Shown here: positions 1-64,000 of the stretch, piece by piece
How the letters are laid out: each line of letters starts with the position of its first letter
Position numbering within the stretch: the first letter of the stretch is position 1
Source: a virus
Taxonomy: Duplodnaviria > Caudoviricetes
Strand: one strand, 5' to 3'
Length of the DNA: 64,000 nucleotides
IMG/VR virus record: IMGVR_UViG_3300037067_018293
Location: 1 to 64,000 of that record
Program-made: the position numbers and the translations under genes
Notes under the pieces: model-generated
What the model saw: the letters and a program-made list of their open reading frames with translations, nothing else
The model's database searches: none
Told to the model about the DNA's origin: nothing

Positions 1-230
1 TTGCCCATCCGAAGTTTGCCCCACTGAGGTCTGCCCCACTGAGGTTTGCCCCACTGAGGTTTGCCCCTCCGAGGTCTGCCCCTCTGAGGTTTGCCCCACT
101 GAGGTCTGCCCCACTGAGGTCTGCCCAATGGAGGTCTGCCCCACTGAGGTTTGCCCCACTGAGATTTGCCCTACTGAGATTTGCCCTACTGAGATTTGCC
201 TCTACGAGGTCTGCCCCTACGAGGTCTGCC
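1..230 (+). repeat. 15-bp tandem repeat (GAGGTCTGCCCCACT-like), coding repeat of the pentapeptide gene
   Basis: About 15 degenerate copies; the reverse complement AGTGGGGCAGACCTC encodes SGADL. Confidence 0.9.
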
Positions 231-388
231 TCTTCATCTTGACTAGCGTACCAAGTATTCCATTCAGCAACAGAACTACTCTGAAGAAACGCTATTTGAT
301 CTTCTTTGGAAAGAATGTCGTTAGGTTGGGGAGGAACTAGATCTCCAGCCTGACGATAAACTCTACCTTGGTGCCGAATGGTCCTCAT
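1..388 (-). CDS. Pentapeptide-repeat protein (3' end runs off the window)
   Basis: Manual translation from ATG at 388 gives [15 protein letters not shown]...[35 protein letters not shown]..., canonical A(D/N)Lxx pentapeptides. Missing from the ORF track because no stop lies in the window. Confidence 0.9.
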
Positions 389-468
389 GGTGTTTTTTCC
401 TCTAGACCAAATTTTTTCAAGAGCAGAACACGATGGTTCCGCCCCGCTGTTTAATCAACCGGCACGAA

Positions 469-1689
469 CTAGCGACCGCGCGTGATGGAACCGGACTTCA
501 GGAGACCCCTGCGGATCGCCTGAGCGGACGAATCCATATCGTCGGTCGGGGCAGCGGCCTGACGCTGCGGGGCCGGCGCCATGGTGCGGAGCGCCGGCAT
601 GGTGTTGCGCTGCGGCACGAAAGGATCGACCTCAAGACCACGGGCCTGCGGTGCCACATACCCAGCCTTCTTGATCATCTTCTCGACCTGTGCCATTGAA
701 TCCTTCTCGTACCCGAGCCACTCGTCCGCCTGGTCGAGCATGGCCTCGAAATACTTGGCGCCGGAGTCCTGCATGGCGTCCTCGAACAGATCCACGATGA
801 CGGCATCCGGCACACCCGCCGTCTTGAACTTGGCCCGTACGGCGTCGCGCAGCGGGTTGTCCAGCACCACGTTCTTGATGGACGCCTCCATCGCGAGCTT
901 GACGTTGTGGATCAGCGAGTTCTTCAGTTCCGCCAGCTTGGTCTGGATCGTCTGGGTCGCGGCCGTCGTCATGAGGGCTTCGGCTTTACCCTGGGCGGCC
1001 TTGTCCGTCACCTTGGCGGCGTAGTACCGGATGTTGAGGTCCGGCGCCACGTTGGCAAAACCAAGCTGCTGGATCGCAGCCGTCACGTGCTGCGGGAACT
1101 CCTCTGTGGAGAACAGATCCTTGGTAGCGTCGTCGGTAATGAGGTCGCTGCGGCGGATCTCACCCATGGGCTTGCCATCCACCACCACGACGTAATGAGG
1201 ATCGTCGGACGCGTGGTACAGCATCGCGACCTCGGCGTTACGATCGATGCCGTTGATCTCGTCCTCGCTGTGCAGCATCGTCCACTTGCCCTTGACCTTG
1301 GACGTAGCGACGGCCGCTTCCTTCTCCTCGGCCTTTTCCTCTTCCTTCTCGTCCTCGTCCTCCTTGTCTTCCTCGTCCTTCTCCTCACCTTCCTCGTCGC
1401 CCTCTTCGCCCTCAGCTTCCTCGTCCTCTACGTCCTTGGCAGGGACGCAGCCGGGGGGACACTCGAACTCCTCGAACTCTTCCTCGTCAACCTCGACGAT
1501 TTCATCGTCGTCCATCAGCTCGTCACCGAATTCCCCGCCGAACTCGTCGTCGACGCCCAGGATGCTGTCCAGATCCATGTCGGCGTACTCGTCCTCTTCG
1601 CCACGGCGCATGCGGGGCATTTCGGCACGGCGACCAACAGGACGACGGGCACGACGGGACATCTCTGCAAAACGATTCTTCCTAAGCAT
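469..1689 (-). CDS. Hypothetical phage protein with very acidic low-complexity tract; possible capsid scaffold
   Basis: 406 aa; Arg-rich N-terminus, then a long E/D tract and a helical C-terminus. The scaffold role is inferred from composition and context only. Confidence 0.45.
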   Translation of the reverse strand: MLRKNRFAEMSRRARRPVGRRAEMPRMRRGEEDEYADMDLDSILGVDDEFGGEFGDELMDDDEIVEVDEEEFEEFECPPGCVPAKDVEDEEAEGEEGDEEGEEKDEEDKEDEDEKEEEKAEEKEAAVATSKVKGKWTMLHSEDEINGIDRNAEVAMLYHASDDPHYVVVVDGKPMGEIRRSDLITDDATKDLFSTEEFPQHVTAAIQQLGFANVAPDLNIRYYAAKVTDKAAQGKAEALMTTAATQTIQTKLAELKNSLIHNVKLAMEASIKNVVLDNPLRDAVRAKFKTAGVPDAVIVDLFEDAMQDSGAKYFEAMLDQADEWLGYEKDSMAQVEKMIKKAGYVAPQARGLEVDPFVPQRNTMPALRTMAPAPQRQAAAPTDDMDSSAQAIRRGLLKSGSITRGR

Positions 1690-1765
1690 TGTTCTGAACT
1701 CCTCTGATGTGGGTTTTGTTACGGCACCTGGAAGGATTGGGTTTAGGTGCGGTGCCGTTTGTAAA

Positions 1766-2161
1766 TTAAGCTAGGCGTTGAACCGACCAGTCCAACGCTT
1801 GGTGCATGTTGTAGAACGAGCCACTACCGGAATCGTTAGGCGTCGCGTACGTGATGCCGATGGGATACTTTCCTTGCGTGTTGCTCAAGGTCCAGACCAT
1901 CGTGTCGACGCGAGCGCCACGACGAATCGTTACGTTGTAGATGGTTTCGCCTGAATTCGTAGCGGTCATGGTACAGGCAAGACGTCGGCGCAGACAATCG
2001 AGCCAGTAGCCCACGGCGTCCGACACCGATGTGATGCCGACGGGAATGTCCTGCAAGATCGTCGGCGTCGTGCTGGCGATTTGATCCGGCGACGTGATGT
2101 TGTAGCATCCCGCCATTGTGGGCGATACGTTAGTCCGCCAGACTTTACCCCAAAATGCCAT
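1766..2161 (-). CDS. Hypothetical protein
   Basis: 131-aa ORF co-oriented with neighbours. Confidence 0.65.
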   Translation of the reverse strand: MAFWGKVWRTNVSPTMAGCYNITSPDQIASTTPTILQDIPVGITSVSDAVGYWLDCLRRRLACTMTATNSGETIYNVTIRRGARVDTMVWTLSNTQGKYPIGITYATPNDSGSGSFYNMHQALDWSVQRLA

Positions 2162-2211
2162 GCAATTCCTCGGTCAACAGGGTGAGACGAACGTATCCCA
2201 CCTGCTAAAGA

Positions 2212-2454
2212 TTAACCATTTTTCGGTATGGTTGCCGAAACCAAAGCATCGACTTTTTGCTCCAATGTTTTCAGTCGTACGTCAATATCTTTGATCTGAT
2301 CGTACACAACGTCAACCCCCATGATCGCAACGTTGGCGTTACCGATGTACTGTCCCCACGTCTCTAACGTTTTCTCCAGTTCCGCCAGTTTGGTGCCGAG
2401 TTGTTGTACTGCCTGAAACAGAAGCGTTCGGTTGGTTGTTTTGGGATCCATCAT
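2212..2454 (-). CDS. Small coiled-coil hypothetical protein
   Basis: 80 aa with heptad pattern; its ATG abuts the right end of IscB element 1. Confidence 0.65.
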   Translation of the reverse strand: MMDPKTTNRTLLFQAVQQLGTKLAELEKTLETWGQYIGNANVAIMGVDVVYDQIKDIDVRLKTLEQKVDALVSATIPKNG

Positions 2455-2476
2455 TCTTCCGCGCGGGGACCCCGAG

Positions 2477-3874
2477 CTAAAGCTCGGGGTCCCCGCGCGG
2501 CTCCTTGGTTTGGAGAGTGGTTAACCAAGTTGCACTACTTTCCAGTAACCGACAGTCCTTGGCTTTAGCATCCCCGTTGATTTTGGTTTTGTTCAATAGC
2601 CTGAGATCAAAAGTCCCTCTGGTTCTCCTACCGAATACAAAACACTCTTGCCCTTTCCAAAGAACTTTATCATAGCGTTGGAAACCCATGATGTACCGAG
2701 CTGCCGTGTTTCTAACACCACTGTGTGGTCCTTTGAATAGCTTACGGTTTTGTTTCCTAACTTGTTTGATCACATAAGAACAACATCTAGGTCGGTCTAT
2801 TTTACTCGCGATCACGAAAGCATCGTTCGCGTGACTCTTAGAAAGTCCTGCCAGTATTCTATTGTGCTTGGTAATGTACCCATAAGTGTATCTACACTTC
2901 AACACATCTACCAACCGCCGCCGCACCAGCGTCATAAAGGTTTCGGCTTTGAAGCCCTTGGTGGGTTTTCTCTGCGTGAGTTTAATCTTTCCAGCATGAT
3001 AAGCCTTATGGCAAGTCTCACATAGCGTGATCAAATTAGCTGGTCTGTTGCCGCCCGTTTTCCTAGACTCTAGATGGTGAACTGTTAAGATTGGGTCTTT
3101 AGACTTACCCTTACAATGACGACACTTATGGTTGTCTCTATGTAGGATATACTCTCTAACGTTAGCGAAATCCTTTTGTTCTCCGTCTTGGTATTGTTTG
3201 CCACTTATGCCTGGATTCTTTATCTTCTGGATATCGAACGCCGCTACTTCTATGATGACTCTGGTGATGGGTAGGATCTTTTTGATCTGTTCCACTAGCC
3301 TGACGTGGCTGTCTAGCTTGTGCCGGATCGAAGGAGCAAGCCAGCCTTTAGGGATGCCGCGATTAAGAAAACGAGCTTGACGATAACGCGTTTTTCTGTT
3401 TCTACGGTTTCGTCTATAGGCCCTTTTCTCTGAAAGTAGATCTACTATATCGGTTCTAAGCTGAACCTCAGCAGAGTAAAGCTCTTGCTTTTTAGAGACG
3501 GCTGATAAGCCCACGTGCTTGAAGCCGCTGTCTACGCCTAGCCTAATGGGCTGTTTATTTTCTCCCGTAGGATAATTTAGCTGTATAGTAAAAGGTGTTC
3601 TCTTTACTACTCTAGCCTTTCCTGCCTTCAGCAACACTCGGGCCTTCCTAGGCGTCGTTGGCATCAAAGGTTGACCGCGCTGATTCAGAACATAGACAGA
3701 GACTCGCGAGTTCTGTCCGCCCACCGAAGTAGGTGTAAGGTCCTCATCGGGATGGTTGGAAGAGGTTTTTAAACGCTGGACACCGCTCCTACCCCTTAGA
3801 GCTTTTAATCCAGCATCACGGTTGCCCGCAGCTTGAGGAGCACCACGGGGTGTGTATGTATTTCTCTCAACCAA
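2477..3874 (-). CDS. iscB: RNA-guided endonuclease IscB (start uncertain)
   Basis: PLMP motif (GQPLMPT), RuvC-I LGVDSG, RRxRR bridge helix, RuvC-II IIEVA, HNH (VHH...NLITLC..CH), RuvC-III HANDA; catalytic residues present. Confidence 0.95.
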   Translation of the reverse strand: MVERNTYTPRGAPQAAGNRDAGLKALRGRSGVQRLKTSSNHPDEDLTPTSVGGQNSRVSVYVLNQRGQPLMPTTPRKARVLLKAGKARVVKRTPFTIQLNYPTGENKQPIRLGVDSGFKHVGLSAVSKKQELYSAEVQLRTDIVDLLSEKRAYRRNRRNRKTRYRQARFLNRGIPKGWLAPSIRHKLDSHVRLVEQIKKILPITRVIIEVAAFDIQKIKNPGISGKQYQDGEQKDFANVREYILHRDNHKCRHCKGKSKDPILTVHHLESRKTGGNRPANLITLCETCHKAYHAGKIKLTQRKPTKGFKAETFMTLVRRRLVDVLKCRYTYGYITKHNRILAGLSKSHANDAFVIASKIDRPRCCSYVIKQVRKQNRKLFKGPHSGVRNTAARYIMGFQRYDKVLWKGQECFVFGRRTRGTFDLRLLNKTKINGDAKAKDCRLLESSATWLTTLQTKEPRGDPEL

Positions 3875-3949
3875 CGTTTACTTCCTTAGAAGTTCCCTAG
3901 TAAGCATGGGCTCCGAAAAGCCCCCGCCTTTAGGCGTGGGGTTGCTTAC
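3700..3949 (-). ncRNA. Putative omegaRNA of IscB element 1
   Basis: ~250-nt structured leader upstream of the PLMP domain, conserved with the leaders at 19305-19555 and 25630-25880. Confidence 0.75.
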
Positions 3950-3957
3950 CGGTTCCA

Positions 3958-4974
3958 TCAGGTACCCTCAATGTTGATCGGTTCCATGACCTCACCATCG
4001 GGCGTGATGGTGGCGGTGAACCGGTAGGGTTGTTTACCGAACTCCTCTTGCGATGGAACGAAGTCCTTGAACCGCACGTGCCCCGTGATGTCGAACCCCA
4101 AGGTGTCGGACCCATAGGGCACACGCTTCGACGGCCCCACCAACGACACCTGTCCTTTTTCCAAATCGAAACGATTGCGGATCGTCCGGATGATGGGCTG
4201 TAGGTAAAGCTCGCGCCAGTTGGCCCCTGGGTCGTCCTCTAGTTTCTCCACCATCTCGGGTTCCGTTGGACCTACGGCTGGATCTTGGGCGAGTCGGAGG
4301 AAAGCTGCGCGGCGATTTCGGATCTGATTTTTTGCAGAGTTTGCCATTGGTCCTCGATGTCGCCCGTCAGGGCTTCTAGGATTTCGTTTGTTTCGCGCAC
4401 TCGACGTGCGTGTTCCATCGACTGTTCCACCAGGTTGTCCAGAAGTTCTTTGGTCTCCCGGATCGCGATGACCAGTTGTTCCGGTGTCCTCATAACAGCA
4501 CTGTGGCGTCGGTTCCGCCACCAGGTTTGAGACGACGGCGTAGCCTTGGGCTTCCAATTGCGCTGCGTAGAAGTCCAGGTGATCAACACGGTCATCATGT
4601 AGATGAATTACGTTAGCGTCGTGCAGCATCGCGGCGTTCAGGATGGTGGCGAGTTTCCACCGTTTTGATTCTGTACTGGGACGCAACGCTACAACGTCGA
4701 AATCGAGGTCCTGTTGAACCAACAGGTCCTCGATACGGTAACGGAAAATCTTGTCCAACCTACCTGTCAGCAACATCGTATATGCCGTGGGATCCTGTAT
4801 TGCCTTCCTTGCCGCAGCCAACGTGCTGGCGATCCACCAAGACGCGTCTGGTTCCCACGGTAAACACGGCGGCTCCATTGACTCTGCCATGTCCCACCAA
4901 TCCCAACCATAGGCAGGATCCTCGGGACTGCGGAGCAGCGTACCGTCGAAATCAAATACATGGAGCGACATCAA
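3958..4974 (-). CDS. HAD-superfamily phosphatase (Swiss-Army-knife RNA-repair-like HAD) with unrelated C-terminal extension
   Basis: N-terminal HVFDFDGTL, LLTGR and LHDDR motifs. The C-terminal half probably represents run-on into separate genes. Confidence 0.7.
   Translation of the reverse strand: MMSLHVFDFDGTLLRSPEDPAYGWDWWDMAESMEPPCLPWEPDASWWIASTLAAARKAIQDPTAYTMLLTGRLDKIFRYRIEDLLVQQDLDFDVVALRPSTESKRWKLATILNAAMLHDANVIHLHDDRVDHLDFYAAQLEAQGYAVVSNLVAEPTPQCCYEDTGTTGHRDPGDQRTSGQPGGTVDGTRTSSARNKRNPRSPDGRHRGPMANSAKNQIRNRRAAFLRLAQDPAVGPTEPEMVEKLEDDPGANWRELYLQPIIRTIRNRFDLEKGQVSLVGPSKRVPYGSDTLGFDITGHVRFKDFVPSQEEFGKQPYRFTATITPDGEVMEPINIEGT
4272..4493 (-). CDS. Small coiled-coil protein (MRTPEQLVIAIRET...) overlapping the HAD ORF in another frame
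   Basis: Amphipathic helical sequence; ATG sits in a TTATGAGG junction typical of coupled genes. Confidence 0.45.
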   Translation of the reverse strand: MRTPEQLVIAIRETKELLDNLVEQSMEHARRVRETNEILEALTGDIEDQWQTLQKIRSEIAAQLSSDSPKIQP

Positions 4975-6095
4975 AATAATCCATCAATCATAGGACGTTT
5001 CCGTTGAACCGAAAGGGTCCTGCCCTCTGGTTTGGGCGTCGGGTTCGTAGCGGCGGCAGGTCGTCGATTTGCCGTAGACGTCGGTACTGACGTAGGAGTC
5101 GGGCGTTCTGTCCGCTTACGACACGTTTGCAGACACAACTGTAGGCTGGCCTCGCAGGTCTGGTGGAACGTCTGCTCGCTCGACAGTTCAGCCTGTAGGC
5201 GTTCGATGGAACCACGGAGTCGATCATGGTCCTGTGTGATGTCTTGGATCTTCTCCCAGAAATCTCGCCACAGGTTTTCATCCGTGGGCTTGTCTCGTAA
5301 TTTCGTCGCGAGGTTTTTCAGCACGACGGTTTTGTTCGCCGCCTTGTCGCGTGCTTCCGCGACCGACAGTAACGCACGGTTGAGTTCCGTGGTCTGTTGT
5401 TCCAAGGCCGTCGTAAAGAACTTGAGGAAGTTCTCCTCGATTTTCAACCGGTCGGTATTGAAACGCCGTACCGTGCGGTGCTGGTGGATTTCCCGTTCCT
5501 TGCGGTTAATTTGTTTCGTTACACTGTCTCGTCTCCACTGCTCTTCGGGCTTCAGAGCTTTACGTTCGTTTCGTAACTCTAGGATTTCGGCGTCGAGCTT
5601 CTTTTCCTCTTTGACGGCGGCGTCAAGGTCACGCTGCAGATTCGCCATGATGACGTTGGTCTCGGCCAAGCGTTTCCGCAAACCAGAGATCGGAGCCAAG
5701 CGATCGAACATTCCCCTGTACTGTTGTTCTGCGTCCTGTAGCTCGACGCCAAAGAAACTCGGGTTCGCGTTGACCATTTGGGCGATGATGCCGAGTTGGA
5801 ACATGCTGGTGGGATCCTGTAGCGTCGCCTTTTCCGCCACCCCGATGACGCGGGTAAACAACTCGGCCTGGAGCTTGCGTTTGTCCTGTTGCTGTTTGAC
5901 CTTCAGTTCGTGTGCCGCTTGGTGGGTTTGTTGTCGCTGTTGACAATGGGAGAACACGGCGGTCGTGAGGGGAGCGCCCACAACCAACGCGAACGACAAC
6001 GCTAGCCCGACGTACTTACCCGTGTTGGTCGTCGGTACGACGGTCTGTAGCTTTTCGGCAGTCGTTACGATTTCGTCAACGGTCTTGGTATCCAT
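4971..6095 (-). CDS. Membrane-anchored long coiled-coil protein
   Basis: Hydrophobic segment YVGLALSFALVVGAPLTTAVF followed by extended heptads. Confidence 0.7.
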   Translation of the reverse strand: MDTKTVDEIVTTAEKLQTVVPTTNTGKYVGLALSFALVVGAPLTTAVFSHCQQRQQTHQAAHELKVKQQQDKRKLQAELFTRVIGVAEKATLQDPTSMFQLGIIAQMVNANPSFFGVELQDAEQQYRGMFDRLAPISGLRKRLAETNVIMANLQRDLDAAVKEEKKLDAEILELRNERKALKPEEQWRRDSVTKQINRKEREIHQHRTVRRFNTDRLKIEENFLKFFTTALEQQTTELNRALLSVAEARDKAANKTVVLKNLATKLRDKPTDENLWRDFWEKIQDITQDHDRLRGSIERLQAELSSEQTFHQTCEASLQLCLQTCRKRTERPTPTSVPTSTANRRPAAATNPTPKPEGRTLSVQRKRPMIDGLF

Positions 6096-6117
6096 CGTAC
6101 GCCTCGGTAATGCGTTA

Positions 6118-7917
6118 CTATAGCGAAAAGAACGGATCTACGTGATGCAAAAGTTCTACGACACCAAAGTGTAGGTCAAGGCTCTGGAGTTCTTCCTGCG
6201 TGAACCATCCGTAATCGTCGTTCTCCCAGTTCAACGTAGGGCGAAAACGCCGAGCCGTCATGGCCGACACCTTTGCGACGTACGTGACGTAGCGAAAGCG
6301 ATCCTCCTGGTAGACGTATTGATCGACGACCTGATGAGTCGGCAGGGTACCGAGTTCCTCACGGGTCTCTTGCTTGGCGCTGACGTAGGGATCGCGGAAC
6401 GTGCCCTTGCTGGTTTGGGGTACAGCACCGCCTGGAATTCCCCAGGTGCCCGGCTCCTCAACGCCACTGGAACGGTGGAGCAACAGGATCCTCTCGCCTG
6501 TGGTGAAAAGGATGCCGCTGCCCTGGTTGCCCCAACGACCTGTCGGAGTCCAGCCGACGTCTTCATAATGGTCTGCTACGCGATGATGTACACTTGCTGA
6601 TCTAGGTGTGGTTTTCTTTTGTACCTGGCTACCGACGAGCCCGAACGACGCGGTACGAATCGAAACTTCTGGTAGCACTACAGACAACCAACTACGAACA
6701 ATCGGATAAACAGCATGATCGCCCCACGCCAACCACGCACCGAACGCTTCGCAAAACGCTTCTTCGTAGCTCTTACTCGCGTACCCGCTGATCGGATGCT
6801 TCGGCACCGACAAATATCGATCTTCTGCCATCATATTGATGACGTCTTGTTTAGTAGCATTTTGTGTTTGATACCGATAATGTGGATGATAATAAAGTGA
6901 ATTGAGTTGCAAGTAAGTATCGATGTCTCCCTTGGCAAGAAATACATCGTCTACCATAAGGAGGCGGTCGTAACGCTCAGGCCAGTTATCCAACACATAT
7001 TGAAGATCTAAGTTAGGCCCGTAATCTTGTCGTACTGCTTGCTCCCAGAATTCTCGTGCCGATCCACCAAGATATTGTTTGTAGACAAAATGCCCCATCT
7101 CATGTGCTATGGTGTGGGTCAGCCGACTAACTGGATCCATATCTTCACGCGAGCTAGTAAGATTTGACATATAGAGCGTAATGTAATGCGGATCGTACTC
7201 GCCACCTTTGTCTAACGTTACGTCAAAGTGGAGTACAAACGGCAGTGTGTGACGTAGCAACCAAGGAAACTTATCCTTGGCTGTAGCACGATATCGTTTC
7301 AATGCCTGATGTGCTACGTCGAGAAAATGTGCGGTGTCCTTTTTGTGGTAACCTTGCCCAGCACCTACGATCCGTACATCAAAACCTTCAATACTGAGAT
7401 TTTGTTGATCCAGTGTCTCAACATAGGGCTGTGTAGCAGTAGCGTTGTACTGTGGGTATTGCTCAACAAACTCTTTTAGGTCTTTCCACAAAGCACGAGC
7501 GTGCCGATGCACACGAGCTACCCAAGTATCTCGGTCGGAAACAAAACGATGATACCGCGCTTCTTTCGTGTAGTAGTCATCAGCACGCTCTAACGGTACT
7601 GATAACAAATCCAGATGTAGATCCCACGCAGATTTGCGCAGCCGTTTGGTCCAATGCCCCACTATGTCGGTTGGTAGCCCAAGTTCGTACGGTAAAACGT
7701 TCTTTACAAAACGCTCAAGGATCGTGTCTTCCAACTCATGGTTATACTGCTTCGCCACTTCCTTGAACTCTAAGGCCGTGTCGTAATTTACGACGACGTC
7801 CACACTACGAAGGAAACGTAGAAGTCCAAGGCGCCACCGTTGCACAAAATCCTGATCTATCTGCAGTACAGCGGCAGTCTTGATGGCTGTAGAAACAGCT
7901 CCTCTGTATTTTACCAT
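6118..7917 (-). CDS. Zincin-like metallopeptidase plus C-terminal NUDIX hydrolase fusion
   Basis: HTIAHEMGH (HExxH), YASKSYEEAFCEAF, and Nudix box GIPGG...AKQETREELG. Likely start ATG 7917, overlapping the upstream stop. Confidence 0.75.
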   Translation of the reverse strand: MVKYRGAVSTAIKTAAVLQIDQDFVQRWRLGLLRFLRSVDVVVNYDTALEFKEVAKQYNHELEDTILERFVKNVLPYELGLPTDIVGHWTKRLRKSAWDLHLDLLSVPLERADDYYTKEARYHRFVSDRDTWVARVHRHARALWKDLKEFVEQYPQYNATATQPYVETLDQQNLSIEGFDVRIVGAGQGYHKKDTAHFLDVAHQALKRYRATAKDKFPWLLRHTLPFVLHFDVTLDKGGEYDPHYITLYMSNLTSSREDMDPVSRLTHTIAHEMGHFVYKQYLGGSAREFWEQAVRQDYGPNLDLQYVLDNWPERYDRLLMVDDVFLAKGDIDTYLQLNSLYYHPHYRYQTQNATKQDVINMMAEDRYLSVPKHPISGYASKSYEEAFCEAFGAWLAWGDHAVYPIVRSWLSVVLPEVSIRTASFGLVGSQVQKKTTPRSASVHHRVADHYEDVGWTPTGRWGNQGSGILFTTGERILLLHRSSGVEEPGTWGIPGGAVPQTSKGTFRDPYVSAKQETREELGTLPTHQVVDQYVYQEDRFRYVTYVAKVSAMTARRFRPTLNWENDDYGWFTQEELQSLDLHFGVVELLHHVDPFFSL

Positions 7918-8309
7918 GCTACCACCTGTTCCGCGACCAGCAAGGCCAACTCTTGCCACTCTGGCCATCGGGTATCGTCGCCCTCTACCGCGACTGTGAA
8001 GCTCTCGGCGAACGCTTCTTCCATGTTAGGCTGCCCCCAAGGCAAATCAGACCACACGTCTATGCCCATGTCCTTAGCTAACTTGGCCCAATGGCCCAGA
8101 CCAACGACAGAAGATACCCAGTGCCCAACCTCGTGCGTTAGGATCCAGGTCTGTGCTTCGGTCCACAATGCTAGAAACTTAGGACCGACGAATATGGTGT
8201 CGTGGTGCTGTGTAGCTTCGTTAGATAACGCCGCATCAAAATGTACCGGAACACCCAGCCACTCACTTGGTAGCACATAAATTGTGTTACGGTAGCGAAT
8301 CTTCTGCAT
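7911..8309 (-). CDS. Small zincin-like metallopeptidase-domain protein
   Basis: ILTHEVGHW and NMEEAFAESF motifs; start ATG 8309 overlaps the upstream TGA. Confidence 0.7.
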   Translation of the reverse strand: MQKIRYRNTIYVLPSEWLGVPVHFDAALSNEATQHHDTIFVGPKFLALWTEAQTWILTHEVGHWVSSVVGLGHWAKLAKDMGIDVWSDLPWGQPNMEEAFAESFTVAVEGDDTRWPEWQELALLVAEQVVAW

Positions 8310-9172
8310 CACGCCACCGCACAATTCGGCTCGCGGAGGATCCGCTGCCCGCCCATACGCTTGGGCGTGTAGATGGGTTCAAACCCGAAACGGCCATAGA
8401 ACCCAACCAATTGATCTAGTTTCATGCGGTGTCCGTGGGGGCGCGGTTGGAACTCTGGGATGTGGGTGAACTCGGCCATCGGGGACGCGAACCCCTCGAT
8501 CTTGACGCAGAACTCGTCCGCCAAGTGCGTCAGGATGCCGAGGGCTTTGGAACCCGCGCCCCCTTGAGCTGAGAACGCGACGAAGTAGTCGAGCTTTACG
8601 AGGTCTTCTGCTCGCCGCGTCAGCTCCAGGTGCGTGGGACCGAACCGAACCTCGACGGTCTCGTAGTTCTTGTCCTTCACCATCGGGGCGGCGCGGAAAC
8701 CAAACGACCCGCCCGACTGTACCAGAGCCGACAGGAACGCGGTCGCGGGATCTACGGCCTCGTAGGTGTCGCGTAACGCTTCTTCCACGCCACGTAAAAT
8801 CTGTCGCGCCGTCACGTTCCAGCCGTCAGCGCAACCATCACACATCAATAATTTGGAGCCCACGGCACTACAATAACGGATGTCTTGCTTTAGGTTGGGT
8901 AGGGCGTGCTGCACCCACAGACCACACAGCGTCTTGTTCTCGAAGTCCTGTAGGTACGGGACGCCAAACAGGTTGGCGTTGACCTCGTGCTCCAGGTGGG
9001 TCGCGGCATTTAGGTCCACGGCCAGCGCCCTGGAAAACCCGTAGGACGTGCGCTGTAGCGTCGCCCACCCGACGTCGCGGTCGAGGCCGCGCAGCACCGC
9101 GTCGAATTCCTCGGCGTAACGCCGTAGCGTCGTGTCGATCTGGTTGATCAATTCTGCCGTGCGGAACAACAT
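8309..9172 (-). CDS. Protein with C-terminal GNAT-like acetyltransferase domain (paralog 1)
   Basis: GAGSKALGILTHLAD and FYGRFGF match GNAT motifs A and B. Confidence 0.65.
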   Translation of the reverse strand: MLFRTAELINQIDTTLRRYAEEFDAVLRGLDRDVGWATLQRTSYGFSRALAVDLNAATHLEHEVNANLFGVPYLQDFENKTLCGLWVQHALPNLKQDIRYCSAVGSKLLMCDGCADGWNVTARQILRGVEEALRDTYEAVDPATAFLSALVQSGGSFGFRAAPMVKDKNYETVEVRFGPTHLELTRRAEDLVKLDYFVAFSAQGGAGSKALGILTHLADEFCVKIEGFASPMAEFTHIPEFQPRPHGHRMKLDQLVGFYGRFGFEPIYTPKRMGGQRILREPNCAVA

Positions 9173-9201
9173 CCTGGATCCCCTCGACAACGATGTGGAG
9201 C

Positions 9202-9438
9202 CTAACGATAGGAAGGGCGTGCACGGTAGCGAGCCGTCACGGGCTTGTAAATATCCTTGACGTGCATGCGGCCGTCCTGCCACCACACCACCGCGTAGGG
9301 CTTGCCCAGCAGGTGGATGTAAAACTCTCGCCCTCGGTATTCCTCGGCCAAGATGGTCGCGGCGTCAAAGGCTTCTTGTTCGTCCGCAGCTTCTTCGGAA
9401 ATCGCGATGTCTTGGTTTTCTACAGTGTAGTCTAGCAT
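9202..9438 (-). CDS. Small hypothetical protein
   Basis: MLDYTVENQ...; start overlaps the upstream stop. Confidence 0.55.
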   Translation of the reverse strand: MLDYTVENQDIAISEEAADEQEAFDAATILAEEYRGREFYIHLLGKPYAVVWWQDGRMHVKDIYKPVTARYRARPSYR

Positions 9439-10727
9439 TTCGGTACCCTCACGAAGTCTTTGCCGCCACGGTACGAACGGAACCCAAAACGTTCGTAGAA
9501 CCACCGCAGTTTCTCGACCGGTATGGGTTTGGCCCGCGTGTTCATTTTGGCAAACGGCCAGGCGAATTGCGACAAGTCCAACGGGTCGGCTGTCAACGAC
9601 AACGTGCAGCAGTGCTGGTCCGCCAGGTCCGTGATGAACTGCATGGTGGCGCCGCCCGCGCCCTTGGCAGGACTGTAGGCGATGAAGTAGGTAATGTGAA
9701 CCGTCTTGACGTCCAGGTAATCAAACGTCGCGTAAACGTCGCCTGGGAACAATACCTGTACCGACGCCCTGGCTTTCGGCACCGCCTCGAAACCCGCGTC
9801 TTGACTGTCTTGTAATACTGCGGCAAGGAACGCTTCGGCCGCGTTGTGTCGTTTCGCCGCCTTGACGTCGTGCTGTATCAAGATCTCGACCAAGTCATCC
9901 GCGTCGTGCGACCAGCCAACAGAACCATCGGGACAACCCTTCGGCACGTAGGCCAAGGTCTCGGTACCGCGCGGACTCTTGATCCCCACCTGCAAACTAC
10001 AGGTCGAGTAGGACGTGACGGCGAAGGGGCGGAACGCCGGACCTACGAATTGTTTCGCCACCACGGCGTTGAGGTCGCGGGCCAACTCGTAGGACGCTAC
10101 CTCCAAGTTGGTCTTGCGAAATTGTTGGGCGTGGCGGCGCAACACCGACGCGATGGACGACCGAAGCGTCGAGACGTCGGTCGCGAGTTTGGCGGTACGA
10201 AACGTTAGGGCTTTAGGCTTTACGATCGTGACGCTGCCGTCAGGGGCGATCAAATCAATGTGTTGTGGAAACTGATCCTTAAGTTCAATGTCAAACTCGT
10301 TCCAGAACTCTAGCGTATCGTCGTCTTGTTCTTTGATAGCGAGGCGAAGATCCCGTGGCAATGCCAACTCCAACTGTTCGAAAGCGCCACGATCCTCGAT
10401 GCCGATTTCTTCTGGAAAGCCTTCCCAGCGTAACGTATCCCAAACCGAAGCCGTCAAGGGGCGAAATTCCCCATCGCGTACCTGCTGCAATAAGTCTTGG
10501 ATCGTCGCGTGGGAAGAAGCTGCTACTTTGCGCTGGTGTATCAATGGATAGCGAGCAGCGTCGTATATGTCCTCTAATTCGGCCATATCATCAGGATCTA
10601 GGTGCATGCGCCGCCGTGCCAACTCGATCAGCACTTCGTCGAAGCTGTAGCGTTTCTCGCCCGCCCACTCAGCTAAGTCCATTAAGTCTTTTCTATAGAC
10701 AGGTGGTATGTAAGCGACGTGTAGCAT
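9432..10727 (-). CDS. Protein with C-terminal GNAT-like domain (paralog 2)
   Basis: KGAGGATMQFITDLAD and FYERFGF. Confidence 0.7.
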   Translation of the reverse strand: MLHVAYIPPVYRKDLMDLAEWAGEKRYSFDEVLIELARRRMHLDPDDMAELEDIYDAARYPLIHQRKVAASSHATIQDLLQQVRDGEFRPLTASVWDTLRWEGFPEEIGIEDRGAFEQLELALPRDLRLAIKEQDDDTLEFWNEFDIELKDQFPQHIDLIAPDGSVTIVKPKALTFRTAKLATDVSTLRSSIASVLRRHAQQFRKTNLEVASYELARDLNAVVAKQFVGPAFRPFAVTSYSTCSLQVGIKSPRGTETLAYVPKGCPDGSVGWSHDADDLVEILIQHDVKAAKRHNAAEAFLAAVLQDSQDAGFEAVPKARASVQVLFPGDVYATFDYLDVKTVHITYFIAYSPAKGAGGATMQFITDLADQHCCTLSLTADPLDLSQFAWPFAKMNTRAKPIPVEKLRWFYERFGFRSYRGGKDFVRVPKC

Positions 10728-10734
10728 GATTCCT

Positions 10735-11232
10735 CTAGCAATTCGGTTTGCGTGTCATCCACTTAGGCATAATCAAATCGCTCGTACTAAATTTGAACCC
10801 GAACTTACGGTAGAAGTCATCCAACTTTTGTTGTTCCATATCTCTACGCCTTTTCACCCTAGGGTCTAAGGCGTGCAAGTTAGAAACAGAAGACTGTCCT
10901 TCAATTCTAACACAGAACATATCTGCCAATTCAGTAATTACGTGCATTAACTTAGTACCAGCCCCAGTTTTCACGCCGTAAGCTACCAAGTAGTTTAACA
11001 TTACTGTACTAGGACGATAATACAGCAAAACTGCCGATGCACCGCCTACCTCGATTCTTACAAGCCATCCTCTTTGTGCATAAGCTTGGAAGCCCCAATC
11101 TGTACTATACTGCACTAGTGCATTTAGAAATTTAGCGACTGGAGTTGTTTCCTCTTTATCTTATAAAGTCGCGTCTATTCGCTGAGCTAGTTTTTCTCCT
11201 GTAGCGTCCTCTAAGTATGGCAAATAAATCAT
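10735..11232 (-). pseudogene. GNAT-like paralog 3, with in-frame TAA at 11161-11163 or an N-terminally truncated start
   Basis: GAGTKLMHVITELAD and FYRKFGF. Homology to paralogs 1 and 2 (VAKFLNALVQ) begins upstream of the first usable start (GTG 11115). Confidence 0.55.
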
Positions 11233-11293
11233 CCTTTCGCGGAAGTTTCACGCAATCCTCGGAAACACGTTATACTTTAGTGAGAGGTACAGC

Positions 11294-11860
11294 ATGAAAC
11301 TATCTACATGGGCAAAGCAGCAAGGTGTTTCCTACAGAACAGCTTGGTCTTACTTCCACGATGGTCAAATACCAGGAGCCAAGCAACTTCCAACTGGTAC
11401 CATCATAGTACCGACCGTTAACGAACAAGTCAAGAAGAATTTTGTCGTCACGTACGCCAGGGTAAGCTCCTCGCAAAATAAGAGTAATTTGGTGCGTCAG
11501 TCCAAACGGTTGGTTCAGTACTGTAACGCAAGAGGTTGGGAAACTCACCTGAATATCCAGGAGATCGGTTCAGGTTTAAATGACCGACGTAGGAAATTAT
11601 TAAAAGTTCTGCAAGAGGGTAAAGCTACCAAACTGGTGGTGGAGCACAAAGATCGCCTCACTAGGTTTGGTTTTACCTACATTGAGGCGCTGTGTCAACA
11701 CATTGGCTGTGAGCTAGTAGTTTTGAACAATACCAAAGGAAACAAAGAGGATTTGGTACAAGATTTTGTTTCTGTCGTGACATCTTTCTGTGCTCGGCTA
11801 TACGGGCAACGCCGAAGTAAACGAGCCACAGAGAAACTAATTAAAGAACTCGACAAATGA
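11294..11860 (+). CDS. tnpA: IS607-family serine-recombinase transposase
   Basis: N-terminal HTH (WAKQQGVSYRTAW), YARVSS catalytic motif, EIGSGLN, EHKDRLTRFGF. Confidence 0.95.
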   Translation: MKLSTWAKQQGVSYRTAWSYFHDGQIPGAKQLPTGTIIVPTVNEQVKKNFVVTYARVSSSQNKSNLVRQSKRLVQYCNARGWETHLNIQEIGSGLNDRRRKLLKVLQEGKATKLVVEHKDRLTRFGFTYIEALCQHIGCELVVLNNTKGNKEDLVQDFVSVVTSFCARLYGQRRSKRATEKLIKELDK

Positions 11861-13125
11861 TCCGCTCGACTAAACACACGCTCGGGTACTGCAACCAAGA
11901 CAAGCACGACGTGCTGTTGGACCTTATTGATGAGTATAGACTCATCGCACAAGAAATGATCGATTGGATTTGGAACAATGGTTTAGATACATTTGACCCC
12001 ACGACCAGAAAACTCCAATTGCCTAAATATTTATCATCCGAGATCGTAAATCAATTCAAAACTTGGATGTCGGCTCGTTTGCTCCAGTGTTGTGGTAAGC
12101 AAGTGATCGGTATGTTGAACGCATCGGTAGCGAAGCAACGAAAACGTTTCCACGTCCTTCGTAAACTCCAGAGGAAAGGCGAAGACTGCGTAAACCTCCA
12201 ACGCTACGTAGACGCCCATCCCGTCGTTAAGCCAGACGCTAGTAAAATCAACCTAGAACTAGATGGCCGTTTCGTAGACTTTCAAAAGACCGACGGTGCA
12301 TTTGATTTGTTTATTCGTTTATCATCTATAGGAGATAAACTTCAGATCAACATCCCGATTCGACATCACCGCTGTAGTCGTAAGTGGATGAAGCGAGGAC
12401 AGATAAAAACGTCCATACGCTTGGCTCCAGATTATGTATGTTTATTTTACGACGTAACGGCGCTCAATAAGAAAAAGAAAGGTAGAGTATTGGGCTGTGA
12501 CCAGGGTTATGCGACCACCGCTAGTTTTGCAGACCAGACGCTCCAGCATACTCAAACAACTCCTGAACGTTGTACCCACGGGCATGATCTAAAATCCATA
12601 TGTACTAAAATATCCCGACGTAAATCTGGTTCCAAGGGTATGGCACGAGCCAGAGCCCACAGAAAGAATTTCATCGGTTGGTCGTTGAATCAAATTAGTT
12701 TTGCTCACGTCAAGCAAGTTAATCTTGAGGAAGTTGTTAACCTACGAAAAGGAAAACGACAACCAAACGCATCACTAATGCACTGGACCTACACCCAGAT
12801 CAAGGACAAAATGGAACGCTTGGCAGAAGAGAAAGGTTTTCTCCTCCAAGGGAATTCTAGTCCTTTTAGATCACAGCGGTGTAGTTCCTGTGGCTGGGTC
12901 CTTAAAACGAATAGAAAAGGTAAGACGTTCACCTGTAGTCGTTGTGGTTTCCACCATGACGCAGATCTGAATGCGGCTTCCAATCATTCGTTTGATCTCG
13001 TAGAGATCCCCTTCTGGGTAAGGCGACGGAAACTAAACCGTCAAGGTTTCTACTGGCTAGAAACTGGTTTATTTACCGTCGGTCACGAGCCTATAGTCCG
13101 TGATGCCAAGGAAAGCTTTTCCTAG
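11857..13125 (+). CDS. tnpB: TnpB RNA-guided endonuclease (IS607-associated)
   Basis: RuvC-I LGCDQG, RuvC-II LEEV, zinc finger CSSCG...CSRCG, RuvC-III DADLNAASN. Confidence 0.9.
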   Translation: MIRSTKHTLGYCNQDKHDVLLDLIDEYRLIAQEMIDWIWNNGLDTFDPTTRKLQLPKYLSSEIVNQFKTWMSARLLQCCGKQVIGMLNASVAKQRKRFHVLRKLQRKGEDCVNLQRYVDAHPVVKPDASKINLELDGRFVDFQKTDGAFDLFIRLSSIGDKLQINIPIRHHRCSRKWMKRGQIKTSIRLAPDYVCLFYDVTALNKKKKGRVLGCDQGYATTASFADQTLQHTQTTPERCTHGHDLKSICTKISRRKSGSKGMARARAHRKNFIGWSLNQISFAHVKQVNLEEVVNLRKGKRQPNASLMHWTYTQIKDKMERLAEEKGFLLQGNSSPFRSQRCSSCGWVLKTNRKGKTFTCSRCGFHHDADLNAASNHSFDLVEIPFWVRRRKLNRQGFYWLETGLFTVGHEPIVRDAKESFS

Positions 13126-13454
13126 TGAAAAGCAACTATCTTCCTGTGCGAAATCCACCACGGCTTTGGCGACGTGTGGCTCATCCAATTCGTACGCCAG
13201 GTACTGACGTACAAACTTCGAGACTGTCGGCGTCAACGTTTTGAGCAACTCGTCGGAGTTCATCGCCGCGTTGATGAGCTGGCGTTCCGTCGCTTGCTTC
13301 AGGGCTCGATCAAGTACACGATGTTGGCGACCTAGTAACCGCGCCAACGCATCACCACCGACGGTGAATTCTACGCGCACGAGCGAAACATAATCTTCAC
13401 CGGCTAGGGGTTCTTGTCCCGATGCGAAATCTATGTCGATGATGTTGATGTCCA

Positions 13455-14099
13455 TCACGCTTCCTCGTCGTTCTTTTCTTTGCCGCCCAAGAATACGTCC
13501 AGGCGCTTCAGGAGAATATCCCGTGCCGCCTCCAAGTGGCCCGACACGTCCTTCGCCAGCATGATGACGTCGTTGGCCTCGCCGGCCACGGGCTCGCCGT
13601 CCGCTTTCGCTTCGTGGATCTCTTGCTCGACGTCGTGGAGCCGCTGGATCATGTTGTTGGCGTCGGACAGCACGCCCAACAGTTCGTTCAGCAAACCCTC
13701 GGTTGAGGAATCGAACGCGGCGGTCTTGGTCTGGGCGAACGCCCGAGGCTTCGGCGCCATCGTGCGCTTCGGTACTTTGGACATCCGGGGCGAAAACGTA
13801 TCGATGACCGCGACGTCCGCGTGTTGCAACTGCTTCAGGGCGTCCTGTAGATTACCACCACGTAGCAGGCGTGTCAGTGGCGCGACGCCGTGATCTCCGA
13901 ACGTGTAGCCGTTCTCCTCAAAACCCCAGTCGGTTGCCGCTGTGTTGAGCAGGTCCTCGACGTAAGCGTCCTCGTCGACGGTTTGGTCGTACGGGATCCG
14001 CTCGACGTAGAGCTGGACCTTTTCGTTGCTCGCGACGTCAACGACCCAAACGTAGGCCACCACGATGTTCTGTTTTTCTGAACGTAACGCGGTTCTCAT
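13455..14099 (-). CDS. Hypothetical protein
   Basis: 214-aa ORF overlapping the start of the next gene. Confidence 0.7.
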   Translation of the reverse strand: MRTALRSEKQNIVVAYVWVVDVASNEKVQLYVERIPYDQTVDEDAYVEDLLNTAATDWGFEENGYTFGDHGVAPLTRLLRGGNLQDALKQLQHADVAVIDTFSPRMSKVPKRTMAPKPRAFAQTKTAAFDSSTEGLLNELLGVLSDANNMIQRLHDVEQEIHEAKADGEPVAGEANDVIMLAKDVSGHLEAARDILLKRLDVFLGGKEKNDEEA

Positions 14100-14127
14100 G
14101 TTTGCTCCTGCGATCCCTTGGACCGCA

Positions 14128-15541
14128 CTAGTACTCGGAATTGATCTCAGTCAATATGTTAGGGTTGACGACAAAAATCTGAGCGTAACCTGCGGCGTAG
14201 TCACGACGATCCCACACTACATCAAAACCAGCTTTTGCGAGTTTAATGACAGTACCTAGATTGTCTCCTACGGAATCCATACTCTCGTGTACAAGCGGCA
14301 TCCAAATACCATTTTGGTATTCGTGGTGGTGTGTAATATCACCCCAAATAGCTGTAGGGTCTATGGTAAACGCATAGACATATTTACCAAGATATTCCAA
14401 CGGAGAATCAGATAAATACAGGGGACGCATTGGTTCTACCAATATATTGTCTGACGCGTGGTACCAAATTGAATTATCCGTGGGGCGCGTGGCGGCTTCA
14501 CAATAAACAGCCCCTCGGTACCGCAGCACCGACGCGGCCTTCTGGTTCACGATCTCGGGATTGCGCTGATCGTACAAGACCTTACCCTTTTGGTCAGTCC
14601 ACAGCATGTGCTGACTGGATGACTCGGCGAAAAACTGAATCATTTGGTTGATGTATTGCTGGGCGCCCGCCGCGACAAAATCCACCCGCCCTACTAAATA
14701 ATAACCATCGCGCTTATATCGGTCGTAATCGTCGTCCCAATGGAACACCGCTAATATGCGGTTAGCGCCGCCGTAACCGACGGGTTCGGTGACGCGGACT
14801 TTGTGTAGTTTTTGTTGCCAGTTCTCTTTGGGCAAATCGGCAGCGCGCCGCACCGCCGCGAGGGCTCGCTGTGTCGCGGCTTTCAGTTGCTCGAATAACT
14901 CGGCGGCCGATTGTTTGGGACCGAATTGTTCGTAAAGATGTCGAACGCTCCAGTACTGACCAGCGTAACGTTCTGATTCCGACGCCAACTGCGTCAGGAC
15001 CTGCAGCTCTGCTACGTCGGCGATCGCGGGTACGATACGCTGTTTTTTCTTGCGGGCTAATGTTCCACTGTTCCGCAATGACGTTGTCAACAAACCACTC
15101 GGCCATTTCCACATAATCTAGTGTTCCCGACTCCATATCGTTGAGCAGTAGGTAGTCCGATGCTTCTACCATGCGGTAAACGGCGTGAAAGAAGCGGTCC
15201 GCAATTTTTTTGCGTGAGGACAACGGAAACAAATCGTCCTCGTCGATCGTGATGGCGGGACCCCGAGTTTCGATCTGCGCGACGACGCCGACGCGATCGC
15301 CGCCGAACTTTTGTTTTGCGAGACCAGAGAATTTGGTTACGCCCCACGGATCTACGCCAAAGTACACGCCACCCAGCGATTCGTAGTGCCGTTCCGCTAC
15401 TGGTTTGTCCCGCTGTACGTCGAACGACCGCTTCGGCGGGTTGGGATTCAGCCCTTCCTTGAGGATACGGCGAAGAACCTGGCCATCGGAACCGGCGGCG
15501 GTCCCGTGGTACATTGTTAATTTAGCGGCGGTACGAAGCAT
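14128..15541 (-). pseudogene. Frameshifted gene with ART-like (ADP-ribosyltransferase-fold) domain(s)
   Basis: N-terminal MYHGT...GLNP...GVYFG and a later WYHAS...PLYLS. The two ORF-track frames join (...ISPQEK-QRIVPAIAD...) if one A is removed from the A6 run at 15043-15048. Confidence 0.6.
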
Positions 15542-15577
15542 CGCGATCCCCTTACAACAAAACCGAAACGAGGCGAG

Positions 15578-16144
15578 CTACGGATCCAACCACAGGACGT
15601 CAGGCAACGCCACATGGATCTGACGACCGGGTGGTGCGTGTCGCCGCAACACCAAAGCCGCGTGATCTGGATCCAACTTCAAATCGTCTTGCGTGATGTT
15701 GGCAGCGTAGGACTCGGCCAACCCAATATCCTGCCGAATACTAAGTTGTCGCTGAAAAGAATTGTGCACCGTGTAGACCGACAACGTAATGAGGTCGTCT
15801 ACCAGGCTGTACGTGAGCCAATTCTTTTCGATGACCCACGCGGTCCACATGCCCTCGATCATGCCGCGCCAGTGCGCCACGGTATCGCGAAGGGTCTGGA
15901 CTTCATGACGAGACAGTTTGTCCGCGTCCTTGGTGTCTACCTGGAACGTCCTGACGCCCATGTTCTCCAACCATACGTGAATGACGTTCGGGCCCGTTTG
16001 GCTTTTCTTGTCGACCGTCTGGATGTGCATGCGCTGGTGATCCGACGACCACCAACCCCAATCGTGGCGTACGACCTGCGGCAACACCACCGACATGGCG
16101 GTACGGACGTAAGGATAACCTCGGTAAATTATGGGTTTAGACAT
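15578..16144 (-). CDS. Hypothetical protein, paralog of 35209-35769
   Basis: Shares HDWGWWSSDHQxMHIQT and an overall alignment with the 35209 gene. Confidence 0.75.
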   Translation of the reverse strand: MSKPIIYRGYPYVRTAMSVVLPQVVRHDWGWWSSDHQRMHIQTVDKKSQTGPNVIHVWLENMGVRTFQVDTKDADKLSRHEVQTLRDTVAHWRGMIEGMWTAWVIEKNWLTYSLVDDLITLSVYTVHNSFQRQLSIRQDIGLAESYAANITQDDLKLDPDHAALVLRRHAPPGRQIHVALPDVLWLDP

Positions 16145-16189
16145 ATTTCTGTACCTCCACCCATAGACTACACCATACCTAAATAAAAA

Positions 16190-18070
16190 TCAAGTGGTGA
16201 TTGCACGGTATTGGGATCCCCTAAACCATAAGGTATTGCCTACCTTCTGCCACACCGCAGTTTTGATCTTCTTTTCCACGAAACGTCTGAAGCGTTTTAA
16301 CTGGTCTCGTGTCAGCTCTCGTCCTGCAACGTACGCGGCAAACGTTTCGGCAAATTCTTCTTCTGGATTGGTAGAACCGTAAAGCGTAATGGGTTGAATT
16401 TTGCCGAACCATTCAGCAAACTCAGCCCTCTGTACCTGTGACATAAACTTAAACCAATGGCGGTGAGCTAGTTCGTGTATCAATAGATCATTCATACCAG
16501 CGTAATCGGCGGCATATATTCTGATCGCATCATTTCTATAATCATAGTCTCCCGTGACTTTACTATCCTTCAACGGTCCCTGCTGAACATTCCAACCTGC
16601 CGTCGTGGGCCAAACATAAACATCCCCATACCATAGATGATCGAGTCGTTTACGTTCTAACGTGTTTCTAACCTGCTGTGCTATCCTGGCGATTACTTCA
16701 ATACTAATGGGATCGCGTTCTCCCTCTGGTGTGTAACGAGGGTAAAGAGACCGAATGTCTTGCATTACGATCTTGACTTTGCCAACCTCTCGTTCCCTTG
16801 GCCTCCGGATATGACTTAGCGGAAGATCATTGGAAAACCCCGCAGCATTGAGCCAACGTGTAATCGACCCCAGTACGTTACGAGAGAATAGACTATCGAC
16901 GTTCTTTATGTTCTCGGTTGCACGCCGTTTCCATTTTGATGCCAAGTAACGCATTTGGTAATGATCTATATTTTGATCGTAATCACGCCACGCTGGATCC
17001 CGTTCATCCATTAGGTCTGGTGGATGTCGTTCCAACCATAAGATGAAATCCGCCCCCGCTTTAAGGTTTTCGTCGATGGCCGCAAGATCTGTTTTAATCT
17101 TTTTGTTTATTGCGACGGGATCTGCACTCTTGGTTGGCGATGTTTTGCTGAACGGCTTGGCGTCAGCAGGCTGCCACATACCACGCACTAAAAATAAGTC
17201 TTGAGCAAAAGCGGAGAGAGCTTCGCGTAACGACGTGATGGCTTGAACATAAGGGCGTGAATCAGCCCCTTGCCCCTGATCTACAAGCGACAACGATGTC
17301 TTGACCTGTTTCTTCCACCACTTATTGACGCTCTGTACCCAGCGGGGTGATATTTCCACAAATTCACTTTCGTACAGAGCAAATCTACGCATCGTAGATC
17401 CAACTTTCTGCCACGTCGTCTGGTTCACGAGTTTCTCGTGCACCCGAATCAACTGCGGTGGAATTGTTCTGCGATACGCTATGTTGCCGAGGGTCGCGAG
17501 GGATTCCTCCACCGTGAAAGCGTCGGCATCCTCGTCAATCTCGGCATAGCTTTCGCGTAGCCCTGGTCCGACGGCCAAAATGATGGGAACGCCACCGTGC
17601 TGGCGCGCTGCGTCCCGTGCCGCCATCGCAGCAGTGTTGTGCTGCGTCGTCAGGTAGATCCAATCACAACGACCCGCTGGTGCATCGTAACGTGCCCCGT
17701 ACGTCGGACACACGTTGGTTTCGCTACGGGGGCGTAAACCATTCACCAGAATATCGTCCAGGAACGCGTCGGTGGTGCCGTGCAGAAATACAACGTCTTG
17801 GATCCGTTGTTTCGGCATCGCCAACAAAGTCGCGACGCTCTCGACGGGACCGTCGAACTCAATGGCGTCGGGTAGCTCTGGGTACTGCTGAACGATCTCG
17901 CGCAACGCCGCCAGGAAATTGGTGTGGTGCTGCGTCGCGTTTGTCACCTGTAGGACGTTGCCACGCCGATTCGTATGCAATCGCCACCAACCCCCTGGTG
18001 GGATGTCGAAACACGACTCCACGTAGTCCCACGTGTCGTTGTGATGAGGACCGTAAAAACAACCCTTCAT
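16190..18070 (-). CDS. ART-like domain plus C-terminal zincin metallopeptidase-like fusion
   Basis: FLHGTT...ILVNGLRP...IYLTT (ART/Tpt1-like H-G-T); LLIHELAHRHW...EEEFAETFAAY (HExxH). Confidence 0.65.
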   Translation of the reverse strand: MKGCFYGPHHNDTWDYVESCFDIPPGGWWRLHTNRRGNVLQVTNATQHHTNFLAALREIVQQYPELPDAIEFDGPVESVATLLAMPKQRIQDVVFLHGTTDAFLDDILVNGLRPRSETNVCPTYGARYDAPAGRCDWIYLTTQHNTAAMAARDAARQHGGVPIILAVGPGLRESYAEIDEDADAFTVEESLATLGNIAYRRTIPPQLIRVHEKLVNQTTWQKVGSTMRRFALYESEFVEISPRWVQSVNKWWKKQVKTSLSLVDQGQGADSRPYVQAITSLREALSAFAQDLFLVRGMWQPADAKPFSKTSPTKSADPVAINKKIKTDLAAIDENLKAGADFILWLERHPPDLMDERDPAWRDYDQNIDHYQMRYLASKWKRRATENIKNVDSLFSRNVLGSITRWLNAAGFSNDLPLSHIRRPREREVGKVKIVMQDIRSLYPRYTPEGERDPISIEVIARIAQQVRNTLERKRLDHLWYGDVYVWPTTAGWNVQQGPLKDSKVTGDYDYRNDAIRIYAADYAGMNDLLIHELAHRHWFKFMSQVQRAEFAEWFGKIQPITLYGSTNPEEEFAETFAAYVAGRELTRDQLKRFRRFVEKKIKTAVWQKVGNTLWFRGSQYRAITT

Positions 18071-18091
18071 CCTTCTTCAGCGTTTCCTCCC

Positions 18092-19471
18092 CTAGCTAAA
18101 GCAAGGGGTCTCCACGCTGCTCCTTTGTATCAACCAAGTTGAACTACTTTCCAAAAGTTTACAATCTTTTGCCTTAGCAGAAGCATGAACCTTTGTTCCA
18201 TCCAGCAGTCTAATGTCAAAATATCCTGTGGTTCTACGCCCAAATACAAAACACTCCTGACCTTTCCACGACACTTTATCATAGCGTTGGAACCCTATAA
18301 TAAATCTAGCGGCTGTATTTCTTACTCCACTGTGTGAGCCCTTAAAGAGTTTTCTATTTTGTTTCCTAACTTGTTTAATTTGATACGACTGACTTCTAGA
18401 ACGATCTATTCTGCTGGCAATCACAAAAGCGTCGTTTGCATGACTCTTGGGCAACCCTAGCAATATTCTGTTGTGCTTAGTAACGTAACCATAAGTGGTT
18501 TTACATTCTAGTTGATCAACTAATCGCCATCGCACCATCGTCATGAAGGTTTCGGCTTTGAACCCCTTGGTGGGCTTTGCCTTCAGTTTGATTTTGTTAG
18601 CATGGTGTTCGTCATGACATGCTTTACAAAGAGTAATCAAATTAGCTGGTCTATTTCCACCTGTTTTCCTAGATTCCAAATGGTGGACTTGTAGGATAGG
18701 AACATTAGACTTACCTTTGCAATGACGACACTTATGGTTGTCTCGATAAAGAACATATTCTCTTACGTTCCAGAAATCTTTTTGTTCTCCATCTTGATAA
18801 TCTTTACCTTGGATCTCTGGGTTCTTTATCTTCTGAATATCGAAAGCCGCTACCTCCACGATGATATGAGTAATGGGTAATATTTTCTTTACCTGTGCTA
18901 CCAACCTAACGTGACTATCTAGTTTGTGTTGGATACTAGGAGCTAACCAACCTTTTGGTTTACGTCTGTTTAGGAAACGAGCCTGACGATAACGAGTCTT
19001 CCTACTACGTCTATTACTTCTGTACGCTCTTTTCTCTGCTAGTAGATCCACCATATCGGTTCTGAGTTGGACTTCAGCAGAATAAAGTTCTTGCTTTTTA
19101 GAAATCGCCGATAAGCCAACATGCTTGAAACCACTGTCCACCCCTAACCTGATGGGTTGTTTATAACCCGTGCTACCATAGAGTAGCTGGATGGTAAAAG
19201 GTGTTCGTTTCTTTACCTTGGCTTTTCCTTCCTTTAGCAATACCCTGGCTTTTCTAGGAGTCGTGGGCATCAACGGTTCACCACGATGGTTCAGTACGTA
19301 CACTAACGTTAAGCGTACCCCCTGTTCACGGGTTAGGTCCTCATCGGGATGGTTGGATAGAGTTTTTAAGCCAGCCACACCACTCCTACCTCTTGGAGTT
19401 TTTAATGACTGGCCACAGTTGCTACGAACTTGAGGAGCATTCGTAGGTGTGTATGTATCTCTTCTACCCAA
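18092..19471 (-). CDS. iscB: RNA-guided endonuclease IscB (start uncertain)
   Basis: PLMP, RuvC-I/II/III and HNH motifs intact; close paralog of 2477-3874. Confidence 0.95.
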   Translation of the reverse strand: MGRRDTYTPTNAPQVRSNCGQSLKTPRGRSGVAGLKTLSNHPDEDLTREQGVRLTLVYVLNHRGEPLMPTTPRKARVLLKEGKAKVKKRTPFTIQLLYGSTGYKQPIRLGVDSGFKHVGLSAISKKQELYSAEVQLRTDMVDLLAEKRAYRSNRRSRKTRYRQARFLNRRKPKGWLAPSIQHKLDSHVRLVAQVKKILPITHIIVEVAAFDIQKIKNPEIQGKDYQDGEQKDFWNVREYVLYRDNHKCRHCKGKSNVPILQVHHLESRKTGGNRPANLITLCKACHDEHHANKIKLKAKPTKGFKAETFMTMVRWRLVDQLECKTTYGYVTKHNRILLGLPKSHANDAFVIASRIDRSRSQSYQIKQVRKQNRKLFKGSHSGVRNTAARFIIGFQRYDKVSWKGQECFVFGRRTTGYFDIRLLDGTKVHASAKAKDCKLLESSSTWLIQRSSVETPCFS

Positions 19472-19555
19472 CGTTTACTGTCTCCTTTCTGGATCCAGTT
19501 CCCTAGTCAACCAGGGGCTCTTTCAAGCCCCTACCTGAAGGTAGGGGTGGTTGAC
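19305..19555 (-). ncRNA. Putative omegaRNA of IscB element 2
   Basis: Begins GTCAAC...GTTGAC paired region; homologous to the other two leaders. Confidence 0.75.
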
Positions 19556-19557
19556 CG

Positions 19558-20028
19558 TTACTCCTGATCGTCTATCCCGTACTGTGGTGCCTGATCCCTA
19601 GGAATGAAATACTCTCGGTTATGTTTGAAGATTCGTTTCGCCAACGCCGCCACGAAATATATGGCCCCAAGCCCTACGAACTCCAGCCATGAACCGCCTT
19701 CACGCGGCCATTTGAAATCAAATTCAGTAAGACTGGACCAATTATCATTAAGTAGATCTATAAGGATCTGGGTAGTATGATCAGGGAAATCCTTCATCAG
19801 CTCGTTGTAGATTGCTTCTTCTATGAACTCTGGCGTTGCCATAGTCACGTCAAAATCATATCTATAGGCCAGTTCTTCGCATGAATCTAGCAATACTTCG
19901 TGTATTAACTGCACCGCTATATTGACGACCTTTTGTGGTATTGTTTCAGGAATGCCTTTGAGTGGGTGTGTGTCGCATGACGATCTCCTTTTGCCTTTCA
20001 TGAAAGCATTACTTTGCAGGACAACCAA
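19558..20028 (-). CDS. Hypothetical protein
   Basis: 156-aa ORF; its last codons contain AGGAG, the original RBS of the 18070 gene. Confidence 0.65.
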   Translation of the reverse strand: MVVLQSNAFMKGKRRSSCDTHPLKGIPETIPQKVVNIAVQLIHEVLLDSCEELAYRYDFDVTMATPEFIEEAIYNELMKDFPDHTTQILIDLLNDNWSSLTEFDFKWPREGGSWLEFVGLGAIYFVAALAKRIFKHNREYFIPRDQAPQYGIDDQE

Positions 20029-20461
20029 ACGAACCCATCATGTTGATGAGAGATTGGATTTTTTGTTTGGTCTCGACAGGTAGAAACTCTAGGCTACGGG
20101 CCAGCAGGCAAGCCGCACCTTTCAGTGGGACCAGCCAATCGATCGATTCCTTCTGCTTGAGCTTTTCCGCCACCGTGATGAGGGCGTCGGCTTCGTCGAG
20201 GCCAGCCACCGCCGTCAACTTGGATTTCTGCCACACGGGCTCGGCCTTCTTGACCGGCGCCATGCACTTGTCCACGCAAACCGGATCTTGCTTGCATTGC
20301 TCCTGGCACTTCTGGGTCTCGACCACCACGTAGGTGTCGAAGCCGGTCTGCGCCATCGCGACGGCCCCACGACCAATCAGAACGGTTGAGCGAGCCGTCT
20401 GATATGGGTTGGCACAACTGGCCAACAGGACCAACAGGGAAATCGGTAGAGCGTTACGCAT
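20009..20461 (-). CDS. Putative lipoprotein
   Basis: Signal peptide with lipobox LLASC; RBS GGAG upstream. Confidence 0.75.
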   Translation of the reverse strand: MRNALPISLLVLLASCANPYQTARSTVLIGRGAVAMAQTGFDTYVVVETQKCQEQCKQDPVCVDKCMAPVKKAEPVWQKSKLTAVAGLDEADALITVAEKLKQKESIDWLVPLKGAACLLARSLEFLPVETKQKIQSLINMMGSFGCPAK

Positions 20462-20475
20462 GTGTTTTCTCCTTT

Positions 20476-20907
20476 TCAGAATCCGTCAAACCCCTGCGGC
20501 AAACCAACATCGGTATGCTGTGGTTCTGTAGGCTGTTCATAACCTTTGGGTGTTGGGAGTGATTGCCAGTCGTTGATCAACTGATCCGCCAAGGCGATCA
20601 ACTGCTTCTCTAGTTTATCTCGTGCTCGCGCCAACGCGCGATATTCTCGGTCTGGAATAGACCCAGACAAAGACGAGGTAGACCGCAGCAACTCACCTAA
20701 TTTGTTCAGCTTGTTTCCAACTCCTGGTAGTTTGTGCAGCCATGGGTGCTGCACATCTATATGCTGCGTGTATTCTTTGATATACTGGATCGTATTGGCA
20801 CGGTACAGGTCTTCCAAGTTGTTCTTGAGTCTGAGGATCTGGTACACCCAAGTAGGTGGTTGTGCGTCTGCCAAACGGTATACTGCTCCTCGGTATAGAA
20901 TCAGCAT
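20476..20907 (-). CDS. Hypothetical helical protein starting MLILYRGAVYRLA
   Basis: ORF track, start refined to ATG 20907 with GGAG upstream. Confidence 0.65.
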   Translation of the reverse strand: MLILYRGAVYRLADAQPPTWVYQILRLKNNLEDLYRANTIQYIKEYTQHIDVQHPWLHKLPGVGNKLNKLGELLRSTSSLSGSIPDREYRALARARDKLEKQLIALADQLINDWQSLPTPKGYEQPTEPQHTDVGLPQGFDGF

Positions 20908-21041
20908 CGCGTTTCTTCTCCTAAACCAAACAGTATCAAGCAACGGCGTCCATCGGTATCGTAATTTTCCTGCCCGAAAACCTATTTCCTCTTGCAATTC
21001 TAACCGCTCGGGCAGAGTAGTCCATGGCACAAAAATATCAC

Positions 21042-21070
21042 TTGACCGTGGTGTGGGCCAGTTGTAACAT
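21042..21070 (+). promoter_or_regulatory. Sigma70-like promoter for the small plus-strand operon
   Basis: TTGACC-N17-TAACAT upstream of the 21116-22079 genes. Confidence 0.55.
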
Positions 21071-21145
21071 AGGTATTGGAGCTGAGGAGAACCGCCTCTC
21101 TAAAGAATAACATATTTGATAGTACAAAAGAATCCTGGAGGTAGC

Positions 21146-21328
21146 ATGTTGGTCGACCTAACGAAACTCGAACGCGACGTCTTGGTAAAAGCTTGTGCAG
21201 AGCTGCTGGCGGGCGAATGGGACGCCACGGAAGAACAAGCTGCTGCTCTCGCGAGTGCTCAGCGAAAATTATCAAAACAAACCAGAAAATTAGTGTACGA
21301 CAACATATACAAGGACGATCCAGCATGA
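21146..21328 (+). CDS. Small hypothetical protein
   Basis: MLVDLTKLERD...; GGAGG RBS before ATG. Confidence 0.6.
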   Translation: MLVDLTKLERDVLVKACAELLAGEWDATEEQAAALASAQRKLSKQTRKLVYDNIYKDDPA

Positions 21329-21555
21329 TGTACGAAACTAAGTGCGGTGACTGTCTGCACGAAACCCGATGTCGCATGCTACTGGACCAAAGTTTTGATC
21401 CAGAAGGCCCTTGTGACTGGACACCATCACGGTATCGACATGGGTCAGCCAGGGTTTGCCCAGCCTGTGGATTTAAGTACGGACATAATGTAGAATGCCG
21501 TTACGTTGTCGACGCTACGAAACAAAAGTTTAGTCTGGAGGATCCAACGCCATGA
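21325..21555 (+). CDS. Small Cys-rich (zinc-binding) protein
   Basis: MMYETKCGDC...CPACG...C; ATGA overlap with the upstream gene. Confidence 0.55.
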   Translation: MMYETKCGDCLHETRCRMLLDQSFDPEGPCDWTPSRYRHGSARVCPACGFKYGHNVECRYVVDATKQKFSLEDPTP

Positions 21556-22079
21556 ATAAATATACTGAATCGTCACCATCTCAAACTTGGGAGACCATCG
21601 CGAAGCAAATAGAACAACGACATGAACCGTCGTCTGACGTCTTGGTGCTGAAAAAGCAAGGCGATGGCGTGACGGTTGCGTTCGTAGATGAACCTTTCGC
21701 TTTTGAGGCTGTATGGGAGGAGTCAAATGGTTGGGTGCCGTTCAACGAACCCTATGTACTGCACCAAAATAGTCAACCTGCCCTCAGGATCTTGATCAAC
21801 GTCGCGGTTATTAGTAAGCCAAATAGAAAAACAAAACCCACGCCCATGTACTGGGAAATGGGAACCGATACGTTCAAGAAACTGGTCAGGTTACGCGAAA
21901 AGTACGGACTGGACGACTGGCTGTACAGCATCGAACGGCTCGATGATGACGACGCTGAACCAGGCTACGAAATTTTGCCCGACGGCAAAATGGACTCCGA
22001 GATGAAGAACCACATAGCCGTGTTGCCTCGTATTTGCCTCGCCACCACGAAAGGACTGCCAAATCCCTATGACCAATAA
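21552..22079 (+). CDS. Possible single-stranded DNA-binding (OB-fold-like) phage protein
   Basis: Beta-rich pattern with aromatic residues (VTVAFVDEPF...LRILINVAV...KYGLDDWLYSIER). Function is a recalled resemblance only. Confidence 0.4.
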   Translation: MNKYTESSPSQTWETIAKQIEQRHEPSSDVLVLKKQGDGVTVAFVDEPFAFEAVWEESNGWVPFNEPYVLHQNSQPALRILINVAVISKPNRKTKPTPMYWEMGTDTFKKLVRLREKYGLDDWLYSIERLDDDDAEPGYEILPDGKMDSEMKNHIAVLPRICLATTKGLPNPYDQ

Positions 22080-22279
22080 CGATCTGTGCTACGTCGAACC
22101 GTACTGTGACTATCTCCTGTCTGAAACTGGACAACTGATCATCAGCGGTGAGTGTCGCCAATTTTGAGCATTGTGACCAGAAAGGTAATCCTGTTTGCCA
22201 GTATAGAATGAGCGGCCTGACCGAAAGTCAGGTCGCCAACGCCATGACGCCCCAGCAAGCAGATGAATTCTACGTAGGG

Positions 22280-22576
22280 CTAGAAAAACGGAAACACTGG
22301 ACTTGCGGCATCGGCAACGCTCAACATGTTCCAGAAGGCCCCGGCCTCGAAATCATCGGCATCGTGAGGATCCCACGCGAGCAGTACGCGTCCGTTGACC
22401 CGAGCACCCAAGACGTTCTCGCTGGTAGTGTAGAGCAGGAACATTTCCTCGTCGACGCCGGCGTTCCGCATCACGATGGGTTCGACGCGTTCCACCCGTT
22501 CGTTGGGGTGCCACAGGGCGTCACCCAACGGTGCCACCGCTTTGGTGCGGGCGACTTCCCCGACGTCATTCAGCAT
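22280..22576 (-). CDS. Hypothetical protein
   Basis: 98-aa ORF overlapping the upstream stop. Confidence 0.55.
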   Translation of the reverse strand: MLNDVGEVARTKAVAPLGDALWHPNERVERVEPIVMRNAGVDEEMFLLYTTSENVLGARVNGRVLLAWDPHDADDFEAGAFWNMLSVADAASPVFPFF

Positions 22577-23387
22577 CTTGTTTCGCCTTCTGCCACGCGG
22601 CCCGCATGGGCGCCAGCATGTTGTATTGCCGCATCAGTTCCAAAGCATCGTTCAGCAACCCCTTGGTCTGAAGTTTGCCCAGTTCTTTGCGAAGTCCATG
22701 TTCCGTCAGGTCGGCCAAGTGCTGTACCGACGCCTTCAACGCCGCGACGACATCGTCCGAAGGCATCCAGCCGTACTGTGCCATGAACCGGATGAGCCGT
22801 AGCATTTGCCGGGGCTGCTCGCGGAAGTTCCGCAGGCTGTCGGCGTTCGGGATGGCGCGGAGCGTCCCGCTGGCCAAATCCTGGCGCCCCAGGCCCGTGG
22901 GGTCTACGATCTCGCCGGTGGACAAATCCTTCAACAGTGTGTTGACGGTGAAGTCCCGACGTTTCGCGTCTTCCTCGACGGGGCCGAACTGGGTCGATTG
23001 TTCCCCGTTCAACCAGACGGCCTCTTGGGCGTCCACGGCGTCGAGTTCCGCGCCCTTAACCCGGAACACCTGCCCGTCCAACGTGACGTCCTGGGGAAAT
23101 ACAGCGTGCCACACGGGGTAGTCCAGGGCCAAGGGTTCGACCAGAACGTCGGGATCGACGTCTTGTAGCAGTCCACACAGCCGTTGAGCACCATACGGCA
23201 ACGCCACCACGACATCGAGGTCCGCCGCTTCTTTGCCCAGCAGCTCGTCGCGGACGTAGCCCCCGACGGCCAGCACTTTGCTATGGAACCGCGTGCCCTG
23301 TACGACCGCTTTGATCAGCCGCTCTAGCTCGCGTTCGGCGGGACCTGCGTCGCGTACTTTGGACTGACTGCATTGTATACATTTCAT
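22566..23387 (-). CDS. tRNA nucleotidyltransferase / poly(A) polymerase-family head domain protein
   Basis: VGGYVRDELLG, ADLDV (DxD), DAKRRDFTVN, IVDPTGLGRQDL; motif D diverged (EQPRQMLR). Confidence 0.85.
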   Translation of the reverse strand: MKCIQCSQSKVRDAGPAERELERLIKAVVQGTRFHSKVLAVGGYVRDELLGKEAADLDVVVALPYGAQRLCGLLQDVDPDVLVEPLALDYPVWHAVFPQDVTLDGQVFRVKGAELDAVDAQEAVWLNGEQSTQFGPVEEDAKRRDFTVNTLLKDLSTGEIVDPTGLGRQDLASGTLRAIPNADSLRNFREQPRQMLRLIRFMAQYGWMPSDDVVAALKASVQHLADLTEHGLRKELGKLQTKGLLNDALELMRQYNMLAPMRAAWQKAKQDAE

Positions 23388-23440
23388 AGCCACCTCTGTC
23401 TAGTTAAATATCACACAGATTTTCAAGCATGCCATTTATA

Positions 23441-23930
23441 TTATTTCTTTTGCACCAGCAACGTACTGGCTTTTTCTACCGACTGTAGTTTTTTGTAATT
23501 TACGTTAGCGTTCACGGTAGTACCGTCTAAACACCTTACATCAAACGCTCCACTGGTTCTACGCGCAAACACAAAACACTCCTGACCTTTCAACAATACT
23601 TTATCAAACAACTGAAAGCCATGAACATAACGAGCGGCTTTGTTGGCTTTCCTGATGCCACCCTTCTGAACCGTAGCTTTATGGAGCTGTCGGTTTTGTC
23701 CACGCACTTGTCGCATAGCATAAGGATCGGTTGGTGTAGCTAGTGTATTTCCACTAATACACCGAGCGTCTATCGCGTGAGACTTTTCAAAATCGTGTTG
23801 TTTCCTAATATATTTTGTAACATAACCGTAGGTTTCGGTTACGTTGGGGTATAGATTCTTGACGGCCTGAAGAACAAATTTCCTCATGGTGGTGATTTGA
23901 CCAGCATCCCTAAAAGAAGGACGCTTACGA
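23441..23930 (-). pseudogene. iscB: IscB C-terminal fragment (post-HNH, RuvC-III)
   Basis: SFRDA...YGYVTK...KSHAIDA...RQVRGQNRQLH...GFQLFDKV. Confidence 0.85.
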
Positions 23931-23931
23931 G

Positions 23932-25197
23932 TCAACTACCCCTAGCTAAAGCAAGGGGCTTGTGAGATCCAGTCCCACGATTTTTCCGAGTTCGACGAAG
24001 ATGCTTACGTTTAAGCCAGAGCCTAAAAGCAGAGGCAACCTCTCCCTCGGCGTAACTTCCTGGCGTTGCACCAGTAGATTTACAAAACAGATAAAGGTTG
24101 ACAAGGTTTTGTGCGGCGTTTTGATCTCGATCATGCTGGGTTCCACACTCTGGACAAGTCCACTTCCTGATGGACAAATCCTTGGTGTTTTTATTTCGGT
24201 ACCCACAGCAGCTACACAGTTGAGAGCTAGGGAACCACTTAGAAACTTTGACGAACAACTTACCCAGTTGTTCGGCCCTAAGCATCAGCATGGTTCTCAG
24301 CTCACCGAAACCCAACCTACCGATGGATTTACCGTAGCGTCTACGCTTCCCGCGTTTCATCATGCCGGTAAGATCAATATCCTCCACCACGATGACGTCG
24401 TAACGAGCCAGCAGCCTACAGCAAATCAACCTCAGGAGGTTAAGTCTTTTGTTCCTTGTCTTCTCATGAATCAACGCGACCTTTATCTTTTGCTTTTCAT
24501 ACCCTTTAGATCCTCTTGTCCTCCTGCTAAGAATTCGTTGGGCTCGGGCAGTTTTCTTTTCTTGCCTTCGTATCCACTCCAGGTGTTTGGCTTTCGCACC
24601 CTTATGTGTAACGATCAGGTCATGAAAAGAAAAGTCCAAGCCAACTACGTTATTGGAATCGATCTCTTGTTTAGGGAGATCATCTTGTTCCGTCAAGATA
24701 GAAACAAAATACTTACCCGTAGGTTCCTGTGTGATGGTAACGTGTTTAATCTTGCCCTCAACCCTACGGTGGAGCACTACGTCCAAAAGACCAACTTTAG
24801 GAAGTCTGAGTTTACCGTTCTCTATTCTGATGTTTTGATTAATACAGCTAGTGGTATAACTCTTCTTGGTTTTGTGCTTAGACTTAAACTTAGGAAACCT
24901 AGTCTTACGCTTCTTAGAGAGCTTACGATCTTTGAGAAAACGAGACAACGCTTGCTTAAGGTTCATCTGGACGTTACACAATGCCATGCTATCGATGTCT
25001 TTGAGGAATGGATATTCATCTTTATAATGTGCTGGAGTAGGATAGGAAAACTTCTTAGTTTTATTGTAACTAGTTTTGAGATCATGCAGCATCAGGTTCC
25101 AAACAAACCTAGCGCAACCAAACGTCTGATTCAGCAGATTAGCCTGTTGATCATCCGGGTAGGCTTGAAATCTGTAGGCTTTATTTACCACAACCAT
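23932..25197 (-). CDS. tnpB: TnpB RNA-guided endonuclease
   Basis: NKAYRFQAYP HTH, FGCARFVWN, RuvC GLDFS / VVEDI / DRDQNAAQN, zinc finger CSCCG...CPECG. Confidence 0.95.
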   Translation of the reverse strand: MVVVNKAYRFQAYPDDQQANLLNQTFGCARFVWNLMLHDLKTSYNKTKKFSYPTPAHYKDEYPFLKDIDSMALCNVQMNLKQALSRFLKDRKLSKKRKTRFPKFKSKHKTKKSYTTSCINQNIRIENGKLRLPKVGLLDVVLHRRVEGKIKHVTITQEPTGKYFVSILTEQDDLPKQEIDSNNVVGLDFSFHDLIVTHKGAKAKHLEWIRRQEKKTARAQRILSRRTRGSKGYEKQKIKVALIHEKTRNKRLNLLRLICCRLLARYDVIVVEDIDLTGMMKRGKRRRYGKSIGRLGFGELRTMLMLRAEQLGKLFVKVSKWFPSSQLCSCCGYRNKNTKDLSIRKWTCPECGTQHDRDQNAAQNLVNLYLFCKSTGATPGSYAEGEVASAFRLWLKRKHLRRTRKNRGTGSHKPLALARGS

Positions 25198-25199
25198 GG

Positions 25200-25228
25200 A
25201 TTATAACATGGATCTAATGGAACGTCAA
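25200..25228 (-). promoter_or_regulatory. Sigma70 promoter of tnpB
   Basis: TTGACG-N17-TATAAT directly upstream of tnpB. Confidence 0.7.
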
Positions 25229-25289
25229 CGACTAAACGTCGCTTTCCTCCCCCAGCTAAAGCAAGGGGATTCCAGCGACTTCTGGTTGA

Positions 25290-25805
25290 AAAACGTGGTT
25301 GTCGGTAACGTGTTTTTCTACCTCGCCTGGTTCTACGATAAGCTCTTTTCTCTGACAATAAATCCACCACATCGGTTCTAAGCTGGACGTCAGCACTGTA
25401 GAGTTCTTGCTTTTTAGAAACTGCTGATAAGCCGACATGGACGAAACCGCTGTCTACACCCAGCCTGATGGGTTGTTTAGTTTCGCCCGACGGTTGGAGC
25501 AACTGGATGGTAAAGGGTGTTCTTTTCTTTACCTTGGCTTTTCCTTCTTTCAGCAATACCCTGGCTTTCCTAGGTGTTGTGGGCATCAAGGGTTGACCAC
25601 GTTGGTTCAAGACATAAACGACAGATACTGTCTTACGAGAGTTCTGTCCGTTGGCCGAAGCCAACGTAAGAGCCTCATCGGGACGGTTGGAAGAGGTTTT
25701 TAAACACTGGACACCACCCTTACCCCTCAGGGTTTTTAATCCAGCGTCACAGTTGCCCGCAGCTTGAGGAGCACCACGGGGTGTGTATGTATTTCTCTCA
25801 ACCAA
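25290..25805 (-). pseudogene. iscB: IscB N-terminal fragment (PLMP, RuvC-I, bridge helix)
   Basis: Near-identical to the N-terminus of IscB 1 up to RYRQPRF, then interrupted. Confidence 0.85.
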
Positions 25806-25880
25806 CGTTTACACCTTTCAGTGTTCCCTAGTCAACCAGGGGCTTTTTCAAGCCCCTACCTTTAAGTAGGGGTGGTTGAC
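25630..25880 (-). ncRNA. Putative omegaRNA of IscB element 3
   Basis: Highly similar to the element 1 and 2 leaders. Confidence 0.7.
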
Positions 25881-25958
25881 CGTCGCACGTTACGAAAAGA
25901 CCAACCGAAACAACAACACCGAGAAACAAAATGGTACGCATGACAAAACTCCTATGGG

Positions 25959-28247
25959 TTAGGGCAGGACACCCGTTAGGATCTGGGCATCCGGTATATT
26001 GGCCTGCAGGCTCGTGACGTTTCGCGGGCCTGCGGCGGGAACACGAGATCGTTTCTTGGCAATCTTCGTCAACAGCTCAAACTCTTTGTTGAGTTGTCGA
26101 TCCAAACCCCGCTGATTTGCCAAATCAACGAGGTGGTGCTGCAGGTGCTGGATCGTTGTGTCGGACAATGTCGGGGCCTTCATGAAACCCAAGCGTGCGG
26201 CACAATATTGCACGGCCTCGGATTGCAATTCCGTCAGCCCCTGCTTTTTCAGATAGCGAGACAGCACGCGCCCCTCGCGATCCTCTGGTTTGCGGTGCGC
26301 CACCAGATCGACCATGTGGGCGACGCGACGGCGAGGCAGGCCGAACAGGTGGTCCGTCTCGTTCCACACCGCTACGTTGCCGAGCGCCCGCTCCAGGTCG
26401 GGGTAGCGGGGATCCGCATACCTTTGCAACTTGGTAGGCTTTTCCACCGTGAAGCGGGGGGCCAAGAGACTGGCGCCCGCACCCTCACCCCCCGAAGGAG
26501 GGGCCGCAGGGGCTTCAGGCGCCTCGGTGGCGGGCGCAGGCAGCTCGGGGGTAGCGGGGGGCGTCCCCATCTCCGCAGGCCCCAGGTCAAAGCCACCGCC
26601 CTCTAGGTCGGGGCCAAACTCGGTCTCGCCACCCCCGCCCAGGTCCCCGAACCCACCGCCACCTTCACCCAGGCCCCCGCCCCCGATGGCACCAGCGCCT
26701 CCAGTATATTGGCCTTCGAGGTCGAACCCAGCTTTGTCCGCCTGCTTCGCCAACGCCGACTTGATCTTGTAGACCTTGGCGCGGTCTTCGAGTTCCTGCT
26801 GTGCGTTCTCGAACGACTCGTCCAAATCGTAACCAGCGGCCTGCGCCCATTTGCGCATGTGAACCGGGATCCCCTTAGCCTGCATCTGCTCCAAGAGGTT
26901 CCAGTAATCAGTGTCGGCCTGCGGTTCGAGTGGTTCGTCCCACTCGACCTCCGGAATAATCAGATCGGCATCGGTGTAGTCACGCTTGGCGATGCGGTAG
27001 TGGTGTGCCGTCTGTGTCTTGGGCGTGTAGACGAAGCCGTTGATGCGGGCCAACGTCTTCAACATCTTGTTGACGATGACTTCTTCGGTCAGGTGGTACC
27101 GAATGGCCCGCAGCTTCTCGACGAAGATCTGCACCACCTTATCCATGCTGTTGTAACTAGCCTCCCCACTTAAAAACGACTCTGAGATACCAAGAGCATT
27201 TAGCTTGGCGTTCTTGATGAATTCGTACTCGTCCGACAGGGTCCAGAAATCTCCCTTGCCCCCACCCATCGACGTAACGGTAACTTCGCCGCGAACCGCT
27301 ACCTTGCCACCGATCGGATCCTCCTCGATGGCGAAGAATTGATCGATGATGTCTTGGATTTCTTCCGCCTCGTAGTTCTCCGGTACCGAGATGACCCACA
27401 CGGGACCAGCGCGCCGACGCGCCGCCATGGTCTCGGCGTCGAGCAACGCCTTCTCCATGATCTTGAACGGAATGATGCGGGTTAAGTATGAGGTGCCGTA
27501 GTAGTCGGTCGCGTGGGCTTTACGCGGCAAGAAAATAGAATCCTGTGCAGGAATGGGGTACGTCTCGCCCGTCGCCATCATTTTGACGAGTTTGGGATCA
27601 TACGCCTGTCTGCGTTCCATAACACGAGGATCCCTCGACAACGCCCACTTAACTTGTTCGTTGGTAGGCTGTACGTTGATGAGGTAGTCGTCGCCCGAAA
27701 ATACCGGTGCCGTTACCTCGACGAAATCCAAGTCGTGGATGACGTTGCGAACCCAATAACCCTTTCGCTCATCCATTTCCATCTGCGTGACGAACTTGCC
27801 GAACACCAGGTACTGGTCCAGCAACCACTTCATTTGCGACACGATGCCGGACGCTTCAAGTGCATCCTCGTAGAACTGATGCATCTTGTTATCTTCAAGA
27901 CCGCCGAGACGAACGTAGCGACTGAACGCTAGGTCGCGCCAATATTCAGTCGCTGGGCCCGCGACAGGATCATAGATGATGAGGTTCTTGAAAATCTTGT
28001 TCTGCGTCTGTGTGTCGGTCGGCATGAACTCTTCGGCCAGCGTAGGGTCCTCAGCCCGTTCATACACTGGACTGTAGGGCTGGAATGCCCCGCCGCCCGC
28101 ACTGTTAAGTCCACCATAACCAGTCCCGACGTTAGCAGCGGTCCTGGTGTTCCGCTTCGTTTTACTGTGTCCTCGGCTAACGGCCGCGACACGTCGACCT
28201 ACCGACTGAAAACGCCCGTGACTAAAATCGTACTTGGGGTAAAACAC
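25959..28247 (-). CDS. Putative phage portal protein with Gly/Pro/acidic linker and extra C-terminal domain
   Basis: Two genes downstream of the terminase; 762 aa; helical core resembling large-phage portals. Confidence 0.65.
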   Translation of the reverse strand: MFYPKYDFSHGRFQSVGRRVAAVSRGHSKTKRNTRTAANVGTGYGGLNSAGGGAFQPYSPVYERAEDPTLAEEFMPTDTQTQNKIFKNLIIYDPVAGPATEYWRDLAFSRYVRLGGLEDNKMHQFYEDALEASGIVSQMKWLLDQYLVFGKFVTQMEMDERKGYWVRNVIHDLDFVEVTAPVFSGDDYLINVQPTNEQVKWALSRDPRVMERRQAYDPKLVKMMATGETYPIPAQDSIFLPRKAHATDYYGTSYLTRIIPFKIMEKALLDAETMAARRRAGPVWVISVPENYEAEEIQDIIDQFFAIEEDPIGGKVAVRGEVTVTSMGGGKGDFWTLSDEYEFIKNAKLNALGISESFLSGEASYNSMDKVVQIFVEKLRAIRYHLTEEVIVNKMLKTLARINGFVYTPKTQTAHHYRIAKRDYTDADLIIPEVEWDEPLEPQADTDYWNLLEQMQAKGIPVHMRKWAQAAGYDLDESFENAQQELEDRAKVYKIKSALAKQADKAGFDLEGQYTGGAGAIGGGGLGEGGGGFGDLGGGGETEFGPDLEGGGFDLGPAEMGTPPATPELPAPATEAPEAPAAPPSGGEGAGASLLAPRFTVEKPTKLQRYADPRYPDLERALGNVAVWNETDHLFGLPRRRVAHMVDLVAHRKPEDREGRVLSRYLKKQGLTELQSEAVQYCAARLGFMKAPTLSDTTIQHLQHHLVDLANQRGLDRQLNKEFELLTKIAKKRSRVPAAGPRNVTSLQANIPDAQILTGVLP

Positions 28248-28250
28248 GTG

Positions 28251-28595
28251 TTACTTTTCCTCTTCGTCGTTTTGCCACAAAACAATGCGACAATCCCCAG
28301 AACAAAACTTCGCCGGTGTATAGTCCGCGAGCTTCACGTCCATCATGGTTTTGCCACAACGCGGACACACCCCATCCTTCAGGCTGGCGTCGATCTTCTG
28401 AAACGTCTGTGATTCAGCAGCGGCATCGACGGCCATGGACCGTCGCCGAAACGCTTCCAACTCCTGCACCAACACGTCGCTGAACGACGCGACGCCAGCA
28501 AACCGTAGGGTGCCGGCAATCCGGTAAACTTCGTGGTCCGTCAACTCGACGTTGGTCTGCTGCGCCTTCTGGCGAATATCATCATAGATCGACAT
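28251..28595 (-). CDS. Small zinc-ribbon protein
   Basis: CPRCG...FCSGDC. Confidence 0.7.
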   Translation of the reverse strand: MSIYDDIRQKAQQTNVELTDHEVYRIAGTLRFAGVASFSDVLVQELEAFRRRSMAVDAAAESQTFQKIDASLKDGVCPRCGKTMMDVKLADYTPAKFCSGDCRIVLWQNDEEEK

Positions 28596-28603
28596 CTTGA
28601 TCC

Positions 28604-30625
28604 TCAGTATCGCATGCGACGTTTTGGACGATAGCCGCCGCCCATACGTCCAGCCGTCGAAATGACGTTCGTACGTTTGGGTCCGCCGACGCGACTACGG
28701 GCACCCCGGCGGTACTTCTCTTTGTTGCCCTGAACCGTACGGTGTGCCAAGACAGAACAACGAAACAGATCGTCGTTCCCGGCGTCCGGCTTCACGACCT
28801 TGCGGAAGAACTGATTGACGGTCGTGAGTTGAAGTTGAAAGTGTGCCCGAGGATGACGAGCCCGCTCAACCAGGTTAGTGGTGAACAGCAGCTCATCGGG
28901 ATCCACCTCGGGCACAGGGAACCAAATACGACTTGCCTTTATGTCGTTGCGGTAGTCCTCGAAGTCTTTCCACCGCAACGTGCATTGACTAGCATCGACG
29001 CGATAGTTGGTGCGGAGATCCCGCACCGCGTAACTAGACTCCCACCGATCGTACACGACGTGCTGAATGTTGAACGTCCGGATGATCGGCACGATCAATT
29101 CGTCGTAACACCACTGGAGATCCACCTGGTGGTGTTTGTAAGGCGCGACCTCCAAGAACTCTTCCAACAACACGCCGTCGTGTTCCGGGTAGTAGGACGC
29201 GAGACACAAGGCGAACGAGTTGTTCTTCTCACCGTTGTCTACCGCAAGACACCGAGGCGTCGATTTGTCCGCCGCCTTGCGCCCCAACACAGGTCGCAGT
29301 AACGTGACGCCCGTTTCCTTGTCGGCCACGGCTTTGATTTCGTACTGAAGGAGCGGACGCTTCGTAAGCTCGTGGTCCACCAGTTCCTTCAGGTATGCAC
29401 CTGGTTCAATAAAATGCGACGCTGCACGTGGCGGCTGGGCTCGATAGTCGCGGTTGAACTTGATCAGGTCGGCCCCTTCTTCTTCTACAAGAGTTTCCTC
29501 ATCTTCATTTGGATTGACCTCCCAGGTTGCATAACGCGTATGCATCATCCTGGGACTCTTGTTCGCCAGTGCGGCCCGCAGTTCAATCGGATCACTGATG
29601 CTGCTGGGGCTGCTGATGCAAAACATGTAGCCGTCGAGCGCGTCGTAATCACCGTACTGTCGTCGACGTTTATTCGCCCTGGTTCTGACGGTACGAAGCG
29701 AACGGTTCATCGACACGAAAACTTCGGTGCCGTCTTTTACGCCGGTCCGTTGTTTGCCGTCCTCCGTGACATTAAAATGTCCCCATTCATCAAGCGTCGC
29801 GAAAAATCGCGTACCTCCACGAAGTGTGCCGGAGTTCGCCGCCTTCATGGTCAGGACCATGCGTTTGGCAGGAAACCCAATGTAGGTTTGCTGCCGCATG
29901 TACATCTCGACGCCGAGACGTTTCTCTTCTGCTTTCAAGTGATCGACGTACTGGCGAAACCACGGCGACGCGTCAAATGCGTGCTTGAATGGCGTCCACA
30001 TGTACGTATTGATCTGATCTTTTATGGGTGCGACGAACGCGGCTTCCAACACGGTATTGGAAGCGAGTTGGAAGTAGTTCGTGATGCTGGGGATCGCTAA
30101 GTACCTGTGCAGAATGTAGGGCCAGAAAAACGTCGCGACCGAAAAACTCTTGCTTGCCCGCTGTCCCCAAATTCCGTTGAACTCGTTGGGTGGGGCGGGC
30201 CGTAACGTTACGGACTCATCCCACGCGTAGTATTTGGCGTAGCGAGCATCGCGTTGCCAGTCCGTCAGGATCTCGGTACGGTTTCGTTTGCACCGAGGAC
30301 ACACGCCGTGTTCCAGCAGCACGATGCGGTCGTGGAAATTCTGGACGCTGTCGTCCACCGGCACGTTGTAGTAGTAGTCGACGTCAGAGCAGAAGTAGCA
30401 AGCGTCCTCAAAGAACCGCGCCAGCATTTGCAACTGACGCGGGTACAGAGGATCCGACGCGTTCAGGTACAGGTGGCTCGTGCACCACTCGATCGAATTG
30501 TTCGCGACGTCAAACTGCTGCTCGGTAAAAACCGACGGATCGAGGTCTGCCGCGATGGCCTTGCGGACAAGGTCCGCGGGATCGGGCTCTTCTGCCCGTT
30601 GATTTGAATTACGTACGACAACCAT
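28604..30625 (-). CDS. terL: Terminase large subunit
   Basis: Walker A-like WGQRASKS, Walker B FATLDEWGHF, C-motif ISSP, nuclease LAVDNG...YDRW...DDL. Confidence 0.8.
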   Translation of the reverse strand: MVVVRNSNQRAEEPDPADLVRKAIAADLDPSVFTEQQFDVANNSIEWCTSHLYLNASDPLYPRQLQMLARFFEDACYFCSDVDYYYNVPVDDSVQNFHDRIVLLEHGVCPRCKRNRTEILTDWQRDARYAKYYAWDESVTLRPAPPNEFNGIWGQRASKSFSVATFFWPYILHRYLAIPSITNYFQLASNTVLEAAFVAPIKDQINTYMWTPFKHAFDASPWFRQYVDHLKAEEKRLGVEMYMRQQTYIGFPAKRMVLTMKAANSGTLRGGTRFFATLDEWGHFNVTEDGKQRTGVKDGTEVFVSMNRSLRTVRTRANKRRRQYGDYDALDGYMFCISSPSSISDPIELRAALANKSPRMMHTRYATWEVNPNEDEETLVEEEGADLIKFNRDYRAQPPRAASHFIEPGAYLKELVDHELTKRPLLQYEIKAVADKETGVTLLRPVLGRKAADKSTPRCLAVDNGEKNNSFALCLASYYPEHDGVLLEEFLEVAPYKHHQVDLQWCYDELIVPIIRTFNIQHVVYDRWESSYAVRDLRTNYRVDASQCTLRWKDFEDYRNDIKASRIWFPVPEVDPDELLFTTNLVERARHPRAHFQLQLTTVNQFFRKVVKPDAGNDDLFRCSVLAHRTVQGNKEKYRRGARSRVGGPKRTNVISTAGRMGGGYRPKRRMRY

Positions 30626-30630
30626 CGTGG

Positions 30631-30885
30631 CTACTGCGGCTCTACGCCTTCCTTTATCGCCAACTTCCGTGCCAGCAGTCTCGTTGCTTTCGCCGACTTG
30701 ATGGCCTCGCGTAAGGACCGCAGGAGTTTGGCACGAACGATCTCACCGTCCAGATCATATAATTGAATCACGCCCGTGATGGATCTGAATTCCCCGTCGT
30801 ACTGTACGTCAACACCACAAGAATCATCGTCGTCAACTGCGTCAAGCTGTGGTGTGGGGAATAGTTCTTCACGCTCGTTTTGCAT
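30631..30885 (-). CDS. Hypothetical protein
   Basis: 84-aa ORF in operon. Confidence 0.6.
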   Translation of the reverse strand: MQNEREELFPTPQLDAVDDDDSCGVDVQYDGEFRSITGVIQLYDLDGEIVRAKLLRSLREAIKSAKATRLLARKLAIKEGVEPQ

Positions 30886-30890
30886 GAGGG

Positions 30891-31379
30891 TTATCTCTTT
30901 TTGTAGATGGCCAACATGTTGCGGTAGACACCGTCTACCTGTTGTCTGAGGGCATCGATCGTACCGTCCAGTACGGACAGATCATTGTAGTGCACGGTAG
31001 TCTGCACGTAAGAAACACGAAGGTCGTCTGATATTTTGTCTAACCTGGCCATCAGGGCTTTGATGTCGTGCTTGGCTTCATCTACGTCCCGCGACTGTTG
31101 GTGCATACTGCACCGTACTTGTATGTCGTGCACCTCGGTCGTCAACGTCTTGATGGCGTTGCGGAACTCCTGCACGTCAGCACACAGACGTTCCGTCTTG
31201 CTGGTCACGCCGTTTAATTGTGCCTTGGTTGCGTGTTCGTCCTGCTGCTGCTCTTTCTTTTCGTTCTCTTTGCGTCTCTTCAACGCAAACCAAATACCAA
31301 ATATCGTCCCCATCACAGCACCGACGCCCCCCACGATAGCCAGGATTTCTTTTATCGTGTTGTAGGCTGAAGCGAACAT
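30891..31379 (-). CDS. Single-TM coiled-coil membrane protein (holin-like architecture, unproven)
   Basis: ILAIVGGVGAVMGTIFGIWFAL followed by a basic patch and coiled coil. Confidence 0.6.
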   Translation of the reverse strand: MFASAYNTIKEILAIVGGVGAVMGTIFGIWFALKRRKENEKKEQQQDEHATKAQLNGVTSKTERLCADVQEFRNAIKTLTTEVHDIQVRCSMHQQSRDVDEAKHDIKALMARLDKISDDLRVSYVQTTVHYNDLSVLDGTIDALRQQVDGVYRNMLAIYKKR

Positions 31380-31411
31380 CAGGACCCCTTCCGAACAATC
31401 GGTACTGTAGT

Positions 31412-32122
31412 TTAGACATCGTCTCGCTGTGCCTCAAAATCGTGAAGTGTCACGAGTTCAAAGAACTGCACGAAATGTTCCTTGGCTTCGTCCGAAATAC
31501 CAGGCGTCTCGACGATGTGCATCGCGAGGCCCGCGAGGAAGTCAGTCGGTGGACTCGGCGGCATGGATTCAGATGTCTCGACGTCAGGTAACGCGGCCTG
31601 CAGGACCCCCAACATTGCGCCCAACGCATACGCTGGACTGGGGGCCGCCTGGACCACCGGTTCCCCGTTCTTCAGTATTGCGTAGGTTTGACCATCAGTC
31701 GTGAGGTTGTAGACGTCTTGACCGACGTAGATGGTGACGGGCAATGCGGCGGTGGGGCCGACGTCGGCTTTGCGGAAGTGCGCTTGGCGCTGGTCGTCCC
31801 ACCGGACCGTCACGACGGTCTCGTGGGAATTTCGGCTGCGACCAACGTGATCGACGTCGTAGTCGACGGCGTACGTTTCCATCACGTCCTTGGCCAACCG
31901 ATCTACGATAGGCTCGACGTCTAGTTCGTCACCGTCGGGTTCGTTGTTGGCGGTGTCGTAGTACACGATCGAATACTTGGCGACGTTTTGATCCGTGGCC
32001 TCGCGAATACTCTCCTCTTTGAAGAACGCGGCCGGCACCTCAAGACTGACGCGGTCCTGAAGTTCTTGCAGCAGATAGATCAGTGAGTCAAGTTCGGCGT
32101 AACGCAGCATAATGGTCTCCAC
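31412..32122 (-). CDS. Hypothetical acidic protein
   Basis: 236-aa ORF. Confidence 0.65.
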   Translation of the reverse strand: METIMLRYAELDSLIYLLQELQDRVSLEVPAAFFKEESIREATDQNVAKYSIVYYDTANNEPDGDELDVEPIVDRLAKDVMETYAVDYDVDHVGRSRNSHETVVTVRWDDQRQAHFRKADVGPTAALPVTIYVGQDVYNLTTDGQTYAILKNGEPVVQAAPSPAYALGAMLGVLQAALPDVETSESMPPSPPTDFLAGLAMHIVETPGISDEAKEHFVQFFELVTLHDFEAQRDDV

Positions 32123-32167
32123 TCGAAATCGGGTTTCGTCCTACTAAAGATTAACGTCTAAATAGAA

Positions 32168-32188
32168 ATAGGCTATTTCAGCCTATTT
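32168..32188 (-). terminator. Possible intrinsic terminator hairpin
   Basis: AATAGGCT-ATTTC-AGCCTATT inverted repeat after the 32216 gene. Confidence 0.4.
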
Positions 32189-32215
32189 TGCCCCCAATTC
32201 AGTTTTGTGTGGAGT

Positions 32216-32593
32216 CTAGGCCAGGAGTTCGATTTCCTGGCCCTTGATGGCGACGAGGCGACGGGTCCAGCGGTGTACCTTGCTGGTGGTGCTGAGACGG
32301 TATTGCGTCGTCCTGGTCAGAACCAGCATAGTGGTGACGGTGATGTCCTGTGCCCTAGGATCGAGGTTCAGGCGCGAGAGCAAATTACCACGGGACTCGT
32401 GGTACTGCGCACTGTATCGCTTGGCCTTGCCCTGTAGCCCCGCACCACTCCACGCCGCCGAGCCCCGCAGCAGTGCTCGCTGGTACGGGCCCTTGGCCAA
32501 CGCAGCGTAATCCCAATCACCTGGCACCAAGTCGGCAGGAACATATTGTTGCACGGCCGCACGATCCATCGGTTTTGCTTTGATGATTTCCAT
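32216..32593 (-). CDS. Hypothetical protein
   Basis: 125-aa ORF with GGAG RBS. Confidence 0.65.
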   Translation of the reverse strand: MEIIKAKPMDRAAVQQYVPADLVPGDWDYAALAKGPYQRALLRGSAAWSGAGLQGKAKRYSAQYHESRGNLLSRLNLDPRAQDITVTTMLVLTRTTQYRLSTTSKVHRWTRRLVAIKGQEIELLA

Positions 32594-32611
32594 CGTGGTA
32601 ACTCCTTTTCG

Positions 32612-34876
32612 TTACTTCGCGTTTCGTTGTTCCATCCGGGCCACCAGCTCGGCCCGGATGTCAAGGTCCTGCGGTGCTGCCGTACCGTTCAGCACAGCGT
32701 CCAGAACCAGCCGCTTGGACTCAATCAATTCTGCCATGTCTGCGTCGACCGTATCGTTGACCATCAGGTATCTGATCGTTACGGCCGAAGCCTGACCGAT
32801 ACGATGGCACCTATCCTCAGCCTGCACTTCATCACCTGGAGTAAACTGGCGTTCAACCACCAACACGTTGCTGGCCCTCGTCAGCGTGATGCCGACACCC
32901 GCCGCCTTGGTCGAGAGCAGCATGACGTCGGTTTTGCCCGCCTGGAAATCGTCCACCAGGCGCCCACGCTGCTCCTGCGACACGCTACCGTCGATCCGCC
33001 CGAACCGCACACCGAGGGTTCTGCAGCCTTCCTGCAGGGCGTCCAACACGTCGTGGTGATGGGCGAAAACCAGCAGCGGCGTGTTGGTGTCGGCGTACTG
33101 CTCGATCCACTCGATCGCGGCCCGCACCTTCACGCGCCCGACAAACTGCCGCTGCGCCGTGATGGTGGCGAGGGCGTTCTCACCCTCGATACCACGATAC
33201 TCTCGCCGTTCCGCCGGCGTCATCTCGACGTCCGTGATGGTGCGGGTTTTGGGCGGCAGCTCCGTCAAGACCTGCTCCTTGGTCCGGCGGATCATGAAGC
33301 TGCGGAGCCGCTGGTTCAACTCGTCCGTATTGGTCGCGCCCTTCGCGACGTACACCCACTTACCCCGCGCCACGTTCTCCTCGTGACCGTCGCAGTAGCG
33401 TTCGGTGAAACGACGCCACGATCCGAAATCGGAGGGGCGCAGGAGGTGCAGAAACGTGAAGAACTCGACCGGCCGGTTCACGATCGGCGTGCCCGACAGC
33501 CCGATCATCGCCTTGACGCTCGGGTGCTTCGCGAGGCTACAGAACGACGCCGCTCTGGCGGTCTTGTAGTTTTTCACCAGATGTACTTCGTCACCCACCA
33601 CGGCCTTGGGGTTCAGAGCCTTGATGGCGTCGATGTGCTTTTTCAGCAGATCGTACGTAACGACCAGGATGGTCGCGTCGGGATTGATCGTGTCCTTGCC
33701 GGTCTTGAGCACCTGTACCGTTTCGGTCGGGCGCCAGGTATTGGCCTCACGGCGCCAGTTGCTCGTCACGACGGCCGGCACCACCAGGACGGCGGGGCGA
33801 AGCTCGGGGTGGAGCGCCAGGTAGCCGAGCGTCTCGATTGATTTACCCAAACCCATCTCCTCGGCCAGCAGAGCGCGACCACCTGCCTTCTCTACGAATT
33901 CCACCGCGACATACTGGAAGGGATAGAGACGCTTGCCGTCAGGCAGCACAGCATCAATCCGTTGCTTCACAGTGTCGGTCGTGTCCACAGCGTTTGACGA
34001 CCGCTGACATCCGAGGGCGTCCTGCAGGAGTTTGTACGCCTCGGGCGTCACGGTCAGCGGCTGTCCATCCAGGAGGTCGAGGTGGAGCATCAGGGCCGAA
34101 ACCCCGATGCGCCAGCACTTGGGCTCGGGGTCCCACCTGGCGCCCTGCGCCTTGATCGCGTCCTTGATGACGGCGTGGGCCGGGGTGGTCCACGGCGGGT
34201 CGAGGAACAGCTTCAGGCCCTCGCCGTTGGCCGCGATCAAAATCTCGCCCTGCCGCCTGGTCGCCGCGATCTTGACGGGGCGGTCCCCAATCTTCGTCGT
34301 GGGTGCTGCGGGCGCTTTTTCCACCACGGGTTTTTCGGCGGGCTTGCTGTCGGTGTCCGTGCTGGTGTTCGCCGTCGTGTCGTTACTGCCCTGACCATTC
34401 CACTTACGGTTTGCCACCGTCAGGATGGTTTGCCCCTCAACACTTTCCTTTTCGATCTGGGTGCCGAGGTGCATCTGGAGGTACCTCGCAGCACGCGTGG
34501 CACCGAACGGGTTGTAGCCACTCGCGACCCACGAGGCCACGGGGCCGTAGGTAGAGCGCGAACACCCGATGTTGTCGAGGGGCCACTCGGGGTCCGTGGC
34601 GGCGACCATACGGTCGGCCACGTCTTTGAGGACCGTGACCTCTTCGGCCGAAGCTGCCAGCGGCAGATTTGCCACCGCCGCGTACTTGAAACTCTTGGTC
34701 TTGACCAGCCCGAAGGCTTGGAGCCGGTCCAGAATCGGAACGATGTTGGCAATGGGCTCGCCAACCTGAACAGCGGTGCCACTAATGCAGCACCGCTGGT
34801 TGTCGTATTTGGAAATGAATGTCCGGAGCCCGAAGGCACGGACCGTGGGGTGATTCTGGTAGTTTTTCGTTTCCAT
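32612..34876 (-). CDS. SNF2-family (SMARCAL1/HARP-like) helicase
   Basis: LLAEEMGLGKS, DEVH, LSGTPIVNRP, STKAAGVGITLT, QAEDRCHRIGQ; start ATG 34876. Confidence 0.92.
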   Translation of the reverse strand: METKNYQNHPTVRAFGLRTFISKYDNQRCCISGTAVQVGEPIANIVPILDRLQAFGLVKTKSFKYAAVANLPLAASAEEVTVLKDVADRMVAATDPEWPLDNIGCSRSTYGPVASWVASGYNPFGATRAARYLQMHLGTQIEKESVEGQTILTVANRKWNGQGSNDTTANTSTDTDSKPAEKPVVEKAPAAPTTKIGDRPVKIAATRRQGEILIAANGEGLKLFLDPPWTTPAHAVIKDAIKAQGARWDPEPKCWRIGVSALMLHLDLLDGQPLTVTPEAYKLLQDALGCQRSSNAVDTTDTVKQRIDAVLPDGKRLYPFQYVAVEFVEKAGGRALLAEEMGLGKSIETLGYLALHPELRPAVLVVPAVVTSNWRREANTWRPTETVQVLKTGKDTINPDATILVVTYDLLKKHIDAIKALNPKAVVGDEVHLVKNYKTARAASFCSLAKHPSVKAMIGLSGTPIVNRPVEFFTFLHLLRPSDFGSWRRFTERYCDGHEENVARGKWVYVAKGATNTDELNQRLRSFMIRRTKEQVLTELPPKTRTITDVEMTPAERREYRGIEGENALATITAQRQFVGRVKVRAAIEWIEQYADTNTPLLVFAHHHDVLDALQEGCRTLGVRFGRIDGSVSQEQRGRLVDDFQAGKTDVMLLSTKAAGVGITLTRASNVLVVERQFTPGDEVQAEDRCHRIGQASAVTIRYLMVNDTVDADMAELIESKRLVLDAVLNGTAAPQDLDIRAELVARMEQRNAK

Positions 34877-34882
34877 GATTCC

Positions 34883-34911
34883 TTTATACAGAATCACGGG
34901 GTGAATGTCAA
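34883..34911 (-). promoter_or_regulatory. Sigma70-like promoter of the SNF2 gene
   Basis: TTGACA-N17-TATAAA. Confidence 0.6.
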
Positions 34912-34939
34912 TACATGCTCGTGAACGAAAAACCTAAAA

Positions 34940-35128
34940 TTATGAAATCATTGAAGAAAAATTACACCACATCCACACGAACGCGGCATTTTTCGCGTCA
35001 TCCAGGGCTTCGCGGCGATCCAGAAGGTGTACGGGAGCTTCGCGGCGATAAATTTCCCTACCGCCGACGCGGGCGATGACGACACAATAATGGTTTAGAC
35101 GAGAAAACCGGATCGTAATGGTGGGCAT
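34940..35128 (-). CDS. Small hypothetical protein (MPTITIRFSRL...)
   Basis: GGAGG RBS upstream of ATG. Confidence 0.5.
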   Translation of the reverse strand: MPTITIRFSRLNHYCVVIARVGGREIYRREAPVHLLDRREALDDAKNAAFVWMWCNFSSMIS

Positions 35129-35208
35129 CAGGACCTCCTTGGCAGAACAATACCAAGGAGGCGGTGAGTGGGCAAGTTTTCTAGCGAACGTCAATCGGGC
35201 GATGAGCA

Positions 35209-35769
35209 TTACGCAGCGGAAGAATCTACCCACAGAATTTCAGGTAGGTATACATGGATCTGTTCATCCTCTGGCAACTTGCGTAGTATCGTCAAGGCGC
35301 ATATTTCCAAATCCAGCCCGATGTCGCTTTGAATGAGGTGGTCTACAATCTCGTCAATGAGCCCTACGTCGCGTCTGAGGTCAACGTGGCGCTGAAATTG
35401 GTTGTGATCCGTATAGACCAATAAGGTCACAATACCATCGTGTAACACAGGACGGATCCAGCCCTTACGCATGATGTACGTGGTCCACTTGTCTTCAATG
35501 TAGCTTCGTTCTTTTTCTACAGCACCTTGAAGCTGACGCACGTCTGTCCCCAATTCTTTAATATCGGCTTTGTTGATGTCAAAAACACGTATCCCGCGAT
35601 GTTCAAGCCATACGTGTATGCTTTTACTAGAGCCACGGGCCTTTTTCTCGTCTAACGTTTGGATGTGCATGCACTGGTGATCGCTAGACCACCAGCCCCA
35701 ATCATGACCCGCGACATTACGAAGCGTTCTGATCTTCGCCATCGCGACTTTATGGCGGTATTCGGTCAT
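35209..35769 (-). CDS. Hypothetical protein, paralog of 15578-16144
   Basis: GHDWGWWSSDHQCMHIQT; GGAGG RBS partly inside the target duplication. Confidence 0.75.
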   Translation of the reverse strand: MTEYRHKVAMAKIRTLRNVAGHDWGWWSSDHQCMHIQTLDEKKARGSSKSIHVWLEHRGIRVFDINKADIKELGTDVRQLQGAVEKERSYIEDKWTTYIMRKGWIRPVLHDGIVTLLVYTDHNQFQRHVDLRRDVGLIDEIVDHLIQSDIGLDLEICALTILRKLPEDEQIHVYLPEILWVDSSAA

Positions 35770-35784
35770 CGTTACCTCCAGTCC

Positions 35785-35887
35785 GGCCTTGCCCCCAAAA
35801 TACCCCCGTGGTGGGGTATTTTGGGACAGCGGGGCGAATTATGGGGCAGTCCCGGAGGGCGGGTTTTTGCAGGATGTCAATACATTC
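35785..35887. repeat. Transposon left end A (TIR, palindrome, subterminal repeats)
   Basis: TGCCCCCAAAATACCCC-CGTGGT-GGGGTATTTTGGGACA, GAATTATGGGGCA, ATGTCAATACATTC. Confidence 0.85.
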
Positions 35888-36006
35888 AAATTATTCATCT
35901 TTTAAGGTTATTCTCTAGTGAGGGCTGGAAGATACTTGACGAGACCTGTACGTAGATATCATCCTTCTCGACGATCCTTGTGCCGTCAGCCCAAGGAGCA
36001 TCCAAG

Positions 36007-36705
36007 ATGTTTACCAAAGAATGCGAAATGACTCCCGTGGCTGCGGCCTGGCTGAAGGATAGCGGGCATATCGTTAGACAGGAATTTATCGTTCCGCACG
36101 GTTACGTTGATTTGGTTGGCCTTCGCTTCAACCCCGAGAATGTTCAACGGCGTCTCGCCCTCAAACAGAAGACAGCCATCGGTTCAGTATTTGGAACGCG
36201 GCTTCTCCTAAGCATTCCAGATGTTGAAGAAGGTATATCCATAACGTTAAAAGCACTGGTCAAACCCTACTCCGACATATGTTCTGAAACAAAAGTTGCT
36301 CAACAAGTTGAGAAACTAATGAAGGGACGTTTCGTAGTCCCAAAAGGCAAAGCACGATATCAGCGGGTTAATGGCTGGTTGCCCCTCCACGATAGTCTCG
36401 TGGCCATAGAGTTGAAGTTATTGCGCATCCAAGAGGTTTTGTGCCAGGCCAGAAGTAACCTCACATTCGCTGATGAGTCGTACGCTGGTCTTCCTATGGA
36501 TGTCGCCAACCGTGTCTACGCAAAAAGGGAACGTTGGGCAGAATACTTTGATACGGGGGTTGGGCTGCTTGGAGTGAGTTCACGTAAGTGTTCTGTTTTG
36601 ATTCCCAGTCGGAAGAATCTCGATAGATTATCACTAGCGTTACAAACCTATTGTGTGGAGAAGTACTGGCGTAAAGCTACAAAGGGCGAAGGCACTGCCG
36701 CATAA
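36007..36705 (+). CDS. Hypothetical protein with PD-(D/E)XK-like nuclease motifs
   Basis: RQEF..P.G.VDLVG ... AIELKL ... QA.SN..FADESY pattern. Confidence 0.5.
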   Translation: MFTKECEMTPVAAAWLKDSGHIVRQEFIVPHGYVDLVGLRFNPENVQRRLALKQKTAIGSVFGTRLLLSIPDVEEGISITLKALVKPYSDICSETKVAQQVEKLMKGRFVVPKGKARYQRVNGWLPLHDSLVAIELKLLRIQEVLCQARSNLTFADESYAGLPMDVANRVYAKRERWAEYFDTGVGLLGVSSRKCSVLIPSRKNLDRLSLALQTYCVEKYWRKATKGEGTAA

Positions 36706-36748
36706 ACTGCTCTGCGACTATTTGCGGTTGTCTTGCTTGGTTCTCAAT

Positions 36749-37339
36749 GTCCCCAATCGGGGAGGGTGGAATCCCTCGCCTTTTAGGCGAAGCCTTCAGG
36801 AGGCTTGCGGTACGATGCTGGGATGAGCGACTACCGACGGACCTCGCATACGGTATGCCTCCTGCACTACCACTTCGTGTTCATCCCGAAGTACCGCAAG
36901 CCGGTCTTGCGGGGCGACGTGGGAAAGCGGCTGAAGGAGCTGATACAGGAGATTTGTCGCAGCAACGACATAGCCATCCTGAAGGGGCACATCAGCCCGG
37001 ACCACGTGCACCTGCTCTTGGATGTGCCACCGAGTCTTGCCCCGAGCCGAGTGATGCAGGCCATCAAGGGTAAGACCTCGCATCATCTGATGCGTGACTT
37101 TCGGGCGCTGCGCAAGGAGTTCTGGGGTCGGCACCTCTGGGCACGTGGGTACTTCGTGGCATCGAGTGGCAATGTCACGGACGACGTGATCGCCAAGTAC
37201 ATCGAGTTGCAGGGTGCCGAACCCCAGGACGACGATGATTTCAAGATCGACGAGTGAGATGGCCTGCATCGCCGGCTCGGTCTTTAGCCGACTTCAGTCG
37301 GCGGCCAATCCCCTCGCCTTTAGGCGAGGGTCGTTTAGT
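36749..37339 (+). mobile_element. IS200-type element (Y1 transposase only)
   Basis: Hairpins CCCTCGCC-TTT(T)A-GGCGA at both ends; excision restores the interrupted minus-strand gene. Confidence 0.85.
36823..37257 (+). CDS. tnpA: IS200/IS605 Y1 (HUH) transposase TnpA
   Basis: LHYHFVFIPKYR, PDHVHLL (HUH), IKGKTS, LWARGYFV, IAKYIELQ (catalytic Y). Confidence 0.95.
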   Translation: MSDYRRTSHTVCLLHYHFVFIPKYRKPVLRGDVGKRLKELIQEICRSNDIAILKGHISPDHVHLLLDVPPSLAPSRVMQAIKGKTSHHLMRDFRALRKEFWGRHLWARGYFVASSGNVTDDVIAKYIELQGAEPQDDDDFKIDE

Positions 37340-37762
37340 ATTAGAGAATGGTGTTAATTGCGTGCCTGTAACATAGGCGTTTGAGAATTGTTTGTACAGA
37401 TATCCCATTCTTTGGCTCACATTGATTTGTTCTAACTCTTTGATCCACTTATAGTAAAAGTTAGCTACCTGCTGCCTAGCTGAATCACGGTCGTACCCAT
37501 CAAAATTGTCGAGAAGTTGCTGAAGGCTGACTCTGTCTTCGCCTTCTATACTACTAATATTCTGAATTAACCAATCTCTCAAGTCATCATGGCGAACCCA
37601 CCTTCTTAGTACCTTAAGTGCCACGCGTTTCTTTGGTCCTCTGATACCAGAACCAGGAATATGGTATTGGTATGAGCTTCCAAGACCAATAGCTGGAAAA
37701 TTAGCTAGACGTCGAACCCATAAAATTAAGTTCATGCCCCAATAGGGTCCTGATACAAGACG

Positions 37763-38107
37763 ATGCCAAATAGAATTTTATGGCAAGGTACGGATCCACG
37801 TGGTATTAGTGTCTCATTATCTGAGAGCGCGTGGCAACATATTGCCGAACGTCATAAAGAAATTACAAACATTGGAATGGAACATATTTTCTCTGCAGTA
37901 GAAAACCCTGTAGAAATAAGACTCCATTCCACAAATCCATCAAGTGAACAATATGTGGGGCATCTGTTGACAAAAGGTTTTCATGCTCCTGCGACCATTG
38001 TAGTCGCGACCACTGTATCTACCGAGCCTAAGCACATTAAATCTGCTTGGATCACCAATTTGCCGGTAAAAGGTCTCTTGGTATGGTCAAAGGATTCTGA
38101 GCCATGA
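37763..38107 (+). CDS. Putative toxin of a type II TA-like pair (DUF4258/RelE-like)
   Basis: ISVSLSESAWQHIAERH...AVENP pattern; coupled to a DUF2283-like gene. Confidence 0.5.
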   Translation: MPNRILWQGTDPRGISVSLSESAWQHIAERHKEITNIGMEHIFSAVENPVEIRLHSTNPSSEQYVGHLLTKGFHAPATIVVATTVSTEPKHIKSAWITNLPVKGLLVWSKDSEP

Positions 38108-38382
38108 TAGACTTCCAGTATGATCAGTCAAGTGACGTGCTCTACATTAGTGATGGTGTTCCTCACCCCGCTTTGAGCGAAGAAATAGCCCCAGGCGTAC
38201 TACTTAGATTCGACACTGTTACCAATGATCCAACCGCAATAACAGTCTTGGATTTCCTGTCACATTTCATTCCACAAAATATTATTGCGACACTCTGTGA
38301 TTCTCGTATTCCATCTAATTTGGTCACGTTCCTACGTGACGTTTCACAAGAGCCAAATCTCCTTACTTCCTACACAAAATAA
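38104..38382 (+). CDS. DUF2283-like putative antitoxin
   Basis: FQYDQSSDVLYI...SEEIAPGVLLRFD...AITVLDF. Confidence 0.65.
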   Translation: MIDFQYDQSSDVLYISDGVPHPALSEEIAPGVLLRFDTVTNDPTAITVLDFLSHFIPQNIIATLCDSRIPSNLVTFLRDVSQEPNLLTSYTK

Positions 38383-38429
38383 ATTTTGACAAATATTACA
38401 CAAAAACAATATCATTTTTAACATTCTCG

Positions 38430-39206
38430 TCATCTAAATTTAGAATTAAAATAACTATCAATCGTTTTGACTCGCCGCTGCCAATCCGAAGCTTTCAATC
38501 CACTATATTTTCGTTCGACGGGCTTCAATGCTGTCGCCCCATTTTCATATACCAGTCGGAACGTGCCGGGGAACTCAAATAACGCAAGACTCTCTTTCGT
38601 GCCAGCGTAGAATAGTTTGTCCTCTAATTCAAACAATAGATATCTTTGCTCTCCGGCTGGTACTACATAATCCCCGACCATCGTGAACTTACGTGACGTC
38701 GTGGCGGGTCCTGCAAAACTAAGCAATGGACTTTTGAAAAGAAACATTACCAGCCCTTGATATTCTAGTTGTTTTATTAGTAGCGGTTTTTGAGAGCCAT
38801 TCGCCAGATCAACGATAATGCCTATTCTATAGGTATAGTTCGGCAATGCTTTATGCACGTCGGGTAGGATCGTGACCGCCTCGATTCTGCGGGTGAATAC
38901 CTTTACAGCATTACGCTCCCGCAGTTCTCTTCTTCGTCGCTCATCCTCTTTTACAGATATCCAGCACCGGCGTAGGGCAATCATAACACCAAGAACAGAG
39001 AGAATAAGGGCCGCTACTGATAGATGTTTTCGCCACCTAATACCTACCCGGCGTAAGTATTGTGGACGGTTTGGAACATCTAACAATTCAGGTGATGCTG
39101 GTTTCTTTTCCTCAACAATATCTTCGCTAGTCGGGGAGTTTGATTTCTGCAAATCCAATACAGGAATCTTTCTCTTCGATTGCAGTTCAAAGTAGACGAG
39201 GCTCAT
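38430..39206 (-). CDS. Single-TM hypothetical protein
   Basis: HLSVAALILSVLGVMIAL hydrophobic segment. Confidence 0.6.
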   Translation of the reverse strand: MSLVYFELQSKRKIPVLDLQKSNSPTSEDIVEEKKPASPELLDVPNRPQYLRRVGIRWRKHLSVAALILSVLGVMIALRRCWISVKEDERRRRELRERNAVKVFTRRIEAVTILPDVHKALPNYTYRIGIIVDLANGSQKPLLIKQLEYQGLVMFLFKSPLLSFAGPATTSRKFTMVGDYVVPAGEQRYLLFELEDKLFYAGTKESLALFEFPGTFRLVYENGATALKPVERKYSGLKASDWQRRVKTIDSYFNSKFR

Positions 39207-39237
39207 CGTCGATGTGCATAATTAGGGCGTAGCTGAG

Positions 39238-39471
39238 TCATCCCTTCGGAGGATGCGGATCGTTCCCTGGCGCCACCGTGTCCTTGCTGCGGATTTTTCC
39301 GTCTCGTCCCTTTATCGTAACGTCTCCACCGCCCTGCTGTTTCTCCATTGCCTTGGCGGCCTTGACGGCTTCGGCTTGTGTATCGTGTACACTGGAAGCT
39401 CTGTCTGAGTCGTTGCGTTTGTTTTCCCATGAACCGTCTGGCCGTCTGGATACCGTTCTACCTTTGGACAT
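39238..39471 (-). CDS. DUF2188-family protein (copy 1)
   Basis: DGSWENKR..RAS..HDTQAEAV..A...GG..V.IKGRDGKIR..DT...GNDP.PP.G. Confidence 0.85.
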   Translation of the reverse strand: MSKGRTVSRRPDGSWENKRNDSDRASSVHDTQAEAVKAAKAMEKQQGGGDVTIKGRDGKIRSKDTVAPGNDPHPPKG

Positions 39472-39487
39472 GCAGCACCTCTGCGCC

Positions 39488-39584
39488 GGCCTTGCCCCCA
39501 AAATACCCCCGTGGTGGGGTATTTTGGGGCAGCGGGCAGAATTATGGGGCAAGCGTTGCAACTGGTCGGTATGTCAATACATTC
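39488..39584. repeat. Transposon left end B
   Basis: Same TIR, palindrome and ATGTCAATACATTC motif as end A. Confidence 0.85.
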
Positions 39585-39772
39585 TCGGATTTCCTCACAA
39601 GACAACATCCGTGGTAAAACCTAGGAATAGCGGCCAGGACGTTATTCTTTAGTAGGACGGTAATGTTCTTGAGCGCACACCAATATTCTTAAATTTTCCA
39701 TATTCGGGCAAAACGGCATGGCACCCCGCCTTCATTTTTGCTACTCTGGACAAACCTAAAGAAAATCTGGAG

Positions 39773-40882
39773 ATGGCGAGAATGAATCCTCACGACGCAG
39801 CCCGTGCGGCCAGGAACAAAATTGTCAGCGGCGGGAAATTTGGATTGGTCCGTTCTGGGGCCGCTACTAAGTTGGACCATCCCTACGGAGAGCCCGCCGA
39901 CAAGCTATTCCGGCTGTGGGACGTCCTCGACGATAATAAATCGAGAAGAGATCCTATTCACTGTTCGCCCGATGCACCATTCATCCGATATATCGATTCT
40001 TGGTACGACTATCCGTTTATTGCACAGGCGAGACTTAACACTCCAACCTGGGAACAATATAACAAAAGCTGTCTAGTGCAGGTTGGTGCTTGTTGTGGTT
40101 TCAATTGCTGGCACTGTTACTTGGCACAAGACCACATAAGAGGCGTTTCAAACGACATGGAATTCCTTGAACCGCGCGAAATTGTTGACCGCTACTTGGA
40201 GGAACGCGAACACCAGAGCAACAAACAAGATTCATCGCCAATTGATTTGTTTAGGATTAGTGGTGGCGAACCATTTCTTGTACCTGATTTGATACTAGCG
40301 GTTTTGCAGGAACTGCGCCAACGAGGGCTCGACGACAAGATTTTCCTTTGGGCCGAAACGAACATGGCACCCCTATATAGAGACTTCGTAGGTGATCACA
40401 ACTTTCTGGATGACATACAGTTCGACTTGAAGAGCCTCGATGCGTTCAAAAACTTCGCACTGCATCCTTGCTTTCATGGAATCAGCAAGGACGACTACTT
40501 GAACAACACAGCACTGACCGATTTCACGTTTGATGGATTCCTACAGGCATTTGATCTGCTAGTTCAATCGGGCATTGATATTTATCCGACGTTCGGATCT
40601 AACGTCAACAAGCAATTATCCGTCGAACCCTTCTATAACGCCGTCAAAGCTATCAGCCCCGAAGCACCCAAGCGGTTCGCTCTGATAGAGTACAAGAGTG
40701 GCTACGAAACAGTGCAAGACCGCTTGAAAATGAATTCTGGAACCGGAGCCTTAGAGAAGGCCGCCAAACTGATCAATATCGTCGGCCAGAAGAACCAAGT
40801 CATTGAGACGTGGGATCGACTTCTGAAGGCCGACTTCGGAGCTGGCTATCCAGTGGCACCTAGACACGAGGTGACGTTATGA
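39773..40882 (+). CDS. Radical SAM protein
   Basis: CGFNCWHC (CxxxCxxC), FRISGGEP, WAETN. Confidence 0.85.
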   Translation: MARMNPHDAARAARNKIVSGGKFGLVRSGAATKLDHPYGEPADKLFRLWDVLDDNKSRRDPIHCSPDAPFIRYIDSWYDYPFIAQARLNTPTWEQYNKSCLVQVGACCGFNCWHCYLAQDHIRGVSNDMEFLEPREIVDRYLEEREHQSNKQDSSPIDLFRISGGEPFLVPDLILAVLQELRQRGLDDKIFLWAETNMAPLYRDFVGDHNFLDDIQFDLKSLDAFKNFALHPCFHGISKDDYLNNTALTDFTFDGFLQAFDLLVQSGIDIYPTFGSNVNKQLSVEPFYNAVKAISPEAPKRFALIEYKSGYETVQDRLKMNSGTGALEKAAKLINIVGQKNQVIETWDRLLKADFGAGYPVAPRHEVTL

Positions 40883-42078
40883 CATCAACCAATGAATGCA
40901 AAATTCTTCTCTTTAAGAATTTCTATTATAATAGTTTTGCGAATAAAATTCAAGAGTATATGAGCCTTCCTTTGGGCTTCTATTGCGAATACTCAGCGCC
41001 AGACGAGTACTTTGTTTCCCAAGATATAGACAGTCTGGCAAAGGGTAACCTCAATGGAGCCGAAGTCTGGATCTGCTGTACGCAGTATCCACATAAGGAC
41101 CAATCCATATCAACACAGAATATTGATACCATGCTAGACTCTCGCGTGCGGTTTGTACCGCTGAGAAAAGCAACATTGCTGAGTTCTGTTCACAATAAAG
41201 ACGCGAAAAAGGTTACGTTATCTTTATGTCTAGGAGGTTATCTAAAATGCAATGATTGTACGCAGTTCACTAGGTCTTTATTTCTCAGTGATACTGCGAA
41301 GGCAAACCTTCCCGTGTACTACAAATGCAGTACCGATGCGCAGGATACGCGATTTAGCGTTTGCTACCTTCTTGAAAAGGCGAATCAGCAATATAACGAT
41401 CTCAGTGAAATCGTTGAAGAGAACGATGCCTCAGAAAACTCGTTTGAGGCCGCAGTAAAGATGCTGAGAGATAACAAGCTTAGTACTCCTGAATCTATTG
41501 CATTAGATTATTACATATTCTACAAGATGAACTTCAAGGACACTGATGGTAAATCACTTGTCTTCAATACAAAAACAAAAAATATGGTCGTATCAGCGAG
41601 TAAATCCTTAGTCCTAGACATGCATATTGATGCAACTTCCAGTGAATACTCACACGTGGCGTCAACAAACACGCTAGACGTTCTCGATGATATGAAACCA
41701 CTTGTGGAAATCGAAATAGATTCTCGCTCCAGTGGGCATCTAATAATAAAAACGGCGACCATCGTAGTAACGTCTGATGCAGCAAAAGCAAAACTGGTAG
41801 TAAGATCAAAGCGACGTGATATGAAAAGTTACTCCAAATACTTGCCGGATGATTTTAGGTGCTTTGGTAACATGGAGTTGAATCTCGCAGTTCACAAAAG
41901 GGTACGGTGGGCCTCGGTTCTTAGTTCTGGTCTCGGGCGCCTGGCTGTATGGTCTGCCATTTCTATTGCATTATTCAAAGAGAGCTTAGATATGCATATG
42001 AATTGGCTACCTTGTACAATTGTTGCCGTAGGCATTATTGACGTTCTGTTTTCTTCATATCGAGAACTACGTTCTTGA
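40879..42078 (+). CDS. Hypothetical protein with C-terminal two-TM tail
   Basis: ATGA-coupled to the radical SAM gene; hydrophobic LAVWSAISIALF and WLPCTIVAVGIIDVLF. Confidence 0.65.
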   Translation: MTSTNECKILLFKNFYYNSFANKIQEYMSLPLGFYCEYSAPDEYFVSQDIDSLAKGNLNGAEVWICCTQYPHKDQSISTQNIDTMLDSRVRFVPLRKATLLSSVHNKDAKKVTLSLCLGGYLKCNDCTQFTRSLFLSDTAKANLPVYYKCSTDAQDTRFSVCYLLEKANQQYNDLSEIVEENDASENSFEAAVKMLRDNKLSTPESIALDYYIFYKMNFKDTDGKSLVFNTKTKNMVVSASKSLVLDMHIDATSSEYSHVASTNTLDVLDDMKPLVEIEIDSRSSGHLIIKTATIVVTSDAAKAKLVVRSKRRDMKSYSKYLPDDFRCFGNMELNLAVHKRVRWASVLSSGLGRLAVWSAISIALFKESLDMHMNWLPCTIVAVGIIDVLFSSYRELRS

Positions 42079-42117
42079 GAAGTAATTACAGGCCATGCCT
42101 CAGTGTTTGGTTTCAGA

Positions 42118-43332
42118 TCAGGCTGAGCAAACACACGCGGGCGATGCTTTGGGTTTGTCCTTGCTTCGGCAAGGCAAACACCAAGATTGGTCATAAGCCT
42201 CGCCATCCACCACCCTTTCGCCAAAGTCTTCCATGAAATAAAATACATGATATCCTGCCATCGTCGAACAATGAGGACAGGATTTAATTGCTCGACCGTC
42301 TATGTTTCGATGCAGAGATCGGTCCAGCCTCTCGCCGCAAAACGAGCAACTTGCTCCGATAGAGTCTCCACAATTCTCCATTTCACTCCTCCTTGGTGTG
42401 CTCTTTCTTTTGAAGGCTGCTGCGTGACCGTAGGCAATGGCCTGAGCCAGCAAAGCGTCGTTCATTCCTGGAAGAGATCTGGCTCGTCGATACTCCTCTT
42501 GTGCATCAACAGCAGAGAACAGAGTGTTGTCAGTGCAGACGCACGCGCGTATCCCACGTCGAAGCCATTTCGGCAGAGGATGGGTCGATAAGTCTGGTAT
42601 AGCCCCGACGTGCCAATTAGAGGTGATGTTGGCCTCTAGGGTTACGCCACGGGCAAGGACGAGATTTACGATGTCGGGATCATTCAGTACTGTGGTGCCA
42701 TGACCAATACGGTCTGCATGGAGTAGCTTGATGGCCATAAATATTTCGCCAGGAGGACGCCCCTCGCTGGCGTGAACGGTGCGCCCAAGACCTGTATCCC
42801 GTGCCATCGTAAAAGGTTCTACATAGTCCTGCAGGCGATAGACGTGCCCCTTGGCCGGTCCACCAGCTAGGTCAATGCCTACTACCCCAGGTCGTGACTT
42901 GGCCACTAATACGAGGTCCGTTAACACTGTAGGTGGCTCACCGTACAGCCCGCATAGCACCAGCCCAGCCCTGCCGTCTATGCCTTCAATCGCCGCATCG
43001 ACAATTTCGGCTGGCGTCGCGCCTCGGTGAAGCTGGGGAGCGAAACGGATCTCCAGCGTGGTGACGCCCTCGGCAGCGGCATCTTCGCAGATATCTGCCG
43101 CCACACGCTTCACAGCATCTGGTTGCTGCAGTACAGACAGGGTGAGAGTGAAGCAGGCGAGAGCATCGGCCAGGCCCATGCCTGGAAGAAATACAAGGTT
43201 GGCTGGCACTGCGATGCCCAGGTGCGCGGCCAGATCGTCGAGCGTGGTGCGGCGAAGTGACCCGTCCAGATGCCGATGCAGATCGGCAAGTCCGATCGGC
43301 GAGTTGGCTTCAATCGGCACAATCTGATCCAC
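42118..43332 (-). CDS. add: Adenosine deaminase with C-terminal Cys-rich extension
   Basis: DLHRHLDGS, EIRFAPQ, TVHASE, RIGHG, CTDN. Confidence 0.9.
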   Translation of the reverse strand: MDQIVPIEANSPIGLADLHRHLDGSLRRTTLDDLAAHLGIAVPANLVFLPGMGLADALACFTLTLSVLQQPDAVKRVAADICEDAAAEGVTTLEIRFAPQLHRGATPAEIVDAAIEGIDGRAGLVLCGLYGEPPTVLTDLVLVAKSRPGVVGIDLAGGPAKGHVYRLQDYVEPFTMARDTGLGRTVHASEGRPPGEIFMAIKLLHADRIGHGTTVLNDPDIVNLVLARGVTLEANITSNWHVGAIPDLSTHPLPKWLRRGIRACVCTDNTLFSAVDAQEEYRRARSLPGMNDALLAQAIAYGHAAAFKRKSTPRRSEMENCGDSIGASCSFCGERLDRSLHRNIDGRAIKSCPHCSTMAGYHVFYFMEDFGERVVDGEAYDQSWCLPCRSKDKPKASPACVCSA

Positions 43333-43360
43333 TGCTCATTATCCCTGATATCCTTGATAA

Positions 43361-43594
43361 CTACCCCTTTGGAGGATGGGGATCGTTCCCTGGTGCGACC
43401 GTGTCCTTGCTGCGGATTTTTCCGTCTCGTCCCTTTATCGTAACCTCCCCGCCACCCTGCTGTTTCTCCATCGCCTTCGCGGCTTTGATCGCCTCGGCCT
43501 GGGTGTCATGAACGCTTGACGCCTTGTTGGCATCGTTCCGCTTGTTTTGCCAGGAGCCGTCCGGCCGTCTGGATACCGTTCTACCTTTGGACAT
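43361..43594 (-). CDS. DUF2188-family protein (copy 2)
   Basis: Near-identical to 39238-39471. Confidence 0.85.
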   Translation of the reverse strand: MSKGRTVSRRPDGSWQNKRNDANKASSVHDTQAEAIKAAKAMEKQQGGGEVTIKGRDGKIRSKDTVAPGNDPHPPKG

Positions 43595-43836
43595 GCATCA
43601 CCTCTGCGCCACTGAAACGTGACGAGTTACCCGGTACGGTACAGCCGTTCAGTAATGGTGTCCACTTTATTTTTTCGCCAGATCTGGCTCCGGGCATTGT
43701 GGCGGTATCTTAGGGTGATTTTGTACTTCGCGGGAACGGAACGGTCTGAACTGCCCCTCGCCCGTGATAAACTGGCTCATGCGATGCGGACAGAATTCAT
43801 GCAACGAGCGTGTCACTGGGCGCGCAACGCAACCCT

Positions 43837-44730
43837 TCACTGCGTCGGTAGCTTTAGCCAAGCTGCGAATTCGGATCGTAGTTTCGATAGTTCTTTATTA
43901 TTTTTGCCTATGCCATTTGCCTTGCGCTCAATATCTTTGACACAAGCAGGACTGTATGGATCCTTCTTAAAGCACGGTGATGAGTCTTTCATTTTTGTCC
44001 CAACAAAATAAAAGAAGAAAAGAACCGACAGTTCATTATCAGAACCTTTCCATTTGGCTCTGCCCTCAAACCAGAGATCAATGACCTTTACGGATAATGA
44101 ATAAACTTGCTGTAAAATCTCATCACCAAAAGAGCAGCCACCAAACGCTGGGGTCATCAATTGAACGCCTAGACCCATGCAGAACAAAGTGACGTCATCG
44201 CCTCGTTTGAGTTCTTTTGCCTTTGCTACGCTGTCCTTCCCAAGATACGCCTGTACCTCCCGCAGGAAGTCGTGACCCTTCAGTGACACGTATACATTGC
44301 CCTTCATGTCTCGCTTAATCGCGGTGATGGGACCCGAAAGTCTCACAGCCTTGCTTTTGTACTTCTCATCCGCCGATACTTCATTGTCGCGGTATTCTTT
44401 CGAGACGTCACGGCTCGTGGCCTCCACCTGGATATTCATTATGGTATTCCACTTGATTGCGGTCTCGTTACAATCAACTGTGTAGCTTTTTAGATCCTCC
44501 CAAATTACTGCCTTCAGAATTTTCAAACCCTTTTCGCTAATGTTGGGCTTATGTACGATAGGAGTGACGATGGGAGCACTCTGTCTGACTGCGGGCTTGT
44601 GCTTCAGCTTGCTTTGGGTAGGTTTAGTTTCATCGCATGATATTGGCATCGATAAAACCAAGGCAATCAAATATGTGACCAGACGCCCAATGACCGAATG
44701 AATCGTCATGGATCGTTGTACTCTTGGTTT
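43837..44730 (-). CDS. Secreted/lipoprotein with tRNA_anti-like OB fold
   Basis: Hydrophobic N-terminus ending ..ISC; YRDNEVSADEKYKSK..LSG.I..I...VYVSL. Start uncertain. Confidence 0.65.
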   Translation of the reverse strand, partial: KPRVQRSMTIHSVIGRLVTYLIALVLSMPISCDETKPTQSKLKHKPAVRQSAPIVTPIVHKPNISEKGLKILKAVIWEDLKSYTVDCNETAIKWNTIMNIQVEATSRDVSKEYRDNEVSADEKYKSKAVRLSGPITAIKRDMKGNVYVSLKGHDFLREVQAYLGKDSVAKAKELKRGDDVTLFCMGLGVQLMTPAFGGCSFGDEILQQVYSLSVKVIDLWFEGRAKWKGSDNELSVLFFFYFVGTKMKDSSPCFKKDPYSPACVKDIERKANGIGKNNKELSKLRSEFAAWLKLPTQ

Positions 44731-44784
44731 CATCGTCCTATCAAGCCTCACTATATCCCAGGTTCCCTTGGCCTCTCTTGAACC

Positions 44785-47589
44785 TTACTCCTGAGACCAC
44801 AGCGACGGTCCGATGGATTCCCCAGATGTATATTTCTCGTAGAGGGAAAACAAGTGTTCCAGCCGATCTCTGTCGCTGTTGAATTTCCTTTTGCGGTAGC
44901 AGCGGTCTACCGCGCGGTCTAGCTTGCGATGGGCCTTCTGTAAAGCCGTGGGCATCGTAAGAGGGTCGTAGAGGTCTGCCAGACAAGCATCAGGGAAAAA
45001 CGATTCTCTGCAGTCTAAAACCGCCTGTGCAGCGTTCTCAACATCCTGTTTCATTTCATCCGGAACATCTTTGGGCCACGGGAAATTGTTGTATACGATC
45101 TCGGCCGAGTATCTGAACCTACTTTCCAATCTGCCACAAACACTCGATACCCAAGACATGTGCATCAGCGAAGACATTATTCCAAATACAAATACAGACG
45201 CATTAGGCACCATCATATTTGCGTCGCCACAGATAACTTCAGATTCCATGAATCCCAAGGGAATATATATGCGGTTTTCTCCCGTGTGCCTTGGAACCAA
45301 AAGGTACTTGCTTTCAGGCTGACGTATTTCCCCGAATAAATAGGGAGTTGCAGCTAGTTTTTGAGTACCCTTCCGTTTACTGTTCTGTCGCACTTCGCGA
45401 CACCGATCAATACATTGTTTGATTGGCAATATATCGCGAAAGGACGATGGGTTTTCCTTATACAACCAGATGCACCATCGTTTCTTATTATACAAGAATT
45501 CATCAACTTGAACGAATGCTCTTATGAAACGCGCTGCCCGAGGATCCGCATCAAGCATTTCTTTTCTGGTAGCGGAATCAAGCAGTAATGCCCCCCCATC
45601 ATTGGGCATGGAGCCAAAGACCATTTCAGGAACATTTTCTAAGAGGGGCGTTGAGCGTTTACTAATAAGAACATTTGACGCACCAACTAGATATGGATTT
45701 ATGTTCTCTGCAGGAATGGGATGTGCTTCTGGATTAGCTCCATCGTATTCGTATATTGTCTTATTATTTGATTCCAAATTACTAAAACCAATAATCACTA
45801 CATGAACGTGAGCCTTTCCTTTTGCATCGCTTTCCCACGGGAAAGTGCGATGTGCGAACGTAATATGGACATTGTATTTATTGAATAGGCGCTTCCACAG
45901 TACACCGGGTTGTTCACCTTGCGTTATGGAACTGGTAGAAACAAATGCTACCTTCGTCTTAGTCCCATATATGTACTTTGCGGCTGTCTCGTACCATGCA
46001 CATACATAATCTAGTACGCCAGCGCCATCAACGCCTGAGAACACTCTAGTCATATCCTCGGTTTGTTGAGTTGTACGTGCCTTCTTTCCGACAAACGGTG
46101 GGTTACTCAGGATGTAGGAGCATTCTTCTACAGGCAATAAATCATTCCAATCGATCTCCAGGGCATTGTCGCAGATGATCCGGGGGCTGCTCTTGAGGGG
46201 CAGGCGTTCAAAGCTCTGGCCGAATTTTTCAGACGCATCCTGGTTCATCTGGTGGTCCATCAACCACATCGCGACTTCCGCGATCTTGGTAGGCCACTCA
46301 AGAATTTCGATCCCATAGAACTGATCAATGTCGACCTGGACGGCCGTCCTTAGCTCAAGGACTCGCTGGCTCGTTCGTTTGTCACTTTGGCGCTCGAATA
46401 AAACGTCGTGCTCAAGGGAGCGCAGCTCCCGGTACGCGACGATGAGGAAGTTGCCGCAACCACACGCCGGGTCAAGGAACCGAAGGGAGCGGAGATAATT
46501 TTGAAACGACTCTAGTGCCTTAAGCCGACGCGAGGAACGATCTTCCCTGATGGTTTCAAACTTGGCGCGCAGCCGCCGTAGAAATAGGCTATCGATCACC
46601 CGCATGATGTCGCGCTCACTGGTGTAGTGAGCCCCTAACTGCCTTCGTTCCCCCTTCTCCATGACGCCTTGGAAAAGGCTACCGAAGACCGCAGGAGAGA
46701 TCCTCGCCCAGTGGAAATGCGCCGCTTCGATCAAAGCGGTACGCATCGCGCGAGTAAAAGAAGCAAAACCAATCCTGTCGGCAAAAAGCTGGCCGTTCAC
46801 GTACGGTAGGGCGGCCAGTTCATCGGACAGGTTTTTCTGGCGCCGAGTGGACGGCGTGTTCAGGACCTCGAAGAACTCGTTGAGCTTGGCGCCAAGGTCA
46901 GCGCCGTCTTTTCTGGTGCTACTTTCTACAAACGCGACGAAAGCGTTAGGTTCAAAAATGCCCGTATCCTCGGCGAAGAGACAAAACAGGATCCTGACGA
47001 GGAGTTTCTCTAGATCCTGACCTTCAAACCCACCGTCGCGCAACTGGTCGTGCAGTTCGCACATAAGCTGGTAGGCTTTTTGATTTGCAGGATCCTCGGG
47101 CTTGGGACGAACGACCCGCTCACCACGAATAAATCCAAACTCCCGGACGTGACGGTGAAGGTCCTGAAGATCGAACTCTGAAACTGGGAGATTCCTATCT
47201 TCCTGTTCTTCACGTTCGAGGTCGTAAATAGCAAAGCGCGCGAAGTCTGAAACCACGATGTAGCGCGGGCTCTCGTCATCCCGACCTTCTCGGGCGAGAT
47301 CTTGGATATATTGGAAAGCTTGTGACGCCGCAGCGTCCAGCCGTTTTCCTTTGCTTTTATGCTCTACTAACAGGACACCACGCCAGAACAGATCGATCCG
47401 ATTATACTTGCCGCGAATATTCTTGATCGGCTCCTCGAAGCTCGCGACTACTCTGCGTTCTTTTCCAAATATTTTGAAAAATGCGTTCCAGAAACTTTGG
47501 CTCTCGCCACTTTCATTTTCTACCCCCTCCCAGCTCTTGGAGAATTCGATGGCCTTGGTCTTGATTTCTTTCCAGCTCAGTTGCGGCAT
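44785..47589 (-). CDS. MmeI/YeeA-like type IIL restriction-modification enzyme
   Basis: LSWKEIK...ESQSFWNAFF, RIDLF...VEHKS nuclease, LDPACGCGNFL, ILSNPPFVG, TRD with CGRLESRFRYS. Confidence 0.9.
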   Translation of the reverse strand: MPQLSWKEIKTKAIEFSKSWEGVENESGESQSFWNAFFKIFGKERRVVASFEEPIKNIRGKYNRIDLFWRGVLLVEHKSKGKRLDAAASQAFQYIQDLAREGRDDESPRYIVVSDFARFAIYDLEREEQEDRNLPVSEFDLQDLHRHVREFGFIRGERVVRPKPEDPANQKAYQLMCELHDQLRDGGFEGQDLEKLLVRILFCLFAEDTGIFEPNAFVAFVESSTRKDGADLGAKLNEFFEVLNTPSTRRQKNLSDELAALPYVNGQLFADRIGFASFTRAMRTALIEAAHFHWARISPAVFGSLFQGVMEKGERRQLGAHYTSERDIMRVIDSLFLRRLRAKFETIREDRSSRRLKALESFQNYLRSLRFLDPACGCGNFLIVAYRELRSLEHDVLFERQSDKRTSQRVLELRTAVQVDIDQFYGIEILEWPTKIAEVAMWLMDHQMNQDASEKFGQSFERLPLKSSPRIICDNALEIDWNDLLPVEECSYILSNPPFVGKKARTTQQTEDMTRVFSGVDGAGVLDYVCAWYETAAKYIYGTKTKVAFVSTSSITQGEQPGVLWKRLFNKYNVHITFAHRTFPWESDAKGKAHVHVVIIGFSNLESNNKTIYEYDGANPEAHPIPAENINPYLVGASNVLISKRSTPLLENVPEMVFGSMPNDGGALLLDSATRKEMLDADPRAARFIRAFVQVDEFLYNKKRWCIWLYKENPSSFRDILPIKQCIDRCREVRQNSKRKGTQKLAATPYLFGEIRQPESKYLLVPRHTGENRIYIPLGFMESEVICGDANMMVPNASVFVFGIMSSLMHMSWVSSVCGRLESRFRYSAEIVYNNFPWPKDVPDEMKQDVENAAQAVLDCRESFFPDACLADLYDPLTMPTALQKAHRKLDRAVDRCYRKRKFNSDRDRLEHLFSLYEKYTSGESIGPSLWSQE

Positions 47590-47913
47590 GGTCCTGAGAC
47601 GCCGAAGGACGGCTGCTCCTTGACCCGTAGGTCTACCATGCTGCTCGTGATCCTCGCAACGCTTCCGCAGGGCTAACATTCGTCACCTCGGGTTGTTGGT
47701 CTCTGGATGTGTTTTACCGACGATCCTGACCAACACCTATTTTGTTATCGGCGGTTCCGAGGACTGGTTGCGCTCCTTTCTGCACGGGCTGCCAATGCCC
47801 TTGCCCCAAGGTGCACTCTGGGGTCTTTTCCTTGTCGCGAGCATCTGCGGAGCAGTCCTGACGGTAAAACCTTACTGTGGTACCATGGGCAGCCTCACGA
47901 GAGGAGCGTGCCC

Positions 47914-49359
47914 ATGCCGGAGCCCAGCATGCTGTACTATGGTGACAACCTCGACGTAATGCGGCGTCATGTGCGTGATGAGTCGGTTGACCTGGTTTAC
48001 CTAGATCCACCGTTCAACAGCAAAGCGACGTACAACGTGCTGTTTGAGGAGCAGGACGGCACTGGAGCTACGGCACAGATTAAGGCATTTGGGGACTCAT
48101 GGCATTGGGATATGGCGGCGGCGGAACTTTTCCAGGAGACCGTTGAGGCCGGAGGAAAGACGGCAGACGCGCTCTTAGCTTTTCAAAAGCTCCTTGGGCA
48201 TAACGACATGCTGGCGTACTTGACCATGATGGCGCCACGCTTAGTAGAGTGTCGTCGCGTCTTGAAACCAACTGGATCCATATATCTTCACTGCGACCCG
48301 ACCGCAAGCCACTACCTGAAAATCTTGATGGACGCAATTTTCGGTGCCAGGCATTACCTTAACGAAATCGTATGGCATTATTCACTCGGTGGTGTGGGGA
48401 AGCGTTTTTATGGACGCAAACACGATGTTCTTCTTTTCTACTCGAAGGGCAAGAAGTACAAGTTCTACCCTGAGCGTGTCATGGTCCAGCGCACAGAGGA
48501 AGTGTTGCGACGGCTTGGTACTGGTAAGGCGAGCGCCACTCGTGCCACGAGTGAGGAAAAGCTCCCGGTAGATGTTTGGGAAATCCAAGCACTCAACGCC
48601 ATGGCGAAGGAGCGGCTCGGCTACCCAACACAGAAACCAGAAGCCCTTCTGGAGAAGGTCGTGTTGGCCAGTAGTGATGAAGGCGATGTCGTGATGGATC
48701 CGTTTTGCGGGTGCGGCACCACCGTGGTGGTGGCAGAGAAACTCAAGCGTCGCTGGATCGGTATTGACGTCACGTTCCTGGCCGTCAACCTTATGAAGAC
48801 TCGGTTGAAGGACAAGTTTTCCGGTCGGGTAGATTATCGCGTTATCGGTGAGCCTACTACGCTAGAGGATGCCCATGCTCTGGCACGGCAGGACAAATAC
48901 CAGTTTCAATGGTGGGCACTCGGACTCCTCGGGGCTCGCCCCTCTGCTGGAGACGAGCGCAAAGGAGCGGACGCTGGAATTGACGGCAAACTGTTCTTCC
49001 ACGATGAGGGCAAGGGAGGAAAGACCAAGAGTATCGTTTTCTCGGTCAAGGGCGGGCAGCGTGTCAAAGTCAGTGAGGTGCGGGATCTTCGGGGGGTGGT
49101 GGAACGAGAAGATGCCCAAATCGGTGTGCTGGTATCTATCGCATCGCCAACGTCAGACATGAGGAAGGAAGCGGCTTCAGCAGGTTTTTACAAAACACCG
49201 TTTGGAAAATTCCCTCGAATACAACTTCTCACCATAGAGGAAATTCTCTCCGGCAAAGGTGTTCAATACCCAGGACGAGGGCAAAGCAATTCTACATTCC
49301 GAAAAGCCAGGCGGGAGGCTTCGCTCTGGGATACCTTGGATTGGACTGAAAAGGATTAG
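47914..49359 (+). CDS. N4/N6 DNA methyltransferase fused to a C-terminal Mrr-like restriction endonuclease domain
   Basis: LYYGDNL, YLDPPFNS, YPTQKPEALL, DPFCGCGTT; C-terminal GADAGIDG...SVKGG. GAGGAG RBS before ATG 47914. Confidence 0.9.
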   Translation: MPEPSMLYYGDNLDVMRRHVRDESVDLVYLDPPFNSKATYNVLFEEQDGTGATAQIKAFGDSWHWDMAAAELFQETVEAGGKTADALLAFQKLLGHNDMLAYLTMMAPRLVECRRVLKPTGSIYLHCDPTASHYLKILMDAIFGARHYLNEIVWHYSLGGVGKRFYGRKHDVLLFYSKGKKYKFYPERVMVQRTEEVLRRLGTGKASATRATSEEKLPVDVWEIQALNAMAKERLGYPTQKPEALLEKVVLASSDEGDVVMDPFCGCGTTVVVAEKLKRRWIGIDVTFLAVNLMKTRLKDKFSGRVDYRVIGEPTTLEDAHALARQDKYQFQWWALGLLGARPSAGDERKGADAGIDGKLFFHDEGKGGKTKSIVFSVKGGQRVKVSEVRDLRGVVEREDAQIGVLVSIASPTSDMRKEAASAGFYKTPFGKFPRIQLLTIEEILSGKGVQYPGRGQSNSTFRKARREASLWDTLDWTEKD

Positions 49360-49406
49360 GTAGTTTGGTTTTTGTGTCTGCCGGCGAGAAGTAATGTACG
49401 AAAAAA

Positions 49407-52172
49407 TTACTTCCCAACTTTCATTACGTTGCCGGAACCCGTTATCCAATAAACATCCGTTGCGTCGACAGCAATATTCGTAGGGCTCGTTTGACCAGTA
49501 ACGATATTTAATAGAGATGATCCGGTCTTGGTGGACGTACTGATCGTTCCTCCCGTGGAGGTACTCCAAAATACCTGCGTAGCATCAACCGTGATTCCGT
49601 AAGGAGTATTTTGACCCGAAACGATATTCGTGATGGCACCGCCTCCTATCGGAATTTTCGAGACAGTACCACCGTTGTAGTTTGCGAAAAACAAATTCGT
49701 TGAATCTGCAGCCAAGCTCCACGGCAAATTAGCGGAGTTTGCCAGATCACCGGTTGTGCCGCCCGAAGTTGAAACTCGACGTATATCCGGACCAGCGATG
49801 AAATAGACGTAGGAACCAGAAACCGAAATATCCTGTAGCCCATTTTGCCCTGAAGACAATATCGTGATGGTGCCACCAGTCTTGCTGATCTTATTGACCG
49901 TATCGGTACTCCTGTCCAACCAATATAAATAGAGCCCGTCTTGCGTAATTGCTGTTGGACCACCCAGACCTTCCGCTACAGGCGTAGGGGAGCCGCCGCC
50001 AACCGGAACCTTCACAATAGATCCAGTGCCGACGGTTGGAAAATTATTATTGGTCCAATATACGTAAGAAGTGTCGAGCGCGAGGCCATAGGGACTTTGG
50101 CCTGTAGCCAAATCCGTTACACTGCCCCCGCCTTTGGGTACTTTCCTTACGCTACCAGCTCCGGCGCTGAGAAAATACACGCTGGTAGAATCTACCGCGA
50201 TTCGCCACGGGGAATTTTGTCCTGTCGCGAGAGTCATGAGACATTTACCTCTTGTATCGCACGTGCCGTTTGCACCGCAGTCACCGCAGTCAGCCCCTAT
50301 GTGCGGTGATGGTCCACACTGCACCGTCAGGCAGTCATCGATGCACTGTCCTGACGTGTTGCACCAGTCCGTGGCTCCGAGACATAACCCACAATTGAAA
50401 TGCCCGTTCGGTGAAGAGCCGCATTCGAGACCAGCGCAGTCATCAACACACTGCCCTGTCGAGGTGCACCAGTCTGTTGCACCAGAGCACAGGCCACACG
50501 AAACGCCCAGGTGAGGTGAGCTGCCACAAACTCGTCCTAAGCAGTCATCAACGCAGTTTCCTGAAGCATCACACCAGTCCGTGGTGTTGGGACAGGACCC
50601 ACAATAAAATCCTCCGATGGGAGATGAACCACATTCTCGTCCTAAACAGTCGTCTATACACTGATTAGAAGAAGAACAGTATTCTGTTGTGCCTAAGCAA
50701 TCTCCGCAATCAAAGCCCATCACGGGAGAAGATCCACACTCAATACCCGCGCAATCGTTGACGCAAAGATGAGCTGAATTACACCACTCCGTTGATCCCG
50801 AACATCCTCCACAATCAAAACCAAGAGGAGATGTACCGCACCTTCCCAAACAATCATCAACGCATTGATTATTGAGATCACAGTATTCGGTCAGACCAAC
50901 GCACGTACCACAATTTGCTCCAATGGTAGGTGACGAACCGCATTCCAGATCCTCGCAGTCGTCGGCACACACAAATCCATCGGTACAATAAGCTCCGGCT
51001 CCGAGACATGTCCCACACAATAGCCCCGCTAAATAACCTTCACCACACAAGCGTCCCTGACATGGGCTCGCAACAAGTGTTGCATTACAGTCAGAAACGT
51101 CACCCGTAAGTGTCGCGGTAGCGTAGGCTACTTGTGCGCTGTCTTGGCGACCATCGACATTGACGTTAATCGTTAGGGTCGGGTATCCAAGCTCAACGGG
51201 TGTACAGATACCAATTACATAGTTTGAACGAGAGATATTTTCTACACTACCGGCGACGGATCCGAACGCCGTCACCAACGCTGCCGAGTTATCCGCTATA
51301 ACAAAATACTCTTCCTTTGACGCAAGTTCTCTGAGTTTTTCCTCATCGTAAGCACCACGAATCCCAATCGAGAAGATGCTGACTCCGGCGGTTTCGACAG
51401 CACTGGTCTTTGCATTAAGCGCCTGGGTCCGCATTAACTCTTCATCCCCAGCTTCATGCGTTCCATCCGTCAGGATGACGACAGTCCGTTCAACCATATC
51501 GTAATCTATGGCGGCTGCCTTGACCGTATCGATGGCATATATGTACGCGCCGTACAGATTGGTCGTTCCGAGGCTCTGAGACGTGCGGAGATTGTCTAGC
51601 GTAGCAAATAATACTTGCGCATCATCGGTAAAGCCTAGAATCGTTTGAATCGCATCTGTCCTTCCAAATATTACGATGGCGACACGATGCCGTTGTGCAT
51701 CAGGTGCTTCGACAACTAACTTTTGCACGAATGCTTCGGCACCACTGATCATATTATCTACCGCACCGCCGTTCACAATCGAGTCCGACATGTCTAATGC
51801 TAAAACAGAATAGAATTCAAAATTCTCGGGATTGGTGGGAGCTGATGCACTGCCGCCTTCCCCACCAGATCCAAATGGTTCTCCTTTTTCGTCATTGATA
51901 ACTGTAACGTCTGCCGCAGTTAGTTGACGAACTGGGTAACCATCACAATCAAGCACACGAAATATGACACGGACCGCCGCAGGTGAATACACACTATGTG
52001 TGACGCGATCGATATTTATGCAATCAGCAGATGAGTTATTATTAAGATTGTTCTCGTTGGTGTTTTCGTTTGTGTCCACATCACTGGACGGACCACAACA
52101 CGTAAATAAAAATAATAAACCAGCAAAGAAATAATGTGGAGGGCATAGAAATTGGTTTTGTGCTTTGTTCAT
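49407..52172 (-). CDS. Lipoprotein with vWA domain, Cys-rich repeats and beta-propeller repeats
   Basis: Lipobox-like LFTCC; vWA LALDMSDS...ILTDG; ~39-aa C..G..CG.SP..G..CG.C repeats; xDxxxVYW repeats. Confidence 0.85.
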   Translation of the reverse strand: MNKAQNQFLCPPHYFFAGLLFLFTCCGPSSDVDTNENTNENNLNNNSSADCINIDRVTHSVYSPAAVRVIFRVLDCDGYPVRQLTAADVTVINDEKGEPFGSGGEGGSASAPTNPENFEFYSVLALDMSDSIVNGGAVDNMISGAEAFVQKLVVEAPDAQRHRVAIVIFGRTDAIQTILGFTDDAQVLFATLDNLRTSQSLGTTNLYGAYIYAIDTVKAAAIDYDMVERTVVILTDGTHEAGDEELMRTQALNAKTSAVETAGVSIFSIGIRGAYDEEKLRELASKEEYFVIADNSAALVTAFGSVAGSVENISRSNYVIGICTPVELGYPTLTINVNVDGRQDSAQVAYATATLTGDVSDCNATLVASPCQGRLCGEGYLAGLLCGTCLGAGAYCTDGFVCADDCEDLECGSSPTIGANCGTCVGLTEYCDLNNQCVDDCLGRCGTSPLGFDCGGCSGSTEWCNSAHLCVNDCAGIECGSSPVMGFDCGDCLGTTEYCSSSNQCIDDCLGRECGSSPIGGFYCGSCPNTTDWCDASGNCVDDCLGRVCGSSPHLGVSCGLCSGATDWCTSTGQCVDDCAGLECGSSPNGHFNCGLCLGATDWCNTSGQCIDDCLTVQCGPSPHIGADCGDCGANGTCDTRGKCLMTLATGQNSPWRIAVDSTSVYFLSAGAGSVRKVPKGGGSVTDLATGQSPYGLALDTSYVYWTNNNFPTVGTGSIVKVPVGGGSPTPVAEGLGGPTAITQDGLYLYWLDRSTDTVNKISKTGGTITILSSGQNGLQDISVSGSYVYFIAGPDIRRVSTSGGTTGDLANSANLPWSLAADSTNLFFANYNGGTVSKIPIGGGAITNIVSGQNTPYGITVDATQVFWSTSTGGTISTSTKTGSSLLNIVTGQTSPTNIAVDATDVYWITGSGNVMKVGK
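50230..51070 (-). repeat. Cys-rich ~117-bp coding tandem repeats
   Basis: About seven DDC.G..CG.SP...CG.C.G.T.WC units in the translation. Confidence 0.75.
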
Positions 52173-52387
52173 ATCACACCTGCTGATTGCCGATTTAGCA
52201 ACAGGCTGATAACAGCACAAAAATCACAAATTCTCAAGCGATTAAAAATGGTGGGCAAATCACCCCTAACCTAATAAATATTAACCTATTTACGCTACTT
52301 GTGGCAACGCGGTCCCAGCGTTTGCCTCGCCGTCCAGAGACCCGCCCAGGATCCCAGCATCTACTCGTGGACAAAGACTCAGGTGGT

Positions 52388-52738
52388 TTACTCAACCAGC
52401 CGCAGCGTAGGGCACGATGCGTCCTTCACCACCACGGGTGCAGCGTCCTCGGCGGCAGTGGGATCGTCCTCCAGATCGGGCAAGTAGCCGCAGTGCGGAC
52501 AAGCGCCAGCACGGTAGCGACCACCCAGCAGGTCATCGATGGGCGTGTCGGCCAGGCGCGCGACGCGAAACGCCAACGTCGGGGTAACGGCGCGACCGCG
52601 AGCGTTCGCGATCTTTTCCAGGGAGTCCGGGCCGTAGTGCAGCGCCGCCGCCAACGGGATCCATCCTCCAGTTTCCCGTCGAAGGTAATGGAGCGTGGCG
52701 CGAACTCGCTGTTGCTCTTCTTTCGTGAGGTCCGACAT
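52388..52738 (-). CDS. HTH-type transcriptional regulator with C-terminal CPHC
   Basis: MSDLTKEEQ...LAAALHYGPDSLEKIAN...TPTLAFRVARLA..IDDLL; GAGGT RBS. Confidence 0.6.
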   Translation of the reverse strand: MSDLTKEEQQRVRATLHYLRRETGGWIPLAAALHYGPDSLEKIANARGRAVTPTLAFRVARLADTPIDDLLGGRYRAGACPHCGYLPDLEDDPTAAEDAAPVVVKDASCPTLRLVE

Positions 52739-52740
52739 CG

Positions 52741-54021
52741 TTACCTCGAAAACTCGACCGACGCGGGCACCGGAGCATCGGCGTCGATCCCAAACTCCGT
52801 GATGGCGTGGACGATGCACGCGAGGTTGTGGCACAGCACCTTGCACAGCACTTCGTTGACCTGAGCGGTCTGGGATTTTGATCGGACGGCGCTGCCGAAC
52901 TTGGACTTGATCATCCACATGGTGGTCTCGACGTTGCTGCGGCGATGGTAGTGGGAAAGGAAATCCTCGCTCCGCAGAGAGAAATGCGCCCACATGCGAC
53001 GCCAGTGTGGCGAACTGCTGATCGCCAGGCTGTTGGACTTGAACGGGATGAACGGCACGGCCCCCACGGCCTCGATGGCCGCGAGATTCTTCTTGGAGAG
53101 GTACGCCTTGTCGGCCGACACTTCCTTGACGTTGAATTTCCGCACCGTCTTGTTGAGTAGCTCGGGCAGCACGGGGCAATCGCCTTCAGCAGATACCTTG
53201 GCGCTCGTCACGACGTTCGTGGCGGTGCCGATCATGACGTGCAGCTTGACCCACGCGTGCTTGGCCTTGAGCTTCCCGTGTTTCTGATCGAACCAGCGAT
53301 CATAAGTCACGGTGGAGAACCCGGTTGAATCCTGAGCGAACTGTCCCGCGACGTTCTCGACTTCGGCCAGGGGCGCGGCGCTCTCCTCAATCAGCCTCGT
53401 CAGGATCTTGGTGGTGTCATCATGCTCCAGAGTCCGGAAAATGGAGTTGTAGTGCGGCGCCTTGTCCAGCAGGCCCCGCTCAGCACAGTCACGAATGTCC
53501 GTGGAGGCCCGGCGCCCCGACATCGTGGTGTAGATCTTCATGACGGCCGAGAAGACCTTGTCGCGGAGCCGTAGGGGTGGACGTCCGGCGCCGGGCTTGC
53601 GCTGGGGCTCCTCAATGCCCTCACACAGCGACTTCAGCAGTAGGGCCACACGGGCCTTCTCGGTCGTCTGGGCGGCGTTGTAGGCGGGCCAGTTCTGTGG
53701 GTACGCCTTGCGCTTGGTGGGCTCCTTGGGCGCCTCCGTGGGGTTCACGGTCCCCTCCCACGCGAGCCAGAACCAGACCGCCTCCTGGTGCTTGCAGCGC
53801 AGGCACCGTAGCTCGTAGTCGGGGCACGTACAGGTCTCGTCCACCAGGTCCACGACGTACGTGGAGGCCACACCACCGGGCGTCTGGGACGGCACCACGT
53901 ACTTGGCCCCAACCTTCCGGATGCCCCCCTGTGCCGCGATCTGGCGTCCCCGCTCCTCTCGGGTGGTCGTGAGGGGCTGGAACTCGGTGACCATGGTGTC
54001 GGACTGAAGTGCATGTTCCAT
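52741..54021 (-). CDS. IS5-family (IS903-like) DDE transposase with N-terminal SWIM-type zinc finger
   Basis: CTCPD...CKH (SWIM); QDSTGF, KHG...WVKLH, SADKAY, YHRRSNVETTM..IK.KFG. Confidence 0.88.
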   Translation of the reverse strand: MEHALQSDTMVTEFQPLTTTREERGRQIAAQGGIRKVGAKYVVPSQTPGGVASTYVVDLVDETCTCPDYELRCLRCKHQEAVWFWLAWEGTVNPTEAPKEPTKRKAYPQNWPAYNAAQTTEKARVALLLKSLCEGIEEPQRKPGAGRPPLRLRDKVFSAVMKIYTTMSGRRASTDIRDCAERGLLDKAPHYNSIFRTLEHDDTTKILTRLIEESAAPLAEVENVAGQFAQDSTGFSTVTYDRWFDQKHGKLKAKHAWVKLHVMIGTATNVVTSAKVSAEGDCPVLPELLNKTVRKFNVKEVSADKAYLSKKNLAAIEAVGAVPFIPFKSNSLAISSSPHWRRMWAHFSLRSEDFLSHYHRRSNVETTMWMIKSKFGSAVRSKSQTAQVNEVLCKVLCHNLACIVHAITEFGIDADAPVPASVEFSR

Positions 54022-54042
54022 GTTGGTGCTCTCTTGATTCTG

Positions 54043-54110
54043 TTGTACCCCATTAGGCCCACACTGTCAAGTCGTAATGTGGTTGACTTGTGGTTTTGTT
54101 GGGATACACT
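54043..54110. promoter_or_regulatory. Divergent overlapping promoters (tnp / RHH gene) with CCACA-N14-TGTGG inverted repeat
   Basis: Minus strand TTGACA-N17-TACAAC; plus strand TTGACT-N16-TACACT; inverted repeat at 54059-54082. Confidence 0.6.
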
Positions 54111-54116
54111 AGCGGC

Positions 54117-54302
54117 ATGACGAACCAAGAGAAGAAGCGGCGAAAGCCAGAAAACATTAGGAAAACTGAGTACCTGCGGGTGCGGGTCTCGGAGGAACAG
54201 AAGGACGTGATGCAGAGGGCTGCCAACCAGGCCGGGATCACCTTGTCGGCCTGGGCGGTGGAACGCTTACTCCGCACCGCTCGGGAGGAAGTGCCGAATT
54301 AG
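54117..54302 (+). CDS. Ribbon-helix-helix (DUF1778/MobC-like) DNA-binding protein
   Basis: YLRVRVSEEQKDVMQRAANQAGITLSAW. Confidence 0.75.
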   Translation: MTNQEKKRRKPENIRKTEYLRVRVSEEQKDVMQRAANQAGITLSAWAVERLLRTAREEVPN

Positions 54303-54417
54303 AAAGCGATTCTCGTAACTTGGCGTATACATGAGAAAACCATTGACTTTCGGCCGTGTCGTGCTAGGTTGATGATGTTTCATCGAGGTGATGTAGACAG
54401 GAAAAAAGCTAAAGAAT

Positions 54418-54501
54418 TGGGCGCGGCGGGACTTGAACCCGCATTGGTGCTACCCAGCCGGATTGCAGATCCGGTGCGTTTACCAGTTTCGCCACACGCC
54501 C
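54418..54501 (-). tRNA. tRNA with Leu-type long-variable-arm body and atypical anticodon loop (UCUGCAA; UGC in standard register)
   Basis: Acceptor GGGCGTG/CGCGCCC+A73, D-arm GCGAAACTGGTAAACGC, stem CCGGA/TCCGG, variable hairpin, T-arm GCGGG-TTCAAGT-CCCGC; no encoded CCA. Confidence 0.8.
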
Positions 54502-54505
54502 GATA

Positions 54506-54576
54506 TGGTGGAGATGTCGGGAGTCGAACCCGAAGGTCACGGATTTAAAGGCCAGACCTGCGACCCTGCCATCCCC
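54506..54576 (-). tRNA. Degenerate tRNA-like gene with encoded CCA
   Basis: Acceptor GGGGATG/CATCTCC-A-CCA and T-arm TCGGG-TTCGACT-CCCGA are clear; D and anticodon arms are weak (loop CTTTAAA). Confidence 0.55.
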
Positions 54577-54634
54577 GATTTTCTAGAGACCCCCGTTGTT
54601 TGCAGCAGCGGGGGTTTCGCTTGTTAAGTGTTGA

Positions 54635-54991
54635 TTATTCGTTCTCCTCCCTGATTGTCTCCCACAATTTGGCGCCAACTTTCTGGACGAGGCCACGCTT
54701 TGCTGCACGAGATAACCATGACGACACGTTTAGTGGATCAACATCATAGCCTTGCTTCTCAAGTTGCTCCTGCAAACCATTTCTCGTGAAAGGAGACGAC
54801 GCCGCGTGCACTAATGTCGTGGCAGCTTCAGTCCAAGGCTGTTTCTGGTCGGCATCTTGCTTAGGTGCTGGTGGTGTCACTGGAATCTTCGCGACCAAAA
54901 TCTTGTAGGTCTCTCGAAGGTGATTCAGTTCACCTTCTCGTGTAAGGATCTCTTCAGCCAGCATTTTGATCAAGTCGTGTGGATTGGACAT
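54635..54991 (-). CDS. Small coiled-coil plus winged-HTH-like protein
   Basis: MSNPHDLIKMLAEE...VSSWLSRAAKRGLVQKVG..LW. Confidence 0.6.
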   Translation of the reverse strand: MSNPHDLIKMLAEEILTREGELNHLRETYKILVAKIPVTPPAPKQDADQKQPWTEAATTLVHAASSPFTRNGLQEQLEKQGYDVDPLNVSSWLSRAAKRGLVQKVGAKLWETIREENE

Positions 54992-55133
54992 TGGCAACCT
55001 CATTACCGTAGTTCTAACGGTAAGGTGGACCAATGGCGTCGTCAAGTTCGAAAGTTGTCTCGTGCAAATATTTCTTTGCACGCGACATGTCGCTGCGTTG
55101 TCAGGTATCCCAATAAATATCGTGCATAACCAG

Positions 55134-55240
55134 GAATGTATTGACATTACAAGACGTTGACTGCAGTCATGTTTCACGTCTAATCTATTTTGAGGCAGGC
55201 GACAGAATTTTGGGGCAGGAGGACATTTTGGGGCAAGGCC
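55134..55240. repeat. Transposon right end C
   Basis: GAATGTATTGACAT ... TATTTTGAGGCAG..GAATTTTGGGGCA..ATTTTGGGGCAAGGCC. Confidence 0.85.
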
Positions 55241-55341
55241 CCCTGTGCCGCGATCTGGCGTCCCCGCTCCTCTCGGGTGGTCGTGAGGGGCTGGAACTCG
55301 GTGACCACGGTGTCGGACGGCAGGGAATTCGTGTTGGCCAT
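55241..55341 (-). pseudogene. Truncated 5' fragment (~33 codons) of a second SWIM-DDE transposase gene
   Basis: Near-identical to ~53927-54021 and its promoter; cut exactly at right end C. Confidence 0.85.
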
Positions 55342-55430
55342 GTTGGTGCTCTCTTGATTCTGTTGTACCCCAATAGGCCCACATTGTCAAGCAAAATGTG
55401 GTTGACAGCGTAGTTTTTTCGGGGTACATT

Positions 55431-55637
55431 ATGTCCATGGATACGAAACCAATCCAGCGTCGTAAGTCTGCGGAAAAAAGAAAAGAAAAGTTTCTGCGGG
55501 TACGGGTGTCAGATCAACAGAAGGAACTGATCGACACCGCCGCCAATTTGGCGGGCATTACGGTTTCGGCTTGGGTGTTGGAGCGACTACTTCAGATCGC
55601 GAGGAAGGAAGTGGCGGCGAGGACTCGCCCGCCCTAG
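55431..55637 (+). CDS. Ribbon-helix-helix protein, paralog of 54117-54302
   Basis: FLRVRVSDQQKELIDTAANLAGITVSAW; same divergent promoter layout (CCACAT...ATGTGG at 55379-55401). Confidence 0.75.
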   Translation: MSMDTKPIQRRKSAEKRKEKFLRVRVSDQQKELIDTAANLAGITVSAWVLERLLQIARKEVAARTRPP

Positions 55638-55647
55638 AGGAAGACCA

Positions 55648-57042
55648 ATGCAGACTCGTTACGCCTTCAGCTTGACTAGGGTATGGCAGCACTACCAAAC
55701 CAGAGACTTTGCGGTGGTGTCGGCGTACTTCCCAGGAGATCCTGAGAATATTGCTCGGCACATCAAACTGAAGGAAACGGTTCTCGGGATGGGGTATGGC
55801 TTCGTCGAGATAAAAGGACATTGGGTCGAGACTGAGGAGCCTAATGTCGGTCAGGAGATGGACGAGTACAGTCTATTTGTCCCTGACGCAAAACTAGATG
55901 ACGCAGCGTATTGGGCAAGCGGCCAGTTTCACGACAACAAAATACAATCCACTTTTATATATGCTGATCAAAACAGTATCTATGAGCTTCGGACTCAAGA
56001 TGGGCAAATTGTCCGACAATACACAAAACTAGAAACAAATTTCCGTGCGTGCTGGACCTCATGGTCTGAGCACCGAGGACGTCGTTGGCGGTACTCCAGC
56101 GTTACGTGGTTTATGGGGGAACCTCCTCCACTACACCCTCAAGGTTGGGCCGAACACCGCTACGCTACTGTTTGGCGCGACCAGGATCCGCATGAGTTTA
56201 TCGACGGTCCTAGACTGCCGACGAAACGTCCACGTTATTCCAAGGAAACTAATTACCGCCCTGGGCCTAGTAGAATGAAACACATCTACAGCATCATGTC
56301 GAGGCTGTGGCCTGATTTCCAGTCCCTGTGGTACGAGGTCGAACAGCATGCTGGTCAGATTACTGGCGCAGTATTGTTTCACCACCGTGATGTCTACGCG
56401 TTTACCTCATGGGACTGCCCAATCTCGGACCAGCAGATCAATTCTGAGTTACGGCAAAACTTGGTTTTGTTTTCGTCGCTTGCCGAAGTTGTGGACTGGA
56501 TCGGGCGACTGAAGAACCAGCAAGGTGATCTGGCCACGGAACTGGAGCGTGCTCTTGGTGCGCGTTTAGGAAAGCAAGATTTTGTCATTTTGCCCGACCT
56601 CACGTTGGTGTCGGGGATGGCCAGAGGCAAGGTGATGCTAGATCAAAACATAAACGATCTAAAGAAGCCGCTCGAAGACCAGAATTTCCGAGTCATTGTT
56701 CCCGAGATGCTGCAATATGCGAAAAAGCCAGACGATAAGCTGGCAGCGGAACATTTGTCCAACAGTATTTTCATCACAGAGAATTACGACGACTTTGTTC
56801 CGCTGGCCAGAAAACACGAGTTTGGCATCATTGGGGTGCCACAACACGCCAAAGTAGACCGAGATAAAATCGCGTCGTTGATTTCCAAAGCAGTTGTTCG
56901 TCACAAGGTGTGGTCGCAGACGCGGCCGTTCAAGCTCTTGATACACGGGGACGGCACGTCTGAGTTTCGTTATCTCGACGCCGACCCTACTGAAATAAAG
57001 ATTCCAACCAAAATATTGAAGCCGAAGAGGAAGCGAAATTAA
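55648..57042 (+). CDS. Multidomain protein with C-terminal PIN-like (DUF5615-type) domain
   Basis: C-terminal VMLDQNI...DDKLA...FITENYDDF; N-terminal AVVSAY...LGMGYGF..IKGHW.E...SLFVP resembles a phage DUF3293-like domain. Confidence 0.55.
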   Translation: MQTRYAFSLTRVWQHYQTRDFAVVSAYFPGDPENIARHIKLKETVLGMGYGFVEIKGHWVETEEPNVGQEMDEYSLFVPDAKLDDAAYWASGQFHDNKIQSTFIYADQNSIYELRTQDGQIVRQYTKLETNFRACWTSWSEHRGRRWRYSSVTWFMGEPPPLHPQGWAEHRYATVWRDQDPHEFIDGPRLPTKRPRYSKETNYRPGPSRMKHIYSIMSRLWPDFQSLWYEVEQHAGQITGAVLFHHRDVYAFTSWDCPISDQQINSELRQNLVLFSSLAEVVDWIGRLKNQQGDLATELERALGARLGKQDFVILPDLTLVSGMARGKVMLDQNINDLKKPLEDQNFRVIVPEMLQYAKKPDDKLAAEHLSNSIFITENYDDFVPLARKHEFGIIGVPQHAKVDRDKIASLISKAVVRHKVWSQTRPFKLLIHGDGTSEFRYLDADPTEIKIPTKILKPKRKRN

Positions 57043-57114
57043 TCGTTATGACGACGAACCCGGTATTACTATTTGGTGAATATCGTTATTCTTTAGTAAC
57101 AGGAGAAACAGTAT

Positions 57115-57681
57115 ATGCAGAACGAAGACACTGAGGAATTCCGCCGTTATGTTCGTCGTACAGTCTTGCACGGTTGGCTGAATGCGCGGTTGGCACAGCG
57201 GTTCTACCAACACGAAGCTTCAAGAAATACGTTTTTATATCGCTTGCTTGCGTGCATTGCGTTGGTTTTGTCTGCTGCCGCTGTTTGTACCGTGATAGGC
57301 GAGACTACGCCCTGGGCTACTGGAATTGCCGCCGCACTAGCTGCCGTCATCAGCATCGTAGCGTCGCAATTTGGCTTCCAAACCACGAGCATGATGTTCA
57401 GCAAGGCAGCAGCAGTTAACTCAAGTGTTGAAGCTGAATGGAGAATTCTGTGGAGTAGGACTGGATCTGACGTTGAAGACTACGCCGTCATTGTCCGAGA
57501 GACTGATGGGCTGAACATTCGTAGTAGGCTTGTCTCAGAACTGGTTGCGGAGTATCGTCAGGACCGTGCACTGCTGGAACGGTTCCAGAGTGAGATCGTG
57601 GCGTCGCTTGGTCCGACCGACATCATCACGGAGACCCTTGATGGCAACACCCCGCAAACCCAAGCCGCCGAAGCCTCGTGA
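57115..57681 (+). CDS. SLATT-like two-TM protein
   Basis: Two adjacent TM helices followed by a helical cytoplasmic tail. Confidence 0.6.
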   Translation: MQNEDTEEFRRYVRRTVLHGWLNARLAQRFYQHEASRNTFLYRLLACIALVLSAAAVCTVIGETTPWATGIAAALAAVISIVASQFGFQTTSMMFSKAAAVNSSVEAEWRILWSRTGSDVEDYAVIVRETDGLNIRSRLVSELVAEYRQDRALLERFQSEIVASLGPTDIITETLDGNTPQTQAAEAS

Positions 57682-57940
57682 GGGTGGCTCACGTCCTCCT
57701 GGCTCCCCGCCCAGTACTTATCCGCCTGCTCCTTGGCCTGAACCTCAACCACCGCCTTCCCCTCGTCGCCGTCGTCCTGCCCAATAAGTCTACTTTCTTA
57801 TCGCGCTGGCTTTATGCAAGCGGAGTCATGGGTACCAAACGGTGGGTTACCCCTGTCCGTTTGTGCCGGTGCTGCTGGAGGGAACCGTTGGCTTGGGAGG
57901 TTTCTTCGCAGGTTTGTTGGGGCGAACTCGCCCGCTACGT

Positions 57941-58507
57941 TCAGACGGCTTGCTCGGCTTCTTCGGCGGGATTTTTGTCATCGTCTTCTGACTCGTAAGC
58001 GTCGTTGGCGCGTGCTTCACAAACTTCTACCAACGCGTCGTCGCGAGGATCCTGTGGCTCTGCGGCCGAGACGATTTGCCAGCATTGCTTCAAGTTTTCC
58101 ATCTCGTGCTCGATGGTGTCAAGGTCCAGGTTTTGTGGTCTGGTTTCGAGGCGGCAGAACAAACCATCGAACCGAAGCTCTAGGAAGCCTGCCCAATCCT
58201 GCGCCTTCTGAAATCCAGCGAATCGCTCGCGCCACTTAAGACCCCAGACAAACGTCCCGACCACCGGACTGACGATAGATAGGCCAGCCAGCACGATGGC
58301 CATGGTCTCGACCTTGGGGATCCATAGCAGAAGGGCTGCCGTCAGGACCGCCGTGGTGCTGGCCAAGACCGATGTCCATCGGATTTTCTTTTCGATTCGC
58401 GTGGCCTGCTCACTGTTGTACTCGACGCTAAAGCGCGCGTCGCGGCGTTGGGTGTAAACGAGGTCCCGGATCTTCAGGTAGCGTGCTTCGGCCCAAGTGT
58501 TCGTCAT
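57941..58507 (-). CDS. SLATT-like two-TM protein
   Basis: Same architecture, convergent with 57115-57681. Confidence 0.6.
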   Translation of the reverse strand: MTNTWAEARYLKIRDLVYTQRRDARFSVEYNSEQATRIEKKIRWTSVLASTTAVLTAALLLWIPKVETMAIVLAGLSIVSPVVGTFVWGLKWRERFAGFQKAQDWAGFLELRFDGLFCRLETRPQNLDLDTIEHEMENLKQCWQIVSAAEPQDPRDDALVEVCEARANDAYESEDDDKNPAEEAEQAV

Positions 58508-58595
58508 GATGCTGCTCGCTTCTTAATGGTGGTGTTGAGGTTTTACCACCAATCTCGTCGGTGCTTGGCGACGTGTAATTTCGGCGGCTTGCGGT

Positions 58596-58650
58596 TATTT
58601 TGAGGCAGGCGTCGGAATTATGGGGCAAGAAGGCATTTTGGGGCAAAGCC
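58596..58650. repeat. Transposon right end D
   Basis: TATTTTGAGGCAG..GAATTATGGGGCA..ATTTTGGGGCAAAGCC followed by the TSD. Confidence 0.85.
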
Positions 58651-58661
58651 CTCCAGTCCCC

Positions 58662-58690
58662 AGTTTAATAGGCAACGACCTGAACGTCAA
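58662..58690 (-). promoter_or_regulatory. Sigma70-like promoter orphaned by the transposon insertion
   Basis: TTGACG-N17-TAAACT; in the reconstructed empty site it precedes GGAGG and the ATG at 35769. Confidence 0.6.
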
Positions 58691-58696
58691 GTGGAA

Positions 58697-59599
58697 TTAT
58701 TTTGTCGCGGACGGCGAAGCGGAAGATTCAGACGCTGGGTACTGGGCAGGAATAGACGCAAGGCTCCAGACGTAGCGGCACGACCTCGTGGCCTTCAGAC
58801 CACGACGTGCACCATGATCAAAACACATGACGCCGATCCAATAATTTGCTCTGGCGCGACATTTACGCTGCGCCACGTAGCAACGGTTCAGGCACGTTTG
58901 CCGGAGGCTATAGCGCAGTTGTTTTCGCTCTAGGTTTGGATCGGTCCAGTCGACCACGAGGCAGGTTTCCTTGCAGCCGCCGTATCGTTGGTCGCACCGT
59001 ACAGGCGTCGGGTACGCGGGACCCGCGTTGTAGCGAGCCAGTACGCACCGTTGCAAGGGCTGCTGCCACTTCGCGTTTTTGCCACACCAATCAATATGGT
59101 GTCGGATCTCTTTGGCCGAGAGTAAAAAGCTCTCGTCAAAATCCTGTGCCAATTGACGGCACCGTTTCAAAACCCAGTGCCTGTTGCCCTGGATGTGGTG
59201 CTGTGTGATACCACAATCCGCCTGACATACGCTATAGCGCGGATCACGACAACGGGGATGGATCGACTGGAGCCCTCGGAAATCACTTTCCTGCCGTGCC
59301 ACCGCAATCAGTAATGTGGCGTCCACGCCCGTGGCCTTCGACGCCTTGATGGCGGCACGGGCGATCCGTTCACGGTACTGATCCGTCATGCGACTCCACT
59401 TGTCCTCGATTGACCTGACGGCGACGACCAGCCGCTTTACCTCCTCGGCGTCGTCGTTTTGGTTTGCTTGGGCCAGAAAACCGCGTAGCAGTTCTTCTGG
59501 TGCCTCGATGTTGGCGGTACCGTCCGACACGGCCAGACGCTCGGCTCGTGCGATGGACGGCATCGCCAAACAAAACAAAATGATCAGAATCCTTAGCAT
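58697..59599 (-). CDS. Secreted lytic transglycosylase (SLT-like) with Cys-rich C-terminus
   Basis: Signal peptide; VDATLLIAVARQESDF (catalytic E), CGITQ, ARYNAG. Confidence 0.8.
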   Translation of the reverse strand: MLRILIILFCLAMPSIARAERLAVSDGTANIEAPEELLRGFLAQANQNDDAEEVKRLVVAVRSIEDKWSRMTDQYRERIARAAIKASKATGVDATLLIAVARQESDFRGLQSIHPRCRDPRYSVCQADCGITQHHIQGNRHWVLKRCRQLAQDFDESFLLSAKEIRHHIDWCGKNAKWQQPLQRCVLARYNAGPAYPTPVRCDQRYGGCKETCLVVDWTDPNLERKQLRYSLRQTCLNRCYVAQRKCRARANYWIGVMCFDHGARRGLKATRSCRYVWSLASIPAQYPASESSASPSATK

Positions 59600-59660
59600 T
59601 GTTCTCCTCGGCGGTCACGTGACCGCATGGTAGTTTTACAACTAAATTGTGGGCTGGATT

Positions 59661-60536
59661 TTAGCGGGCGCGTGCGGGCGCGTGGGATTCGAGCGGCAAC
59701 GTAGTTTGGCGCGGATCTGGTGCCAGCGGTTTAGGTCGCCAATTTACCACGGCGGTTTCTCCCGTCGATTGTTCCTCTACCTCTCGCGTGACTTCGTCGT
59801 AGACGAAAACGTCCATCACGAAGGACGTCTTGCCCATCTGGTGCCAGCCCACCTCTTGCATCCACGCGACGGTCTGCATGGCTTCGGCTTCGGTGTCGTG
59901 CGAGTCAAAGAACTGCCCCTCGACGTAGACATCGTACGTGTCGTCAACCGTCCTGACCACGATGCAACCGTTTTGGCTCATGGCCTCGATCCAATCGGCC
60001 TCTTTCCAGTACCTGGGATCTGATTCATCTCTGACGTTTTCTTTTGCTTCGTCCCACAATTCCCTGACGGCTTCTTGTACGGGTGTCTCGTCTACCGTCT
60101 GTACCGCCCGGATCAACTCGTCCTGCACGGCGCGCTCGTCCGCCTGAACGCCCGTATCCTGCAGCATGGCAGGAATGTAGTTCAGGTCCAATTCGTTGTA
60201 CTCAGGCATACCGCCGATCAAACCAAACGCTTCCTCGTGTGCCATCTCGTCGGGAATATTTTGATACCAAAGCTTGTATTCGTGGTCTTGTGGATCGATT
60301 CGATTCTTTCGTAGAAAACCATCCAGCCACTTCTTGGCAGCCGTACGGGTATAGTCTAAAAATAACCTTGCCTGGTATTCAGCGTCGCCCGCGTGGTCGA
60401 TCAAGTAATCGACGAAAGCCTCGTGCATTTCAGCCGGGATATCGTCCGGTATGACGCCTTCCTCCGCGATAAACTCATCGCCCAGTCCGAGCAGGGAACT
60501 CACGATCTGAGAAGGGAAGTCCATCCAGTACGACAT
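59661..60536 (-). CDS. Hypothetical acidic protein
   Basis: Likely start MSYWMDF at 60536 with AGGA RBS. Confidence 0.65.
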   Translation of the reverse strand: MSYWMDFPSQIVSSLLGLGDEFIAEEGVIPDDIPAEMHEAFVDYLIDHAGDAEYQARLFLDYTRTAAKKWLDGFLRKNRIDPQDHEYKLWYQNIPDEMAHEEAFGLIGGMPEYNELDLNYIPAMLQDTGVQADERAVQDELIRAVQTVDETPVQEAVRELWDEAKENVRDESDPRYWKEADWIEAMSQNGCIVVRTVDDTYDVYVEGQFFDSHDTEAEAMQTVAWMQEVGWHQMGKTSFVMDVFVYDEVTREVEEQSTGETAVVNWRPKPLAPDPRQTTLPLESHAPARAR

Positions 60537-60552
60537 TTTCGTTTTCCTTAGC

Positions 60553-62121
60553 CTAGCGGTACCGTACAGTCGTGCCGACGATTTCGATCGGATCCTCGCC
60601 TTGTCCACAAACGTCCGCCACGATGCAGAAACCGCCGGCGGGCAGCCGCTCTGTCGTGGCGTTGCGAACACGATAACCCAACCGCTTCTTCAACGCAAGA
60701 CACGCGAGTTGGGCCTGTGGCAACGATACACCCGCGACCTTTTGCTCCGCTGGATTATCCTCGGGCTCTGGAATAGAATGAGGTGAAGGAGAGAAGCCAG
60801 CGGGCGGCGCAATGTCTAGGGCGTCGAAGTCCTCGACGGTCGCGGGCTTGGGTTTGTACTCCGACAATTGCTCAGCCGTCATGGTGGCGGGCATCGGCAG
60901 CGTCCCGCTGGCCACGAGGTCAACGTCGAACAGCCACATTTCCTCGCCTTCGGGTGACATCTGATTCCACACCTGTGTCACGTGCACCAAGGGAAACGAT
61001 TCTTGATTGGTCCGGTACCAGCTACCAGCCAACAGGTCCAGCTTTACCATCTTCTTGGTTGGCTCGTCGGTCGCGAGGTGAACCTCGTGGGTACCGCGAA
61101 CCTGCGTGACGTGCAGACCGTTGTCCTTGGCGATGCGCGTTAGCGTCGCCATCTCGGGTTCCGCGACCTCCTCGACCGTCATGGCGTTGTCGCGATAGTG
61201 GTGACAGCGGTAGTGACGACGAAGATGTCGCTTCGCCTCCAGCAACCCCGTCCTACTGCCCTCCACCATGACGGTACCGTGAACTCGAATTACCTTCTCG
61301 GTCTGCATGCTTGCTTGCCTCGTGTACTGACGTAATCTATCGTCTATCTCGATCAGAGAATCAAGTAAATCTTGGTAGCGGAACCGATGCAGAATGGCCA
61401 GCACGACTCGACGCGGAAGTTTTGTCTGCACGTCAGGTAGTTCTTCTGTGTCGATCAGGATCTTCTCAAGTTCTTCAACCCGCCGCCAATACTCAGACGG
61501 TTGTGCCGTCAACACCTTGTTGACGTTTCGATCAACAGCCGCCAGTCGGTACCGCACCATGTCTAACAGTATCGTTCGGTTCGCTGGTCCCATTTCCCTG
61601 AACGCTTCGGCCACGAGCCTCCAGTTTTCAGGAAATAGTTCTACGTCAAACTTAGCCTTGTAGAGCTGCCAGTCTATGGCGCACACCAACGACGCGGGAT
61701 CCGTTAGGTCCGTTTCGTTGGGCGTTACGATACCGAAGTACTGACTCGTGACGAGGCAGTACAGTGGACCAAAGTGCTTGGCCAAGACCGAGGGCGTCGT
61801 GGTGTTGGGCATGATCCAAAACCGCAACGCACAGTCAGAATCAACCAGATGAAAATCGTTTACGTTCTTGGCTTGCTGCCGATACGGTACTACGATGTCT
61901 GGTTCTACCATCAGCACGACGTCGACATCTGAATCATGCTGCCAGTAGTGATTGACGGCGTCACCGATCAAATACGGACTCGCGTCAGGAAACCTCTTGA
62001 GTTGTTCGTCCAGTTGAGCACGGAACCGTAGCGACAAGGTCCCGTCTGAAGACCAAACAGCGGGCAAAAGGTTCTTGGCGTAGTAATCCAGCAGCATTGA
62101 CAGAACGGGCGGGGAGGCCAT
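60553..62121 (-). CDS. Protein with N-terminal pol-beta-type nucleotidyltransferase-like domain
   Basis: LIGDAVNHYW..DSDVDVVL resembles G-S...DxD; GGAGG RBS. Confidence 0.55.
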   Translation of the reverse strand: MASPPVLSMLLDYYAKNLLPAVWSSDGTLSLRFRAQLDEQLKRFPDASPYLIGDAVNHYWQHDSDVDVVLMVEPDIVVPYRQQAKNVNDFHLVDSDCALRFWIMPNTTTPSVLAKHFGPLYCLVTSQYFGIVTPNETDLTDPASLVCAIDWQLYKAKFDVELFPENWRLVAEAFREMGPANRTILLDMVRYRLAAVDRNVNKVLTAQPSEYWRRVEELEKILIDTEELPDVQTKLPRRVVLAILHRFRYQDLLDSLIEIDDRLRQYTRQASMQTEKVIRVHGTVMVEGSRTGLLEAKRHLRRHYRCHHYRDNAMTVEEVAEPEMATLTRIAKDNGLHVTQVRGTHEVHLATDEPTKKMVKLDLLAGSWYRTNQESFPLVHVTQVWNQMSPEGEEMWLFDVDLVASGTLPMPATMTAEQLSEYKPKPATVEDFDALDIAPPAGFSPSPHSIPEPEDNPAEQKVAGVSLPQAQLACLALKKRLGYRVRNATTERLPAGGFCIVADVCGQGEDPIEIVGTTVRYR

Positions 62122-62139
62122 ACCTCCCCGCCCCTATCG

Positions 62140-63666
62140 TTACGGCCGCAGTACCGTCACGTGGTAGACAGTGGCGTCAGGATCAGCGTCGTGCGTGAAC
62201 GTAACGACCCCAGGTGCCGTACATTCCGCCGAAATAAAGAGTGCCGCTGGTGTCGTAACCGACAGCATCGTTACCAGAATGATGTCGGTCGCGGCCAACC
62301 CAGGGATAGCGGCGGTGTCGGTCGCACCGGCACCAAACGTAACGGCCAAGCGGCCGGTCCAGAAAATAGACGGGGACTTGCCCAGTGTGAGCCCTGTGTT
62401 CATCGGCAGCAGCAACGCCGTGGACGTCGTACCAGCCACCGCGTTGGTGTCGAGGCAGTAGGCTCGGATCTCATTGCGCGTATCCGCCAGCACGTTCATG
62501 TCGTACTGGGAAGTAGCGCCAGCATTCCACGCGATACCGTCGGCACCGATCAACAGGAACGTATGGGTCCTGAATGCCAACGCCCCGGTCACTGGAGTCG
62601 CACCATTCAGTTGAATACGCTCAATCTGTTCGACACCAGCATAATCTGTTCCGTAGATCACGACCCACGAAGCATTGGGACCAGCGCCCGCGTTGACCGA
62701 TACTTGGTGGCCGACTGACGCGGTCGAAACGTCCGGTACAATGGCGCCGTAGAAACGCGCTGCGGCGGCACCGGCGATTTGTGGAATCAAGAGGCCAACC
62801 AAACCGCCATCGCGAATGTCGATCACACCAGCGGCAGCAGCCGTAGTACGAAGACCAAAGATCGCGGCGAAGGTATTGGTACTTTCGTACGTACCGGCGG
62901 TTCCCAGCGTGATGGTTTCCTTCGTAAGCGTAGCACCAACCATCCCGTATACGACGATGGTATTGCCCGTCTCGTTACCAGCACACGTCACATGCACGGT
63001 AGCGGGAAGGTTTGTTTGTGCGATGTCATCACTGGCGTTAGCACCAGCAACCGCAGTACCGAGCGATACGTCGGCCGCTTGGAATGGTGCGGCAAAACCA
63101 CCTGGTACCGCGACCAGTTCGTTATTGGCCAGCGTGTTGGCAGCGGGCATAACCTCGACCTGACCGAACGTCTGGACACGACCCGTAGCTGTACCAGCAA
63201 TTGCTTCGGTTGAAACACCAACCCACCGCTCTGCAGCGTCTGGCGACGTGATCAAGCGCGACGCGGTGTTCAGTCCAACGAATCGGTTGGCCGAAATGGC
63301 GGTAGCGCCTGCGGTAAACTGTGCGTCGCCACTGTTTACCATAGGACTCCACGACGTGCCGTCGCAGATCCAAAGTTGACGAGTATCGGTATTCCACACG
63401 ACTGTACCCGATGCCGTATTGGCGGCAGGCGGAAGCGACGCCGTAGCATAACCGGTAAACGGATTATCCAAAGCATCGGTGCTGTCAAACAATACCGAAA
63501 TGGCATTCTTGGTGATGAGGTTTTGGACTGAGCTTGCACTGATGAAATTGTCAGTATCGGGAACGAAGAACGAAACAGCTTGGTAAGGACCAACCACTTC
63601 GTTGTATCGACCGCTCGGGAGAACCAAGTTCTCTGCGGTCAGGTTGCGAACCGTAATGTTGGGCAT
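62140..63666 (-). CDS. Putative virion structural protein (Gly/Ala/Thr-rich, beta-rich)
   Basis: Start MPNITVRNLT at 63666; fibre/decoration-like segment GTVVWNTDTRQLWICDGTSW. Confidence 0.6.
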   Translation of the reverse strand: MPNITVRNLTAENLVLPSGRYNEVVGPYQAVSFFVPDTDNFISASSVQNLITKNAISVLFDSTDALDNPFTGYATASLPPAANTASGTVVWNTDTRQLWICDGTSWSPMVNSGDAQFTAGATAISANRFVGLNTASRLITSPDAAERWVGVSTEAIAGTATGRVQTFGQVEVMPAANTLANNELVAVPGGFAAPFQAADVSLGTAVAGANASDDIAQTNLPATVHVTCAGNETGNTIVVYGMVGATLTKETITLGTAGTYESTNTFAAIFGLRTTAAAAGVIDIRDGGLVGLLIPQIAGAAAARFYGAIVPDVSTASVGHQVSVNAGAGPNASWVVIYGTDYAGVEQIERIQLNGATPVTGALAFRTHTFLLIGADGIAWNAGATSQYDMNVLADTRNEIRAYCLDTNAVAGTTSTALLLPMNTGLTLGKSPSIFWTGRLAVTFGAGATDTAAIPGLAATDIILVTMLSVTTPAALFISAECTAPGVVTFTHDADPDATVYHVTVLRP

Positions 63667-63712
63667 CGGGCATCTCCTTGGGGTAACGTCGTAAACTACC
63701 CACAACAAGCAG

Positions 63713-63754
63713 GGTGCGGAGCAGGGTGCTTAATACCCTGCTCCGCACCTTTTT
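63713..63754. terminator. Strong hairpin / likely intrinsic terminator
   Basis: 14-bp perfect stem GGTGCGGAGCAGGG/CCCTGCTCCGCACC with an adjacent T run. Confidence 0.6.
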
Positions 63755-63757
63755 ATA

Positions 63758-64000
63758 TTACGGACGATATACCGTCACGTGCATCACGGTGGCGCCAGGA
63801 GCGCCCGAGAACGTAAACCGTACGGTATCGGCGGCTTGGAACGCGGCCGTGAGGAACAAGCTCGCGGGCGTCGTAATGGAAAGGATCGTCGCCTGGATGA
63901 TGTCGCCGGTCAACAGACCGGGGATGGTCTCGTCTTCCGTCGCGCCACCACCCGTAAGGGAAAGGCGACCAGTCCAGAAAACGATGGGTGCTTTGCCCTT
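63758..64000 (-). CDS. C-terminus of a paralog of 62140-63666 (5' part outside the window)
   Basis: KAPIVFWTGRLSLTGGGATEDETIPGL...HVTVYRP* aligns with KSPSIFWTGRLAVTFGAGATDTAAIPGL...HVTVLRP*. Confidence 0.75.
   Translation of the reverse strand, partial: KGKAPIVFWTGRLSLTGGGATEDETIPGLLTGDIIQATILSITTPASLFLTAAFQAADTVRFTFSGAPGATVMHVTVYRP

Follow-up and report, generated by a model that had tools for sequence, protein, structure and literature searches.

How did a phage come to carry 22.9 kb of foreign genes between two of its own, and what moves such a block? The window analysed here, a stretch of 64,000 nucleotides of viral DNA, holds the block at positions 35785–58650. A first-pass annotation had read it as a unit transposon with IS903-like ends. 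We find instead that its 22,866 bp form a compound, in which one element sits nested inside a related one. We give a probability of about 80% to the reading that the block is an intergenic DDE-transposon insertion in which two members of one family are nested, with a later deletion, and that the inner enzyme may mobilise the whole.

The insertion and its empty site

Both outer tips read GGCYTTGCCCC. The left tip, GGCCTTGCCCCCAAAAT, begins at 35785 on the plus strand; the right tip, read on the minus strand from 58650, is the reverse complement of 58635–58650, GGCTTTGCCCCAAAAT. As first noted, these matching tips are flanked by an exact 9-bp duplication, CTCCAGTCC (Table 1). The chance of such a 9/9 flank match is ~4e-6 per end pair (our own arithmetic, 4^-9).

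The empty site predicted from this duplication occurs letter for letter in L126, a contig from a related phage (92–94% identical). There both flanks are contiguous and the 9-mer is present once (...CTAAACTGG GGACTGGAG GTAACGATG...). Two close relatives, also without the transposon, have flanks 95–99.8% identical. With the site unoccupied in a related phage, the 22.9-kb block is a genuine transposon insertion. L126 was located later, via the flanking proteins. A blastn comparison of both flanks with the phage collection had given no match, and searches of viral_contigs turned up neither the exact 24-mer of the empty site nor loci related to the helicase or the 300-aa flank protein. For the transposase and a 241-aa ORF, a look-up of the exact sequence gave no recorded entry.

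The insertion lies between two phage genes, one of which encodes 186 aa and has its ribosome-binding site directly downstream of the insertion. We weighed a sigma-70 promoter reading for an outward-facing ATGTATTGACA motif and rejected it, no convincing -10 hexamer being seen. Portal, large terminase and helicase genes identify the host molecule as phage, in keeping with the earlier statement that the cargo had landed in a phage genome. The contig is 79 kb long, with a CheckV completeness of 33%, and looks like that of a large phage.

Two nested elements

Within the outer pair of ends we found a second pair, at 39488 (+) and 55240 (-), which spans 15,753 bp and holds the only intact transposase. 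The outer pair is bounded by the duplication, yet it encloses these ends and a broken second transposase, and the description as a unit transposon gives way to that of a nested compound. As had been stated, it is not a composite transposon: complete IS copies at both ends are absent, and the ends are tip-and-box arrays of 55–66 nt. In the outer left end, LE1, the first two boxes form a 13-nt hairpin. The outer ends keep all of their boxes, nearly identical to those of the inner ends.

The outer element is represented by two arms, 35785–39487 and 55241–58650. The right arm starts with what is left of the element's own transposase gene, and this remnant, together with the adjoining ribbon-helix-helix (RHH) gene, is 76% identical in DNA to 53925–54296. 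The claim that the block contains a single DDE enzyme holds for intact genes only, the 34-codon remnant being a second. The intact gene and the right end of the inner element, RE2, are 1.2 kb apart.

A simple insertion history does not fit the inner element. Its flanks match at only 7/9 positions, with no matching target duplication, and its left flank is not the remainder of the transposase gene: the last 246 nt of the outer left arm are 86% identical to 43365–43610. Since the inner pair lacks a matching duplication, we infer a later deletion or rearrangement at one inner end. IS903 makes adjacent deletions, and the locus resembles such events in that an inner end abuts non-matching sequence and neighbouring DNA was lost progressively, a second copy (L127, discussed below) having kept 78 bp less of the remnant. 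A mismatched inner flank with progressive loss is what one-ended intramolecular events would be expected to leave behind; if two copies had recombined, the outcome would look no different.

An assembler that threaded repeated ends could also have joined such pieces, in which case the 22.9 kb would not be one molecule. LE1 and the inner left end, LE2, have an exact run of 41 nt in common (our own reading of the alignments), and several Logan contigs break at the element ends. Against this, both outer junctions have exactly the 9-mer of which the empty site has one copy, and a chimeric join would not produce that. One independent assembly covers the LE1 junction at 100% identity, and another covers 38356–40732, including the point where the outer left arm meets LE2, also at 100%. 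A path swap at the shared left-end repeat would moreover produce a circular arm–LE–arm path, which is implausible. We consider an artefact of this kind very improbable.

Table 1 Ends, genes and target duplications of the compound (positions in the window)
Feature	Position	Strand	Remarks
Target duplication, left copy	35776–35784		CTCCAGTCC, 9 bp; single in L126 empty site
Outer left end, LE1	35785–35850	+	Tip GGCCTTGCCCC; boxes direct at 6, inverted at 35 and 55
Outer left arm	35851–39487		Between LE1 and LE2
Outer left arm ORF	35980–36705	+	
Outer left arm ORF	37241–37735	-	
Outer left arm ORF	37763–38382	+	Weak DUF2283 pair
Outer left arm ORF	38430–39206	-	
Outer left arm ORF	39203–39430	-	
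Inner left end, LE2	39488–39553	+	95% identical to LE1 over 66 nt; same box layout
Inner cargo, radical-SAM protein	39773–40882	+	Viperin-like matches weak, far below cut-off
Inner cargo, 399-aa protein	40879–42078	+	
Inner cargo, adenosine-deaminase-family protein	42118–43332	-	
Inner cargo, tRNA_anti-like OB-fold protein	43837–44751	-	Also in L127
Inner cargo, MmeI-type (type IIG/IIL) restriction-methyltransferase	44785–47679	-	All five MmeI domains
Inner cargo, N6/N4 DNA methyltransferase fused to Mrr-like nuclease domain	47707–49359	+	Not in L127 version
Inner cargo, VWA-domain protein	49407–52220	-	937 aa, Cys-rich repeats; not in L127 version
HTH + zinc-ribbon gene	52388–52741	-	Downstream of transposase; conserved in related elements
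Intact transposase, 426 aa	52741–54021	-	SWIM-type finger + DDE_Tnp_1 core; only intact one
Small RHH gene (NikA/RelB-like)	54117–54302	+	Divergent; part of conserved core
tRNA gene, single	54418–54501	-	84 nt; ARAGORN: Ala-TGC
Inner right end, RE2	55186–55240	-	Three direct boxes at 6, 24 and 44 from tip
Transposase remnant	55241–55342	-	Codons 1–34 of outer element's own enzyme; cut by RE2
Outer element's RHH gene	55431–55637	+	
Outer right arm	55648–58507		Identical copies in other samples
464-aa protein, outer right arm	55648–57042	+	
SLATT/DUF4231-like gene, outer right arm	57115–57681	+	Convergent with 57941–58507
SLATT/DUF4231-like gene, outer right arm	57941–58507	-	Convergent with 57115–57681
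Outer right end, RE1	58596–58650	-	Three direct boxes
Target duplication, right copy	58651–58659		CTCCAGTCC, exact 9/9 match to left copy

The transposase and its family

By its sequence, the intact enzyme is an IS5/IS903-group DDE_Tnp_1 transposase with an added N-terminal SWIM-type finger, which bears out the motifs and the fusion described in the first-pass annotation. The CxC...CxH finger residues (C64, C66, C76 and H78), the catalytic triad (D231, D304 and E365) and the signature Y358-R361-E365-K372 are invariant across 30 homologs. Pfam PF01609 (DDE_Tnp_1) matches with an E of 1.7e-14, while the SWIM score of the window copy, 17.9, is below the Pfam gathering score of 19.6. The best NCBIfam model, NF033579 (IS5_2), gives 114.5 bits, below its cut-off of 140; IS903B itself scores 352.8 bits. 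Among curated relatives IS903 comes closest, with 24% identity; the alignment runs along the whole length of IS903B, and the motifs coincide in it.

Eukaryotic Mutator-like elements (MULEs) likewise combine a SWIM-finger transposase with target duplications of 9 bp. We rejected a Mutator-like reading of the window element: its catalytic domain is DDE_Tnp_1 (IS4/IS5 type), Pfam found no Mutator/IS256-type domain, and, unlike in MULEs, the finger is N-terminal.

Elements of the IS903 group have 9-bp repeats and measure 1050–1054 bp (PMC3281130). The SWIM-DDE family has in common with IS903 the DDE_Tnp_1 core, the Y-2-R-3-E-6-K signature, GGC(T)TTG tips and the 9-bp duplication. The IS903B tips are GGCTTTG (read from L123), and the tip of one relative, L034, begins GGCTTTGTTTAATAAG where IS903B has GGCTTTGTTGAATAAATC. 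Unlike IS903, the enzyme has an extra N-terminal region of ~90 aa with the SWIM-type finger. The two ends of family elements differ from one another and have three spaced boxes each, whereas those of IS903 consist of a single short inverted repeat; RHH and HTH genes are conserved as two DNA-binding accessories; and the elements extend over 2.8–22.9 kb with passengers, against ~1.05 kb and one ORF.

The transposase has more than 7,600 homologs. At 40 of 116 homologous loci there is a complete element with GGCTTTGC tips and a perfect 9-bp duplication, the arrangement in which SWIM-DDE homologs had been predicted to occur; when 9-mers shifted 10–20 nt from the tips were compared as an offset control, perfect duplications numbered 0. 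These 40 elements measure 2,755–7,783 bp. Four hallmarks define the family: the tips read GGCTTTGC, the target is duplicated over 9 bp, the two ends are asymmetric, and a core of three genes (RHH, transposase and HTH) is conserved. In the window, the start of the HTH gene and the stop of the transposase gene have 1 nt in common (read from the coordinates). Each end has three copies of a box of ~11 nt, direct at 6, 24 and 44 at one end, and at 6 (direct), 34 (inverted) and 54–55 at the other. This architecture is conserved, and the box sequence covaries between lineages, together with transposase divergence. The commonest passengers are methylases and restriction genes. Genes of the relatives were read from a scan of all ORFs of at least 150 aa; longest-ORF calls picked antisense ORFs in GC-rich DNA. 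One relative, L020, resembles the outer element, with a right end at 93.6% and the 5' part of its transposase undisrupted up to codon 129, after which the contig ends. Another, L009, resembles the inner element (transposase 92% in amino acids). The literature that we searched gave no description of this SWIM-DDE cargo family, which is large and apparently uncatalogued.

Could a different enzyme move these ends, with the SWIM-DDE gene a mere passenger? The transposase is present in 40/40 duplication-bounded elements, a set that was found by transposase search and in which each element contains it. The box sequence changes along with the enzyme, and the tips and the duplication length match those of its nearest curated relative, IS903. 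A Pfam search of the ten largest ORFs of the element found no other transposase or recombinase family. We regard the passenger reading as extremely improbable.

In transporter IS (tIS) and unit transposons, too, one inverted pair of ends encloses a transposase and its passengers, with no flanking IS needed, and the 40 duplication-bounded relatives have this layout. The published tIS concept covers the IS1595 and IS66 families only; the SWIM-DDE family is related to IS5/IS903, and the window copy is a nested compound of two members. In end anatomy only, the family recalls Tn7 and Mu, with several spaced, oriented repeats that resemble binding sites and are arranged differently on the left and right. 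Tn7 and Mu make a 5-bp target duplication, against 9 bp here, and the ten largest ORFs of the element include no rve-type transposase or ATPase partner.

Probable movement of the compound, and its cargo

In the history that we propose, the outer element would have received its inner relative (39488–55240) within its transposase gene. The rest of that gene would have been lost later, when DNA at the inner left end was deleted or rearranged, leaving the inner ends without a matching duplication. The inner transposase would bind the boxes, as their covariation suggests, and would cut at the GGC tips with 9-bp staggered target cuts like those of IS903. It may act on either pair of ends, so that the whole 22.9 kb could move in one piece.

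A second insertion site bears on this last step. In L127 and L133, from two other samples, RE1 and the right arm are 99.97–100% identical to the window and are then followed by a different flank, L133 confirming the flank seen in L127. L127 has the same nesting, at 99–100% identity from ~53730 to 58650. That this nested right half recurs at a second site makes it probable that the compound was moved in one piece, and the nesting seems to predate at least one insertion. Left of ~53700, L127 is only ~90% identical to the window, and 47774–52381 is absent; both compounds are therefore mosaics, not simple copies. The L127 contig (coverage 1.2x) ends inside the element, before the left end of the second-site copy. 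An exact search of viral_contigs for the predicted left junction of that copy (a left end with the AACCTATAG duplication) and for RE1 returned none.

The same final structure would result from two successive events in place, in which the CTCCAGTCC duplication arose with the arrival of an autonomous outer element of ~7–9 kb, the inner one entered it later and the 22.9 kb never moved whole. The remnant indicates that the outer element formerly encoded a transposase itself, L020 carries the right end of the outer lineage with an undisrupted 5' part of that gene, and all 40 other complete elements are only 2.8–7.8 kb long. Yet in L127 the nested right half (RE2 against the remnant, the right arm and RE1) is 99–100% identical beside another RE1 flank, and the two-step history would need two independent nesting events with a common orientation, at points only 78 bp from each other. 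We think that history unlikely and favour movement of the compound as a unit.

Through the insertion, the phage acquired a cargo of genes for conflict and DNA modification: the MmeI-type enzyme (1123 bits against the PADLOC model REase_MTase_IIG), the methylase–Mrr fusion, the deaminase, the radical-SAM protein and the SLATT-like proteins. The cargo first listed stands as regards the MmeI-type restriction-modification enzyme, the methylase–Mrr fusion and two SLATT-like genes; there is one tRNA gene, not several, and the toxin–antitoxin entry comes down to a sub-threshold DUF2283 match.

A wider proposal, for which we hold the odds to be about even, is that of an abundant IS903-derived cargo family that acquired a DNA-binding SWIM-finger module, two accessory regulators and asymmetric, Tn7/Mu-like multi-site ends. 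Such a family would carry methylases, restriction systems and further conflict genes back and forth between phages and their bacterial hosts, Myxococcota and Chloroflexota among them, with a single inner transposase moving nested compounds of more than 20 kb.

At this locus, a DDE transposon brought an island of more than 20 kb of restriction-modification and conflict genes into an apparent large phage and, with the unoccupied site in hand, this is a clear case of a phage gaining defence or competition genes by transposition. The 40 duplication-bounded copies define a family in which the IS903 design, a 1-kb IS with one gene, is stretched into elements that have complex ends and carry several genes. 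Their covarying box arrays lead to direct hypotheses on the evolution of end recognition, and the family could supply compact transposases for large cargo.

Outer ends and the empty site

The window is phage DNA and carries portal, large terminase and helicase genes; its source IMG/VR record has 78,961 bases and a CheckV completeness of 33%. The first-pass annotation had described a 22.9-kb unit transposon with matching inverted tips and an exact flanking 9-bp repeat. Both tips, LE1 on the left and RE1 on the right, are found as described, and the 9-mer CTCCAGTCC stands immediately before LE1 and after RE1. A composite transposon, already dismissed at first pass, is rejected because no IS copies flank the element.

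The annotation had also predicted the sequence of the empty site. A 300-aa protein beside the right flank has 99%-identical copies on two contigs, L124 and L125, where the helicase lies within 0.7 kb of the 300-aa gene with no transposon between. These contigs do not retain the insertion site itself, because another gene, of 88 aa, stands where the window has its 186-aa gene. A search with the 186-aa protein reached L126, a Logan contig from sample SRR33452761, with a spacer of 52 bp between the 300-aa and 186-aa genes. This spacer reads ...CTAAACTGG GGACTGGAG GTAACGATG..., and the predicted site is present in it letter for letter. By blastn, L126 667-2394 matches window 60378-58650 at 93.8% and L126 2385-3488 matches 35784-34686 at 91.6%; the two pieces share the duplicated 9-mer and one base. 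Independent assemblies reproduce parts of the occupied structure: contigs match 35170-36590, spanning the LE1 junction, and 38356-40732, spanning the junction of the outer left arm with the inner left end, at 100% identity, and a third is identical to 55238-57925. The phage is present in samples ERZ27247358, ERZ27250894 and SRR18595300, among others.

Small cassettes between the 300-aa gene and the helicase vary among close relatives, each with its own upstream region: the 186-aa gene in the window and L126, the 88-aa gene in L124 and L125 (window 35170-35784 and 58660-58696; L124 10904-11255). For the 186-aa gene, the transposon separates a promoter-like TTGACG...TATTAA from the ribosome-binding site. 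L126 1-670, which codes for a resolvase-domain protein, is 95.5% identical to a distant part of the window (11215-11884). This DNA lies left of the shared block, and gene order therefore differs between the two phages.

Positions of the transposon ends, phage genes and cargo in the window
Feature	Position	Strand	Details
Portal gene	25959-28247		
Large terminase gene	28604-30625		
Helicase gene	32612-34897		
Left 9-mer	35776-35784		CTCCAGTCC
LE1, outer left end	35785 (first base)	+	tip GGCCTTGCCCCCAAAAT
LE2, inner left end	39488	+	
Transposase P0001	52741-54021	-	426 aa
RE2, inner right end	55240	-	
RE1, outer right end	58650	-	tip GGCTTTGCCCCAAAAT, reverse complement of 58635-58650
Right 9-mer	58651-58659		CTCCAGTCC
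Inner cargo: radical-SAM protein			
Inner cargo: 399-aa protein			no assigned function
Inner cargo: adenosine-deaminase-family protein			
Inner cargo: tRNA_anti-like OB-fold protein			
Inner cargo: complete MmeI-type restriction-methyltransferase			1123 bits, PADLOC type IIG model
Inner cargo: N6/N4 methylase fused to Mrr-like nuclease			
Inner cargo: VWA protein			937 aa
Inner cargo: one tRNA	54418-54700 region	-	84 nt, Ala-TGC by ARAGORN
Outer arms: small genes			no assigned function
Outer arms: DUF2283 pair			weak
Outer arms: 464-aa protein, no assigned function			
Outer arms: two SLATT/DUF4231-like genes			

A second element nested inside the first

The outer ends and their duplication stood, but the reading as a simple unit transposon did not: searched by pattern, the whole record proved to contain four transposon ends, not two, with a second left-type and right-type pair (LE2, RE2) inside the first. 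LE1 and LE2 are 95% identical over 66 nt, and RE1 and RE2 87.5% over 56 nt. Directly outside RE2 is a second copy of transposase codons 1-34, together with the region upstream of it and an RHH gene in divergent orientation (55239-55616, 76% DNA identity to the intact counterpart at 53925-54296). Since this remnant abuts RE2, the inner element of 15,753 bp sits in the former transposase gene of the outer element.

The inner element's flanks, CTCTGCGCC and CCCTGTGCC, match at only 7/9 positions. We considered whether the DNA left of LE2 is the remainder of the broken outer transposase gene; this was ruled out, as it is instead an 86% homolog of 43365-43610. With such flanks and a left side unrelated to the broken gene, the inner element thus has no clean duplication, and one must suppose either that its left end was later deleted or rearranged or that two copies recombined.

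The window has exactly four copies of the 11-mer ATGTATTGACA (34906-34916, 35875-35885 and 39572-39582 on the minus strand, 55136-55146 on the plus strand): one upstream of the helicase, and one, pointing outward, some 90-105 nt in from each of three of the four transposon ends. Allowing one mismatch gives five matches in the window against 0.76 expected. Another copy precedes the 88-aa cassette gene of L124 (10913-10923). The 11-mer may be a shared phage promoter or regulator site; no clear -10 hexamer was seen by it. L124 further contains a 1.5-kb insert coding for an RRXRR+HNH protein (8518-10003) where the window is empty (59603-59605), with 75-83% identical copies at window 18068-19555, 2583-3912 and 25286-25880. 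Near-identical phages here differ by the presence of a second mobile element, an insertion polymorphism. Two ORFs matching the PHROG transposase family phrog_506, at 11857-13125 (+) and 23932-25197 (-), resemble TnpB/IS605 OrfB genes. Mobile elements of several kinds are present in the phage.

Transposase, family and cargo

The first reading of P0001, the element's only intact transposase, as a SWIM-fused IS5/IS903-type enzyme is borne out. It matches Pfam DDE_Tnp_1 (E 1.7e-14), and its SWIM finger scores slightly under the Pfam gathering threshold. In an alignment of 30 homologs, the finger residues C64, C66, C76 and H78 (CxC...CxH), the catalytic D231, D304 and E365, and the set Y358-R361-E365-K372 are invariant. 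Its best NCBIfam model, NF033579, gives 114.5 bits against a cut-off of 140, compared with 352.8 bits for IS903B of a Klebsiella plasmid. Plasmid matches by tblastn are IS903B, ISVa2 and ISAha2; in a pairwise alignment P0001 spans residues 6 to 308 of IS903B (24% identity, E 2e-14). The IS903B element has a length of 1,057 bp and tips GGCTTTGTTGAATAAATC; members of the IS903 group that were captured in Paracoccus measure 1050-1054 bp and have 9-bp repeats (PMC3281130). The model match, the alignment and the 9-bp repeats of the group together place the enzyme, as judged from its sequence, among relatives of the IS903 group, with a finger of about 90 aa added at the N terminus. The transposase has a small RHH gene diverging from it, and at its stop codon an HTH + zinc-ribbon gene begins; both genes recur in relatives.

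At E <= 0.001 the homologs of P0001 number more than 7,600, and many of them have precomputed SWIM and DDE_Tnp_1 annotations. From viral, genome and metagenome collections we took 116 homolog loci and searched them by script for inverted GGCYTTG-type tips with similar first 16 nt and identical 9-mers outside. The proposal that SWIM-DDE homologs lie between such tips was borne out by 40 complete elements, against none when the compared 9-mers were displaced 10-20 nt. They measure 2,755 to 7,783 bp; the search reached ends within 10 kb of the transposase and may have overlooked larger relatives. At loci L009, L010, L014 and L019 it found no pair of ends. On a conserved plan, the two ends of an element are asymmetric: one has three direct boxes of about 11 nt at 6, 24 and 44, and the opposite end has boxes at 6 (direct), 34 (inverted) and 54-55 (either orientation). 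Box sequence depends on lineage (TGCCCCAAAAT, TGCACATAAAT, GCAACGCATT, TGTTCCAAAAG and others) and spacing is constant. We take the boxes to be putative transposase-binding sites, for which this lineage covariation is the best available evidence. By kinship with IS903, the transposase would bind the boxes, cleave at the GGC tips and make 9-bp staggered target cuts.

Named relatives are mostly Myxococcota (Kofleriaceae, Polyangia, Haliangium) and Chloroflexota MAGs, and 20 loci are on viral contigs. On one contig (L097 100-7726) several family members lie back to back with one common 9-bp target (CTACACAAC or its complement); at 3924-3934 and 7637-7647 an element end is followed by the 9-mer and the next element's tip, which suggests repeated insertion at one site or beside a resident end. 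Another locus (L007 2084-2169) has an 86-bp miniature element of two box-bearing ends only, with an 8/9 duplication (GCTCTCCGT vs GCTCTCCGC); it resembles a MITE-type derivative of this family.

The element would operate as an IS903-type transposon does. It departs from the IS903 group in two defining features, size with gene content and the curated score, and the family adds complex ends and accessory genes. By its enzyme it belongs with neither Mutator-like nor Tn7/Mu-like elements. Transporter IS are limited to the IS1595 and IS66 families (TnCentral preprint). A literature search, which did not reach ISfinder, found no published description of this family, a result that does not disprove one elsewhere.

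As for cargo, the restriction-modification enzymes and SLATT-like genes listed at first pass are present; the several tRNA genes come down to one, and the toxin-antitoxin system to the weak DUF2283 pair. A tRNA-like 3' piece adjoins the tRNA (54418-54700, -), with weak, sub-threshold tmRNA matches (E ~0.01). The VWA gene contains about three tandem diverged repeats (50331-50663; ~105 nt each, ~70% identical) encoding Cys-rich CG..C..C repeats. The 464-aa and SLATT-like proteins have identical copies in other samples. Among 107 ORFs of at least 150 aa in 38 relatives, transposase excluded, the commonest Pfam families are DNA methylases (N6_N4 in 6 ORFs, N6_Mtase in 3, D12 in 2, C5 in 1), and the restriction-related domains BstXI, Mrr and HSDR_N recur.

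History of the compound element

Both lineages have relatives elsewhere. A Polyangia MAG locus (L020) has a right end 93.6% identical to RE1 and a transposase gene that is closest to the outer remnant in its 5' part and reads without disruption as far as codon 129, where the contig ends; for this reason an outer lineage with a working transposase probably exists. Another locus, L009, represents the inner lineage on these comparisons, its transposase being 92% identical to P0001 in protein and its right end matching RE2 at 94.5%.

On two further contigs, L127 and L133, AACCTATAGAGG..., which is the end of a TnpB element, comes after RE1, with amidase, primase and sigma-factor genes farther out. 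The window's record does not contain this flank; RE1, 99.97-100% identical, therefore occupies a second site in samples ERZ15185060 and ERR2683165. The nesting seen in the window is also present in L127: its RE2 tip abuts the outer transposase remnant, 78 bp nearer the start codon. L127 is 99.3-100% identical to the window from ~53730 to 58650. To the left of a breakpoint within the transposase gene the identity falls to ~90%, and 47774-52381 is missing from L127.

On the simplest reading, the nesting would have arisen once and the compound would then have reached the second site via its outer ends, with a further small deletion beside RE2 and recombination with a diverged relative afterwards. 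We put the probability that the compound moved as a unit at roughly 60%, the second-site copy having been recovered without its left end and L127 at 1.2x coverage. If it did so, the second-site copy would be expected to begin with an LE1-like end preceded by AACCTATAG and to contain the inner element.

Follow-up and report, generated by a model that had tools for sequence, protein, structure and literature searches.

How two transposons of one family came to lie one inside the other, the inner one lacking a target duplication, is the question raised by this locus of a 64,000-nt phage sequence (the window; positions 1 to 64,000 of IMG/VR record IMGVR_UViG_3300037067_018293). The outer element spans 35785-58650 (22,866 bp, or 22.9 kb, including the nested element), and a perfect 9-bp target duplication, CTCCAGTCC, brackets its ends A and D. 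The inner element occupies 39488-55240 (15,753 bp, or 15.8 kb) in the same orientation; its ends B and C match each other, whereas the 9-mers flanking them are unlike, CTCTGCGCC at B and CCCTGTGCC at C.

Architecture of the two layers

The features of the nest are, from left to right:

35776-35784: target duplication of the outer element, left copy, identical to 58651-58659
35785-35887, + strand: outer left end A, with terminus GGCCTTGCCCC, three boxes, a 13-nt hairpin and the GAATGTATTGACAT motif
35888-39237: outer left-arm cargo, including an IS200-like Y1 transposase (36805-37257, + strand) and a weak, sub-cutoff DUF2283 match (38104-38382, + strand)
39238-39471, - strand: outer DUF2188 gene, intact, 77 aa, ribosome-binding site kept (PF09954, E 2e-20)
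39479-39487: 9-mer adjoining end B, native DUF2188 leader identical to 43602-43610
39488-39584, + strand: inner left end B
39773-43332: inner left cargo, namely a radical-SAM protein (weak viperin-like match), a 399-aa unknown protein and an adenosine deaminase
43361-43594, - strand: inner DUF2188 gene (PF09954, E 3e-21)
43837-52220: inner central cargo, namely an OB-fold protein, an MmeI-type IIG restriction-methylase (44785-47679, - strand), a methylase-Mrr fusion (47707-49359, + strand) and a VWA protein (49407-52220, - strand)
52388-52738, - strand: inner HTH partner gene, downstream of the transposase and kept in 4 of 6 small family members
52741-54021, - strand: inner transposase, 426 aa, SWIM-like finger plus DDE_Tnp_1 domain
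54090-54302, + strand: inner RHH gene, divergent from the inner transposase
55134-55240, + strand: inner right end C, with the GAATGTATTGACAT motif, three boxes and terminus GGGGCAAGGCC
55241-55341, - strand: outer transposase stub, 33 codons plus 2 nt counted from its ATG at 55341
55431-55637, + strand: outer RHH gene, its promoter region 96% identical to that of the inner RHH gene
55648-58507: outer right-arm cargo, including a 464-aa unknown protein, a DUF4231/SLATT-like protein (57115-57681, + strand) and a weak, sub-cutoff SLATT_4 match (57941-58507, - strand)
58596-58650, + strand: outer right end D
58651-58659: target duplication of the outer element, right copy

The initial annotation had described ends B and C as copies of A and D, and comparison of the termini bears this out. 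Over 66 nt, the left termini A (35785) and B (39488), GGCCTTGCCCCCAAAAT, agree at 95%; for the right termini C (55240) and D (58650) the figure is 88% over 56 nt, and each of the four ends carries three copies of a T(T/A)TTG(G/A)GGCA box. Both left ends are situated 15-16 nt upstream of a start codon, just beyond the ribosome-binding site.

Alignment of the two layers revealed that native outer sequence borders the inner element at both tips, as had also been proposed. On the DUF2188 side, 39242-39487 matches 43365-43610 at 86%, the match ending exactly at B, and the CTCTGCGCC flank lies 16 nt upstream of the intact outer DUF2188 gene, whose protein shares 92% identity with its inner counterpart. 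On the transposase and RHH side, 55239-55616 matches 53925-54296 at 76% and is identical over the first 67 nt past C. The 9-mer following C (55241-55249) is identical to 53927-53935 in the inner transposase and falls in codon 34 of the outer gene, in agreement with the earlier claim that C truncates a second transposase gene after about 33 codons. A further claim, that both layers share the order DUF2188, transposase (- strand), RHH (+ strand) and right end, stands insofar as DUF2188 is present in both; however, this gene is shared cargo, the conserved family core being RHH, transposase and HTH, and in the wider family it does not belong to that core.

Since native outer sequence adjoins the inner element at each tip, all that once separated the DUF2188 leader from codon 34 of the outer transposase is missing. 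At a minimum about 1.5 kb is gone, made up of the HTH gene and 393 codons of the transposase; the matching interval of the inner element measures 10.3 kb. Nested insertion with loss of the outer core is thus a solid conclusion. The inner transposase gene is intact, including the DDE and Y-2-R-3-E-6-K motifs, so the inner element probably moves on its own; the outer ends, 88-95% like the inner ones, are presumably movable by the same transposase.

An assembly artefact, in which repeats common to two separate elements were mis-joined, was weighed against read depth and independent samples. Depth in the probable source run is 15.9-17.4 for the phage flank, the outer arms and the inner element alike, which argues for one molecule. 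In three landfill runs of other studies every part of 35600-55599 is covered, a stretch that includes A, B and C, with D lying beyond it; the nest is at least 99% identical across the four samples, and over the same stretch the four runs gave no report of alternative joints or alleles, counting only parts with a listed contig as evidence. Junction C is crossed by 28 nt in Logan contigs of two runs from different studies (the bridging rule being 31 nt), whereas no listed Logan contig crosses junction B. A B-type left end also occurs in other family members of the source run (a loose end at 39659), which together with the uncrossed junction would favour mis-joining. Nevertheless, a normal read is longer than any of the shared stretches, which measure 56-75 bp for the ends and 67 nt for the stub; the DUF2188 copies are only 86% alike, and with the even depth, the reading of C and the four-run coverage we consider an artefact highly improbable.

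An IS903-like transposon family

Judged from its sequence, the transposase appears to be a distant relative of the IS903 group (IS5 family) with an added SWIM finger. It matched PF01609 (E 1.7e-14), and BLASTP against IS903B returned an alignment at 24% identity over IS903B residues 9-308 (E 3e-14) with the DDE motifs in register. The best NCBIfam model was likewise one for the IS5 family, NF033579, at 114 bits, below its 140-bit cut-off. IS903 makes 9-bp duplications, and this trait is shared with the present family, as are termini that start GGCTTTG (in the nest they read GGCYTTGCCCC; one IS903B end in NZ_CP065459.1 starts GGCTTTGTTGAATAAATC); the DDE_Tnp_1 transposase aligns to nearly the whole of IS903B. 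In contrast, the nest transposase has about 95 extra N-terminal residues with the SWIM-like finger, and its family has conserved RHH and HTH partner genes. IS903 has simple 18-bp repeat ends and a length of about 1 kb, whereas members of the nest family have three spaced boxes at their ends and, with cargo, measure 3.5-23 kb; the family therefore lacks the make-up of a simple IS (about 1 kb, one gene, short plain inverted repeats). Our literature search found no description of this IS903-like cargo-transposon family.

The family is found in large phage contigs and Myxococcota genomes. Among 8,000 metagenomic candidates scored, 7,621 were transposase relatives at E up to 0.001, and a 92% relative in Logan contigs (P0001) was among the closest transposases. 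A search of 401 Myxococcota genomes with the transposase gave 7 matches, the new ones at 43-56% identity. A 9-bp duplication was present in each of the 18 other family members for which both ends were available (perfect in 16, 8/9 in 2), indicating that the missing duplication of the inner element is a real exception. No shared target-site consensus emerged from twenty family duplications. A terminus match of G003 on contig C663 proved to be an isolated 16-mer that lacked boxes and was put down to chance, and a search of the left ends for a sigma-70-like outward promoter found none. Another phage holds solo tandem right ends together with an HTH-tail relic, and a third phage an 86-bp relic with two ends.

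A sister of the outer element was identified in a Polyangia genome, with outer-type ends (98% and 94%; its left end is 98% identical to A) and its own duplication, TGTTTTCGG. Its transposase is uncut at the start and continues beyond codon 34, as far as codon 129 or further, which supports the outer stub as a true transposase start. In the search for an un-nested outer element, suggested by the initial annotation, no contig with such an allele, ancestral or intermediate, appeared in the four runs, IMG/VR, JGI metagenomes, 802 Myxococcota genomes or GenBank phages, where close relatives are thinly sampled. Specifically, the outer cargo proteins matched nothing in IMG/VR, and the end pattern retrieved from it only the phage with the double right end. 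The right-end pattern in JGI metagenomes retrieved a single contig, a copy of that double right end, and GenBank phages gave nothing. Among 401 Polyangia genomes one MAG alone closely matched the outer right arm, at its ends. The empty phage site, sought via the neighbouring SNF2 helicase, was not found.

Routes to the missing duplication

The inner element has a tip joined exactly to formerly distant DNA, with no duplication, as expected of an adjacent deletion. IS903 is reported to produce such deletions often, with both of its ends required and in connection with its replicative pathway (PMC11708052); given an IS903-like transposase in the nest, intramolecular transposition is the most plausible cause. 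In the best explanation, to which we give about an even chance, the inner element would have entered the outer one by ordinary insertion, making a 9-bp duplication, and a second transposase-made joint would then have linked one inner tip to another outer site. This end-adjacent deletion would have removed the outer HTH gene, the transposase from codon 34 onward and the DNA up to the DUF2188 leader, leaving a four-ended composite of 22,866 bp. One flank would then be the remaining copy of the original duplication, the other a new target, and either assignment fits. The initial annotation had a sister element jump into the outer transposase and its left end delete the rest of the gene; nesting, core loss and membership in a single family hold, while the order of events does not follow, because the mirror history (insertion upstream of DUF2188, then a deletion from the right end) gives the same final sequence.

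The same arrangement, in which a tip meets new DNA without a duplication, the neighbouring DNA is lost and the element stays, is known from adjacent deletions by IS150, IS10, IS26 and IS903 (PMC11708052); here, however, the lost DNA was the core of a sister element, and a four-ended composite resulted. The two-step history is read back from the end state alone, and replicative or intramolecular activity would have to extend to a distant IS903 relative (114 bits against the cut-off of 140).

The two flanks are also 7/9 alike (9/12 with three more bases), a likeness reached by 0.15% of random 9-mer pairs from the region (p about 0.0015). Intramolecular transposition would need a target preference of the enzyme to account for it, but the family duplications share no consensus. 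The one model that predicts this likeness is insertion with a 9-bp duplication followed by transposase-independent microhomology slippage between a duplication copy and a look-alike 9-mer, the distal 9-mer being kept. Such a deletion would have to coincide base for base with the duplication copy. By our estimate, some 15 sites within 10 kb resemble that copy at 7/9 or better, against tens of thousands of equally good pairs, so the coincidence of register outweighs the likeness explained. The longest perfect runs between the flanks are of only 3 nt, and we regard slippage as improbable.

Alternatively, the flanks may be a true duplication that has decayed. The outer element would already have been internally deleted and non-autonomous, and the inner one would have hit the deletion joint exactly, with two substitutions later. 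Decay does occur, as the 8/9 duplications of two family members indicate, and the flanks here are at 7/9. Each flank, however, matches a native context of its own at 9/9 positions, 43602-43610 in one case and 53927-53935 in the other. The inner insertion would thus need to be in exact register with the older joint, and the two changes would have to recreate paralogous sequence in a nest that varies by at most 1% among samples. This history appears very unlikely.

Homologous recombination, a frequent cause of missing duplications when it takes place between IS copies (PMC11708052), deserves more weight, although we still consider it unlikely. Two inner copies in the same orientation, one upstream of DUF2188 and one in the transposase, would have been present in one outer element or in two outer-like elements, and recombination would have removed the interval and one copy; had two molecules been involved, the outer arms would stem from two different elements. 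This yields exactly the end state observed, and a 15.8-kb repeat is an excellent substrate. A low-copy element would nonetheless have had to strike one small target twice independently, the depth of the inner element equals that of the phage with no sign of further copies, and the 7/9 likeness of the flanks is left unexplained.

Finally, a duplication may never have been made, if the element entered with deletion in one step, for example into a break or by uncoupled strand transfer of its two ends. An IS5 copy, assigned to the IS903 sub-group, is reported to have arisen within one overnight culture in the middle of a 62-kb deletion and to lack a duplication, a case that its authors allow to be read as two quick steps as well (PMC11708052). 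A one-step event is without an established mechanism, and both inner tips are base-exact, as in normal strand transfer; we regard it as an improbable alternative to ordinary insertion followed by intramolecular deletion.

Nesting as a possible route of growth

The scar is a clean but ordinary rearrangement, textbook transposon behaviour, and its value is that of a well-defined example within a widespread IS903-like cargo-transposon family. Tn21/Tn402-type nests of resistance plasmids likewise consist of a transposon within a transposon, the outer one crippled and moved in trans, but they usually retain the inner duplication and mix different families, whereas here a single family makes up both layers and the inner duplication is absent. 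The nest shows that two such elements can combine within a virus to form a single, larger mobile unit. The cargo of the nest is of defence type, with the MmeI-type restriction-methylase, the methylase-Mrr fusion, weak (sub-cutoff) SLATT-like matches, and matches to a viperin-like protein and a deaminase that are likewise weak.

If the family transposase makes adjacent deletions, these would offer a route for cargo accretion and for reshaping of phage genomes. A speculative extension, which we hold to be rather unlikely, is that nesting with loss of the outer core is how the family grows, the arms of a crippled sister adding to the cargo and supplying further ends, with the inner transposase driving the four-ended composite. 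Members of 4-6 kb may in this way become the gene carriers of 16-23 kb in jumbo phages and Myxococcota. The tandem right ends with their HTH-tail relic, the 86-bp relic and the left ends near start codons could be traces of such growth.

Transposon ends and the inner junctions

Repeat finding and self-BLAST located four transposon ends in the window. The left pair, A (terminus 35785) and B (39488), agrees at 95% across 66 nt; the right pair, C (55240) and D (58650), agrees at 88% across 56 nt. Each of the four carries GGCYTTGCCCC at the tip and three spaced T(T/A)TTG(G/A)GGCA boxes. The identical 9-mer CTCCAGTCC, C-rich (5 of 9), flanks A and D on both sides of the outer element, indicating that this unit of 22,866 bp moved as one piece.

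The initial annotation described the inner-element ends B and C as copies of A and D with tips abutting native outer sequence, and this was borne out. CTCTGCGCC directly precedes B and CCCTGTGCC directly follows C. Left of B, 39242-39487 aligned with inner-element positions 43365-43610 at 86% identity, the homology ending exactly at B; right of C, 55239-55616 matched 53925-54296, with the first 67 nt past the junction identical. Both junctions are exact transposon tips, which makes a transposase responsible either for them or for the sequence they replaced. The second transposase gene, described there as cut by C after about 33 codons, was measured at 33 codons plus 2 nt.

Genes and gene remnants of the nest
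36805-37257, +, IS200-like Y1 transposase in the outer left arm (PF01797, E 1e-42); may be a third mobile layer
39238-39471, -, outer DUF2188 gene, intact (PF09954, E 2e-20; 92% protein identity to the inner copy)
52741-54021, -, inner transposase, 426 aa (DDE_Tnp_1 domain; SWIM-like finger)
54418-54501, -, tRNA with anticodon UGC in the inner right arm (ARAGORN)
55341 (ATG) to 55241, -, outer transposase stub, 33 codons plus 2 nt

The reading frame of the stub (55241-55341, -) continues across the junction into the inner right end (55185-55240, -), and the stub's promoter is intact and 96% identical to the inner counterpart. If still expressed, it would give a peptide of ~53 aa. A second tRNA-like stretch follows the UGC tRNA at about 54505-54590.

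Both A and B lie 15-16 nt upstream of leftward start codons (35767-35769 and 39469-39471), directly past an ACCTC ribosome-binding site, with ACCTC-N4-CC common to the flanks at 35767-35784 and 39469-39487. This placement could reflect either a site preference or selection to preserve use of the downstream gene. No outward sigma-70-type promoter was detected in the left ends.

Target duplications and possible origins of the unlike flanks

Both ends could be placed in 18 other family members: a sister element in a Polyangia MAG (G003), seven members from genome loci, and ten from viral ones. A 9-bp duplication flanks every one of them, perfect in 16 and 8/9 in two, so that unlike flanks are peculiar to the inner element. 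The duplications show no visible target consensus.

The inner-element flanks, 39479-39487 and 55241-55249, are identical at 7/9 positions (9/12 with three more bases), a likeness reached in 0.15% of trials when 9-mers of the element were paired at random. It might be due to chance, to a microhomology deletion, or to a target preference peculiar to this transposase; these flanks are C-rich, as is the outer duplication.

Six histories, (a) to (f), all yield the same end state. In (a), the inner element would have inserted into the outer transposase gene, its left end then making an adjacent deletion; in (b), it would have inserted upstream of DUF2188, with the adjacent deletion made from its right end. 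Together these two are favored, with about even confidence. The initial annotation had proposed (a), which stands within the favored pair but is inseparable from (b). According to PMC11708052, IS903 commonly produces adjacent deletions, a process that requires both ends and the replicative pathway. Two inner copies followed by recombination between them, possibly across two molecules (c), is a less likely history, such recombination being a frequent cause of missing duplications (PMC11708052). A one-step insertion-with-deletion (d) is less likely still, and has been proposed for an IS5 element, there assigned to the IS903 sub-group (PMC11708052). If the insertion was followed by a deletion through microhomology, with one duplication copy as its anchor (e), the 7/9 flank likeness would be predicted; however, the deletion must fall in exact register with that copy, which we estimated to be rarer still than the likeness itself. 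Least likely, the outer element was shortened beforehand and the flanks are a duplication that has since decayed (f), which needs the same register plus two convergent changes. Nested transposons, and duplications missing after adjacent deletions, are already well known.

The G003 sister comes nearest to an outer element without the nested insertion. Its left end, on a short contig, matches A at 98% across 100 nt, and its right end, on a different contig, is 94% identical to D; TGTTTTCGG flanks both. Beside the right end are an RHH gene and a transposase uncut through codon 34, which reaches the contig end at ~codon 130. It illustrates what an uncut sister element is expected to look like. As the ancestral allele it was ruled out by its different cargo.

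The transposase family and its relatives

The best NCBIfam model for the inner transposase was IS5-family, scoring 114 bits where the cut-off is 140. Its nearest named plasmid relatives are IS903B and ISPko1 (24-28% identity), and direct alignment covered residues 9-308 of IS903B, keeping the DDE and Y-2-R-3-E-6-K motifs in register. An end of IS903B begins GGCTTTGTTG and has GGCTTTG in common with end D. The elements here appear to work like IS903. They differ from simple IS in having partner genes, ends with box arrays, and cargo of 3.5-23 kb. No description of them was found in the literature searched.

Metagenomes contain many well-conserved members of this protein family: of 8,000 candidates scored, 7,621 were relatives at E up to 0.001, many with 65-92% identity. 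Genome matches were mostly to Myxococcota MAGs (e.g., Kofleriaceae, Polyangia), and 15 further loci were identified in IMG/VR. Small members (3.5-6.7 kb) have a conserved core of RHH, transposase, and HTH genes and lack DUF2188.

A 131-kb virus genome contains an 86-bp element of two family ends only, with an 8/9 duplication (G002:C1:37095-37180; L092 17096-17181). At a distance of 4.6 kb from it lies a complete member of 5.4 kb (27120-32489), whose duplication is CGACGAGGT. A 197-kb virus record (G001:C1:123903-125401; loci L082, L090, L091, also L096) has two right-type ends that point the same way with 211 bp between them, and a 129-nt HTH gene tail relic in opposite orientation, 92% identical to 52383-52514; this record has neither a transposase nor a left end. 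In sequencing runs X1 and X3, the sequence after the relic shows up at 52514 as a loose end.

Sequencing support

The parent virus record comprises 78,961 bp at 53% G+C, with a completeness of 33% (CheckV); its initial 64 kb form the window. The stretch is present in four runs, the probable groundwater source and three landfill runs of other studies. Over the region compared (35600-55599), the outer left arm and inner element were covered in 4/4 runs and no joints were reported. In the source run, depth was 15.9-17.4 for phage flank, outer arms, and inner element alike. Logan contigs end at repeats, as expected with 31-mers; those from two runs cross junction C (55240/55241) by 28 nt, and none of the contigs listed crosses junction B (39487/39488). 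An assembly artefact is unlikely because all shared stretches are shorter than the read length.

One source-run contig follows the B-type left end as far as 39659 before diverging, which places a further family member with different cargo in that sample. In run X3 the HTH gene tail is variant at 52417-52446, with five substitutions and a 3-nt deletion.
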